Source: Moniliella sp. 'wahieum'
Lineage: Eukaryota
Length of the DNA stretch: 64,000 nt
Direction: 5' to 3'
Assembly (NCBI GenBank): GCA_003971905.1
Contig: RSEE01000063.1
Coordinates: 186,001-250,000, forward strand
The translations under genes and the position numbers were made by a program. This document shows positions 1 through 64,000 of the stretch, one piece after another; within the stretch, counting starts at the first letter, position 1; each line of letters begins with the position of its first letter. A model generated the notes under the pieces. The model saw only the letters and a program-made list of their open reading frames with translations. It did no database searches and had not been told where the DNA came from.

Positions 1-532
1 CATCTGGCTCGGCCTCGGGCTCTTCAAGCACGTCGAGCAAATCCCCCGCTTCGGGCCGAACGTCGTACCTGGGAGCTGGTGTGGCCTTCACCGCTGCCCT
101 CTTGGCTGGTGTGGCACTGTGTTAACTCGCTTTCCCGTTCCTGGGTAGTGAGCGCGGGGTGGTAGACGCCGAGCGGAGGGAAGAGGCGCGCCATCGCCAT
201 CGCCATCGCCCACGTTCCCGGCCCTGTTACTTTTTCTGGCTCGCTCCTTCCGCCCTTGTGCGGTCACCTCTGTTGTGTTGTTGTGCGGTGCGCGTTTACC
301 GTTCACCGCCACGCTCAGTGGGTCCCCAATGTGACCTACTCAGCCTATAGTATCCCCCGTACCTCCCCCCCCCCCCTTCAACCTTTCCATACACACACTG
401 TTGCCCTTGCCCTTGCCTTTTCCTCGTTCCCCGTTCCCACCATTCCCCCTCCTTCGTTCCCCTTTCTGCCATGTTTCTTATCCCCTCTTCTTCACCGCTC
501 ATGTGACGGACATTGATTTCTTTCCACCCCAC
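1..532 (-). CDS. Possible part of an unidentified intron-containing gene running off the left edge
   Basis: The minus strand has a branch/acceptor-like GTTAAC...CCAG near 105-125, followed by an open frame (KRAAVKATPAPRYDVRPEAGDLLDVLEEPEAEPD) to the window edge. No family recognised. Confidence 0.25.
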
Positions 533-2469
533 TGACCTAGCCTGAGCTAGGAGATACGTGCCTCATGCATCGCCATATACAATAGACGCTCTTTCCTTCG
601 TTTTGTTTTCGGTTCAGCGTTGAGTTCAGCGTTCAGCGTTCAGCTTTGTTCTTGTTGTGGTATGTGGTATGTGGTTCGCATCGTTCTTCCCATCCCACTC
701 CGTTAGGGTGCGGGGGAGGGGGGGTAGAATCTCCCCACTCGTTTTTTTTGCGTGCACACTCAAGTACTCACGCGCGTTGGTCTGCTCTTCCTCGTTTTGG
801 GTCCCGCTTTGCCTCGTGAAGGTAGTTTGTCTTTCTTTGTCTCTAGGTCTTTGCATCTGTGCATCTGTGCATCTGTTTTCCGCGTGTGGGCCGCTCGGGA
901 CGCGGGGTTTCCCTGTTGCCTGCGTCTCGGTCGCCTGGACGCAAGTGAAGTCACTAGTCACTTTCCCCTGGTCCAACTTGGAGCGTCTGGGAGCGTTGGA
1001 TCGTGGGAGCGTTGGAACGTTGGTGGCGGCACTGGAAAACAGAGGTGAGGAGATGCGAAGATGTGAAGACGTGGAGATATGGAGATGTGGGGACGGGGAC
1101 GATGTGTGGATGCCAATGAGTTAGAGGTGTGCTGGGTGTTCAATATAGTCTGCACGCTCGTTACTTGCACCCATCCATTCATTTTCGGGGGCGCACAATT
1201 GGGGGCGGTGATGCAGATGCATACGAGGCCATGATCGAACCGACCCAGGATAGATATATACATGGAATAGCTGAGTGTGTAGGAGAGCAGGTGGCGTGAG
1301 AACGATGTGGTTAATGTGGTCGATGGTGACTAGTGACTTCGCTTCCTAGTATACCTGTGTACCTACCTGCCTTGTTAACCTTTTTAAGCGTGCGTTGTTT
1401 GCGGAACAATAAGCGGTATCGTTGCTGGTCGTGGCCATCATATGCACATCAGGACGTATTCGGACAACTTATGGCACGCGGGATCTCCTTGCCTTCCACA
1501 CCTTTCCGCCATCCCATCGTTGGCGTACGCACAAGTCCTACGAGCCCCGAGACGGACGCTGCTAACCCTGGGATTGAGGGGGAGCAGGAGTTTCATCCGC
1601 CACCTGTTAGTCAAGACGGTGTGGAGAACAGACGAGTACAATGAACGTGGTCAGCGGGGGAACAAAACTAAAGATGTCAATATAGCACGGTCACATGGAA
1701 GCGAGCGAGGCTGTACCGAGATCTTCATGCGGCTATAGGGGTCCCAACAAAAAGGAGGCCCCTAAGAGGTAAATGCGGATATTGCCAAGACCATTTCGAC
1801 GCTCGCACGTCCCGTTCCCCAGGCCAGCTTGAGATGGCCCGGCTGGTCGTACCCTTTTCGTCCAACCGCCTTCGCCAAACGGATGTGGTGCATCAGATGT
1901 GAGAGCTTGAGGAAATGGAACGGCTCGCATCGTTTGTTGATGAGCAGAGAGTGGTACGACCGTGTGTACCGGTACAGGATGTATGTCTTGTGTCTCGTTC
2001 CTAGGATCTACTGGCGCCTCGCTCCCTTTTCCCTGCTACTTCGACAACTTCCGTTTGCTTCGCACGCCCTATACCCTCCTCTGCACCTACGAACTGTGCA
2101 ACGATTCGCTTTTGGCGTGGCCATATTCAGTCGGAGTGGCGACAGCGCGCTTATCCAGGACGAAGTCCTCCCCCCCCCTGCCCATCTACGCAAGCAACTT
2201 GGAATACCTCCTGGCGCGCAACCCGCATCCCCCTTGCGTGTGGGTGCAAAGACAAAAACGTCCAACTAACAATGGAGAATCCAAGACCGGTCGAGTGCAT
2301 TGTCACTATATTACGTTGTCGAAACCATTGGTTTAGTTTACCACCACAATGAACTCAACGTGTTGTTTGAACCCGCAATAACATGTAACAGACAGCGGCG
2401 GAGATGGACAGAATTGGCAAACGTATTACCTTGGTTCCGGATCTGATCCGACCCCAGCTCAGTTGTGCG

Positions 2470-2604
2470 TTGCTGGCGATCCCCCAGGTTCCCTAAACGG
2501 GTTTGACGCTAACACGCAATAGACGCCGATGAGCAGGTCGGTTTAGACGCAGCGCTGCTTTGTCCCAGAGGCTTAAGCTCGGTCAATTATATGGTTACAG
2601 TGTA
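2470..2604 (-). mobile_element. Dispersed repeat copy 1 (putative MITE or DNA-transposon end)
   Basis: The reverse complement reads TACACTGTAACCATATAATTGACCGAGCTTAAG...TCTAAACCGA...CAAACCCGTTTAGGGAACCTGGGGGATCGCCAG. It aligns by eye to the copies at 45810 and 46109. Confidence 0.7.
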
Positions 2605-5277
2605 CCCTTCAATCGCGCCATTTCCTAAACTCTTCAATTTTTTGCATGCCTCGTTTCATATCTAGTTTTGCTTGAGAGCGAGCGTATAGGATGCAAGTGC
2701 TGATCAAGCATGCTAAGCAATGCATATTGAGCGTACAGCTGTCCGAGGCGCCACACCTGATGACGGGCAAGTGCAGTGGGGGCGCCGTCTCGAGAAAGGA
2801 GGCGTTGCTACATTTGCCTCGCATCAATTAACTCGGTATATTACTCTCAGATCTCAGTTATACTCAGTAAAACCTCTTTGCAGGCACTCTGAGATCTCGG
2901 TATAGTTCCAGTCACTAGAAGGCATACACTAATCACCATGTCATAATAGGCACTAGTCTCACATGTCACATCTCAGATCTCAAATTCAGATTCGATCTCA
3001 GAATCTCAGATCTCACTAGTCACGACTTACTGTCTGCGTCACATGCACGTCACAAAGGTCGCACGCACCACAAGCCTTTCTTCACCACGGTCATAGTACT
3101 CGATTTCGGAAAGTGTCGTCAGTATATCAACAGACATCTCAGTACCATCAGTACCATCAGTGCGTGCCAGTAACCAAATCAAAACAAAAAAAACACGCGA
3201 AACAGACTGTGACATGTGATAGTTGATAATGCGAACATCATGCATCACATGTCACAAGCACACAAACAAGATCTAACCAGTAACCTCTGCCCTATAGCAA
3301 GAGTGAGAGATATGTCACAAGGTTGTCACGCATCACTCACAGTATTCAGTAACTAGTAACTAGTAACTAGTCATACTCAGTCTGAGTACTCATCGATCTT
3401 CATGCATCAGTATTACTCCGTAAGTACGAAGTGTTCTGATGATCGATGAGATTTGAGCAATTTGAGCTCTGAGATCCAACAGAATCCTCTGAGATCTAAC
3501 TTGCAATCGAAGTTACTAGCGAAGAGATGCAGGAGAAATCGCCAGATAGAGTGTGTCATCGATTATTGCTAACTCCCGCGGGAGGGAAGGTGCAACAGTC
3601 GGCACTAAACGAGGGAGACCATTGCAAGGTCCTGCCGAGGCGGGGGAAAAGGCAAGATCGTTCGTGGGAGGAAACAGAAGGCATCTCAGGCAGAGAACAG
3701 AAGCAAAAGGGAAGGAAAGAGTGAGAGACACAGGATGCAGAATTGGAAATTGGAGCGAGCCGAGCTTAGTCATTCGGTGACAGAAGGGAGACTAGCAAGG
3801 AATGGTGGATGAAGAGGGGGTTTCCTTCTGCACATTGAGATATGCTGATGGTATCTCCCAACACAGCAAAACGTGGAAATTGTACCATCGGAAAGCAGTT
3901 CATGCACTTAGGCCTCTTTGCAGTAGTGGTCAATGACAAACTGAATGTCCCAAGGCATTGCCGACGCGAAACAATCGCTATGTATACATGAACGTCGAAC
4001 CGTAATTCCATGTGGACCATTTCTATGATAGTCTCGGTGTAATAACTCTTTTTTGCTCCATGATGCTGAGGGGCTTGGACATAATCGGTAGGGGAAATAC
4101 ACGATTGTTTACTGTTTACTATACATAGAGACTGATGATGCACTGACGACGGCACGACGGATCCACCTCCCAATGCTCTCCAGATGTGTTTTACGAATGC
4201 TCTGTGCAGCACCCACTAAAATTATCCGGTCTAGTATACGGTGTGCATGAGGGCGGGTTCATGAGAGACATGTTCATATTCATCTCCGCACATGGATATA
4301 TAGTTGTTGACGAAGATACCCCAATCCTAGAAACTCGATCATGATTGTACTGTCTTTCAGATCTATACACAGGATGTGCAAAGATCAAAAGAACATAAAA
4401 AGCACTTAGCATACCAACATCGATTTTGTTTATTCGACGCTCATCGTTGTCAGATCGTGACCATCGGCCAGCGGCTCAGGATCTTCTTGCTCCCGATCGA
4501 AAGGTATTTCATGAGTGGAGATGAATATGAGCTATACTAACAGCGAAGATGTGATTCAGGAAACATTTCTCCACTACATTGGAGACTACTAGACTTGTTC
4601 TTTTTCCAGTATTCAAACAACTTTTGTTATAATAACAGTCGTGGTGTAGAGTAACACCCTCGTGTTGCCCCGCGAACTGGGGTAGGAAAGATTGTAGGCG
4701 GCTGGTGGGACTTTTGACGATCTCTTGTCGTATAGTCTGTCCGAGCAGCCGATGCGTCTCTCCTTTTCTCCCTGTGTTCTACAGGGAGGTGGACGTGTCT
4801 CGTTAGCTCTTCAAGTACTATCCCTTCCAGAACTCGACGTGGGCCTCATCCGTCATCATATCTTTCATGGCATGTGGCCAACCGCTGTCCCTGGTGCATC
4901 AAAAACGTCGCTGTGGTTCCATATCGCAGAGGGTATCTTGACTGTGTGATCCTCTCTGGCACCCAGTCGGTAGACCAGGTTCGCCTCCGTTCCATCGGCG
5001 TCCACGCTGGTGCGGGTATCGTCCCAGCGTGTGGCACTGCCCCTGTACTCTGCATTCTCTCCTGTGTGCCTCACTAGCCCTGTACCTAGTCGGGCATGCT
5101 ATATAGGTGCCTCTGTACCCCGACCCAACTCTGGCCCAATCCATCACCTTCTCATCATCCTTCTCCCCACATCCGCGGGTCCTTAGGCCAACAGAGTAGT
5201 CTATATAGTAGTGACGCTAGTGCGGTCTTCTTCCCTGTTGCCCATGCGGTTGGACACGTAGGGGGAGCTGGATCGGC

Positions 5278-5812
5278 TTGAAGCCTTCAGCTTGAAGCTT
5301 GGAGCTTGAAGCTTGAAGCTTGAACCGGGTAAGAACGAGTGACTAGCAACGAAGGGTAGATATCAACTGCAAGATAATCGATTATGGAGGTGATCATCGA
5401 TCATGCATCATACACCATGCATCATGTCGATATCAAAAGCTGAGAGCGCTCAGGCTGAGCGCTGAGCGGTGGCTGATGCATGATGCATGATGATCGATGA
5501 GGCACCCAGACGCCCCAGAGACACCTGAAGCTTGAAGACACTCGCAGTACCGGTGCATCATGCATCATGCACCATGCATTCTGCTCAGCCGCTCAGTGCT
5601 CACACGCTCACGCATGTAGCACATGCCCATGCACCGCAGCACATCATGCATCAAGCTTCAAGTGTGACATGCGACACGTGGCGCATGTATGTCACGCATG
5701 TCACATGTCACATGCACTGGTCACCCAGTCCAGTCAACTAGTCAAGCTTCAAGCTTCAAGCTTCCAGCTTCTTCAAGCTTCAAGCTAGTTACTAGTTACC
5801 AGGTTACTAGTC
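5278..5812. repeat. Dense cluster of 7-bp-period TNA+palindrome arrays
   Basis: (TGAAGCT)n at ~5278-5325, (TGATGCA)n at ~5474-5495, (TCACATG)n at ~5690-5715, (TCAAGCT)n at ~5742-5790 and TTACTAG units at ~5789-5812. Confidence 0.9.
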
Positions 5813-7044
5813 AATACTTCTCACTTCCCAGATCCGTATTATGGCATAGGCGGCGTAGGCGCGTAGGATCGATCATCGAATGCAATACCGAACAGATTTC
5901 GAAGCTGCGTTGCTGGATAGAATTTGGTCTCGGCTTCAAGGTCCCATTCACATCCAAAAAGCCGCTCTCCTGCCGCACGCATACGGGCAAGGAGCACCGA
6001 GCTCCAAGCACCTGCTAGCACTACTAAGCACTGTTTCGTTCAGCGCTCAAAACACCCGCAGCGTGTTCAACTGAACGTTGAACGTTCACACGTTCACCGG
6101 ACCAACCAAAACGCAAGCAGTTGCTGGTTGTGGGGGCAGACGGGCGCGCAGCGTGTCATGCACATGCTCTGTGCTGTCTGCGGCATGCCAGGGCGTTGGT
6201 AGTCCAAGCACTCGGCTGTCCTGCATGCGGTTGCGCTACGCACAGCCGCCTGGGCGGGCATACTGCATACGTATCGCTGGCGCGCCTACTGAGACACAGT
6301 GTTTTGAGCCCCCTCGCCCCAACCGGCAACCACATTAATCAAGCTCGAATTCCAGCGCCCATCGTCACGCGTCACGCTTGTTCGCACGTTCACATGTCAC
6401 ACTTCAAGCTTCAAGGTTCAACCTCTGCAAGCCTCCGGCTGCGTCGCTGCAACGCTTGTGCTGGGTTAGTACCCGTACGTTAATTGTTCCTACGATCGAA
6501 GCGTCACGCGTCAAGCTTGAGTATAAGGAGGAGATGGTTGTGCTATTCCAGAAGAGGAGCCCGTCCGCGTCAGGGGCAGAACATAGAGGAGAGTCGGAGA
6601 AGAACAGCGTCGAAGGAGATGTGTGGTCGGCTACATGCGTGATGGCGCTGACATTGAGAGCTTGAGGAGGAACCGCCCATTCAGATATTCAGACTCCGGC
6701 TCTCAGTCGGTACCTGAGTACGGCCTGAGTATGCTGATCTGCTGACGCATGTCACTAGCACTAGTCATTTTAATCATTAGTTACTCATCGTCACTATTAC
6801 GTAGTAGCTAGTAGTTACTAGTTACTAATGACTAGGTTTACCAGTTCCTCAGGGATTGATCGATTATCGATCAAGCTGATGATTCGATGAAGCTTCAAGC
6901 TTCAAGCTTGAAGGGATGGCCGATTGTTGTTGCAAGCCAATGCGCCAATGGACACACTGGACTGCGGCGCCTGCCCCTTTTGGCGGGTGCGGCTGGTGTG
7001 CGCGTGTTCGCAGCCACGCAAGGGACAAGCTCACCTGGGTGAAA

Positions 7045-7075
7045 TCATTAATCATTAATCATTAATCATTAATCA
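7045..7075. repeat. (TCATTAA)4 heptamer array
   Basis: Read directly: tcattaatcattaatcattaatcattaatca. Confidence 0.95.
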
Positions 7076-8420
7076 CGGGCCACGGGTCACCGGCCACAGG
7101 TCACCATCCCAGTCGTCTTCCCAGATCTCAGATCGCCGAATCTCCCAGCGGATCTCTCCAGTGGGGCAGAGAGTATGCTAGGAGGGTGGAGTACGAGTCC
7201 GCACGGAGGCAGTGCCCAATGCGGGGGCTGCTGTGTGCTGCGGTGTACCTGGACATGCAATGGGACAGTTGGACCTGTGTGGCTCAGGCGCTGAGTACGT
7301 GTTGAGTACGTTGAGCGTACGTTGAACGGTGAGGCGTTGAGCTTGAGCTTGAGGACGAGGACTCGTGGTACTCGTGTATCGTACCGAGACGGAGAGTCAG
7401 TCTGAGATCTGAGTGCGTTGTCTGGGATCTGTGACATGCGATCTGAGTGCAATCATCGATCAGATCTCAGAGTCCTCAGACCCAGTCGCTGGAGCGTGGG
7501 TCAGCGCTGAGCCTCAGCCTTCAGCTGACGCTTGAAGCTCTGACGGGTGTGAAGCTGGAAGGTTCGCCAGGGTCTGCGTCGATGCAGTCTCGAATGGCGT
7601 CGTCGCAGCCACAAGGGCCTGCGGGCTGCCAGCCGTCGAGCGCTCAGGCGCCCAGGCAGTCAGGCACTCAGCCCTCCGGCTCATTCAGCCGCCAGGGGGC
7701 GCGGGGGCATTGTGCCTCGCCAGCGCACTGGACGACCAACGGGGCGCTCGCACCGCATCGCTTGGCCAGCGCTTTGCCTTCCAACGTCCAACGTCCATCG
7801 CCCATCTCAGCCCTTCTTGGCCTGCCCAGTCCCACCTCGCTCGCCTTCGCCTTCGCCCTTGGCTTTGCTTAGCCTCCTTGTGCCCCCGCTCCACCATCCT
7901 CGGCCCACCACCCGCACTGCCTCCGTCGCTGCCACCCTCCTCTTGCCTTGCCATGGTTGCCGCAGCCCACGCTACTGCCCACGGCGCTTCGCACCGCCGG
8001 CTCACGCACCCACTCGCCGCTCCCGCCACCCATCCCCGCGCGTGCGCAGCTCAACCAGCACCGCCGCCACTGTGCCCCTGCTAGCCCCGGTCCCACGTCG
8101 TGCCAGCTTCCTTCATCGGCCCAAGGCGGTTCGTGCGGTAGCGCCCTCGGGTCCTGTGCGACCTACCACGCCTCGGGCCCAATTGGCCGCGTCGCTGCAA
8201 AGTGTCAGCTTGCATTGCTTGCCCCCGCGCCGCACTTGCCACCCCCTTGGCACCTGCACCAGGTTCTTCCCCCCCCCCCCCCACTGCGCTTGCGAACCTG
8301 GGTTCATTCGCTACGCTTCCCTCGCTGGTCTATGACGGGCACGCTCGTCCCCCCCTACTGGAGGATGAGATGCCAGACCAAGCAGTTGGACTGTCCACAT
8401 TGTACCCCTCCTTCACCCCT

Positions 8421-8462
8421 TCCACTTCCACTTCCACTTCCACTTCCACTTCCACTTCCACT
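8421..8462. repeat. (TCCACT)n hexamer microsatellite inside a Ser/Thr/Pro-rich ORF (8202-8780 +)
   Basis: Tandem tccact units. Whether the ORF is coding is uncertain. Confidence 0.9.
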
Positions 8463-10999
8463 CCCACCTTGACCTCGACTGTGACCTCGAGCTCGACTTC
8501 GACCTCGACCCACCCGAACAGTGTAGTTCGCACATTGGCTTTCTCACCTGCTCGCGCCTCCCCCTCCTGCACCTCTTCCCGTTTGCCCACGCCGACCGCC
8601 ACACCTCCCCCGCACGATGCGCCACCGTGCTCGCCAATTCCTCGTTCGTGGACCCGCAACCCTTTGGCCGCCGTCTTGGCACGCTCTCGGCCCAGCACGC
8701 CGGTTCCCAGTGGCGTGCTCCCTCTCGGGCTGGAATTTGGGTGCACACCTCCCTGGGCCCGATTGGACGTTAGTGCCTAACTGACCGTTGTGCCGTTGTG
8801 CGGTTGCGCCTTCGGTGCATTCTTTTTGGCACGCTACCCCCGTCGCTCTGAGTTCTGAGTTCGGAGTTTTGAGCTCTGACCTAGAAGGCCTGTGGCATGG
8901 GATGTGGCAACCCTTTTCACGTTGAACCAGGTAGCTATACTACCTGGTACAACCACGCACACTTTTACACTTTTACTTTAGTTCTCAATTCCTTTTTACG
9001 ACCCCTCCTCTCCCCTCCTCCACCTGCCTCTTTTCCTGGCGCATGACCCCACTCTTACCCTCTGTCCTGATGACCTGTCTGTCCGGTGTCCGATCCTATG
9101 ACCACGAAACTCTTCTCCCGTTGTACAGCGATTGCCTTGCTTGTGTTGGGTAGGTTGGTAGGTTTGATAGGTTGGGTGCTTGCTTGAGTATGGTGAGGAC
9201 TTGAGCACTTGACGCCTGGTGAGCAATCCGATGGATGCACCAAGAAGCTCAGATTTATCTGTGAACAGGTCCTACTCCCATATCTCGCTAGACTTCCATG
9301 GAGGGGAACAGACGGTACTGGCGGGCTATGCTTTCATACTGCTACTACCAACTGTGATGTTTGACTATGTACCACGCTAGGTGAGGTTTGGGTACCAAAG
9401 TAGGGCGGTCGTTGCAACAAGGTATGTTTGCTGGTCGTCCATATCTTTGCAAAACCCCCCTTCTGCACTCGACTATGTCTGCTACCTGACCCAAGTTGGA
9501 TCAAATTCAAACGACTATCCCTATCATGGTTTTTACGGCACGCCAACACAAAGTTCTTTGACCATGCTCTACGCACCGACCACCAACATTCTCTCTCTGC
9601 CTCCTTAGTCGTCCATGCTTTGGATTGTGTGTCATACCCTAAGCGATCCACTATATAGATGCCATCATTGTTGTACCTAACGGACCGGCCAGTGGGGTCA
9701 CAAGAGCAGTAAGCGACTCTCCCACGAAACGATTGGACCGATTAATGTGTGCAAGACGAAGGATCTGAACTTCTTCGTGTACACTCGCAAAGGTAACTGC
9801 GTCGAAAGAGTAGGGCGTTAAGCTTCTTAACTGAGCGTCAAGAGGTGGTTCTTCACTCTTCATTCCACAAACCTCAATCGTCTGTGGACAACGATATGGT
9901 GGCAGTTGTGGGAGAGGGCGGATGAGGAAGCGCAGCGCACAATTCCTGCAGGCGTCCAACCCAGTATCGCTGATACCATACATTGTCTTTCTATTGTAGC
10001 ATTACTTTGTCCATTTGGGGTTTGGGCAGGGGGATCATCGAGATCATCGGTATGAAGTTGGATCCTAGCTGTCAAGCCATATGTGGACAAACCGAAAGAT
10101 GAGACTCCGCGCCGCCCCCCGTGTCGCAGTGCGGTTCCACTGACCCTCCCAAGGCGTGTTGATGTGGTTCGTAAGAGTGGTCCCATGCAAGAAGGAACTG
10201 TATCGATCTGCCGCCGCCATGTTCCAAGAGGTGGACTTTGGCGTGGAAGATATACAACCAGAAACAACTGATGTGTATGCAATGGAGAGAAAAGCTAAAA
10301 AACTAAACGGAAACCGAGAAGGGGGCTTTATATGCGCATGCCTGTCACGAGGCGACGACTAAGTCGCTTGCACAGATACCTCCACTCCCGATATCGCTAT
10401 TGCTTCTCGGCTTCTTTCCCTATCACTGCTCAAGTTCTCTATTGCTCCCTATCGTGGTTCAGTTTCTCAGCCTATCCACAAAACCCAAAAAACAATTGTC
10501 TCTTCCCCGTCTCGTCTCGCCCTACGCGTCTATATAACCTCCACTTTGGACCTGAAATGCGTTCTTTCTCTGCGAGTCTTGTCTCCGATGCCAGGCAGGG
10601 AAGGTGCCTGGGAAGGCAGCACACACCCCGTCACAGCACTACCAACACTGTGGGTTTTGCGCCGCGTCCTCGCGCACAAAAACAGCAAGCAATGTACGAC
10701 CAACAGTACGAAGAGCTACTAGTGCGACCAAACCGAAACGTAGCACCACGGAGTACGATTCGCTCTCCAAAAAGACGCCTTGCAACAAGCACAACTAGGC
10801 GCACTCCCGTGCGCACAACTGAACTATGAACGAAAAAGGCGCAAAAGGCAATAGATATATCGCTGTGCCCCACAGCACTTGGCACATACACCCGGCTACT
10901 GGGGGCGGAAGCGGATGATCAATCATCGATCACTGTCGATGACTGCTTATCTCAGCGGAGGCAGACGAGGGGCTGGGGAGCCCATTGGCACACAATCAC

Positions 11000-13300
11000 G
11001 GTCACCAAGCACCGATCACCGACCACTCCGACCCCTCGGCTTGCTCCTTGGGCCTTGTCGGGCTGCATCGAGCGAGCCTGCTGCGCGTCGCATCCATCTC
11101 GGATGTGGATCTGGGTCTTGGCCTTTTGGCTGTCGCTTGGGGCGTGCGAGTGGACTGTGGAGTGGAGCGTGTAGGCCGTGCCCCCAACCGATGCCTTCCT
11201 ACGTGTTCTCAAAGAGAGGGGGCCAAGCGGGTGCTGATACTGATGTTGATGCGGAGGCTTGTGCCGGTGCTGGTGCTGGTGACTGAGCTGAGCTGGTGCG
11301 GACGCTCGGCCAGCTGCACTCGCTCGCCCGAGCGGGCTGCGTCGTATGTGCTACTGGACCATCCTGCACCTGCGCCTGATTCGGACGACAGCAGTGTGAT
11401 TGGTCCTGTGCTACCTGTTCGGCGTCCGCGGTCCGCCCATCTACCTACTCGACCCACTCGACCTACTCGACCTACTCGACTCACTCGACCCACTCCCTCC
11501 TACCCAACCAGCGCGACAGCCTTGCTTCCCCTACACGGCGCGTCGACGTCGCGCGCGCCTTCTGGCCGGTCGAGCCACGCGCGCCTGCCCGCACCCGCTC
11601 TAACCTACCTCTACACTTACACCTACCTCTCCACTTACTCATTCGGCCGACCACGGGGGTGGGTACTACTTCCGCTGTTGGCTGTGGCGGAGAGCGGTGG
11701 TCGTGACGTTATTATCGTACCGGACGTGGACGCACCACGCACGTGCAAGTGTCGATGGACCGGCGACGCTGACCACGCGTCTGCTCCTCCTTCTCTTGGC
11801 CGCAGGGGTGCGGGATAGTGTGCTGGGCAGTATTGGGTGCGCACATGTGCCGCGCCGATTGGCACCCACAGTCGCGGCTACGACGTTGGTGCGCTCTTCC
11901 TTCCTGCTTCCTGTCTTGAGCCTTGAGTCTTGTGCCTTGAGCCTTGAGCCTGAGCCTCTTGGCATTCAGTCCAAGTGGGCAAGTAGTAACTAACCTCGGC
12001 ATGTGCACCAGGGTTCACTCATCTTTTCACTTGGGATTCTGAATCTAGTTTTACTTGCGCAACGACCTACGGACCAAGCGCCTCGACCTGGACCTGGGCG
12101 CTCGTCGGCGCCCGTGCTGCGCACGCAGCAGCGACAAGGTATTGCACTCGTAGCCAGTACGTCCATGGCGTTAGCCGTGGTGCAGTGGGCCGCGCACGTG
12201 CTTGTGGCAGGGGTGACTTACCACCGCGCGGAGTGGGCGCGTTGCATGCCCAACGTTGGTTGGACGACTTGAATCGCGGTCCAGCTCCTGCAGTGCTGAG
12301 GTCACAACGTATCCTGCTCCCTCCGTCGCCGGCGTTGCACGCTGCCCCGACACCTACACCTACACAAACACAACACACAACACAAACGCAAACCCAGACG
12401 CAGCCGCAGACAAGTAAGGACAATGTGGCGTTTTCAGCTACGGGTTCACCCGTGGTCCCTGTGACGGATGTAGAGGCCTTCGGGGCGTGCGTGGCCCACG
12501 CCCAAGCCGACCCCGAACCCGGTGCTAACTCCGACCCCGAAACCGAGTCGGGCACAGACATGGGGATGGGGATGGAGATGGAGATGGGGATGGGGTGCGA
12601 TGGTGAGAGGAGCCAAATGAGCACAGCGGGTTGCTGCGTTCGCACTCTGGTGTGTTGCCGCCCTCGCGGACCAGTTGGTTGCGCCGTCGTGGCCGCGCGG
12701 ATCGCCCTCGTCCGAGGAAGGGGAGGAAGGGCAAGGATCGCAGGAAGGGGAGGAAGAGCAAGGGCAAGAAGAAGCGAGGCGGTGGTAGGTCCGAAATGCC
12801 CGGGCGAGACGACGAGGGAGAAGAGAGAGAAGGGTGGGAGGAAGAGTGGGACGCGGATGAGATTGTGGACATTGTGCCGGACCGAAGGGTGGGACGAAAA
12901 TTGTCGGCTCAAGGTTAGCCATGGCCTTGGCCGACGACCAAGATCCAGCCCACTGGCGCGCGTCGTACTTGGTCCCATCGGGACCAGATGTACCCACCCA
13001 ACGACGTGCTCGCACACGTACTCGCACTTTACCTTCCCGCCCGCCTTCGCACCCTGCTGCTGCTTCTTCTTCTTTTCCTTGCCATGACCTTGCCTTTGCC
13101 CAACTCCCTCCCCCCGCCACGCGCGCATTCGGCCTGTACCGTCCTGCCCGGACCGCTGGAGCGTTCCTTCTCCAAGTGGGGGACGGGACAGGGAGCAGGA
13201 GCGCGAACGGTATCGTCCGCGCCCACGCCCACGTACCCTCTCTGCCGCGGCCGCCGTGACGGTGCCCGAGGGGAGTCGGTGGGCAGTGGCTAGTGACATT
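11000..13300 (-). CDS. Hypothetical low-complexity/disordered protein; strand and boundaries uncertain
   Basis: GC-rich block with long overlapping ORFs and 6-, 9- and 24-bp repeat units like those in coding regions elsewhere in the window. No recognisable domain. Confidence 0.25.
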
Positions 13301-14299
13301 TGAAATGAAGCGTGAAGTGAAGCTTGGAGGGAAGCGTGAAGTGAAGCTTGGAGGGAAACGTGAAGGGAACGGCTCCGAGGGCAGAGAGAGAGAGAGACAA
13401 GGAGGACAAGGAGGATGGGATGGGGGGATGGGTTGGGTTCTGTCTGCCTTGCTGCCCGAGTCAAGTTGGTTTGGGTTGGGGTGGGGTGGGTAAGGTAAGG
13501 TGGGTAAGTCGGTGGGCAATGTTTTGTTGCGCATGTAGTACCTATCCTAGGGCGAATACGCTCACGTAGCGAGTAGCGTGGGCAGGGACAGGTTGCACGC
13601 CACTGTACCATGTACCATGTACGCTATACGCTATACCTACCGAGTGGGGGGCGGGCGGTGCGCCAGACAAGCGTCAAGTACCACATGAGGAAACGAGCGG
13701 CGGAAGATGGGAGTGGGCCAAGCAACTAATAGTTGATTGAATTGTAGTGTATGTATGGTGTCGGCTGCCAGCCACGGTGGCCACTCTTTTCGCGACTACA
13801 ATTTGGGCGATAATACTACGGTGCGACGCTACGGAGGTGCGGTGGCAGCTGCCCGATACATGGTAATCGATAGTAATCGATACACGGTAATCGATAATCC
13901 CACTGTCAGCGCGCGCAGAGGAACGATGAACGGTGGATTGGATTGACGATTGACGATTGACAAGGGGAAGAGAGGTGGCGGCACTGCGAGTGCGCGATGG
14001 ACATGGACGAGTGAGGTAGACCGATCCCGCCCGCTCCGCTCGTAGGACCCAGCGAGCCAAGCCAACTAAGAAGAGTAAGCGCGTCGTTACGTTGCTCCCA
14101 CACCAGTCTGTCTGTCGCACTGCTGAATGCTGAATGCTGAATGCTGTACTTGTTCGGACGATGGAATGGGATGGAATGGAATAGAGCATGAAGATCGTTC
14201 GATATGTTCGCTATTCAGGGCGCGGCACCGGCTCGGAGATCTGATCGCCGTGGACGACTTACACTTAGCACTTAGCTCTTAGTACTTAGTACTTAGTAC

Positions 14300-16262
14300 C
14301 TACTTCTTCAGGGTACCAATGACCGTGTAGGGCGCGTACTTGTCAATCACCGAGATGTCATGCAGCATCAAAAACGGTTCGGTCGCATCCGTGCCGGCGT
14401 ACTTGAGCACCGCCGTCGTTCCGCCCGGGTGGTCCGGGAGGAACTTGGTCACATCCAGCACCTTGTCTTCCACCACGACCCAGACATCGTCCTTGGACTT
14501 ATGCTTGGCCACCTCGTCCATCGTGTACACGGCCGCCTTGACAGGCTCTTCAGCGGGCGGTGCAGCGGCGGCTGGGGCAGCCGGAGCCGGAGCCGGAGCA
14601 GCCGCGCTGACCGTAGCACCAGACGGGGAAGCTGATGCGCCATCAGCGTCCCAGTGGAACGACAAGTTGACCGACTTGTCCGTCGGGTTGACCTTGATGC
14701 GCGTTTCGAGTTGGTTAGCCAGCTGGCCAATACGTCCCGCAGCGATTTGGCCCTTGGAAAGTCCTTCGAGCAAGTAGGCTGCTGCGCTGTCACCTGCCAC
14801 CCGGCCGTACACCACGCACCCCAACAACGACGATCCGCCCAATCGGTTCGCGCCGTGCACGCCGCCTGCAATTTCGCCTGCGGCAAACAAGCCTGGGATG
14901 GGGGCGCCTGTGCCCTTGTGCAGAATCTGGGCTTCGGGACTAATTTCCACACCGCCCATCGTGTAGTGCAAGACGGGGGCCATGAGGCTGCTGTAGTAAG
15001 GCCCCTGACGCATGTGGAAGTTGCGATGGAACTTTTTCCCAAACGGATCAGGAATCTTTCCTCCGGACGAGGCGATCTTTTCGTACGCGTCAAACGTAGC
15101 GAGCAACTTGTCCGTGGAGATGCCCATGTCCTTGGCCAGATCGTCGTACGTTTCAAACCGTTGCATCAGACCACGCGCAGCATAGTGCTTGCAGTGCCAC
15201 TCAATCTCTGCGCTCGCCTCACCATTGAGCACCAAACGAATCGGGAACTTATCGTGCTTCCACATGGCTGCCGTCACCACGGCGCGCTTCTCCAGTTCAT
15301 CAACGAACCGGTCACCATCGCGGTCGAGCAGCAGGCCACCCACCCCACGCAGCGCCTCAGCTGCCAAAAACTTCACCTTGGCATCAGGTTCGGCCGGATC
15401 AATCAACCCGGTCGGATGGACCTGTACCTTTTCCATATCAATCAGCGATCCGCCAATGGCGCGAACCATCTTTTGACCGTCGCCCGTGCAGTGGGCGCCA
15501 TTGGTCGTGGGCAAGTTCATCCACTCGGCTTAAACTCCTTGAGCAACGAGTCGGACGAAAAGTCGGCAGCGTACCCTCCAGTAGCCAACACGACCGGACC
15601 ACTTTCACGGTGCGTGGTTGCCATCGTGCTCATACTCTACACCCACCACAGCCTCGTTCTCAAACAACAGCTGGGTCACCCGAGCCTTTTTGAGAATGGT
15701 CAACCGTTCCGGCTCAGCAGCCGCAATGTCCTCAGCCTTGTTCATCAAAGCCATGGTGATTTCCATGCCGGGGAACTGGGCTGCACCACGGTGCGTACGT
15801 GGCTGCGAGTGACCGCCGAGGCGCGCAACGCGCGTCAGGTCCAGAGCAAACTTGTCTTCCAGCCAGTCGACAGCCGCGCCCGACTTGTACGTCACACGGA
15901 TCAACGGGTCGCGAGCCAACTCGGCAGCAGACTTTTTGGTATCGTCAAAAAAGATCTTGGGCGTGTCGTGGATGTGCTGGGCGGCCTGGGAGGCGGTGCC
16001 GGCACCGTTGATGCCGGACGTGGCCTATGGGAGGAGAGGGGGGGGATGGACGACGGTCAGTACCAGTACTCCGTGGGGTCCAGCGAGGGGTGCAAGCGCA
16101 GGAAGCAGAAACGGGAGGTTGGCTGTTGACTTACCTTGGTGGAGTTGCCGCCGAAAAAGGCATTCTTGTCGAGGAGGATACGTTGGCGCCGCGCTCGAGG
16201 AGGGAGTGGGTGGCAGACAGGCCGGCGAGGCCGCCGCCAACGACGATTGCGCGAGGAGCCAT
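14300..16262 (-). CDS. OSM1: Soluble fumarate reductase (flavocytochrome c / FAD_binding_2 family) with C-terminal cytochrome b5 domain
   Basis: N-terminal MAPRAIVVGGGLAGLSA FAD motif. GGNSTK|ATSGING spans a GT-AG intron (16025-16134). Also VQVHPTG, AAEALRG, HYTMGG, GVHGANRLGGSSLL, and the b5 motif FLPDHPGG...DATEPFLMLH. Several 1-bp frameshifts. Confidence 0.93.
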
Positions 16263-17252
16263 GGGGGGCAGAGGGGGGTTGGAAGCGAGGAGAGGCGGGG
16301 GTGCCGGGAGTGGAAGGGCAGGGGAAGGACAGAGACCACGCACGCGCCGACGGAGGGTTTAAGACGGGGGGCGGGTGGGCGGCATTCATTCGCATTCACA
16401 CTCACATTCACATCTCGTGCTCCCTCTCGCCGCAGGCAGGCGAGGGCTGGCTGAATGCGACCGGCTCCCGGCAGCCGCACGCACCCGACGACGCGCCTAG
16501 CAGCAGCAAGCAAAGCGCAAGCGCAGGCAAACGAGCGGGCTGCAGGGGGCGCTGTGCTCGGTGCGGCAGGGCTGGGCAAACAGCTCTTTTGCCCCTCGAC
16601 CAGCATGCCCCTCGCCCCGGCAGGCGGCCGCAGCACCCAAAGTGGGTCGTGCGCAGCGCACACAGGCGCCGTGCCAGCTGCTTTACCCCGCACCACGCAC
16701 TGCCCCTGGCGCCGCCTGGAGCGCAGCGGCAGCGCTGACCAACGCTGACCAACGGGCGCACGGGGGCGCTGTTGGCGGGGCGTCATGCATCGGGCATCTG
16801 TCCACCTGGCGCGATGCAGAATGCAGATGCGCATCCACCAGCATGCTGCATGCCTGCCTGCCGCCCGTCCTATTCAGTGCGCCCTACGCCGCGCCTCGGT
16901 TGCTGCGTTCAACTGAGCGTTAACGTTAACCCCGCAGCACCCACAGCACGCAGACACGCAGACGAGCGTCGTGTGCTGCACGGGTGCTTGTGCTTGTGCT
17001 TGTGCTTGTGCTTGCGCTCCTCTTTCCCCGCCTTGGCTGCGCGGCCCCTACGATAACCCCACTGCAAGCCCCACCCTTGCGCGGCTGGGTGCGGCCGTCA
17101 CGTGCCTCTCACACGTCTGCCCCCGCCGCCTTTCCCTCTTCGAGCTTAGATGCTATACGCTGCTACGCTGCAGGCGGCCCGTCTCAGATCTCAGACCCAT
17201 CCATCATACAAGTACAGCACCCCCCGTGCATCCGGCCTCCGTGCCTCCGCAC

Positions 17253-19575
17253 TTACTTTTTGGGCTTGGCGCGGAAGGCCAGCAGCGCCTCGAGCTCCGC
17301 GACGGGCAGGCCAGCGTCAAGAATTCGTGCCGCAGCAGTTCGTGCGCCGTGGCGCGCGACTTGACGTCGACGCAGAGGCAGACGGCCAAGAAGTTTTTCA
17401 ATGCGCGCGACAAGCGTTCGGGTGTGGTGTCGAGTGTGGGGTACCGTTGGTAGCGATCAGGTAGAGAGCCTTTAACGGTTCTTCGTCCAGGTAGGGAGGT
17501 TCCGACTCGAGCAGTTCGATCAGCAGAATGCCCAAGCTCCAAATGTCCACTTTTTCCCCATACTCCTTTTGCTTGACCACCTCGGGGCGCCATCCAGTAG
17601 GGCGTGCCGACCATCGTGGCCCGCTTCGAGCGCTGGTCCGTCAGCTTGGCGCAGAACCCGAAATCGGTAATTTTCACGTGGCCGCGGCTGAGGAGGATGT
17701 TGTCGGATTTAATGCGCGGTGGATGATGGACTGGGCATGGAGGTGCTCCAAGCCCTTGCACGTCTCGGCCGAGATGGCAGCAATTTGGGGCTCGGTGAGC
17801 GTGTTGTTATCAATAATGTCCGTCAACGCACCGCCTTCCATGTACTCCATAATCACCCACAGCTCATTCTCCTTGACCAGAAACGAGTCGAGGAAATTGA
17901 CAATGTTCGGGTGCTGACTTTCCTTCATGACCAAGATCTCATTGACGATCAACTCCTTGCGAGGCTGTTGTGCCAAATCCATCGTCTTGATCGCCACCCG
18001 TTCGCCTGTTGCCAACGTTTGCCCACATACACGGACCCACTCGCACCCTGCCCGACCTTCTTGGTCTTGGAATAAAGCGTAGAAGGATTTGTGGCGACAC
18101 GACCGTCTTGAGCTTGGCCAAGATCTGGGCTTCCGTCATCGTACTCACACGTTTATCGCCGTCCTTGGCCTTGGATCCAGCTGGCTTGACCGACGCCCGG
18201 ACCAGGCACTGGCTTGGGCTGCGGCGAGACCTTGGGCGAGACCTTGGGCGATACTTTGGGCGCCGGTGGCGCCGGACGACCACTAACGGAGACGCCGTCT
18301 TGGAACCACCACCACAGCAGCCGCAGCCGGCACGGCAAGTGACGGCGATGGTTTCTTGGCCAGCGCTTCCCCTTGCGCTGCTACGGCCGGGACAGCCTTG
18401 CCCCCGGTAGCCGAGGCTGGCGTAGTAGATGCCGCGGTGCGCTCGGGGGAGGGATCAGTGGTCTTGCGCACAGGGGAGGGGCAGGCGCCGCGCGTTGCCC
18501 ATGGATCCGCAGTTGGCTCAGCCGCGCCAACGTCCCTGACGAGGAGGAGGACGTGGTGAGAGCCGGTGGCGAGGTGGCCGATGCCGATGCCGAGGCTGGG
18601 CCCGCGGCCGAGGACAAAGTGGAGGGAGAGAAGGTGCAGCAGGGGAAGTAGAGTTGGGAGAGGCGAGTGTGCTAGTGCCGGTACTGGTACTTGTGCCCGC
18701 AACGACTTGGTGACGACTTGAGGAGCCTTGTGGGGCGCGGTAATCTCGTTGCCGAAATCGTCCTTTTCGCGGGTTTGAATGTCGGTGTAAAATTCGAGCA
18801 CGTCGAGGACGGCTTGTGGGTCTTGACATAATCTTCCTTGGTGATAGCCGAGGTGGTTAGAGTTGGTCCACTGTTCCGGCAGGCCAGTGAAGGCGCCTGT
18901 GACGGGATCAAAGCCGACGTGCACTTGGTGCTTGAACCCGGTCGGAGCCGACACCACCCAGCATAGGCGCCCGACTGTAAATCTCGTCATCCAACTGTAC
19001 AGTTCGGCATCGGATTTGAGTTGCAAAAAAGTACGTTTTGCCCTTGGCCTCGAGCTCGATGCAGTACGGCTTCAAATCGGTGCGGGTGACGGACCCAATG
19101 TCGCGCAAGAAACAGCAGCGTCGAGGGCTGGTACGTGCCTTCGTTCTTGTGGAACGTAAGCGTCTGCTCGCGCAATGCCATCAACCGTTTGGCCCACATC
19201 ATGATCGCAGCCCCTCCTCTTTCACCGACACGTATCCTGCACGCACCACCGCCGTTGAGTTGCCCCCGGGCGAGGAGGGGGTGGAGTTGAGGCCATAGGC
19301 GCCGATGCCGGCGGTGGGGGTGCCGGCGATGGGGAGGAGAGGACCCGTGTAGGGCGAGGCGGAGGCGGAGGCAGGGGAGAGCAGGGGCAGAGGCAGGGCA
19401 GAGGCAGGGGCAGAGACAGAGGCTGCGGCAGGAGCAGCGGCAGCAGGGGCGGTGGAGGAGGGAGCAGCGGCTGCGGTGGGTGCAGCGGGGGCGGGGCGGG
19501 AGGGGGTGAGGGATGCGCCGAAGGGATCGGTGGCGTGGGCGCTGGGGTGTAGGCGTGCTCCGAGAAGTAGCTCAT
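17253..19575 (-). CDS. CLA4: PAK-family kinase with PH, CRIB and kinase domains
   Basis: PH domain ([15 protein letters not shown]...[12 protein letters not shown]), CRIB ([17 protein letters not shown]), kinase motifs [41 protein letters not shown] and [10 protein letters not shown]. Multiple frameshifts. Confidence 0.93.
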
Positions 19576-20200
19576 GGTGGGGGGGGGGGGGCGCGGAGCG
19601 TGGCGCACCTCGTGGGGCGGCAGAAAAAAAGTGGTGGAGGGGGCGGGCAGGCGGGCGGGCGGCGTGGCTGGGGGGTGGCTTGTCGGGGGGAGTGCTGGCA
19701 GGCGGGCAGGCTGCTGGCTGCTGCTGGCCGTCAGCGCTTCCTGCGGTCGCTGTCGGCGGGGGGCGTCCGCTGTCCAACCCTACCCCACCCACCCTCGGCC
19801 TGGCCACTGTCGCACCCACCAACCCTACCCATATCCAGCCTGCCCTAGCAGACCATCCGCCACGTCACCGCCGCATCCCCCTGCCCTGCTCAGCCGAGCC
19901 AGCACTGCTTGGCTTGGCTGTCACGCCGTCGCCATCATCGTCATCTGGGCTCACGCCGTCACGTGCTCGCCCAGCTAGGGTTGGGCCAACCCTACCACCA
20001 GCGCTTCGAAATTCACCTCACCTGCCTGTTGGTTGCTTGCAGGGCCACCCACGCCTGCCCTCTCTGGCTGGCTCATTTCTATCCCCCCCCACACTCCCGC
20101 CCCCGCCGGTGAGCTGCCGCTGGCCTCCTGCGCCCGGATGTCCACGCAATACATACACGAACCCAGCATGTCCACGGACGAAGCCTGTGCTGGCCGTAGC

Positions 20201-20910
20201 CTACGCAGCCTGTGCGAACGGACTGCCGAACCAGCCGAAACCAGAAACCAGAAAACACAAAACACAAAACACCACAGCCACAGCCACAGCCAGGGTCAGC
20301 ACACACCTCCCATCGCCGCCCCGAGGCAAGACACAAGCAAGCGATGTTGGGACCTTGGTCTGACGTACTTTTCAATCGCCTCGAACCCATCCACCGGGTT
20401 GATCACCGTCAGCGCTGTGCCCCGCAGCACAGTGAGGCCCAGAGGACGCAGCGCGCCCGTTGGTTGTCCCGTCACGGGGTCGCGCACCGTTTCTTCGACA
20501 TCGTCCAGGACCATGTTCATCAGCTGGTCCCATCCCTTGAGCACGCCCACCACTGCACACACACACATGCACACACACAAGCCCACACAGGCATTCGTCC
20601 CTGATCAGTCCTCTGTTCTTCCTTTTCGTCCTGCACGCAAGCGCAAGCACCACCGCAGGAACCCAACCCAGGCCAACCAACCCAGGCCAACCCAACCCAA
20701 ACGAAAATCAGCACGTACCTTCACGTCCACCTGCAAACTTGACGCGGATTTTACGGTCGGGAAGCGGCTCAAGTCCAAGATAGCTTCGCGTTTCGGTCGT
20801 TCCGGGCCGGAGATGGGGCGGGATCCAGAGGCGTGGGATGCGGCGCCTCCACGACCACCGCGGTGGCCGCCGCGGCCTCGACCGCGAGGTGCACCAGTTC
20901 GCTCAGACAT
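20201..20910 (-). CDS. LSM7: U6 snRNA-associated Sm-like protein LSm7
   Basis: ERPKREAILDLSRF...VVGVLKGWDQLMNMVLDDVEE...RPLGLTVLRGTALTVINPVDGFEAIE|NPFAQAA*. Two introns (~20573-20718 and ~20224-20368). Confidence 0.93.
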
Positions 20911-21559
20911 GCCGGTGTGCAGAGGAGCGTGGGTCAAAACCAACCATGAATCAAGCCCACGACGAGCCAAGCGAGGGCTGGGCGTCGGCCAGCTCGTTCC
21001 GCCCTACGGCGGAACCGCAATACGAAGGTAAGTGGCCCACTGGTCACCGGTGAGGCTCATCCCTCACCGCTCACGTCACACGTCACGCTCACCCCGTGAT
21101 ATTGACACCAACAGGATCAGGACTCTGGCCTACACCGGACCGCCGCTGGCCGAGATTGGCTGGCAGGAAATGCGCTGGGTCGGTACCCCCGGCACCGCTC
21201 CCAGCTCACCGCTCCCAGCTCACATGGCCAGGAGCTAGCTGGGGGCACTGACTCTGTCGTTGCCGGTGCAGGTCCTATTGCATGACATGTGGCCTGTGAT
21301 GGGAAATCCTTAATCATCACTCTTTTCCCGATCCTGAACCTGATCTCAAGCGCCAAGGGAGGAGGTACGTGGGGTAAAGGATAAATAAAGGGTTGACACC
21401 CCCACAGTCTAACGTCCAACGTCTATCGTCGATTTACCTCCTAGTAGCCATGTGAGACCCAACCCTTTGGTGTCCAGTACCAGTATCCAATCCCGTTAGT
21501 AGTAGCAGCGTTCGTCTTTGGGCCCCAACGCAACGCAAGGCGGTAAAGTGCATACATAC

Positions 21560-22522
21560 TTACTGCGTTTGCGGTCCGTACCCCCTCAATCCCTCTGCGA
21601 AGCCCCACTCGGTTTCGTTGGAGCGGGGGGTGGAATCAATGTCGACGCCATCCTTGGTGACTTTGGCAAAGACGAAGCGGTTGATGGAGCGGGCATCATG
21701 GTAAAACAAGATGCGTAAGCAATCTTGGAGGATCTGTTTGGCATCTGATTCGGTCAACTCAGTTTCGCGTCCGACGACGCGTTTGCGTAAGAGGGGAATG
21801 GCAATGTGCAATCCAAATCCAGTAGCGATGACCGACGACGTGTACGTCGTCCCGAGCAGATCGACAAATCTAAAAACGACTCGCCTGTCGTTGGTCCACC
21901 CCGCCCAACACGTACGCGTTCCATAACGGGTTCATCTTTGTTCGCCGTTGGTACATCACCCGCGACAGGTACGCGTACACCTGCTCCGGCGACAAGGGCT
22001 GGTCATCGTCCTCGTTCGACTCTTTGATCCTGCCAGCACACGCACAAGGCACAAGGTTACGGTTAGAATCGTATTTGGAAATCCGTTTGCCTTGTCTCTG
22101 ATCCACCAGTCCAACACTCCAATACTCCACCAGTCAAACAGAGCAAGTGACACTGGCAGGGACAGTGGCCAGGTTAGGGCGACGTACATGAGTTTCTGAA
22201 GCAAAGTTTGAGTGTACTGAAAGTCCGACATGTCCCCGCTGGCACCGAGGATAGTATTGGCGCCAACATCGACGATCCGGCGAATGTCCATGAACCGAGC
22301 GAGGGAACCATACGATGCAAGCGTGTCTGCAGCCAGCAGCACGCCATCCTTGTATTTGATACCGAGGACCGAGGTGCCCGTGACGATGGGTTGTTGGGTG
22401 TGCTGCACGCCTTGGGCAAACGAGTCTGTGGTGCCCGGACGCACATAGTCGGGACCAGCAATGGTGCGGGGGGCGGAGGACCAGGCCTGGGCAGGGAAAT
22501 GCGAAGGGGTGGTGAACTGCAT
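21560..22522 (-). CDS. PRE4: 20S proteasome subunit beta 7 (PSMB4 ortholog)
   Basis: QHTQQPIVTGTSVLGIKY, AADTLASYGSLARF, GASGDMSDFQ, MYQRRTKMNPLWN, CLRILFYHDARSINRF and terminal RGYGPQTQ*. One intron (~22031-22187). Confidence 0.95.
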
Positions 22523-22734
22523 GGGGGTGGAGGAGGTGGTGTGGGCGGGGGGACGGCCAGTAGTCCCAGCGGCGTGCGCCGGAGCGCACAGCCTGCCTGA
22601 GCGTACAACCTGCCTGAGCGGGCCTGAGGCCTGAGCGCAAGAGCGGAGACCCACGCGTCGTCAGCCGCCGAGCGGAATTGGATAGCTTGTTGCATGTTAG
22701 GGGATCTGATTTCATTAATCGTTTCCGACTGCCG

Positions 22735-22850
22735 ATGCCAGATGCCAGATGTCAATGCCTGCATCCCGATTTCAAATTTAACATTCACCGTTTCAACGAT
22801 CCCCTGGACGTTCAATGTTCAATGTTCAATTGAACGTTCAAGCTTCAAGA
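22735..22850. promoter_or_regulatory. Heptamer array in the divergent promoter between PRE4 and the DUF2470-like gene
   Basis: ttcaatgttcaatgttcaattgaacgttcaagcttcaaga lies between the two divergent start codons. The regulatory role is inferred. Confidence 0.45.
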
Positions 22851-23017
22851 TACCACACAGACACCCCTCGGGCTGGCCACGTGGTGCGGCTGGTCCCTGG
22901 CTTACCGGTCACTCAATTTGGCAGGAGCAGCGGCAACGGCGAGCCAATCCCGTCGTCTAGCTTGGCGCGGTCCGTTCCCGGCGGTCGATACCTACCCAAC
23001 CATCTTCTCCCTCCCAC

Positions 23018-23962
23018 ATGGCCCCACGCTCCGCCAAGTCGTCCACCCCTACGGACGCCATTGCCTACCGCTCCGGGGCGATCACCGCATCCATCAACAA
23101 GGAAGAGGACCAGGTACGTTGTACCCTACCCTACTCTACCTACCCTACCCTTGCTTCCAGTTAGCTACCACGCAGCTCATGTCGCGTCCTGCGTCTCAGG
23201 CTGCTGCATGTGCATGTGCATGTGCATGTGCATGCTTGACCGGTGCGTCCCGCCTAACTCCCTTTTTCAGGATGGCATTCGCGCTCTGGCCCAATGGGCC
23301 ACGCACGCCGATCGGCCCCCCAAGGAAGCCAAGGTGACCAAGATTGATGCGCACGGGTTCAGTGTCGAGTACAAGTTGGTGACGCAGTTTCTGCGGGGTA
23401 CCAAGGCGAAAACGGTTCGGATCGAGTACGATGCGTTGCCTCTCCATGGGGCAGAGGGCAAGACCAAACGTAAGGTGAGCATGAAGGATGCTGCGGAGGC
23501 CAAGCAGGCTGTGGCTACGTTATCCCATGCGCTGCGTCAAGTGGGCTTTCCTGAGGGATCCTTGTCTCGTGCAGAGATGGCAGAGTACGAGACGCGCACG
23601 CCAGTACTGTTTGCTCCCAGTATGGATTCGTTCTTGCCTGTCGTGGTGCTTTTCAGTGCGTTTGTGCTCTACTCGCCGTTCTGGAGAGAAACGTTGTTGT
23701 CAGTGGAATTTCGCGCGTACCTGTGGGACTGGGTGGGCGGGGAGAGAAAGGTGTAGACATGGCCAAGTACGCGTTCCGCATGGTAGGCCAAGTCCATGCG
23801 GTCGAGGCATGCATCATGTCCACCATCGCTATCCGCCGTGGCTCACCGCCTCTCATGACGCTCACCTGGGTCGTCGCAACGTTTTTCATTGGCTTCACTT
23901 GCTTCCCTAAATTCTTCAAGTTGAATCCGTTACCGCTCCGGTACAAGACCAAGGCCCAGTGA
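23018..23962 (+). CDS. DUF2470-like domain membrane protein with C-terminal TMEM254-like helices
   Basis: ATG 23018 and intron 23114-23270. Then AKVTKIDAHGFSVEY...KTVRIEYD (DUF2470-like), hydrophobic helices and HAVEACIM...LTWVVATFFIGF. One frameshift near 23755. The domain call is from memory of the pattern. Confidence 0.65.
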
Positions 23963-24278
23963 ACTCAGGCCTGTGGTGCTCATTCGCTTTTCCCCGTTGT
24001 ACCCCCCTGCTCCGACAAGGGATTAGGTTCCTATGCATGCTTAGTCCTCCCACGACACTGGGAGTGTATCCAGAGAGAGAGACGAACAGAGACAAAATCG
24101 TTGGCTCAAAAAAACGACCATAGCGACCGAGGGGGAATAAACGGGTGCAAAAAACTATGCTGATGCGGGGCGGGGAGAACACGGGAAAAAGGAGAGGAGA
24201 GGGTCCGGGGAGGAGCGGAGGGGTGGAGACACACAAAGAAGACGAGGACACAAAGGAGGAGAGTGGCGGGAGGACGGA

Positions 24279-25350
24279 TTAGTACCGCCGTGTAGGTGCA
24301 CTCACTGGCGATGCTCCCCCCGCCAGGCCGATCTGGGAGGACCGCATGGGCAAGTTGGCGGCACTGTCACCAGGGGAACGGAGCTGGTACTGGCTCTGCA
24401 CACGCGAATTGGGCGCGTGCTGGGCCACGGTTTCCTTGGCTGCCTCGTACATTTCCTGGATATCGTCCCGCAGTTGGGTCTGCAGTTGGTAGTAAGTCTT
24501 GATCTCGCGGTTGCGGGTCCGACGCGAGTTGGTGTGGAAATAGAGCAAGGCGAGACAGAGCACGATCCCACCCGCCACGAGACCAAGCGCGACCAGCACG
24601 TACACCCAAGCTCCCGTCTTGGAAGGGATGGGGCGGTTCCTTGCACACTCCCGTCGCATCGTTGTTGTACAACTGCGATCCGGACGCGCCTGAATTATCG
24701 ACACAGTGGAAGGAGCGGCACTCCTTGTCCGCCGCACACTTTTGCCCCAGATTCTTCTTCAACATACATACGGACGTCGGGGCATCACAGTAAAACCGCG
24801 GGTGGCAGTTGTCCCGGGAGATGATGTCGCCGTAGGTGAGGGTAGGTGTCTCGTAGACGGTGTAGACCGTGTTCTCATTCGTGCACTTGTCGCCACCGGT
24901 ATGGTTCTGGTACTGGCAAGTGAACTCGAGGCAGATGGACTTGACGCCATGAGCGACGAGCGAATCAGGCGGGGGCTGGCACTCGTCGTCCCGGTTCAGC
25001 TGGCAAGCGCCGCCGAGAGGAACGAGGGGCTTGCACGAGTCGAGTTCGTCGGGGCAAAACATGTTGGAAGGGCAGAGGGGAGGCCAGTCGGATTTGCGCG
25101 CATACCCAAACGGGTACTCGTCTTTCCTGCAACCGTTCGGATGGCATGTGTTGTCAGTTCCACAGTAGTGGAGGTTGTCGCATGCGGACACAAAGGCGTT
25201 CTGGTCTGGCGACAGGCGGTTGTTGGACACTGAGCAGGACGACGGGGGCGGGCCGGGAGTGGAGGCGGCGGCCGCCGCGCCGGCGTGGACCTGCAGCGCG
25301 AAGACCAAGGCCGCACCTAGTGCAGAGACAACGGAGGGAGGCATGCGCAT
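24279..25350 (-). CDS. Cysteine-rich single-pass (type I) membrane protein
   Basis: Signal peptide MRMPPSVVSALGAALVFALQVHA, then a Cys-dense ectodomain (GCRKDEYPFGY, FCPDE, GGACQLNRDDEC, CAADKECRS). TM segment WVYVLVALGLVAGGIVLCLALLYFH follows a frameshift near 24630, then a basic cytosolic tail. Confidence 0.8.
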
Positions 25351-25849
25351 CGTCACGCGGGGTGGATCGGGGGGGGGGGCGGGACGGGGGCACGCGGGGG
25401 GGACAGAGAGGAGGGGATGGTGGGCGTGCGCTTGCCGGGATGCGAGGCTGCGATGATCGACGGGCCGAGGCTGGCGAGGAGCGCCAAAAACAGAGTGGCA
25501 AGCACTGGGCCTCTGCTGTGCTTGCCGTCCGATCGGCATAGGGTTGGGGCAGCGTCCACGGGGGCAGTGCGCGGTGGCCCAGGCGCGCCTGCAGGCACCG
25601 CAGGGCACCCCACCGCCCGTCCCATCCGATGCAAGGGGCGTTGGGGGGCGTGGCAGGCGTGGCTTACCAGGCACGTGGCCAGTGTGTCGGGGTCCGGACG
25701 CTCGGTGCCGTCGCAGGCGTCGCCCTGCCAAGATGGGGCATTTATGAACATTGCACATCCCCAGTTCCAGTTCGCTCGCCCTGCACGAAGCCAAACCAAA
25801 AACTACACGAGTCGCCCGCCCGGATGGTATAACAATGCTTTTGTCCAGC

Positions 25850-27554
25850 TCACTCGTACCCCGCGTCCTCCTGCATCTCGTAATCCTCCTCCTGCTCCAC
25901 CCCATCCTCCAAATCCTCGCCATCGTCTGCCACGGCGCCCGCATCTCCCTCTGGAACGGTGCTCGTTGGCATCGTCCGCTCCCGCACCGTCGCCTTGGCC
26001 TTGGAGATCCGCGCCACGCGCGCCTTCCACCCCGCCTCGAGCCAGGAGCAAAGTGGGGGCACTCTTCTGCAGATGTGCTACCACCCTTGGAGCAAAACTC
26101 GCCAGCAGAGGAGCAGGGAATTTGGCTAATGGCCAACCCGGTCGAGTTGGGTTGGGCCAGGGAGGCCTTCACCTCCGTCCTAGCTCATCCACCACATCCT
26201 CCTCCAACCCAAGGCCAAGGGTATAAGCCAGTGCATACCCAGTCCCCTCCTGCACGGCCGTCGAAGATGCCGACCCTTTCCAGTGGCGCAACGTACGGTA
26301 AACATACAAGTCCGACCCGGGAGGGGCTTCGCCTTCGACCTCCTCCTCCGATTCATCCGAAACCGAGCGCGCTCTTCGCTTTGAGCCGGCCGTTTTCGAC
26401 TTGGAAGAGGACCGAGACCGGGACCGGGCGCGGGAACGGGACTGAGAACGCGCGGTTGCTGTCCGGATCGGATTCGGACAAGGAGCTGGATCGGACCCCG
26501 ACTCGTCCGAATCTTTCGGTTTGGAGCGCGAGCGGGAAGACCGATGCCGTTTGGAGCGTGACGTACTCCTACTGCGGCTCCTACTCTTGTGGGACTTGGT
26601 AGGGAGCGTTTGCGCTTCCTTCCCTTGGTCTCGGAGCTGGAACTGGACGCGGAGGCAGTTTCGGATTCAGAGTCCGAATCCGACTCGGATTCGGATTCGG
26701 ACCCAGACCCAGACCCAGAGTCTGATCCAGATTCATACTCGCTCTCGTTCTTCGATCCGGAACGTGTAGGTCGACCAAACATAGAAGGGAAGCGCTCCAC
26801 CTTGCCATCATACACAAGTGTGTTGAGGATTTGGGTAATATGTTCGACCCCAATTTGGGTATTGACCACACGAGACTGCTTGATGTGTTGGTGAATTTCT
26901 TCTGCTGTCGGGAGCTTTTTCTCCATCCACCCGGTGGGGAACAGCTGGCCATCGGACGAAGGAGGAGGGAAGGTGCGCGAAGCAATGAACCCTTCGCATA
27001 ACTTGGACAACGTAGTGATGAACTCAACATCCAGTTCCGTGTCTGAATACCACGGCCCCCCCGACAACTCAGCAGAAGGCTGGAGAGACGCCAGCATGTA
27101 AATCTTTCTTGTGGGGAACTTGACCGACTTGACAATCTTGACGTATCGCTGGTTCTCCAAGTTTTTCAGCACCTTGGTTACGATGGTGGTATGCAGACCG
27201 GTGCGGTCCTTAACGTGGCGGGACCAGATCCCTTCGTTTCCAGCCTCGCGAATGACCGAGAAAACCATCCTCTCGTCGGCCGAGAGAGATCCTACGAGCA
27301 ACGCCTCGTTCTTGTCGACCACCGTCCAACGTACACCGGTTTGCAGCCGTTCGGCCGTGAGAAGGTGTTTGCGGGATAGCTTGTTGATCAGTTGCACCCG
27401 CTCCTCGCCCTTGAGCGAGCCAAACACGCTGGCCAGCTCGGTGGAGGTGACGGCACCGCCGGGGCGGGCAGCAATGGTATCGTACACCTCCCGCTCCTTG
27501 TCACTAAGACCATCGTCGGGGACAGCGGCGGGGCCGAGCGGGGGGGCGGGACAT
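25850..27554 (-). CDS. RPC34: RNA polymerase III subunit C34 (RPC6/POLR3F)
   Basis: IREAGNEGIWSRHVK, LKNLENQRYVKIVKSVKFPTRKIYML, PSAELSGGPWYSDTELDVEF and ILNTLVYDGKVE. C-terminal Cys segment IPCSS...EFCSKGG...EECPHF, reached through frameshifts. Confidence 0.92.
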
Positions 27555-28306
27555 GGTGGGTGGCGGGTGGCCTCTCTGCCGTGCGAGCCCAGCCAAAAAA
27601 ATAATATGGGAGCCGGCGTTGGGCTGGGGCCGGGCAGGGCGGAAGCGGAACAGAAGGGCGCCCCGGAGGGTGATGAATGCGTGATGTGCGTCGGATGCTG
27701 ACCTGGGCACTGCGTTACGCGCTACGCGTTGCGACTTGTTGGACGAGAGAAACCTCGAGGCTGAGCGAGTGTACTTTGGGCTGAACAAGCACGTCCACCG
27801 TATCTACCGTGGTCGCGTAGGGAATGGCGTGGGTGAAAGAAAGCACCATCAGGTGGTTCTGGGGGGACTTGGAGTAGACTTTTGTGGGGTGGCTGTGTTT
27901 GGCAAGATTAATCGCTTGCCGAGAATGGGGCCCATCAGCACGACGGAAGCCCAATTTAGGGGGGACGGCGGGTCGTTTTCTGACGGATCGCAGGTTGCTG
28001 CTCAGCAACTCGGATGTGTTTATTCGGCCCATCGTGTCTGCCAATGGCGAGGTGCCGCTATGCCAAAGCTGTCGTGTGCAGTGCAGAGAGCCAGACCAAT
28101 AACACTGGGGGTACTGAAGAGGGACCATGACATAATGCGGCGGTTGAAATGTTGATGGCTGGGTTAAGTGGCATCTGAATTTGATTGCATCGGTTATCTC
28201 GAGCTGTGCTCGCCAGCCACCGCCGCATCCACTCGTCCGCCTCGCCTGCCCGCCCATCGCCCGCCCATCGCCCACCCCATCCCTCCAACGAGCGTCCGAG
28301 GCGACT

Positions 28307-29443
28307 ATGCTCGCCCCCACCACCGCCTTTCTCTGGCGCATCGCCGCCGCCTCCGTCGTCAGCGCCAGCATCAGCCTCACCACCGCCAGCCCCTCCAGCG
28401 TGCGCACCCAGACCGCCTCCTCGGCCGACCCCACCCCCTTCTCCTGCAGTGCCTTCAGCTCCCATGGCCGCGTCTACTCGCTCCGTCTGGACGATGCCAC
28501 AGGCGGATGGCCCGTGCACGTTACCCACACCCTTGCCACCCCACCTACTACGACCGAGTACCGTCTTGCGATGGACCTCTGTGCCCCGCTCGCGTACGAC
28601 GATCGTCGGCCCGCAGCCGACCAGTGCCCCACCAACTCCCTCGCCTGGACCATCGTCAATTTGCGCGAGGGGGATGACGATCGGGTGCTGCAGCTCATCC
28701 CTCTTGCCACCACCGAGGCATCCGAGCCTGAGACGCCACTTCCGCTGCACTGGTCTGCCACACGCTCGAGTCCAATGACGACGCCGAGGTCCCTTCCTCA
28801 GATACAGGGCACACCCTTCGACTCACTATCCAAGGTGCTGCATATGCACATGTGCATCAAACTTATGCTTGACTTGGAGTGCGATCATGACGCGCCGACC
28901 CATGCTGCGCCCCGCTGGACCGCCTATGACCCATTACGTGGCGAGGTACGATTGCATTGGCGGTCTCGTCGGGCTTGTCCCCTTCGTCGTGGGACCGACG
29001 AGGAGGAGGAACATCCCACTCCTGGGCAGGACGAGGAGGACCCCGACGAGAACCAGCCAGCCGAACCTGCTCCACCCTCTCCGCGCCACTGGGGGTTCCT
29101 TTCCATTTTCTTCCTTGTGTGCGTCTCCTTCCCCCCTCTACGATGCGGAGGAATTAACCAGTATCGTGATGCAGGATCGGATTGGGCCTGGTGCTCTACT
29201 TTGCCGCGGGCATGTGGTACAACCTGCGCACCTATGGCAGCGCCGAGATCCCCATCGCGACTTTTGGCGCGAGGCGCCTTACCTGTCCCGGGATCTCCTC
29301 AAACAAGCCGCCGGTGCACTCGGGCGGGCGCAGGTGCGCTGGGACAGAACCTCGGTGTCGATGCTCGCTTTTGGGGCCCCAAGCGGTGGAGCTCAGCCAC
29401 GGCCCGGCCAAGGCCTGCCCAAGATGGATACGAAGCCGTCTGA
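28307..29443 (+). CDS. ATG27: Autophagy-related protein 27 (MRH-domain type I membrane protein)
   Basis: Signal peptide, TPPT...DLCAPL...DQCP, LDLECD, LHWRSRRAC. TM GFLSIFFL | intron ~29118-29173 | YFAAGMWYN, and cytosolic PHRDFWREAPYL. Confidence 0.8.
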   Translation: MLAPTTAFLWRIAAASVVSASISLTTASPSSVRTQTASSADPTPFSCSAFSSHGRVYSLRLDDATGGWPVHVTHTLATPPTTTEYRLAMDLCAPLAYDDRRPAADQCPTNSLAWTIVNLREGDDDRVLQLIPLATTEASEPETPLPLHWSATRSSPMTTPRSLPQIQGTPFDSLSKVLHMHMCIKLMLDLECDHDAPTHAAPRWTAYDPLRGEVRLHWRSRRACPLRRGTDEEEEHPTPGQDEEDPDENQPAEPAPPSPRHWGFLSIFFLVCVSFPPLRCGGINQYRDAGSDWAWCSTLPRACGTTCAPMAAPRSPSRLLARGALPVPGSPQTSRRCTRAGAGALGQNLGVDARFWGPKRWSSATARPRPAQDGYEAV

Positions 29444-29824
29444 GTCTTGCACCCAGCGATTCCCGTCTTATTGCCCAATGCCCTCGCTTCAACTCACAAG
29501 TACTCAGGCGCAATGCTCGTGTGCAGTAGCATGTCCATTTTCTTGTTCATATGACAGGCCTCCTTGGGCTCCATTTTACAGTGCAGTGCTAGTCCCCGCG
29601 TGAAACGCCCGCTGCGAGCAAGTAGTTAGTTGGCTGCGTAAGGAAATTTGATAACGAAATGAAACAAGCCTATCCCGGTTGCCCAGTGGACCCAAGTGTT
29701 CCTGGCTGGAAGCGTGGCAGCGACAGTAGGGAGCGGATAAGCGCTCAAGCCGAGCCCGCCGGTTTCGCCATTCGATCCGACCTCCCTCCCCCACCAACTT
29801 AACGTCCGCAGCGCAACGGGCACC

Positions 29825-31746
29825 ATGCTCCCCAAGTCCATCCTTCGCATGCCGCTTTCCGCTCATACGCGCGGGATGGCTACCTCGGCCGCTCGGCACA
29901 ACGGCCTCCTTGCCCGGATCCCCTCTACCATCCATCCTTGGGTCCAGGGCGCCCCCCTTCCGGCCAGCGGCCACGACTGGCTCGCGATCCAGAACCCTGC
30001 GACACAGCAAGAGCTTACGCGTCTCGCTCACCCTACGACGGCGCAACTCGACGCGGCGCTCGATTCGGCTCACACGGCGTTCCTCGCGTCGCGTCAAGGT
30101 GGCCTTGGAGGATGGGGCACGCCGCATGTGCGGGCCGGAGCGTTGCGCAAGCTCGCCTCGTTGCTGCGTGTGCACACCCCGCGCTTAGCTAGTATCGAGG
30201 TGAGTCAAACGGGACGGTGTGCGCGCGAGCTGGGTGCCCAGCTGGGTAGGCTGGACGAATGGTGCGAGTACTTTGCCTCGCTACTTTCGGTCGAAGCCCC
30301 CAGTCTCCGTCCGGTGCGGGGCAAACAGATGAACGTTGTCGAACGTCTTCCGCTTGGGGTCGTGCTTCAGGTGACGCCGTACAACCACCCCCTTCTCATT
30401 GCGCTCAAGAAGATCGCACCGGCGTTAGCGTGAGTGCCAGTCATTGCTTACGTGCAAGGGTGAATGAACTGACCATCATCCAGCGGGCAATGCGGTTCTG
30501 GTCAAGGCATCCGAAGTGGCACCCCTCACTGTCTTGGCCTTGGGGGAGCTGGCTAAGGAAGCCGGTGTGCCGGATGGAATGCTCAACATTCTTCCTGGCC
30601 GAGGCGAGGAAATTTGCAGCCACTTGCTCAATGACCCGGGCCAAAGGGTGCGTAAAGTGGACCTAACGGGCGGGACGAAAGCAGGTTATGCGCTTGGTGC
30701 GATGACAGGCAAAAATCTGATCCCCTTTACTGCCGAGCTGGGCGGGAAGGCACCTGTTGTGGTGGCTGAGGATGCAGCACTTGAACCCGCGGTCAATGGA
30801 ACCGCGTTTGCGGCCTACGTGGCATCGGGCCAAACCTGCGTAACGGCATCGAGGGCGATTGTGCACGAAAAGGTGTATGGGTCATTTGTTGAGAAATTGG
30901 TGGAGAAGGCAAAGAAGATCACTGAGCAAATTGGGGACCGTATGTCGTGAACCGCTTGTGAAAAGTGAAGAGGAGGAACTGACTGGGCTACTTACATTTT
31001 AGCTTCTGACCCTGCCACGGGGCTGGGTAGTCTCATCTCCCAGACTCACCGCAACAAGGTACAAGGCTTTGTTGACCGTGCCGTCGAGGCGGGGGCTTGG
31101 AAGGTGATCACGGGAGGAGCGCCCTTGATTGGCCAGGCTACTGAGCGGGCCCGGGCGACGCAGTTTGACTTGACGTTGGGTGCGTTTTATCCCCCCACGG
31201 TCCTTGTACCCCGGGATGGTGTTTCGCCCGAGACGTACACCTCGACGGAAATTTGGAACGAAGAGGTATTTGGACCAGTGCTTCTTGTCGTCCCGGCCAA
31301 AGACGATTCCGATGCCTTGCATTTGGCCAATCAGTCCAAGTACGCTTTGGGAGGCAGTGTGTGGACCGAGAGCGTGCGTACTTTTCCCTAGTCTTGTGCG
31401 CCAATTAACCTGACCTTTCTTTGGATAGCTTTCGCGTTCCCACACGTTGATGGATGGACTGAACGCAGGGGTGGTCTGGTGCAACGTTCACCATCGCAAC
31501 GACCCCTCTTCTCCCTGGGGAGGCATCGTTGCCCAGCCGTCGGCTAGAAGCATGTCGTCCGGGAGTGGGATGGGTAGTGAGAATGGGCCGGAGGCGCTGC
31601 ATGAGTACACTGTCTGCCGCAGTCGTACTGTTTCGCTTGCCTCGGCAGAAGAGCGTTTGGCAACGGACGATTGGTTCGCCGAGCGGCAAACGCCGGGGCA
31701 CGCTACGGCTAATCCGTATATCGCAAGAGGGGGAAAATGGTATTGA
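29825..31746 (+). CDS. Aldehyde dehydrogenase, probably mitochondrial
   Basis: TPYNHP, catalytic ELGGK, SGQTCV and EEVFGPV motifs. Three introns (~30430-30483, 30940-31002, 31374-31428). Arg-rich, acid-free N-terminus. Confidence 0.93.
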
Positions 31747-31817
31747 TAAAAAGTGAACTACGAGCGGGTAAGGTCGTCAGGAAGGATACAGGAAATAAGG
31801 GGGGGGACAAGATAGGT

Positions 31818-33205
31818 TTACTTGTCGACATCGAGCACGATGCGGCCGGCCAGCTTTCCCTCGTGCATGGCCTTGTACACTTCATTGAGTTCCGTGAGGC
31901 CCTTGGTGTGGTAAATCACCTTGACTTTGCCCTGAGCCGCAAGCTTCAACGCATCGATCGCGTCTTGCCGGTTGCCCACGATCGAGCCGACAATCCGTTT
32001 GGCGGTGACGGTGGTGTCAAAGATATCAGCTTGGATAGCTGCGCCGGGGGCATGCCGACGGAAACGAGGGTACCACGGGGCCGGATGTACGACAAGGCTT
32101 GGGTATAGGCTCCCGGTGACCGCCGCGACGACAGCTGCGTGCGCTCCCAACCCCCCCGTGATGGCCTTGACGTCGGCAACAATATCCTTGGATTCCTTAA
32201 AGTCGATCCAGGCATCTGCCCCAAGCTCCTTGCACAGCGCCTTCTTCTCGGCCCCGGTGTCAATTGCAATCACGCGGTACCCAAACGCAGCGGCGTATTG
32301 CACGCCAAGTGTCCAAGTCCGCCTCCGGCACCAGGCATGACGACCCAGTCGCCTGGCTGCAAATGCCTCGAGCAACGCACGGTAGATCGTCACACCGGCA
32401 CAAAGGATGGGCGCCGCATCCTGCAGCGGCAACGCGTCAGGGATGGGTGTCACATAGTTGGCTGGGGCAACAACGTATTGCTGGAAGGTACCATCAACGT
32501 GGTAGCCCGAGTTTTGGATGTGGGTGCACGTCGACTCGTGACCCACGCGGCAATATTCGCAGTTCAAGCAGCACTGGCCACCCACTTAATCCCACCCGGT
32601 CCCCCAGTTGCACATGTGCATCAGCCCCTTCGGCCATCTTGACCACCACTCCAGCTCCTTCGTGGCCACCCACCAAGGGCTCTCCCGTCGTCTCCACTTT
32701 GGTGGGCATAGGCCAGTCGCCTAGCATGGCATGCAAATCACTGGCCTCAACAGTCAGTTTAGGTTCGCACATCGCAGAGGAGGACGTACGTGTGGCAGAC
32801 ACCAGTGTAGGTGATGCGGACCAAGACTTCGCCGACCTTGAGCTGGACTTTGGACGGGTCATAAGTCACTATCCGGCAGGGGCCGCCCTTCTTGTCAAAG
32901 ACGGCCTTGACTGCAGAGGTGGGGATGGTAAGGTCTTTTTCCCGGGGATCGTTCAGGTTTGCCTAGTAACGAAGGAGGCTTGGTGAGAAAGGGTAGGGTA
33001 GGCAGCAGGGGCAGGGCGGGAAACGCCATGAGCCAAGGAGGGTGCAGCGCAGTGAGAGCAGAAGCGCTTGGTCGGGTCGAGCCCCAGCACGCTTCTGTTC
33101 GTCATGGCCATAACCACGCTGGGACGGAACGCGGCCCAGGAGGAAGTGGCGAGACGTAGCTGCTGCGGTAGGGCGCGCGCCCGTACGAGCCAAGTGCAAA
33201 GCCAT
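31818..33205 (-). CDS. Zn-dependent medium-chain alcohol dehydrogenase (yeast ADH-like), probably mitochondrial
   Basis: GVCHT|DLHA across an intron, [10 protein letters not shown], structural-Zn CLNCEYC...[20 protein letters not shown] and GRIVLD. The start exon [12 protein letters not shown] is inferred. Several frameshifts. Confidence 0.92.
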
Positions 33206-34683
33206 GGTGGTGGTGAGATGGAAAACGGGCAGAGCAGACAAGGGGGCGGCTCAGGTGATGCACCTCCAACCCGCGTTCAGTTTTTATATTCACCGATCGC
33301 ACGGGGACCAAAATCACCAGCGCGGGGGGCCGAGCGGATATAAGCTTCACCCCTCGTTCTTCGGTCCGCCCGTCGCCTTGCTGCCATAGCGCGTGTGGTA
33401 TGTCCCGTAACGCGTAACGCGTAAACGTCAAACGTTACCCGCAGCCGGCACGATGAGTCGGAGGGCACGTCGCTGCCTCAGCAGGACACTCCCCACCTTG
33501 GGACCTCTTGCCGAGGCGGAAACCAGCCCTCTGCCGCTTGAAGCTTCATCGAAGTTGCTGCAAACGGGGTGATACTAACGTCTAACGGCGATGATGAATA
33601 TGATCGATGACTCGAGCGGGTGGTGGTGGGCGAAGATGGGGCATGTCGATGAGATGCCGAGGACGGATGATGAATAGGATCCATGATGCATGATAATCGA
33701 TAACGGCGAGTGACTTGGTGATGCTCCGTGTGTGACAGCGGTATCGATCGTCGACTATCGATGGATCTGATGCATTGCTGCGTTAATGGGGACGGTGGCG
33801 ATGGGCAGAGCGGGAAGCTGAGAAGTTGGTAGGGATGGGCTGAGAAGCGCGGGGAGTGGGACGGAGCTGCTGAGGTTATGATGTCGGTTCCGCTCCGTTT
33901 AAACCCCTCAAACATTCGATTTTGCTTCCGGCGGCAGCAGGCACTCGGCACGTCCTAGAATACCCGGCGGCACAAGTAAGGACCACGGCAGTGAGCGCGA
34001 CTCGCTATAGTCACAAGTACTGGAAAATACCCCAAGGAAACCTGCGCTGGCCAACCGGCCGCCCAGAACGGGGATACGTCTTCCTTGTGATCCGTTCTGC
34101 CTGCGATGGATTGTCCGGGCCTGGTGGCGCTGGGGCGGTATGCACCTCTCCTGGTCCCACATTTGACACGTGTGGGTGACGGAAATAACATATGCGTCGA
34201 CTTTTTGAACGTGCCGATGAGAGCCGCCGACCCGCCGGGGCTGCCGAGGCCTCTGGAATCTCCAGGATCTACCGCAGTACTCAACGTACTCAAAAACACT
34301 CAACTATACACTTAGTACTGCTCCGCACCAGTACCGATTTCCGGCACATAACTAGTTAGTCTTCTGTGTGTGTTATATCCGGCAGATAATATATCGGCAG
34401 AGGGTTTTTGAAGCTTGAAGCTACGCTGGCACAATATAACCCGCCCAACACATTTTAGCTGAAGAGCTACAGGCTCGGTTACCTTCTGAAAATATGCCGG
34501 CTTACCGTTGCCCCCTGTAGCGACGTCCTGGTCCATCCGGCTATGGAGACCGCAGTGGATGCTGAAGTTTTAAGACAGTAGCGTAAGCAATCGATTGCGG
34601 GCGAGAGATGGGTGTTGGTGGGAGGAACTGTAGGACGAGGGCTACAGGAGAAGGTCACTAGTCATTGGCTTGCGCGGCTAGGC

Positions 34684-34712
34684 GTTACGCGTTACGCGTT
34701 ACGCGTTACGCG
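34684..34712. repeat. (TTACGCG)4 heptamer array; the complementary form (TAACGCG)n occurs at ~33408-33437
   Basis: Read directly: gttacgcgttacgcgttacgcgttacgcgc. Confidence 0.95.
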
Positions 34713-34924
34713 CGCTTCAGCAGTCTTCGGAGCCCGCGGAGCCTCGGGGAACTAGTGACACTAGTGAGGCCGGAAGTGCACCGCGATTGGCGAAACCAGT
34801 CACCATCGCAACACCCCTCTAGCTCGGGGCTGTTGAACAGCGTGGAAAATGCGGTGAACACCATCGGTTTGGGGTCGAGCTCTGTCCACAGTCCAGTACA
34901 TTTCCTTCTCGAGCTTCGTGGGAC

Positions 34925-35510
34925 CATGGTACTCCGCCCCCTCCCTCTCATCCACAAGGAACAGATACCGCAGATGGGGGGACTGTTGATTCCTTGTGGG
35001 CATGTGCGCGAGCAGTTGACAATTGATACAGTAAGGCTTATCGTTGTCACCGCCATCTTGACATTGGTCGAAACGGATGGGTTCGAACGAGGTTATCAGT
35101 CATCGCTATCTCGATCATGACCACTGCAAGACGGGATGCTGGAAGTGTTGGTGACCAGGCTCCCTGTCGAACTAACGGTGAAGAAAGATGTAATGATGAA
35201 TCCCAAAGGCATGCTTATAGAATACATTTTTTGTCTGGCCCCGCGACGGTGGGACGTATCCCACTGGCAGGGGGGAGTGGGGTGCATCAAAGCGAAGACG
35301 AGGGGGTGGAAGGAAAGAAAGATGGCTGACAGATCAAGATGCTTGTGGTTGGATAGTGACGCGGGAGGTGTCCAACGTCAACGGCCGCAGGGCCAACTTG
35401 TGCGCCCGCGAGCCCGACGTACGAAGGCTAGTGCTAGGTGGGGATGGGGTCTCGTGCCACTTGTCCTGGCTATCGGTACTTTCTTGGCCACCTTTTTCTT
35501 TCGGGGGTGA
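34925..35510 (+). CDS. Possible small tail-anchored membrane protein
   Basis: ORF ends WGWGLVPLVLAIGTFLATFFFRG*. Intron-like signals at ~35013-35030 and ~35325-35338. Start and frame unresolved. Confidence 0.3.
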
Positions 35511-35520
35511 CGCCAGACCA

Positions 35521-38500
35521 TCAACCGAGATGGAGGTAGATGCACTGTTTTCCCTTGAGGACGAGTGGTCGCGGTGGGGTGGAAGAAGTCGAGCCGGGCA
35601 ACTTGAGTCCACTCACGTCCGATTTGGTGGTGTGCATCTCGCTGTACGCCTCGCTCAAGGCTTGTTGCAACGCACGAATCTGGGACTGTGCCTGCCGCTT
35701 CTCCGCTTCCAAGGAAACGACGGCTTTGTCCAAATCGCGTACCCGTAACGACAGTTGCCGCCCATCCAACCCCAATGTCATGGTGCGCAGCGTCGAGGGT
35801 TTGCTCCGATGGCCCAGGGGGGGCTGGGAGCGCGTACTGGCCTGCGACGAGGGCCGCGACACACTAGGCGCTCGACGTCCACTGAGTCCTAGTGGCAAGA
35901 GGGGACAGGCGGGACCTCGGTTTCCGAGGAAGACTCAAAGGTCCGTGCAATGGGTGGAACCGGTTGCAGCTTAAACGATTTCCGTCCGCCCGACCGATGT
36001 CGGTCCGCCCGTTTTGCCGTCCTGGACGGGGAGAAGGAAGAAGAAGAGGAGAAGGCTGGGGAGGGAGGAGGGAGGCGCGGGGTCTGGGTCGGAGTTTGAG
36101 CTTGAGTCCGCACGCTGAGGGAGGGAGCTGAAGTGGAAGAAAGCACAGGAGAAGGAATTTCCAGCCCATGGTCCCGAAGTTCCTCCTCCAACAGGGTCCC
36201 GGGGGCGCTGTTCATTGGAATTCTGCAAGAAGAGGAAACAAGGTTAGCAAGAACCAGAGGGGGAGGTGGTCGCGGAGGGGAGAGGGCGTACCTGAGTTCG
36301 CTGTGGGCAGGAGTGCTCACGATGGATACGGCCTCAATTGACTTATCCAGCAATCCCCGCATACTCGTGAGGAACCGTTCCAGCCGAGCCTTCTCCTTGT
36401 GGGCGGATAAGACCTGTGCCCTAAGAGAGTGGATCAACCCCCGCATCTCCTTCACCTCCACCACGATCCGAGCCCAGTCGGAGTGCAAGCTGCTCGCGTC
36501 TCCTTGCCTGAACCCGAGGAGGGGGTCGAAATGGTCACCCCAGGACTGCGAGAGCGAAGAACAGAGAAGGACCATGTCCCAGCCAGCTGGTTTGGGATCA
36601 GAAGAGGTCTCGTCCGCGCTGGCATTGGGAGTCACGTTTTGCGTCGAGACTGACCTGAGGACCGGGGGGGGAAGAGCGATAGAAGCTCAGCCATCTCTGT
36701 CGCAGAGGGGGCGGCGCTGGCCCGGAAAGTGGCGGGAGGATTGATCTCCATCCCCACCCCACCCTTCGTCTCCAGCTCCACCCGCATCCCGGCCATCTCC
36801 CGGGCCATGTGCTCCTTCTCCGCACGGACATGTCATACTGCTCCTGCGAGCGGAGAATTGGATGCGCAAGCGAGATTGCTCCTCCCTGAGAGCGGCGTGC
36901 TCCGCCAGAGATATGGGTGTTCTTCCGTGTGGGGGGAAGATAACAGAAACATAGGGTAAGCCTGTGGAGCGAAAGCCCAGCTTCCCCTTGCTTGTCGCCA
37001 TCAGCGGTATCGGCGTCGGCACTGGTGTCGTCCTTCGAGGAATTGGAGGCAGGGACCAAGTCCTGTACCACCCCGGATACGGGAGCGGGCAACTCCAGTT
37101 GGTCAGGGTTCGAGGTGAGGCTTTCAGAAGTGGGCGTCGCCAAAGAACGAGTGTGAGCGTCAGGAGAGGGCATTGCTTCCGCGGGGGTAGACGCGGCAAC
37201 TTGCGATCTCGCCTTGAGCTCCATCAGCTCAGATGTCAGGCGCGCTCGTTCGGCGGACAAGCGCTGGCACTCGGCCCGCAGTACCGTCGTCTCCGCCGTC
37301 AACTCGGATGTGGCATGCTGGGCCTCGAGCGCCGCACGTTCCGCCACGTCCAGTCGTCCCGCCAGACCTGGCAACTCCATGTGGTCAAGCGAGGTCACTG
37401 AGCCAGCCTTACCCGTCCGCAGAGCGGAAACCAACCGCGTCTCCAGCTCGGCAACACGGGTACGTGAAGCTACCAGCTCAGGTTCAAGGGACGAGACGGT
37501 ACGCTGTAGCGTGCGGGTCTTGTTCTCCAACTCCCCAACGTAGTATCTGGATCAACTGACTGGCCTGCTTGGGCTGGCGTGAGAGCGCCTGCGCCTTGCT
37601 CAGTTGCTCCTCCAACAGCGTCACCTGCACCGCCTTCTCCTGGGTCTCTTGCCGTTCCCGATCACCGTCTCGCGCAGCTTCGCTACTGTCTCCTCCAAAG
37701 CAGATCGGTCCACCTCTACCGACTTGAGCATGGCCGCGGCGTCCTGAGCAAGCGTGGTCTGCTTGGCCAGATCCTCCTGGTAGCGTGACACGGTGGTGAG
37801 CAGTTCCTTGAGTTGCTGGGATAAGACCTCCGTCTGGTTCGGCTTGGCCGGGCGGGCGTCGGTCGTGGAAGGGGTGCTCATCTCAGTTGCCGTCCCCTCC
37901 TTCTCCATATCGGTCTCCACGGTCGAAGTGCTGGACCGGTGCACCCGTCCCCCCAAGCGCTCCAACTCATCAAACGCATCACTAATGTGCTCCGAGAGGG
38001 AGGAGATGAGGGAATCAATGTTCTGCCCGGCCGTTTCCCGCTCACGAGGGGCGGTAACGTCCTTGATCTGAAGCAGTAAGTTGTCCATCTCTTCCCGTCC
38101 ATCCACCTTACCCAGCATCTTGGCGCACCGACGATCCTCCTCACGCAACCGTGCCTCGGCCGACTCGAGTCGCGCCTCAAACGCAAAAACAAGTCTTCCC
38201 GCTCTGCCAAGATTCTCCGCTCGGCTGCGACGGCCAATTCGAGCTGGCGCAACTCGCGCTCCGCCTCGTCCGCCCTGCGAACAGCTTGGTCCGCTCGTCG
38301 CGCTGAGACCGTTGCAAGGTATCGGCATGGGTACGGAACGCGCGCAACGCACTATTGTCCTTGTCCATCGTCCGTACCTCCCTCTCCATCGCACCCAACT
38401 TATCTTCCCACTCGCTCCGCGCCGTCTCCCGCTCGGCCAAAGCCAAGGCCAAATCTTCCTTGGCCTCCGCGGCGGTCCGCTGGGCCGCACGTAACGCCGC

Positions 38501-41325
38501 CTCCACCTCAGCTAGGTGATGCAGCCGTTCCACCCCAGCTGCTGCTTGGTCCTGAGCCTGCACCAAAGTCTCTGCATCTTCTGCTCGGCTTGCTGCGCCA
38601 CGAGGAGCGCTGCACTGACTTCTAACGATTCGGTGCGCAGTGCGTTATGTTGGTCCAGCAACGTGCGATGCGCACGACGCAGTTCTTCCAACTTGCCCTC
38701 TGCCAATTGAGCACGCAACAGGACATTTTGGTCAGTCAACGCGTCCACAGCCTGAGCCGCGTCGGCGCGCACGGTCTCCGCCTCCTCCTGGGGCACCGAC
38801 TCGGACGGGACGAAGGTATCGCAGAGGCCCCGACGCTGCTCGCGTCGTACGTTGTTGGGCCACCATTTCCAGTCGCCTGGCCAGGGACACCAGGTGAGTT
38901 TCGGCGTGCAAGGAGGCACGGTGCAACTCGTCGCTTATTTCGACTTGTGCCATCTTGCCCGCTCGGCGTGCGCAGGACCGGGGACCAAGGCGGCCCGGTC
39001 AGACTCATCCGTTACGCTCGGTGGATCGTGTGGTACGGCGTCCGTCTCGTTGCTCAACTTGCGCTCTAGGCCCGGGCCCGATGCACGTCGGGCCCGCGGC
39101 GAAGAGACAAGTTGATCGGCTTGCCTAGTGGATTGAACTTGTTCTGTGTCCGCTGGGCCTGAGCCAGGTGTTCGTCCAGCTCCTCGACTCGTCTTTCCAG
39201 CCGCGCATGCTGGGAAGAGAGGTCAGCATGGACCTCCTGTAAGTTCGCATGGTCCGTAACCAGAGTGGCATGTTGTTGCACCACCTGTTCATGCTGCTCT
39301 TCGAGGAACTGGTGACTCTGCTGCAAAACCTGGTGCTGTGCGAGCAAACGTTGATGATTGTGCGTCAACTCGTCGCGTTCAGCTTGCAGCTGCGCATGGG
39401 CTTGGACCACCTCTTCATGCGCCCGGGCCAAGTGGGCATGCTTCATTTGCCACTCCTCGCACTGGGCCAGGACCGAAACGTGGTTAGCTTGAACCTGATC
39501 CCGCGCCGCAGTCAACTGGATCACTCGTGGGTGGCCGGGGGGCATGGGCTTGGGCCTCGGCATCGGCCAGGAGCTGCTTCCAGCGGTCGTGCTCTTGCTG
39601 GACATGCTGTTCCCACTGGTGAATGGTACTTTGGTGGTCGGTCCGTTCTTGGGCGAGGTGTGCTTGGTAGTCTCGTTGGCCACCTGGTTCGCATGTACTT
39701 GGGCCGCATGCCGTTCCTGCCACTGCGCCAGCTCCCGTTCCAATGCAGCCTGCTCCGCACGGTGCTGGGCCACCAAGGCGGCGTGCTGAGCAACTGCTTG
39801 GCGCGCTCGGTCCAGCTCGCTCTCCATGCTGCCAGCTTTAAGGGCAATGATCTGCATCGCCTTGGCAAACGAGATGGACTCTGCGTCGTTTGATGGCGGG
39901 GAAGTCAAGGCTGCTGTAGCGGCAGCCAACAACTCCTCTTCTTGGGAACCCGACGGGTTGGGAAGAGCATCAGACGAAGCGTGTCCCGCATCGGAACCGT
40001 GGGGAGCGGGCGCAGCAGGGGCCGAAGAAGGCGACACGGGCATCCGGGCCAATTGGCGCGACAGGGCAGCCGAATGGTGCGCCACCAGGGCTTTGCGCAG
40101 CCCAGCAGCCTTGTCTGACAACGCGGCGGCTTGGTCTTGCGCTTGGGCTGCTGAGCCTGGGCCAGTTTAGTTTGGGCGTCGGCCAATTCGGCGCGTAAGA
40201 GTGCCATCCGACTCTCGGTACGGTCTTCTCCCTGGGAAGGGCTAGTGCTTTTGGATCTTGGTCGTTCGGGGTGAAGGGAAAAGTACCCCCCGGCGCTGTA
40301 GGGTAAAGGCGAAGCGAGGTAAGGGGGAGGGTAGATGGCAGAGTAGGCCCGGGAGAGGGGAGGAGAGGATAGGCACATCTGGTCCGTTAGTTCTTCCATC
40401 TGTTCTGGTGGAAGAGGTACGGCCAAGGGAGGATAGGTACAGGCGAGCTGCCGGGGTGACCGATGGGCGGTCGGGCAACGCTCCCGGGCGAACAGATGGC
40501 GTAGCGCCCGGGGTGGTGCCGGGGACAAGCCTTCGGTCGAGGGGGCAGGCGGGTGGACCGGGCGTGGCTCCTGTCCTCAGACTGGGCAGGGGGGCCATAC
40601 CGAACGGGTCGCCCAGTACGTCCAGGTGCATAGGTAAGAGCGGAGGCAAGCCCATCGACGCGTCGGGTTGCGTCGCCACCTTCGTCGGTATCGGTCGGGT
40701 GGGCGTCGCTATCGCTCCTGGCGTGAGCGGACGATGAAGGACGAGCGCGAAGGAGCTGGAGGAAAGGGAGCGGGAAGGGGAGCTGGGGAGGGCGGATCTG
40801 GGAAGTAGCTCAGGCCATCGGGACCAGGACAGGGTGGGCGTAAATGTCCAGTGCAGCATCGAGGAGGGAAGCGCGCGACGGACGCCAGGGGGACGGGGCG
40901 GAGAGGGGGGGGCTGGGCGTGGTGCTGGTCGCGCCAATGGCTGAGCCAGCCAGCACGTCCAGGGCAGAGTAGTGGGCCGAGGGGGGGCGGAGGCTGTCGG
41001 GCGCACTGACACTGGATGCGGGCGCAGTCGGGGTAGGAAGAACCTCGGCACGCAGGCCCCCGCCCAAGCTGGCGCCCAGTGCCGGTTCCCCAGCATACCG
41101 TCGAACGCAAGGACAGGCGCGTCAATTTTGCGGCAGACGAGGCAGGGGGGGAGGGGGGCAGGTCGAGGGCCCGCAAGGAAGAGGAGGGGGGGGGGAGTCG
41201 CGTGCGCGGGCCTGGAGCTCGTGGACGCTGAGCAGGCGGGCGAACGAGGGGCGGGCGATACGCGACTGGCGTACGGCGCGGACGATGGCATGGGCGTGCT
41301 CCTCGTCCTCATCGGGTTCAGGCCA

Positions 41326-41376
<51 letters not shown>

Positions 41377-41554
41377 TTATCGGAGGCAGTGTCGGAGTCG
41401 TTGGTGGCCTGGGTGGAGAGGGAGAGAGGTGGTCGTCGCTGTCGGAGGAGGGGAGGGCTGGAGGGCCGAGGAGGCGTGGGGGCGGGCAGGGCAGGGGGAG
41501 GATGGAGGGGGGGCGGGTGGGGAAGACGAAGGTGGCCATCGAGTCGACGGCCAT
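35521..41554 (-). CDS. Large coiled-coil protein with Pro-rich and poly-Asp N-terminus (possible UDS1-like segment)
   Basis: A chain of frameshifted minus ORFs rich in E/Q/L/A heptads from ~40200 to 35600. Start MAVDSMATFVFP. KAAGLRKALVAHHSAALS resembles the end of the Up-regulated During Septation domain (weak). Confidence 0.7.
41326..41375. repeat. (GTC)n trinucleotide repeat encoding poly-Asp on the minus strand
   Basis: Uninterrupted tcg/gtc run. Confidence 0.95.
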
Positions 41555-42351
41555 GGTGGTGTGTGTGGGTGTGGGTGTGGGTGTGGGTGGGAGGCAGAGA
41601 AGCAGAGGAAGCACCCTGGGCGTCTGGGCCGCCTGTCTGCCCGACGCGACGCCAGTGCCTGAGACCACCACAGCAGCCTGCAGGCACCGCAGCACACTGC
41701 CGCCCCGCCTGGCACAGCAACACACGCCCGCCCAGCCAGCCAGTGTCCCGCCGCGGCTGCCGCTGCGCTGAGCGCCGACGCGTGATGCTGGCGTGCTGCT
41801 GGCCAGCCGCCTTCCCCTGGCTCAGCGCCATGCCGCTGCTGCGCCGATCGGCAGCCCGGCGCCCGGCCGCCCCAGCAGAAGGCGAGCCCGTGGGGAGGGG
41901 GCGGGGCAGCAGTAGGGTGGACGCAGCGCCTCTGGGCTACTGCGGGGGCCGCCATTCCGCATGGAAGACTGGGCCAGTGCGGGCGGGTGGGCGCTGGCTG
42001 AGCACCCAGAGGCAGTGCGCACGGCGGCAGTGTCCCATGTCAGTCATGTCAGTACTCACTAACTCGCACTGAGACTCGGTCGACTCTCTGCACCAGCAGG
42101 TGGCAGTGTGGCCTGGAGCGGCCACCGCCGGCCACCGCACAGCTCGTCCGCGGCTGTTCCGCGCTCCTGCTCTCTGCCACACCCGGCGCATCGGGCCAGG
42201 GTGCCTTGCATCCACCATGCATCATGCATCATGTATCATGCATCATCGATCATCTGTCGTCAATCACACACCATGCATGAACAGTGCGCCCCCACCGGTA
42301 TCATGCAACCATGTATCATCGGATGACAAATTACCTCTGCATCCCATCAGC

Positions 42352-42437
42352 TCCTCGATGGTCAACGGCTATGATGTGACGCTCTCACTGCCCCAGCAGG
42401 AACCGTCAAGACCCGGGTTCGACTCCCGGTCGGGGAA
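42352..42437 (+). tRNA. tRNA-Glu(CTC) with 15-nt intron
   Basis: Acceptor stem TCCTCGA/TCGGGGA. Anticodon stem TGACG/CGTCA with loop CT-CTC-A-[ctgccccagcaggaa]-C. T arm CCGGG-TTCGACT-CCCGG. A T-tract (Pol III terminator) follows immediately. Confidence 0.93.
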
Positions 42438-43131
42438 CTTTTTGCGTATTCAACGCACTATCTTCTCCCCTTTGTCCCTCAGGCTTCAGGCGCACCCATC
42501 CATATCTCCTCCATTCAGCCCAGCGCGCGGTCCCAGTTGGCCTTCATCCGCATCCGGCACAGTCGATGAGCTCCTAGGAGGAGATACCCAGTCCTGCCAC
42601 CCTGGCCTCCCCATTTATTTCCCACCGCGAGCCAAGGGCAAGGGGGGCGGATTACGTACGCGACGCCCGTGCACTGCGCCCCTGGGTTGGATGGGTGTGT
42701 GGAGCACCCCCTCCACCTCCACCGCCTCCACCACCGCCTCCGCCACCCCTCCAGCCCCCTTGCTCCCGCCACGGGGGTTTGCTGTGTGGTATTATACCCC
42801 CCTCCACCGCCCCCCCCGCCACCCCGTCTGTGTTTCTCCACGCGCCGCTCTCTCTCCCTCTCACCACCCGACCCTCTGGGACCTGGCCTGTCCTGGCCCC
42901 TCAAATACCCCACCGTCACCTGCTGCGTGATGTCTACCCCCCCGCCTCCCCTCTGAGAATTGATCCTACACCGTGCGGCCATCCCGGACATCTGCAACCT
43001 CCCTTCCTCTCCCCTTGTCGCTGTGCTCTCGATACCAACCCCCGCTCCTCTTCTTCCCTCCGACGCACACGAACCCTCCCTCTGACAGTTACCCCCCTGT
43101 GACGGTGACGAGTGACACGTGACGACGCACC

Positions 43132-45093
43132 ATGTCTCTGCCTCTTGCGTCTGAAAATGCGCCGTCCATTCTCGTACAGTCACCTTTCCCCCCCGACTGC
43201 CTCCTGATTCCCCTTCCCCTCGGCGCCCAATACTGGTACTGCTTCGCGCCCCGCCTCTCTACGTCCGGTACATCGGGTACCTCGGGCGGAGTGCTACGTC
43301 CACGGAGCGATTACGCTGCCTACGTGGCACGGCTACGTATCGACGACGCAGGATGCGCTGATGCTGATTCAAGCGTCCAAGCAGGTCTGCTACCGCGTAT
43401 GCAACGCGTCTCAAAGAAGAAGAGCGCGCCCCCTCATCTGTTCCGGGCAGGTCTTCATCTTTGACGAGGGGGAAACGACGTTCGACGATGGACCGATGGG
43501 TTGGCTTGGAGTCCCAGTCGGATCCTACAGAATTCCTGGTACGTCTCCGTCCTTTTTTTGCCTGGTCGGGGCACGTGGCACGTGGAAGACCCAACCCAGC
43601 TGACCAGGCAGGCGTACACAACGTCGGAACAATGCCATGTAGGTGTATCGTCAAGTCAACAAGAAAGCTCGTGCCCGGCCTCGTAGTTCCGTGGAATCCC
43701 CACGAGAAGCTGAACCGCGCTCTCCTTCCAACTCGAAACGCAGCCCCTCTCTGATCCGGAGGAAAAAAGCAGCGTCCCGTTCACTTCGAACCTTTCAACC
43801 TTCCGCTCCCGACGCCGGCACTGCCACCGCCACCGCCACCGCCGAGAGCAAGGGGAATACCCGACCGATCCACCTTTTCCCCATCCCAACTGGTGCGATC
43901 GCTTACGCGCCCGCTGCCCCGTTGCCCAACGGTGAACGGATCCCATCGCTTGCTCCGGCTTTAAGTTCCGCGCTGCCCCTGGCACCTGCGCGTCCGCCTA
44001 AGCGCAAATCTACGTCTTCTCGCTCTTTGACCAACTCCACCAGTTCCAATCCCTTGTTTGTCGAGAATGGGCTGTACAAAAAAGTACGTGCGTTTGGTTA
44101 TCATGTTCTTCTCCTGTGCGATCCCAGTCACGGGGGTGCTAACCTTGCTAGTCTTCGCCCTTCTCTTTCCCGGCCTTTTGTTGTGGTTGTTTTTTATCGG
44201 TTGGGCCTGCAGACCATCTCAGTTGGCGCGAGTGGTCACCAAACTCATTTGATCGCATACTATACCCTGCAGGACGTGCAATTAGGTCGGCTGCCACGCC
44301 CGTCGTCCCAGGCGGACCTGTGCTCGCTGTCAGTTTCTCAAGACCTTCTCAAGGCCGCCTTGGACCTCCGCTTCCCACCCAAGGTGGCCGAGACCGAAGG
44401 AACGTTACACTACGTGAGCGAAAGCGAAGTGGGCGATATTCCCGCCAGCTTCTTACCGGATCCGGAAGCCTGGCTTGGTCCAACGCCATGGCCCTCGCCT
44501 TCGCTATCCCAATCCCAATCGCACTCGCACTCGCACTCGCACTCGCAATCGCCGCATTCATCGTTCGATCCTGTCGTGACGAGCTTAGCGTTCCCCTCCT
44601 GTCCTGCGGCGCTTGTACCTGCATCTGCGTCGGCATCTGCCTCTGCCTCTGCTTCTGCTTCTGCCTCTGCCTCTGCCTCTGCCTCTGCCTCTCTCTGCCT
44701 CTGCACCTGCACCTGCGCCGCACCAACCATTTCACAACACTGCACCTTACTTCCGCCCGCGACTTTCCTCCTACTACGAGTCCCACCCTGTCCCGACCAC
44801 GTCCCCCCAGCACCCGCCGGGGTCAATTTTGTTTCCCCCCTCGGGCCTGCCTGCGGATTTCTGGCCCAAGCAGAACTAGGGTACAAAATCCCGTCCCTTC
44901 CTTTGGCATTTCCTTTGACCGGTAGACGACCTAGGGGGCCCCTGTTGCCCATGCCAAGCCCTTCCAGTCCATTCTAGCCCCCCTTCCACCCCTCCCGCCC
45001 ATTCCAGTCCATACCTTCCCGTTCGGCTGTATACCGTGTGAAGCTCCCCCCCCCTGCGGACCGTATTCCTTCTGGCCCGAGCGCCCCCTTTGA
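43132..45093 (+). CDS. Gti1/Pac2 (WOPR-domain) transcriptional regulator
   Basis: WOPRa: DALMLIQA...GLLPR...ICSGQVFIFDE...RRWTDGLAWSPSRI...|VYRQ. WOPRb: GLYKK|TISV...HLIAYYT...GRLPRPS. Introns at ~43539-43642 and ~44084-44211. The 3' end is uncertain (44977 or 45093). Confidence 0.88.
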
Positions 45094-45607
45094 TCTCTGA
45101 TCTGTGTATACATCAAATTTAGTTGCGGCCGTCCTGTCGCTTGGCATGGTGCATTGATTGGCTCCAGGTGTGGCCGGTTACGCAGTACAGTCCCACCTAT
45201 AGACCTAGACCCACTGAGAGTAATGCGCCCATTGTGTTCCTTTCCTTTTTGGGTTCTTGGCACGTTTTGGCATGGGAGACGGGTGCAGAAGAGAAGAAAT
45301 AGGCTCAACTACAGTCATGCATCATGCAGTCCAGTCACAAGCCACTGCAGTAGGGAATGTGCATGGTGCTATTCTATTGTATAGTTCCTCGCTGTTGATG
45401 GCCGTGCAATCGCGTACTTACATGGACATTCTCTCTTGTAGTGTTTTGAGTTGGCTCGCTACCTTCCAACCCAACCACCGTCCAAATAATAGAAGAAGTG
45501 TAGAGCGTGGTGTGGTGAAGAGGAGGCGCTCGCCAAACACCGAGATGACACTCCGCCCTTGGTCGTCCCGCTTCACGCTTCTTCATCAGATCCTCCCAGC
45601 CGGAGAA

Positions 45608-45672
45608 GCGGCCTCGGCGGAGCGGCCTCGGCGGAGCGGCCTCGGCGGAGCGGCCTCGGCGTAGCGGCCGAG
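45608..45672. repeat. GC-rich 14-bp tandem repeat (GCGGCCTCGGCGGA) x~4
   Basis: Read directly. Confidence 0.92.
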
Positions 45673-45809
45673 TGGCGGATTGTCGTAGGTTATGCTTGTG
45701 GATGCGAGGAGGGAGGGAAGAGGGCGGTGTGACATGTGGCATGCGACATGTGAACGGGTTAGCGATGAACTTTGCATCCTCCATCTTCCGTCCTATAAAG
45801 CCTAAGAAC

Positions 45810-45956
45810 TATACTGTAACCACAAATCCTTGATACAGAGATTAGGGATGAGACAACGAAACTACGATGGATCTAAACCGAGCCCCGTTCATCCGGCGTG
45901 TGCTGCCTGTTGCTTGGCGCCAAACCCGTTTAAGGAACAAGGGGAATCGCCAGGAA
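45810..45956 (+). mobile_element. Dispersed repeat copy 2
   Basis: TATACTGTAACCA...ATGAGACAACGAAAC...TCTAAACCGA...CAAACCCGTTTAAGGAACAAGGGGAATCGCCAGGAA. Confidence 0.7.
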
Positions 45957-46108
45957 ATCAGGACCCTCTGATGCCCGTCATCCGTTCCCATACCCGCCGA
46001 GGAAGCGCGTGTGGATACGGATGAACGTGGCAGAGATCCGAGCGAGGAACCATCTTCATTGAGACTCATCAGTACTCAGTGTAATACTCAGTATACTAAT
46101 AGTCAGTA

Positions 46109-46233
46109 TATACTGTAACCATATCATTGACAGAGCTTAGATATGAGACAACGAAACGCTTTGCCTAACCTGACCTTCATCTGGCGTTTGCTGCTTGTTG
46201 CTTGGCAGCGCCGTCTAAGGAACCAGGAAATCG
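46109..46233 (+). mobile_element. Dispersed repeat copy 3
   Basis: TATACTGTAACCATATCATTGACAGAGCTTAG...ATGAGACAACGAAAC...TGTTGCTTGGC...CCGTCTAAGGAACCAGGAAATCG. Confidence 0.7.
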
Positions 46234-47318
46234 ATGTAAGGGCTAGTAAGTCTGAAGTACTAATTCGTTCCAGTGCCGTACTATTCTGGATTCTGAGACT
46301 ATAGTAAAGCTTCAAGTGACTATTCGTGACTAGTGACTAGTGACTTGAGAGGCCTGTGAGAGAGAAGGGCACTCGGGTCGCTAGGTCAGTGACGTATACC
46401 CCCGCGCCGCATTTGCCCGCATCTTTCCACTGATTGCATCATATGTATACCAAACGGATACCAAAAAGGCAGTTGGGCTCGGGCACTCGTCGGACCGAGC
46501 CCCGAGATGAAGTGGGGGAAAAGGGAGTGGCACTCGTCGCGCTGACAAGGCAGTGAGGGGGGGGGGATTAACTTAACTAACCGTCGACCGTGACTATCTT
46601 CTCTTTTTACAGGTGTGGCTGAAATGCACAACGGCTACTCGGTACTCCGTCTGAGTACTCAGTATTCCTCACAGAATGCAGTACCCCAAATTCATCTGGG
46701 AGGGAAGGGTTTCTGGTTTGCAGAATAGGATTTGTGTCAGATGTCAGAGCTGCTCCTTTTCCCTGCAACTGAGGACTAGTGACTAGTGACTGTACTGAAT
46801 CCACATGCAATCGATGGGTGCTTGATACTTTGATCGCCCAGACGCCCAAGCATGCTGGGGGGCGGCAGATGAGAGCAGGTACGATGGAGGGCGCTTTGGG
46901 CAGATGCTATCTTTGTAGCACACTACGCCACGGCACAACACCCATACAACGACAAAAGAGAGAGCACACAGATTGTGGGTGCAGAGTGTATTGCTGGGGG
47001 CCACAGCCCCCCCCATCCTACGCTTTTTGTTTCTCTCCTCGGCTCGGCTGGCGGCGATGCAGGGAGTGGGCCGGGGGTAACGAAGAGAACGTGCTAATTA
47101 ATAAGTGCTGCCGAGGTTAAGTGGCGGAGGGCGGAAGAGGCGGAGCGGAAGCGCCGAGGGAGAGCGGAGGTGCGTGCAAGGGCGTCTCTTGGGCAAGCGC
47201 TACCGGCTACCTCAGAGTGGGCTGTGGCACCGCGGCGCACAACACAGGAGTATAGCCATGCCTCGGCCGAGGGCAGGGGGGAGGTGTGTGAGCTGGAAGC
47301 GGGGCGGCGCCATCAAAG

Positions 47319-47357
47319 TTAAACGTTAAACGTTAAACGTTAAACGTGTTAAACGTT
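47319..47357. repeat. (TTAAACG)n heptamer array
   Basis: ttaaacgttaaacgttaaacgttaaacgtgttaaacgtta. Confidence 0.95.
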
Positions 47358-48553
47358 ACTACAAGCGCTGCTGCGGTGCAGGCGGGGCAGTGGCGCCACT
47401 GCGCCGGCGCCTTGGCTGCGTCGGCGTGCGTTGGGCGTTTGACCAGGGAGGGTAGCGACCAGCGCACCTGCCAGGGCCATGCATGGGCCTGCACCACAGG
47501 ACTGCCAGAACGCATAAGGCTACAAGGCCAACCACGCCTGCCTCGGTCGACCCAGAAGACACGGTGTACATCTCCAGCGCATTACCCGATGCAACAAGCG
47601 GCACAAACCCAGCCAAGACCCGCAAACCGAACCAACCCCCCCCCCACAGAGACAGACCATTACAGGACGCAGCACAGACACAACGACTGGGCTGCCGGCT
47701 GCCTGCAGTGGCGCCCGCGTGCCATGGTTGCTTGTGCCATTCTCCAGGCGAAGGCAGTAATGAAGCACTCTGGGTGTGGCCACTCCGTTGACGCAGGAGG
47801 TGCGCTGCACAAAGGCACCGCTGTTGCCCTTGCATGCGCATGTGCCCCCTGCATTCTATGCACGCCGGCCGCAGAGACACACAGCCATCGCAATAACGCG
47901 ATAATGACATGGGCCAGTTGCACGGTGCAGACCTGCACCCTACCTCTCTTCGTCGCGGCACCCGCCCTGCCCGCACCTGCCGCATCAGGGCATCCGTGCA
48001 TCAGACAGCCTACGCCGCATGCGCTATACGACCTTAGGCCTTATAGGCAGTATGTTGAGCACCACATGGCACCATTGGCCGCGGGGAAGACAACCGCAGT
48101 GGCAATGGCAGAGACAGACTGCCATGCACGCCACGCTATCCCCGGCACCTCCGCACCCATATTATATGCTCATCCATCGCTCGTCTGTGTTCAGTATCAG
48201 TAGTTGTGCATGGCGGTTATGCATGATGGAAATGTCCACGCCCTGTCCTCAGCGCCCTCAGCCTTCGCCCCTACACTCTCCACCCCCACCCCCACATCCG
48301 CTCGGGCGGCTCTCATCAATCATCACTCCTATCACTCATCCCTTCTTCCTCCTCCCTCGCTCGCGTCGCCTCCTTCTCAAAGCACCCCTCACCCCCCGGC
48401 TCTCGCTAGCCTGTTCCCTTCTTCCCTCCACCTCCCTCTTTTCCCTCTCCATCCACATCCAGCATCTGCTTCCTACCCGCACCCGCACTCCCGTCGCTTT
48501 CCATCCTTCTATCCACCCCCCACGCAGTGCACCCCCCTCTCCCTCATCGCACC

Positions 48554-49180
48554 ATGGTTGTCCACTCCCCTCCGCCGCCGCCGCACAGCCATCCCTGCCT
48601 ATCTGTTGCCGAGGACGAAACCTGCAGCACCGACACACTCTCTGTCTCTACGCCCCAGACCGAAGATAATAGGCCGCAACTAAGCCAACTGCCGAACCCT
48701 CCCCGCAAGCCAACGCTAGCCAACGTATTTGGTCTTCCTGCTCGCCCGCGTACACGGCCGGCATGTGCCATTGATGAGTTGCAAGCGCTATTGGATCGTT
48801 TAGAGGGTGTTCATCCTCCCCCTCCTCCCCCATCGCCACCGGCACTGCCCCTGCCCCTGCCTCCCTCTCCTCCAGCACAAGACGGCACGCTAGGAAGGCC
48901 GCTTGTCCTTGCTCCGTCGGTAGGCTCGCCCAGTCCCCTCCCCCCCCCGGACGGAGCAGGACGGCGCGGTTCGGCCGCGTACCGATTGGCACTGTTATGT
49001 GCGGCTGGCCCACCTCTGAGTTCGCCTCCTGCCATTCCGCTTCCTCTGCAGCCCGGGCAAGAAGTGCTGTCGAGCGCATGGGGGTGCGATGAGTCGGACG
49101 GACCGCAAGATAAGACGCGTTCCATTCTCCAATGGCGCCAAGAGGTGTTTTTGAGCCACGGACACGAATGGGAGCGCTGA
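48554..49180 (+). CDS. Hypothetical proline-rich protein
   Basis: Intact ORF MVVHSPPPPP...RSILQWRQEVFLSHGHEWER*. It has a CT-rich 5' leader, a good ACCATGG start context and an AT-rich 3' region. Confidence 0.55.
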   Translation: MVVHSPPPPPHSHPCLSVAEDETCSTDTLSVSTPQTEDNRPQLSQLPNPPRKPTLANVFGLPARPRTRPACAIDELQALLDRLEGVHPPPPPPSPPALPLPLPPSPPAQDGTLGRPLVLAPSVGSPSPLPPPDGAGRRGSAAYRLALLCAAGPPLSSPPAIPLPLQPGQEVLSSAWGCDESDGPQDKTRSILQWRQEVFLSHGHEWER

Positions 49181-50501
49181 GTGTCCGGATTTTCCTGGAG
49201 AAAGTGGAGGAGAGGCGGTGTTGGTGTATTTGTATATGACTCTCTTTCCCCTTTCCCTTGATCCTACATGTACATGTACATTTGCATGTACATCTCTCCT
49301 GTGGATATTATGTACGCACGGTTTTCTCGGTTTCGTCAATTGTACCCTCATCGGCATCGCTTTTGTTCCTGTTATCATTTCCATCTCTCGTCTCCATATC
49401 ATCCCCCCGCACCATCTACATCCTCTCCCACATTTCTTATCTCCATCCTCTCCATTATCTCCATCCCGATCGTTGTTCTCTGGCTATACAAAAAGGGAGA
49501 TCCGAATAACCAACACCACCATATATATTTGCTTCGCACAACAGGGATAAGCAGACACAGTGTAACGGATTTCATTCATATGCCTATACTCTCTCTTTTA
49601 CCTTTTCTCGGACGTATAGTTTCGTAGTGTAATACAGAGACCTGTTCCCCCAACCACCCATCCATATATTACTTGCCAATGGCCATTTGGGGGGAGACGA
49701 CCCCTTAGCCTCTTTCTCAGCCCACCGCAGTATTAGGAATGACCAATGACATCCATCCTACCACACCAACGACCGCTATAACGACGACTCCTCGTGCGGG
49801 GGGTGGTGCGATCCCAGTCTGTCGCTGTGCATTGTCGGTACGGCAGCTGGAAAAGGGCGATGGGCAAAACCGTCCTATGTATACATGTCAGTATAATCGA
49901 TGGAAAGGATGGAAAACATGCTGTGCAGTATTTAATCCGTCCGCATCCGGGTTTCCCCTGTGGCTGCAAAAACCAGAACACCAAAACCATAGGGGGGGGG
50001 GGGTTAAGCAGGAGGTGAGGCAGTGCAGGGGAGATGGAGGAGTGGTGCGCGCAAAAGGCATTCCGTGGCACTCGCCCTTGTTGTTGCTGGCTGGCAGGTG
50101 GCGGGACCAGTGGCTAGGGTTAGTCGGGCGGGCGCCGCCCAGCCGACGGGGAGCCGAAAAAGAAGCAGGAAATGGAACGCAGATGGACAAGTGGCAGTGC
50201 TTACGTGATGGTGTGGGGGAGGGCGAGTGGCGCCGTGCGGGGGAGGACAGCGGGGAGGCATGTGGCATGTGACATGTGACATGTGACATGTGATGCTGAG
50301 GGAGACGCGTGGGTTATGAGGTGGAAGGTGATGGGGTGTGATGGCGGGGGGATGTGATGGGTGCGACGAATGCGATGGCTGTGACACCTGGGATGATGCG
50401 ATGGATGCGCTCGTGGGCGTCGGCAGCGCGTCGACGGCTGTGCTCAACACCTCTCCTCCTGCTCCTGCTCTTGTCTGCGCCTCCACCGCCGAGCAGCGCC
50501 C

Positions 50502-53500
50502 ATGACCCTCCTCGCCCGCCCGCCCGTCCCCGACCCTGACCCTGACCCCGACCCCGACGCCCTCGCCCTCGCCAGCCTGTACCGCGCTGCCTCCACCCGC
50601 GTCCACCCGCCCCTCGCCCCCCCTGGCCCCACCAGACTGCGCCCGAGGACACCGACGAGGCGGAAGTCCAGGACGACGCTGAAGAAATGGCCATCATCAA
50701 GGTCAGGGCGACGACGACGACGAGGATGACGATGACGACGACGACGAGCATGAGCAGGACGAGGACGGAGACGCCGAGCGCGGCGGTCAGTCCCAAGGCC
50801 CTGGGCCCGACATGGCTCTGCAGCTGCAGATGCAGCAGCTGCTCCAGACCCAACAGCAGATCCAGCAGCTGCAAGCCGCCCTCCTCGCCAAGGACTGCCC
50901 GCCCACGTTGTCAACAGCGCCGGTCCCGTCTCTTCTGCCGGCATGCCTGCGCTCCCCCCCCCCTCACTGCGCCCCTCGCGCCCCTCGCGCCGCTCACGCC
51001 CGCGTTGCTCGGCCACTCTCCGCTGCTGCCGCCCGTACTAGGCATGCTGCCCTCCAGCCCCAGCACCATTGGCCTCGGCGTCGGATTGGGCGTGGGGCCT
51101 GCGGGGCTGAGCCTTCCCCACTCCGCCCCCTTGGGCATGCCCACCCTCACTCCCTCTCCCGGCTTAGCGGCGCCCTCGGCGTTTAGCTCCTCCCCCCTCG
51201 CTTCGGCGGGGCTCACGCCTCCCGGGGAGATTGCCAGCCACCTGCTCCCTCCCCCGCTCCCCCTTCCACACGGAGCCCCCTCCCCTCGCTCGAGCAGCTG
51301 CGTGCGCGCATCCTCAATGAGCGGCACCAACAGTCGCTCCGCCGCAGTTGCCTCCACCTCGGCCGCGGCTCATGCCGTCGCGCGAGCGCACGCGTTGGAA
51401 AAGCTGATTGGCGTCGGGGCTGGCATTAGCCAGCGCCGCGCTCTTTCCCCTACCGACCACCTTGAAGCCGGGCGGAACCGGGCGCGGAGAAGAACGCTTC
51501 TGGGCCATGCAGGCACGTTGGACGAGGTCGAGGCTGAAAACGACATGGACGACGACGATCGTCGCTCGGCCCTCAACCCCGTTTGGAGGATGGGTCGGTC
51601 GCCTTGATCGTCACGGGCGACGACGAGACGAGCGAGAACAGTGAGGACGAAGATTTGCGTGGGGATGCGCTGCGGAGCGAAAAACGAGCGTCGCGCATCC
51701 CACTTTCGCAACCGCTTGCCCCGTTCCTGTCGCCACCCAGGGAGACCCTCGACGTCCCCCGTGGCCGACCCTCGTCCATCCGCCCAATCCGACAAGACTC
51801 ACAGATGAGCAACGTATCGGACGCATCCTCCTTTGCCCCGCCCGTTGTTACGTCGGTCTCGCACCATTGGCGGTCTGACTGCCATGGCGGAACAAGAACG
51901 TCGAGCAGAGTTCCTCGAGTCCCTCCTCACCCCTGAAGAGCGAGGCCAACTTCCGCGCCACTCACCTCCATCTTCGTCTTCGCCTTCACCCCCGCCTTCC
52001 CCTTCCCCCGCTGCCGCCGGACCCACACCCCGCTTGGCCGCCCGCGCCCAATTGCTGCGCAAGCTTTCCGCTCGCACTCCTGCAGGGCGTCCACCGCAAC
52101 CGCAACCCCAACCCCAAGGGAACACACACGTCTTCCCTTCCTCTCATGCCGAGTTGTTTAGCCCGCCGGAAGGGCAAGAAGGTACGCCCTCTCGCGATAC
52201 GTCTTTTGGCCTACTTTACTAACTTTGCTCAAGCCCCACCCATACATGTGAACGATTCGGACGAACGCAAAGCGTATCTCTCTCGTCCGCTCTCTCGTCC
52301 GCTCTCGCATGCCCAGGGACAGAGGGCGAGCATGTTGCGTCAACACAGTGGCGACGACTCGGAGTTGAGCGAGATCTCGGACTCGGAGAATGAGGGTATC
52401 GACGATGCATACTTAGCCCGGGTTGATCAGATGGCCGACACGCTCGGTCGGTTCACCGAGGAAAGCACCACGCGCACTCGAGCTACCAACTCGATATCTT
52501 CCAACATGGGCGCACCCCCAGTAGCGGCTGTTCCTCGGCACCACCAAACCCATCGCTCGTTCAACTCGGAGCCAGAGCTGGGGCTAGGCTTCCCCTCCAC
52601 CAACAATGGTAGCTCGGCTTCCTTAGTTCATCCTCCGCTCCCGCTCCCTCTCCCGCTGCACGCTCGATCCACTTCCACTTCGCACATGGCCCCTCCTCCT
52701 CCCGTTGCTCGCAGCACCCCCCACAGTCGCACGCAATCGGCCGCTTCGCCACTTGCTCCCTTTGCGCACCTGCACCCTTCGCCACATACCCCCCCTTCGT
52801 CTGCTGTGCTTTCCCACCCCCTTCCCTTGCTCTCCATACGACCCCTACACGGACGATCTTCACGTCTCCCACCCCTGTTCCGTTGGACATCCCCCCGGAC
52901 CATGGTACCAACAACCTTTCTTCTTCCGCCCACCTCTCTCCTACACCGTTACTGGACGTGTCCATCGCCCCCTCGCCTCCCTTGACCACTCCACCCCTCC
53001 CTCTCTCCCCTCTCACTCCGCCTGCGCGCCCACACCTTGTTCCCGACCCTGCGACGCACCATGCCGAACGGACCCATTTAACGCCCGACCGCTCTCCCTC
53101 ATTATTGGGTCGCTCACCATCCCAATCGGGCCGGTTCAAGCGCTCGCTCTTTGGCTCGCTCCGGCGTAAAAAGGCCCCGGAACCTTTAAGTGTGCCCAGT
53201 GCTGCGGACCGCGCTATGCCTTCCTCCTGGCAAGCGCGCCATACGCCCTCTACCACCCCTTTGTCCTCTACCTTGCCCCCTCCCACCCACTCTGCGCGTC
53301 TGCTTAGCCCCGTCTCGCCTTCACCTGACCTGCCGTTGGACCCGGGCAATTCGCAACCCACAGGGCTCATCGCAGGGGGTGGGACTGAGATCCACCCCCA
53401 CATGGCCCAGCGACTACGAAGCTATGCCCACGCCCTCTCTTCCATCTCCCCTCCCAATGTGCAGGGAATCAGTCCTTCACTTCTCGCCTCTCCTCCACGA

Positions 53501-55507
53501 CACTTACTGCGTGCCGTACCTGTCTTTCAAGTGGTCACGGCCAGTGGGATCAAAGACCGTTTCCTATTCGTTTTTACCGACTTGGTCATTGTGGCCAAAC
53601 CTGTCGCCGCTCCCGAGGGAGGGGGGATGATGCTTGGTATGGCCGATCTCAGTTGGCTGTTCAGTGTCAAGGCGATTTTAGAGCTGCGCACGCTCCGCCT
53701 ATCCATCCCGAAGGACTATGCGTCGGAACCGGTGCGTCCTCACCCGTTGATGAAGTCCCTCGTGGCGCGTTTCCCGCGCGACGCAGAGCGCGCAATCGAG
53801 GATGTGATTGCTCGCTCAGGCATGCCAGCTACGGACGAGACCAAAGCGCAACTGCTATCCCAAACGCCCGACTTGGACAAAAACGTATTGACAGCCTACC
53901 TGTGCCATCCGCGCAATGCCAGGGTGATGGACGCGTACATTGCCTGCCAACGCCTGGTTGGGGTATCGGTTGAGTCGGCATTACGAGCGCTACTGATGGG
54001 ACTACGTTTTCCTGCGCGGTACGCCGATGCAGAGCGGCTATTGCGTGCGTTTGTCACGCGGTGGACCGAAGCGAATGCGGCGCTGATCAAACCGGGCTTT
54101 ACACGCGCGATCGCGGGTGCATTGGTGATGGACATGTTCCGGCTGAACGATGGGCTACATGCGTCCGACCCATTGGCGCTGGTGCCGCGGTACATCTACC
54201 CACCCTCCTATGGTCCACCTTGGGACCGCACCACCAAGCCCGACACGTTTGTTGCCCATGTCCGCGCGCACGACCCGGGACTGATCTTATCGGACCAAAC
54301 CCTGATGCGGATCTACGCCTCGATCCGTGCTGAACCGCTCGCCGTCGCTCTGGCACCGGACGAACCACCCCCGTTGCCCATCTACCTCACTTCGCCCTTA
54401 CCCACCAAGATGATTTACGGCCAAGCCAGTGCGCTCGTGACGGTGACCCTACCTCGTGCCGATCGCGAATTTGCTCTGCGACTGTACGGAGCGGACATTA
54501 CCTTTGACCCGCCCGTCTTGACATTTGGTCAGGCGCGTTCGCGCAGCTTTAGTATGACGTCGCGGGTGCTGGGGCCGAAACAGGTGGTGTTTGTCCGGGC
54601 CGGACGAAGGAGTCGGTACTACGGCGAAACGTTGACGGTGGACGCGCAGCAGGGGGCTATACCACTGCCGCGCAGCGCGACCGTGGTGGTAGAACGCGCG
54701 TTTATGCAACATACGTTCCTTTTGACTAGCCCTTGGGACCACGGTGCTACTCCCAGTCCTACCCCCAGCCCTGGTTTGGCCCCTGGTTCTGGCGCTGTCC
54801 CTGGCTCTGGCTCTGGCTCTGGCTCTGGTTCTGGTCCTGGCCCTAGTTCTGGCTCTGGCCCAAGTTCCAGCACGGCGACCGGACGAAAGTTCTTGTTCAG
54901 CTTGGAGGACGGAGAAAAGCGGTCATTTGTGACCGACGCCTTGGCACAGCGGTTGGATGCACTTCGTCGTACGCCCATCACAACTGTACAAAAGTACCTG
55001 GAGACGGTTGGGGTAGAAGCGCTGCGGGAGGCGTTGATTGATCCTATGGACGAATCCAGTTCTCTCCAACGCAGTGTCAGTGCCAGTGCGCTTGCTCCTG
55101 GACCTGGATCGCGTCGAGTAGGGACGGGAGGAGCAGGAGGAGCAGGAACAGGAGTGACGGCAACGGTATCAGACGTGCCCGTTTCCGCTCCTGCTGTTCC
55201 CCCTCCATCCCTTGGGAGGGGGGGCACGCTTCGTCACGCCTTGGGCGGTTTGACGCGCAAACTAGACCGGGTGGCTAGCTCGGCAGGTACGAGTCATCGA
55301 CCCTCTGTGGCGGGTACGGCGCCGAGCGAGGGACGGGAGGGGCCAAGTGCAAGTACGAGTGCCAATGTGAGTACTGCTGCAAGTGCAAGTGTGCCTCCAA
55401 ATGGCAACACGGTGCCAGGCGCACCGATCACGCTTACGGGCGCAGAGATTGTGGCCATGTGCGAACACAATTCCTTGTTGGCCCCCCTTTGGGCACAACG
55501 GTCGTGA
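50502..55507 (+). CDS. Large protein: disordered N-terminus, PH-like domain and degenerate Sec7 domain
   Basis: KDRFLFVFTDLVIVAKP (PH-like). LDKNVLTAYL...VMDAYI...GVSVESALRALLMGLRFP...ERLLRAFVTRW...MFRLNDGLH...LMRIYASIRAEPL follows the Sec7 pattern. The upstream ORFs are joined by inferred frameshifts. Confidence 0.78.
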
Positions 55508-55740
55508 AGCTTGATGCAAGGTGAGCCTCATCAGCTGGTGCAGTCATGAGAGCTGTTGGCCGCTCTCCCTGAGGGTTAGAGCCCGCTGAACCCCGAACGT
55601 CCAACTTCGATCTTTGGATCCTTAATCATTCTGATCAAACAGTTTCTAGGTACAATAACTGCCCTTCCCCCCCTCGTTTAGCATCATGTCTGCCGAGCCC
55701 GTTCTTGAAGCATACAAGACGTAATTGGTGCAACTTCTTA

Positions 55741-55845
55741 TTTTGTTCTGTTCTGTTCTGTTTTGTCTGTTGATTAGGGCCGTTTTGTTCTGTTCTGCTT
55801 TGGTTTTTGGCGTGGCTTGGTTTGGTTTGGTTTGGTTTGGTTTGT
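55741..55845. repeat. (TTCTG)n and (TTTGG)n pentamer microsatellites
   Basis: Read directly. Confidence 0.9.
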
Positions 55846-56915
55846 GGTTGGGCTGCAGTTCATGTGGTGGTAAAAGTCGTGACAGAAACCGTATCGCATG
55901 GCCATACTGCGGAGTTAAAAGTGGCATGCGGGGCATATTTATCTTTCTTCCTCCTTTTCCGTCTGTCCGTCCTCCTCGGCCGCCCCTCCCCCCCGTTCTC
56001 TCAATCCACTGTGATGGTTTTGTTGAACAAATGCATAGGGCATGTAGGTGGACGAGGGCTATATTGTTCCTGTATACCATAGCAGAAAGAGCCGATACAA
56101 GCTTGAAGCTTGATTGAAGCTATCCTGGCACAGGCATCAACTCTTACGATCCCTCTGATCCTTGTTTTGTCTTCCCTCCGACCGTCGCCATGATACACTG
56201 CAACTCCACGCGATGCTCGTCCATTTTCTCTTCGAGATAGGTTTGCTCTCATCCCTTTTATTGGGTCCGAAAACTGTGTGAGGAGAGGACGATTCTGAAT
56301 CGATGGATTGGGAGTCTCTCAGTTTGTTTCGTATCCTTTTGAGCTACCATCTGCATCGGGACCGGCGACTGCAACGGCCTAGTACATCGGTTGGAGAACC
56401 ACTAGCATACGGGGGGGCAGGAAGCGGATCTGAAATGAATGTTGAACGTTGAACGCTGATCGATGATCGATGATGCTAGTTTTGAAATGTATAGCTGCTA
56501 CTCCAGCGGGTAGGCACAGGCAGGCACAACCGTCTGCACTAGTAAGTGTTACAGAAACGACACAAAAGGTTTTGTCGGCAGCCTGGGGAGGCTGTGCCGC
56601 GTGTTCCGGGTTGCAAAGGAGAGGCATTTCACCCGCAAGACTAGGTTCATAACATCATGTCCGGTACAAGAACAGTGGTATGGACCCTCCGAGACGGCGC
56701 TACAGAGGGGCTAGATCTGAGAAAGGAGGCGACACCCGCCTCTTAGAAGATGCAACCGCTGGAGCAGCCGTCAGCCTCGAGGGGCCCATACACAATGCAA
56801 TATGGGGGCTCGGGAACAACTCGAATATTGTGAACACCCAAAGCAGAGAACAATGTAGTTGTTCTCCACCATCCGCAATCCCTAGCTCCTTGCTTCTTTT
56901 GCCCTCTTCCTCGTC

Positions 56916-59900
56916 ATGGACGCATCAGGTCTCGCCACCCCCAAATCACAGTCGGACGGCGCTGTCCAAACGCCGCGAAGGAGCCCTTATCCCCCGCTAG
57001 CGCTAGTGTACGCTTTGCGCGATCATTTAACCACCCTCGTGCCGCGCCGGATCCATCTAAGGAACAACAATTCAATCCTTCTCCCAACCTTTTCCATCCA
57101 GAATGGACCTTGCTTCCTCGTAAGAATCAAGTGCCACTGTTGCGTCGTCCTTCGGATGCGGCTTTTCTTGCCCAAAGTCCTCGGGGCACAGAGTACTCCC
57201 CAATCACAAGCGACCCATTGTTTCCTTGGTTGGGACCTTCTACCAGCAAGTGCACAGTACGTTCTTCACTTTCAGCCCATGGTGTGGTTTCTGACTTCTT
57301 CACGACCACAGGAAACATCCAGAGGGACTGGCTGAGCTCAGAGAAGAAGCTCTATCCTTTGGGATCTCTCTCGATTCCAACCCAACAGGACTCACATCGA
57401 CCTTTGAAGATTCGGACGAGGATGAAGAGGAGGTGCCTACGTTGACCAGTGGGAAGGATAGTCTCCGGAAGATCAAGAATGGCTTTCGGTCTCTCGGAAG
57501 GTCTGCCAAGCCTCCTTTTCCTTCAGTAACGCCCACATTGCAAAAGACGACACATACTTTGGGGAGCAGGGACTCGGAGGGCACCATGGAATCGACTGCT
57601 TCGCTCCGAAGTAGGGCGAGGTTCATTCCCCCTTCTACACCAGGGCGTGGGTCTGACTTTGGTCCTGCCTTGTCCCTTCACGAGAAGGGAGATAACGCCC
57701 CTTCCACCTTTCCAAGAGTGGAGCACCAACGCAGCCTCTCGGGCTTCCCTATGCTTTCTCCATTCCGCACTGGAGGAAAGAGATCCTTGGCAGAACCCGG
57801 TCGAAGCCCAAGCCAAATGGGACTTGGTGGGTTAAGTGCCCATGATGGTACCCCCACTCGTGCCGGGGTCATAAGCCCCGACTTGCCCCCCAGCCCTACG
57901 CTAGCCACGCAACGCGCTCAAAAGAGGGTGGAGTACAAGACCGAAGACTTATTTGACCGAATGGCCTCTACTGAATTCTCCTCTAAGGCTCGGGGAAATC
58001 GCGAAGCTTCGATCCCCCTGCTTCATGAGGGTGCCAGACCAAGAAGGAAGTCTTCAATCCAGGATACGTCAATGAAGGTATCTCTTCCTGACCGACCTAG
58101 TACGGTGATGGACATCGCTAGCCCTGGAGTGGAAGATATTCCACCTCACCTGTCACGTCGGTTCTCAGCCCGTTCAGCTTCGGACGCAGATGGGACAGGT
58201 TCAATGTCCTCCATCCACCGATGGTCGACAGAATCGAACGCCCGCCGGGACGTCTCCCAAACAAGAGCAAGTCAGTTGCTTGCTTCTCTTTTGGCAGAGA
58301 TCGAGTCACAAGCCAAGCAAGGGGGGCAAACTCGACACAGCCGGGAAGCTCATACACTCTTCCATCACCAGGTACATGCCCCATGCCAGCCCCACTGGAG
58401 CTGGACGAACCACCCACTTCATCGGAGTGGGCTCAAGAATCTCCTACGGTCCTTTGTATGGACTCGGCAGTCTTGCCGAGTGCGCCCCCCCAGGCTGGTG
58501 AGGAGGGGGGACTTGTGCCTGAGGTGGAAGAAGAGAACTGGTCACGTCCGAATCGGAGGAAGACCTACAACCTGAACCGCTTCCAGAATCAAGCGTTGAA
58601 GAACCATCAAACTTGATCCGTGGTATGACGGGACGTCGAGCAAAAAACCAACAAATTCCGGTCAGTGTATCTTCCTTATCGAGTCTGTGCTCCCCACTTG
58701 GCACAAATGGAAGCCAGGACAAGGACCAGCGTCATTTTCTCTCTTTTGTTGGTATCCCGTCTCTTCCTCCCCCCGCGCCACAGAATTTGAGGGAGAGAAA
58801 GGCAAGCGATCAGGGCAAGTTAGGGATTCATTCATCATCTCTCTATGTTGATGAGCCTGTTGAACACTCATTATTGCCTTTACACCCTTCTATTTCGAGG
58901 GATTCTTTTGGGGATGAGAAAGAGGAGAAAGCACCGCCCTGGATTTGGGAGCTGGTCGCATACGGAAAGGAAGGTTCTCAGAAGGTGAGGCTTTCAATCG
59001 AAAGCAGTACGTTCTTCCCTTCGCTTGGCACGCTATGTGGCCCTCCCCACGCTCCCAAACAAGGCCAGTTCAGTGCCTTCCTCCGTACCCTTTTGAAGGA
59101 TCAGAACGAAACACCCGAAACTGCTCCTTCTTCCAGGCTGGTGTCGCCTCCAAGTGGTAAAAATGGGAAACTATGGCCTCTAGCTTCGTCACCCAAACAG
59201 TCTCACACCAAAGGCACACATTTTTCTGGTGGCATGGGAAACACGTCTGTTGGCATGGGGAGCACTTCTGTTGGGTTGACGGTCAACACAGCTGCCGCCA
59301 CAGAATGGGCCCTGTCGCCTGCACCCAAATCGTCTTCCCACTCCAATTGGCGCAGCAGCACCGGAACGTCACCTCATCCCACCTGCATTAGTCCCAATAA
59401 TTTCGGGATCCACGATCGTGCACGACGTGCCAGCAGCAGTTTTGCCGAGGGGGTCAGTTCGGCAAACATCAGCCACTCTGTCTTGAATCTCTTTGGGGAG
59501 AACCTGTTTGGCCTGAATTCGTTCGAGCTTGCACCCCTGAGCGTCTCTTCGGCTACCAGTGGTGGATTCTTAGCAGTTCCCCTCCCTTCCCTCCCGCTAC
59601 ATCTCTACAGCAACGGTGCGAGGGACCTTCTCCCAAAGAAGGCAGTTATCTCGACATGCTGGATGAAGACGACGACGAACCCGCCCCATCTTCTCCATTT
59701 GTCCCGCGCTCTCAGATCCCGAATTGTCATGCTGAAGAGGAGGAGGCCGTCGAAGATGACTGCTGTCTCCACATTCGACTTCGTCGCCCCGCCCACCTAT
59801 ACCCCGCCCTTCTTTCTTTGCTTGCAACCGACACGATTCTCGATCCGGAACCTCTTCATGATGTGGACTATAAGGCAGTGCAGATGGAGGCGGCATTGCT

Positions 59901-59940
59901 TGGCTACAAACCGAGCGACTTGGGTGTTGAGTGTTTTTGA
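56916..59940 (+). CDS. Hypothetical Ser/Pro-rich disordered protein (frameshifted)
   Basis: Consecutive plus-strand ORFs (57433-58575, 58221-58616, 58613-60115, 59656-59940) share an S/P-rich composition. No domain recognised. Confidence 0.6.
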
Positions 59941-60725
59941 CTTTTGTGATATCAATGGATCCGATTCTTCCAAGTATGAAGAGTCTTCTTCTCGGTTTTT
60001 ATCTCAGCACGTTGGGGGGGACTTTGTGTTTTCTCCTTTCATCAGTGGCGATGATGCACTGATGTGTGTGTTACCAAAATACTACACCTCACAACAAGAG
60101 GGGATATTGGTGTAGCCGCAGGCATTATTCCTGTAGAAGTATATACTAGTGTTAGACGTAGCGTTCCCCTGCCCCAGCCTTCTTAAGTCTGCCAATGAAA
60201 TGGAAGTTACTAGTGCGGGTGGTGGCCATATATCATTATTGGCACGATGGGGACTTTTGTGGTGTTTGGCGAGGTGGACCGCTAATGCCCGTGTCGGGAT
60301 GCCTGGCCTGCAATCCATGCGCGCTCCAAGTCGATGGCCTGTGCCCGTTTGGGCTGGGGGCGGGGGGGATATGCAGCCGCTACGTGCTGAGGCTGAGTCG
60401 GGTGGTAAAAACGAGAACGCGAGGACGTGGACAGCTCGAAGGGCCTGAACAATTTAATGGAAAGGAAGCGGAGTTGCTAATTGGCTGACATGTGAGACAT
60501 GTGACACTTGTGACACTCAATCACCTGCGATGACGTTTAGCGGAGTGGGCAGTGTGCGCAGCAGCGGGGGGGGGCGCACTGGGCGGAGCTTGCTGGAGAG
60601 TGAAGCTTGACGCTCTGCGCGCTCCGCCGGCCCTCGCCACCTCCACCGTCGGCCATGGCCCTCTGACCCACCCGTCCATCTTCGTTCTTACCGCCCCCTC
60701 CCCCACTTAAGTACCGTCCGCAGCC

Positions 60726-61954
60726 ATGGCGCTCGCCACGCTCGCCGCCGTTGGGTTGGCAGTCTGCCCGCCGCTGGTGTACGCCGAACAAGCCTACCGG
60801 ATGTACCAGCGCCAGGATAGCCGTGGGTTCGCCAAGGAAGTGTGTGGCGTCTTGCTTTTTGCCAATGGGGCACGTGTGCTCTGGTGGTTCTCCGAGCGCT
60901 ACGAAACACCACTCTTGGTCCAGGCTGTACTGATGATTGCCGCCCAACTCTTTCTCCTCTATCTGTGCATCCGCTTCATGCCTGCCGCACCTGTCTCTGA
61001 GCTAAGATCCAGTGGGGCCAATCCAGAGCCTGTGTTTGATGCTCAGGAAGAACAGACGCTATATCCTCCTCCTCGGACACCACGTTTCCAATGCGTGTCG
61101 ACCCGCCCCGGAAGAAATCCAAACTGAGGAGGGAGAGGGACACCATGCACCTTCGCATTCCGTTCCGGACTATGACGACGTCTCTCCTTCGCAGGGACGT
61201 TGGACGTTCATGCACCGTTTTCTCCGACATCTACGTACCTCGCCTCCTGGCTGGCATCGTCCGTTGAACCTCTGGAACTGGCCTCACTTTTCCACGTGTG
61301 TACCTTCCCACTCCCAATTGAAGCACTTAAGGCTGACCCACCGACAGATATGCAGCCGTCTACGCTGGCTACATGGCCATCCTCGCCATCTTACAGGTCG
61401 CCTTGGGCTGGTCCAAGGCGTACAATGCCGTGCTTGGTACGTGGGCTATGGGGGTGGAAGCTCTGCTTCCTCTGCCGCAACTCGTTCAAAATCAAAAGCG
61501 CAAGTCACTTTCGGGTTTCCAGCTCTCTGTCCTGGCCGGTTGGACAGGCGGAGATGCATTCAAGACAGTGTACTATGTTATTCGCAAGGCACCATTGCAG
61601 TTTACTGTTTTTGGCGCGTTCCAATTAACTGTTGATCTTGCCATTTGCGTCCAGGCATATCTCTTCCGCTCCCAGACGGCGCAGGACAACGCCCTTCTTG
61701 CCGCTGAGGAAGGGACTAGCCCTAGTGCATTTTCTCCAAGAGGTTCTCCACGCTCCAGGGATCCCCTCTTGCGTGGCGACCCACTTTCTCATACTGGTTC
61801 AGCAGATGAGGTGGAACTCTTGCCCCGTTCTTCAGAGGCAAGCGAACGCGATATTACGTCCCCCCACAAACAGTCTCTGGAACAGGCTTCTCGCGCGTCG
61901 GTGCCGGACGAATCACCCTACGCTATTGGGAGCGACGATGAAGAAAAAGACTAG
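60726..61954 (+). CDS. PQ-loop membrane protein (Any1/SLC66A2-like)
   Basis: PPLVYAEQAY...SRGFAKEVCGVLLFANGARVLWW...LLVQAVLMI, and a second repeat VEALLPLPQLVQN...SLSGF...GWTGGDAFK...APLQF. Intron ~61296-61347. Confidence 0.9.
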
Positions 61955-62322
61955 CGCATGCCATGGTTTAAGATGAAGGGAAGGACGCCGACATAGGCAG
62001 GCTGCAGAGTGGGGCAGGAAATGAAAGCGTGCAATGGAATGGGGAGAGAGGGCTCATATACATAGGTCGTGCATGAGCCTGTTCGTCAGCAAGGGAACGC
62101 TGTTTTCTTCTACTTGTTAAGGCCGCGCCCTGCACCCTCCACCTTATCCATCTCTTCAAACATGGGTATTATCTTAAGACATCAGGTAGCGCGACATGCT
62201 CGGGGGCAAATATGCCCTACAGACCAGGAGGCCGTCGATTCATTTTTCCAGTGTCAAGCGGTGAGCCTTTTAGCGCATCAGGCCTCAGGCCGCTCCGCCA
62301 TTCGTTGGGGTGGTGACCCATC

Positions 62323-63453
62323 TCAGAGCCGCTTGATGATCTCCGTAAATGCACGAGTGCCCAGCGAGCGCCCAGGTCCCCTGTGCGTTGGCTTGAGCAA
62401 TTGCCTTGAAGACAGCCGCCTCGATCTTGTCGGCCTTGTCAACAGGCTCATGTGGCGCAGCATCATGATCGACGACAGCAGCAGTGCGGTGGGTTGGCCT
62501 TGTCCATCCCCGCAATGTCCGGGCTGAACCATGCACGGCCTCGAAGATGCTGGCGTCATAGCCAATGTTACCCGACGGGGTCAGGCCCAGGCCACGATCA
62601 GACCGGCGCACATGTCGGACAAGATGTACCATACAAGTTGGGCATCACCATCACCCGGTCCGAGTAGGGTGCCGGGTCCTGCACGATCCGCAAGCAGGCG
62701 CGGTCCAGCAGATCCTCGTCGTACGCAATGTCTGGGTACTCCTTGGCGACGGCGCGGCAGGCGTGCAGGAACATGCCGTCCGACATGCGCATAATGTTGG
62801 CCTTGTGCACCGCCGTCACGCGCTTGCGCCCGCTCTGCTGCGCGTGGTGGAACGCGTACCGAGCAACCCGCTCGGACGCCTCGAGAGTGATCAGCTTGAT
62901 CGACTGGACCACCCCATCGACAATCTCGTGCTCAATGCCCGAGTACTCGCCCTCGGTGTTCTCGCGGATGAGGACAGTGTTGACATTGTCGTAGGCCGTC
63001 TTGAAGCCCTCGATCGAGCGACAGGGACGCACGTTGGCGTACAGCTTGAACGTCGACGCAGCGTCAGGTTGAGAGAAACGTGGCCCTTGCCCACTGGGTG
63101 GCAAGGGGACCCTTGAGGGCAACCGTGTTCTGACGAATGCTCTTGACCGCATCAGCAGGGATGGTGACTTGCCCTGCTCGTTGATGTAAGGGGTAACCTC
63201 AACCTCCTCCCACTTGATGGGCACGCCGGCAGCGTGGTAAATGTTCTTGACGGCGTCAGCGACCGGGGCCAATGCCGTCACCAGGGATGAGGGTGACGAG
63301 GTACTTGCCGTCGGCCTCGGGCTTCTTGGCGTACGCGGTGATGCCGCCGGCGGGGGTCTGGAGGCCGCGGCTGAGGGCAGGGATGGCGGCGCGAGCCACG
63401 GGACGGAGGGAGGCGGCACGCACGCCGGCGCGAAGGGTGGGGAGGGCAAGCAT
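62323..63453 (-). CDS. IDH2: Mitochondrial NAD-dependent isocitrate dehydrogenase, catalytic subunit 2
   Basis: Presequence, VTLIPGDGIG, LYANVRPCRS, IRENTEGEYSGIEH, TAVHKANIM, VMVMPNLYG, GLGLTPSGNIG, FEAVHGSA and PTALLLSSIMMLRHM. Several frameshifts. Confidence 0.92.
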
Positions 63454-64000
63454 GGGCAACGAGATGGAGCGGTGGTGGAGCGGCGCGGGAACCGACGGGA
63501 GGAAAAATGGCAGCAATCCTTAGGCCTTGGGCCTTAGTCTGCTGCGCTCGATCGAACCGCGTGCGGCAGCAGCAGGCAGTGCGGATGCAGCACTGGCGCC
63601 GTGCCGGGCGCGGGGGAGCCACACTCGCCATGCGCCTGTGTCGTCACATTTCATTTCAATTCACTTCATGCTTCCTTCGCGTTGTCCTTTGCGTTCCATG
63701 GGCCCCGTGTCATTCGGCCTGACGAGCCACCCACACGCTGACGAAGCATCCCCACCGGGTGGTCCCGCGCCTAGCGTCCATCCCCCGGTTTGGCGGGCGC
63801 ATGGCGGATGGCCCGCGGCCGCCCCACCCGGTCATGCCCGTAGCTGACGTAGCAGCAGAAGGGAGAAGCAAAGAATGCCAGAATGTCCAAAACAAAAAGA
63901 AACAAAAAGAAAACTCGAAATCGCAAGAAAACTCACTCAACCAGAACGAAAACAGCGTCGAGCTAAGCAGACTTCGCGTCGCCCTACCCTCTCTGATCCC

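Follow-up and report, generated by a model that had tools for sequence, protein, structure and literature searches.

Hairpins on flanking DNA are known for hAT, Transib, RAG, and MULE systems (PMC5499845). In the same source, the footprints of hAT, Transib, and MULE elements and the coding joints of RAG keep remnants of a duplicated target on both sides, together with a short inverted copy of one end and microhomology at the joint, and Muta1 makes 8- to 9-bp duplications with mostly precise excision. P-nucleotide footprints with microhomology are described for Ac/Ds in Candida albicans, yeast, and plants; they are heterogeneous, with 28 types in 128, and their palindromes center on the complement of the element-adjacent base (PMC5873905). 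Among basidiomycete DNA transposons, 7-bp target-site duplications are reported for hAT7 in rust fungi and for Kyakuja (KDZ) in Agaricomycotina, the latter in five Agaricomycete orders; the portions of PMC12730594 considered here describe no footprints for either. The CMC/CMCT group (EnSpm/CACTA, CNIRT6, CNEST, ESTA, and Plavaka), which is kin to Transib and RAG, also occurs in basidiomycetes, and its described members make 2- to 5-bp duplications, 3 bp for CNIRT6 and TA for CNEST (PMC12810828, PMC12730594).

Here, we analyzed tandem heptamers in a 64-kb stretch of DNA (the window) whose host is probably an Exobasidiomycete. The loci, which we call scars, resemble the footprints and RAG joints above in their duplicated target remnants, short inverted copy of one end, and microhomology, and share with Ac/Ds short palindromic insertions as from opened hairpins, a few favored products, and microhomology-guided joining. 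Unlike those footprints, however, they show one dominant product (net +7, two inverted bases) at the target NN-TNA-NN and lie so densely that they make up tandem arrays. They are stereotyped where Ac/Ds footprints vary and Muta1 excises mostly precisely, and their joint palindrome is even, xy|y'x'. A literature search whose coverage excludes most subscription journals found no paper describing such arrays.

TNA register and palindromic cores

Ten-mers of the form TNA-[4-bp palindrome]-TNA occurred 113 times in the window, compared with 6.9 expected from 30 local dinucleotide shuffles, and the looser T.A-N4-T.A occurred 236 times against 123.4 ± 10.7. Across spacers of 0 to 12 nt, the excess was confined to N4 (period 7) and its multiple at period 14 (162 versus 130), and triples in the T.A-N4-T.A register numbered 63 versus 5.6. 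The original prediction, which had proposed a period-7 excess and a palindrome bias within a TNA register, was thus borne out after control for composition, and the examples from it that we checked lay at, or within 2 nt of, where it had placed them, including the mixed array at 22831. At 614-644, the feature it listed holds to the TNA register around a nonpalindromic core.

The 236 cores comprised 113 perfect palindromes, 52 with one complementary pair, and 71 with none, compared with approximately 8, 46, and 71 in the shuffled background; the surplus sits almost wholly in the perfect class. Fourteen of the 16 possible palindromic cores were present, ATAT and TATA being missing. The two TNAs shared the same N in 89 of the 113 ten-mers and in 44 of 60 isolated ones, and the central base was strand symmetric (C 47, G 37, A 16, T 13). 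Exact period-7 runs (n = 65) consisted of a 6-bp palindrome plus one base in 35 cases (14.2 expected), with A..T as the outer pair in 32 of these. TNA was present in 10 of the 30 nonpalindromic period-7 runs, no excess over the 9.7 expected from the run letters, and two full NN-TNA-NN copies were found in 9 of the 10 nonpalindromic tandem heptamers containing TNA. Other short tandem repeats are abundant in the genome.

The TNA heptamers could arise during replication if a nascent strand switched to the opposite strand after TNAxy, copied a few bases backward, and returned 7 nt off through the symmetry of TNA, with slippage expanding the product. Inverted plus direct copies would result, and a genome rich in other short repeats, homogeneous arrays of 3 to 4 units, and the hairpins that some arrays can form (between −2.5 and −12.1 kcal/mol in five of the six tested) agree with this route. 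It gives no reason, however, for the use of TNA alone, as ANT, CNG, and GNC are equally symmetric and were not enriched, and among tandem runs in the window, symmetric units at periods 3 to 6 and 8 to 14 showed no excess. We regard template switching as improbable.

Array boundaries and the form of single events

Typically, on one side, the period-7 match ran exactly 2 nt past the outer TNA and no farther, giving TNAxy|y'x'|TNAxy. Among 83 arrays, it ended at 2 nt 25 times on the left and 22 times on the right, at 1 nt 13 and 12 times, and at 3 nt 7 and 6 times. Matches of at least 2 nt were near independent on the two sides (both in 14, ~17 expected from the margins), and the joint flank classes among 91 chains were mostly one-sided [(2,0) = 12, (0,2) = 13, (2,2) = 3]. 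The flank copied the core in 65 of the 91 chains; in the remaining 26, where neither flank was exact, one of two bases matched at 32 of 52 flanks (~21 by chance), as expected of decayed scars.

One-sided events with two inverted bases numbered 43 (0.1 expected) where N was the same and 7 (0.35 expected) where it was complementary. A motif-free grid of duplication and inverted bases also had its peak at net +7; with no TNA imposed, the word that it showed duplicated was still TNA-led (first base T in 48 of 76, third base A in 53 of 76). In this P-nucleotide test the two-inverted-base form dominated, and one-, three-, and four-base variants were rarer (net +6, 5 versus 0.75; +8, 2 versus 0; +9, 2 versus 0.05), the pattern that variable hairpin opening would give. 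The +8 cases, TGACT|AGT|TGACT at 5732..5744 (class 2 versus 0.0) and TGAGT|ACT|TGAGT at 758..770, and the +9 case TCACT|AGTG|TCACT at 34754..34767 (scored as 1 versus 0.05) lie on the reverse strand. Direct-duplication remnants stand on both sides of the joint, with TNAxy repeated exactly. Read from sequence, the product is L-abTNAxy|y'x'-TNAxy-R, or the mirror image of this, with a net gain of 7; it is tied to TNA and confined to noncoding DNA. The event amounts to a 7-bp NN-TNA-NN duplication, one copy carrying, in place of two of its own bases, the inverted sequence of the other end. P-nucleotides at the excision site of a flank-hairpinning DDE transposon have this geometry.

Individual sites, all on the forward strand, illustrate these forms. 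One-sided scars include TGACT|AG|TGACT (1327..1338), whose core is unmatched by the left flank, TAATC|GA|TAATC (13888..13899), and TCAGG|CC|TCAGG (62278..62291), which lies beyond the span of the original prediction. Plain duplications in exact NN-TNA-NN phase are seen as GT-TCA-GC three times without inverted bases (624..644), as GT-TCA-AT three times followed by a mixed TGA-ACGT-TCA-AGCT-TCA-AG (22810..22852), and as an exact 7-bp TG-TCA-GA pair (46735..46748), which is how a target-site duplication should look if retained; two AC-TTA-GC copies precede a TTAGTAC array just 3' of the fumarate reductase gene (14262..14299). Palindromic targets are exactly duplicated at 949..962 (AGTCACT twice) and 17182..17195 (TCTCAGA twice), and different palindromic heptamers follow one another in register at 6388..6415 (TGTCACA, CTTCAAG, CTTCAAG, and then GTTCAAC). 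Eight triples combine two different palindromic cores while keeping the TNA register; 25 of their 32 flank bases are as a two-hit model predicts (~8 by chance), with at least one exact flank in all eight and both flanks matching in only two. At 3236..3256 (CA-TCA-TGCA-TCA-CATG-TCA-CA), both flanks match and the cores copy them, as expected if an ancestral CA-TCA-CA was hit twice; at 5642..5662 (CA-TCA-TGCA-TCA-AGCT-TCA-AG), both flanks likewise match, and the ancestral sequence would be CA-TCA-AG.

We propose that the arrays are probably footprints, built up over many excisions, of a cut-and-paste DDE transposon, one that makes a 7-bp target-site duplication at NN-TNA-NN and hairpins the flanks when it leaves. 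Insertion would duplicate abTNAxy, and excision would seal each flank end as a hairpin without an unpaired central base, as in RAG, Transib, or MULE. A host nuclease would then nick one hairpin off-center, leaving an overhang y'x'T(N')A. Since TNA is its own complement around N, this overhang could pair in register with TNA in the second copy. End joining would swap ab for y'x' with a net +7 retained, and the mismatch at N would be repaired mostly to the original base and sometimes to its complement. Each scar would offer two new TNA targets, so that repeated hits could build same-core or mixed-core arrays, some perhaps extended by slippage, while scars in genes would cause frameshifts and hence be purged.

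Simulation of this excision model gave boundary counts of 65-72/20/57-61/15/8, compared with 72/31/47/13/19 observed, and reproduced the boundary peak, which slippage and binding-site simulations did not. Slippage gave flat boundaries (41/26/23/22/39) and zero mixed triples, in keeping with the earlier claim that slippage alone is insufficient. A slippage microsatellite, with phase-independent run ends and one unit per array, is contradicted by the 2-nt peak and the eight mixed triples. That claim had left a recurrent fold-back or template-switch process as one option; a recurrent fold-back process was right in kind and is sharpened here to a TNA-centered 7-bp duplication with two inverted bases.

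The other option offered, a cooperative protein reading TNA every 7 bp, is not supported. Selected sites for cooperative or dimeric proteins reading TNA-N4-TNA, or selection retaining a subset of scars as regulatory, would suit arrays that are noncoding and clustered in long intergenic regions, cores that seem less decayed than flanks, and the simulated number of mixed triples (10 versus 8 observed). They do not predict per-site palindromy over 14 cores, an identical N, or one-sided flank copying; their simulation gave boundary counts of 136/35/9/4/4 and 78 chains without a flank match versus the 26 observed, and these 26 still match one of two bases at 32 of 52 flanks, as decayed scars would. 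With a periodicity that typically stops 2 nt past the outer TNA on one side, the arrays do not look like a binding-site lattice. A transcription factor array, with fixed bases per position and core-independent flanks, does not fit, as the core is free but self-complementary and the flank copies it. We give the binding-site explanation as little credence as template switching.

The excision model also has misfits. Its simulation under-predicted chains with neither flank matching (14 ± 4 versus 26) and 4-nt extensions (8 versus 19), and at 5% decay it over-predicted one-pair cores (~75 versus 52) and yielded too few mixed triples (2 to 4 versus 8); decay thus seems to have spared cores more than flanks, and the model leaves this unexplained. 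A bias for palindromic targets had to be added to fit the 14 both-side matches. The near independence of the two sides, the two-flank match in only two of the eight mixed triples, and the lack of a TNA excess in nonpalindromic runs also weigh against the model. So do the scar density, which would call for very many rounds of transposition, and the stereotypy of the scars beside the heterogeneous Ac/Ds footprints and the mostly precise excision of Muta1.

Distribution in the window and in other genomes

None of the 113 ten-mers lay within gene blocks (28.8 kb, with approximate limits), where 3.0 were expected by chance, in agreement with the original statement that no arrays were seen in conserved exons. 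All 113 fell in the remaining 35.2 kb, forming 77 loci, or ~2 per kb of noncoding DNA. Gaps of <100 bp separated 32 of 76 neighbors, where 2,000 random placements on TNA sites gave 14 on average and 27 at most, and clusters favored long intergenic regions. Several genes in the window look frameshifted.

Two hot spots stood out. The first (2379..3565) holds 12 loci at ~9 per kb, with mixed-core arrays at 2959-2982, 3006-3022, and 3238-3254 and a TAACTAG array at 3348-3371; the second (5307..7510) holds 25 loci at ~10 per kb with AGCT, TGCA, CATG, CTAG, ACGT, CGCG, TCGA, TTAA, GATC, and GCGC cores. Eight loci cluster upstream of the alcohol dehydrogenase gene with TAACGCG and TTACGCG arrays (33406..34712), and two with a mixed TCATGCA/TCATCGA array lie ~100 bp before a tRNA-Glu gene (42049..42252). 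A long intergenic stretch (45315..50293) carries 11 loci, including TGACTAG (46326 and 46774), TAAACGT (47318), and TGACATG (50266) arrays. Three loci at 55505..56474 comprise TGAAGCT (55505 and 56099) and mixed TGAACGT/TGATCGA (56436-56474), and two single ten-mers with CATG and AGCT cores lie at 60486..60610.

In 11 eukaryote-type metagenome contigs (125 kb), sites following the rule with cores other than AGCT numbered 13 versus 1.15 expected, and two rule-bearing contigs were Agaricomycete-like. The rule with its TNA core is thus apparently present in two basidiomycete subphyla, that of the host and that of these contigs. Density there was about tenfold lower (13 non-AGCT sites in 125 kb versus 63 in 64 kb). 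Heptamer repeats in gene-dense bacterial and phage loci share period 7 and the word AGCT with the window arrays, but their other cores are not enriched specifically at TNA (T.A, 9 versus 2.4, with four other registers higher), and their boundaries do not peak at 2 nt.

A sequencing or consensus artifact might be suspected, since the frameshifted-looking genes suggest an error-prone assembly. The absence of ten-mers from genes, the strand symmetry of the central base, the occurrence of decayed copies, and the recurrence of the rule in independent contigs of other organisms leave this explanation with next to no probability.

Candidate agents and meaning

The transposon as agent is something we infer, because the 64-kb window yielded neither a transposase remnant nor any element combining inverted ends with a 7-bp TNA duplication. 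Searching the window by tblastn with 120 Tnp2 proteins (PF02992) gave no match. Candidate Kyakuja-type pairs, with CA..TG ends, a 7-bp duplication, and no inverted repeats, numbered 18 versus 5.8 in window shuffles; several were inflated by the arrays themselves, many span genes, and none was supported. One rule-bearing metagenome contig carries a Tnp2/EnSpm-type transposase open reading frame, which lends weak support because Tnp2 genes are common in Agaricomycetes.

Canonical hAT elements usually make 8-bp duplications, and period 8 was not enriched in the window; moreover, the Ac/Ds-type offset would predict a complementary N, seen in 7 versus 43 same-N one-sided events. An hAT7 element with a 7-bp duplication is a possible source. 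The likeness of hAT7 and Kyakuja to the proposed element, all basidiomycete DNA transposons with a 7-bp duplication, is one of duplication length, and no transposase of either was seen in the window. The 2- to 5-bp duplications described for CMC/CMCT differ from the proposed 7 bp centered on TNA, which would be new for that group. A 4-bp duplication with three inverted bases would give the identical product but from an asymmetric target.

A domesticated transposase or other host enzyme could also cut NN-TNA-NN with a 7-nt stagger, fill-in, hairpin formation, and repair then adding 7 bp without mobile DNA. Identical product geometry is predicted, and the 77 loci without a donor in 64 kb and the strong clustering speak for this route, as does the TNA rule in two basidiomycete subphyla, for which a conserved host activity would more easily account. 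The approximately tenfold density difference between genomes is instead what transposon bursts would give. To our knowledge, no host enzyme with such cutting has been described, and we consider this route unlikely.

Transposon footprints are usually studied at single reporter loci and are too variable to be recognized in a genome. The single stereotyped scar found here can be tallied from sequence alone. Should the excision reading hold, the arrays would be a fossil record in which every 64 kb preserves tens of rounds of insertion and excision. Hairpin chemistry and target length could then be deduced for a group of elements that awaits mechanistic study in fungi, and the arrays would give a concrete origin for heptamer tandem repeats and palindromes in intergenic DNA. 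Occurrence in two basidiomycete subphyla makes this testable in public genomes and population data. More speculatively, and against the odds as we judge them, though somewhat less so than for a host enzyme alone, the +7 process may be basidiomycete-wide and new to description, with either a domesticated transposase akin to RAG or a highly active CMCT lineage that duplicates 7 bp and serves as a standing mutator; it would repeatedly cut TNA sites in open regulatory DNA and write palindromic heptamer arrays there; some arrays may be kept by selection, as cores look better preserved than flanks. Such a mutator would be a new birth route for tandem repeats and dyad-symmetric binding sites.

A seven-base-pair rule outside genes

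The arrangement T.A-N4-T.A occurred 236 times in the window, against 123 expected from local dinucleotide shuffles, and a test of 13 spacer lengths revealed an excess at periods 7 and 14 only. Triples of the form T.A-N4-T.A-N4-T.A numbered 63, against 5.6 expected. The four-base core was a perfect palindrome in 113 of the 236 occurrences (6.9 expected), with 14 of the 16 possible cores in use; near-palindromic cores were hardly in excess of the shuffled background (one complementary pair, 52 versus about 46; none, 71 versus about 71). Among 65 exact period-7 runs, 35 contained a palindromic hexamer, with A..T as its outer pair in 32 of these 35, and symmetric tandem units of other periods stood at chance level in the window. 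These counts bear out the original prediction of 7-bp units made of T-N-A and a palindromic 4-mer, in its description and its coordinates, and both the excess of period 7 over dinucleotide-shuffled DNA and the bias toward palindromes were found. We conclude that the feature is real and sharply defined; that the arrays are an artefact is scarcely credible.

All 113 palindromic ten-mers (TNA-core-TNA, here called scars) lay in the 35.2 kb outside gene blocks, as 77 clustered loci, and none fell within the 28.8 kb of gene blocks. A 1.6-kb block at 3600-5200 was devoid of scars, and the hot spot on either side of it holds about 10 loci per kb. The block may have been inserted later or may contain a gene that escaped recognition; the best pair of ends around it (3843-5371, a 5-bp repeat with 11 of 14 bases inverted) is weak.

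The window is eukaryotic DNA. Pfam matches identified genes for fumarate reductase (14303-16150), a PAK kinase (17207-19600), aldehyde dehydrogenase (29741-31400), alcohol dehydrogenase (31821-32990), a proteasome subunit, Rpc34, Atg27, Gti1/Pac2, Sec7, a PQ-loop protein and isocitrate dehydrogenase. The first four are split over frames, and some of the breaks may stem from introns and others from indel errors in the assembly. Among named proteins, that of Tilletiaria anomala is closest to the fumarate reductase (69% identity; two other proteins rank above it, at 87% and 76%), and on the best match of this one gene the host is probably an Exobasidiomycete. About 100 bp separate a mixed scar array from the tRNA-Glu(CTC) gene that follows it (42352-42438), which is located upstream of the Gti1/Pac2 gene, and ordinary tandem repeats include a 14-bp unit in at least 4 copies (45601-45670) and (TCG)16 (41326-41375). 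An Rfam search of the window gave no match.

Anatomy and probable origin of a scar

The base N was identical on both sides in 89 of the 113 ten-mers, and in 44 of the 60 isolated ones, indicating that TNA is a direct copy. We then measured how far the period-7 match runs past the outer TNA in 83 arrays. Non-zero values had their mode at exactly 2 nt (left 25, right 22); a length of 1 nt accounted for 13 and 12 arrays, and 3 nt for 7 and 6. This 2-nt extension was mostly one-sided, with 12 chains of type (2,0), 13 of type (0,2) and three of type (2,2) among 91. A motif-free scan for a word whose two copies enclose its own end in inverted orientation peaked at a net gain of 7, and the word that it recovered starts T.A, unprompted. 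The unit event is L-abTNAxy-R to L-abTNAxy|y'x'-TNAxy-R, or its mirror image. One-sided events carried the same N in 43 cases (0.1 expected) and a complementary N in seven (0.35 expected); variants with 1, 3 or 4 inverted bases were found but were rare. Template switching as the source of these events seems to us quite improbable.

Plain duplications were present as well, with two full NN-TNA-NN copies in nine of ten non-palindromic runs that contain TNA. Three of them (at 624, 22810 and 46735) had the exact NN-TNA-NN phase at both start and end. The 30 non-palindromic runs as a group showed no excess of TNA (10 versus 9.7 expected). Two hits at one site predict triples with mixed cores that copy the outer flanks, and in the eight mixed-core triples 25 of 32 flank bases were as predicted; all eight matched exactly on at least one flank, but only two on both. 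Positions 5-6 from N show a symmetric A/T bias, to which we gave no weight, as it is confounded by adjacent units.

We consider it likely that the arrays are stereotyped excision scars of a transposon that duplicates 7 bp, targets TNA and seals its flanks into hairpins. According to passages in PMC5499845, flanking DNA is sealed into hairpins by hAT, Transib, RAG and the MULE Muta1, and host enzymes open them. Such transposases leave direct duplications in which the joint carries one end copied in inverted orientation, a form that the scars share. Passages in PMC5873905 describe P-nucleotides and microhomologies in Ac/Ds footprints, and the window scars work alike. Under the excision reading, the target duplication would be 7 bp centred on TNA, and the opened hairpin of one flank would read y'x'TN'A, an overhang that could anneal to the other copy's TNA without loss of register. 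Such pairing would explain the fixed gain of 7 bp, the two replaced bases and the occasional complementary N; a palindromic target would pair along its full length, which would account for the excess of fully symmetric scars. Full-text searches of the literature met no description of such arrays.

Three models were simulated on shuffled window DNA with parameters set by hand. Boundary counts at 0 to 4 nt were 72/31/47/13/19 in the window and 65-72/20/57-61/15/8 under duplication plus hairpin opening, the only one of the three models to reproduce the peak at 2 nt. Slippage gave 41/26/23/22/39, without that peak. The peak was likewise missing when the arrays were modelled as binding sites (136/35/9/4/4), a reading that we regard as decidedly unlikely. 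The duplication and hairpin model fell short of the window in 4-nt extensions and in mixed triples, gave 14 chains without an exact flank versus the 26 observed, and at 5% divergence yielded an excess of decayed cores. In those 26 chains, one of the two bases matched at 32 of 52 flanks, where chance would give about 21, so that most of them look like aged scars. Decay seems less advanced in the cores than in the flank dinucleotides copied in them (cores with one complementary pair, 52 versus about 46 in the background; chains without an exact flank, 26 versus about 7 by chance), and palindrome-correcting repair or selection could underlie this difference.

Candidate donor elements

PIF/Harbinger-like elements duplicate a 3-bp TNA. 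We rejected a 3-bp TNA duplication with the element's ends as the core: in 65 of 91 chains the core is a copy of the flank, and as many as 14 different cores are in use. No element with inverted ends and a 7-bp TNA duplication was found in the window, where the scans picked up only the arrays or weak pairs attributable to chance, and a scan of the window for CA..TG-ended elements supported no candidate. The Pfam analysis covered 114 of the 163 long window ORFs and 109 of 110 short ORFs in non-coding regions and revealed no transposase family; a tblastn search with 120 Tnp2 proteins found nothing in the window. An enzyme that produces the scars without any element is, in our judgement, unlikely.

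Sequence comparison identified a dispersed repeat of about 135 bp in three copies (2470-2604, minus strand; 45810-45956 and 46109-46227, plus strand) that are 72-76% alike and all begin sharply at TA followed by YACTGTAACC. Such a beginning is reminiscent of a CACTG-type (CMC) end flanked by TA, or of the start of a solo LTR. Given the TA flank at its start and the lack of a partner end, the repeat was rejected as the donor.

As to the transposon group, passages in PMC12730594 give 7-bp duplications for hAT7 of rusts and Kyakuja of Agaricomycotina and 2-5 bp for CMCT elements, and passages in PMC12810828 give 3 bp for CNIRT6 and TA for CNEST. The 7 bp inferred for the scars does not match the CMCT length. 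The one-base offset of hAT-type elements was rejected on the predominance of the same N over complementary N in one-sided events (43 versus 7). Because this hAT geometry fails, a CMCT-type or KDZ element seems the likelier donor.

The rule in other organisms

A metagenome scan with a 19-nt array motif retrieved at least 121 loci, with long flanks for 80 of the matches listed; the matched motif was masked before events were counted, and 52 short loci were excluded from the count of registers (T.A and 15 others). Among the matches listed, the 46 low-coding loci that reach 1.5 kb or more (272 kb in all) held 37 T.A events versus 2.6 expected, the highest of 16 registers, and 23 gene-dense loci held 9 versus 2.4, with four other registers higher. 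On the left, where the boundary of the matched arrays is free, it fell at 2 nt in 13 low-coding cases, again among the matches listed; 1 nt was seen in 3 cases and 3 nt in 2. The gene-dense loci lacked this peak. These gene-dense, prokaryote-like controls do not follow the TNA rule.

One low-coding locus, L001, is almost without coding sequence over 1-8591 and carries 11 palindromic ten-mers (2.1 expected) built on six different non-AGCT cores; its source is fungus-like. L068, where one host gene has its nearest named protein in Thelephora (65%), contains an inverted-repeat element of about 850 bp (346-1195) with a TATTCAA array inside, and the examined flanks of this element and of that in L032 showed no 7-bp duplication. 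A 550-bp repeat common to L013 (124-641) and L015 (4329-4879) ends in CTAG and then T, which we take to resemble a Helitron 3' end. In L072, Pfam identified a Tnp2 (PF02992) transposase ORF that runs off the locus end (18329-20017) and has named relatives in Agaricomycetes and rust fungi; its link to the rule is no more than suggestive, as Agaricomycetes commonly carry such genes and the locus does not reach the far end of the element.

The low-coding group is heterogeneous, and the AGCT core of the search motif recurs in part of its events; we therefore recounted distinct non-AGCT sites in 11 loci judged eukaryote-type from Pfam matches or a shared repeat. Among the matches listed, these loci (124.6 kb) held 13 T.A sites versus 1.15 expected, which is not a blind estimate because three of the 11 were first examined for their high rank. 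Six of the 11 contributed sites, and the next-best register had 6 versus 1.1. The window itself holds 63 non-AGCT sites in 64 kb. The relatives of the L068 and L072 genes place the rule in a second subphylum, about tenfold sparser than in the window.
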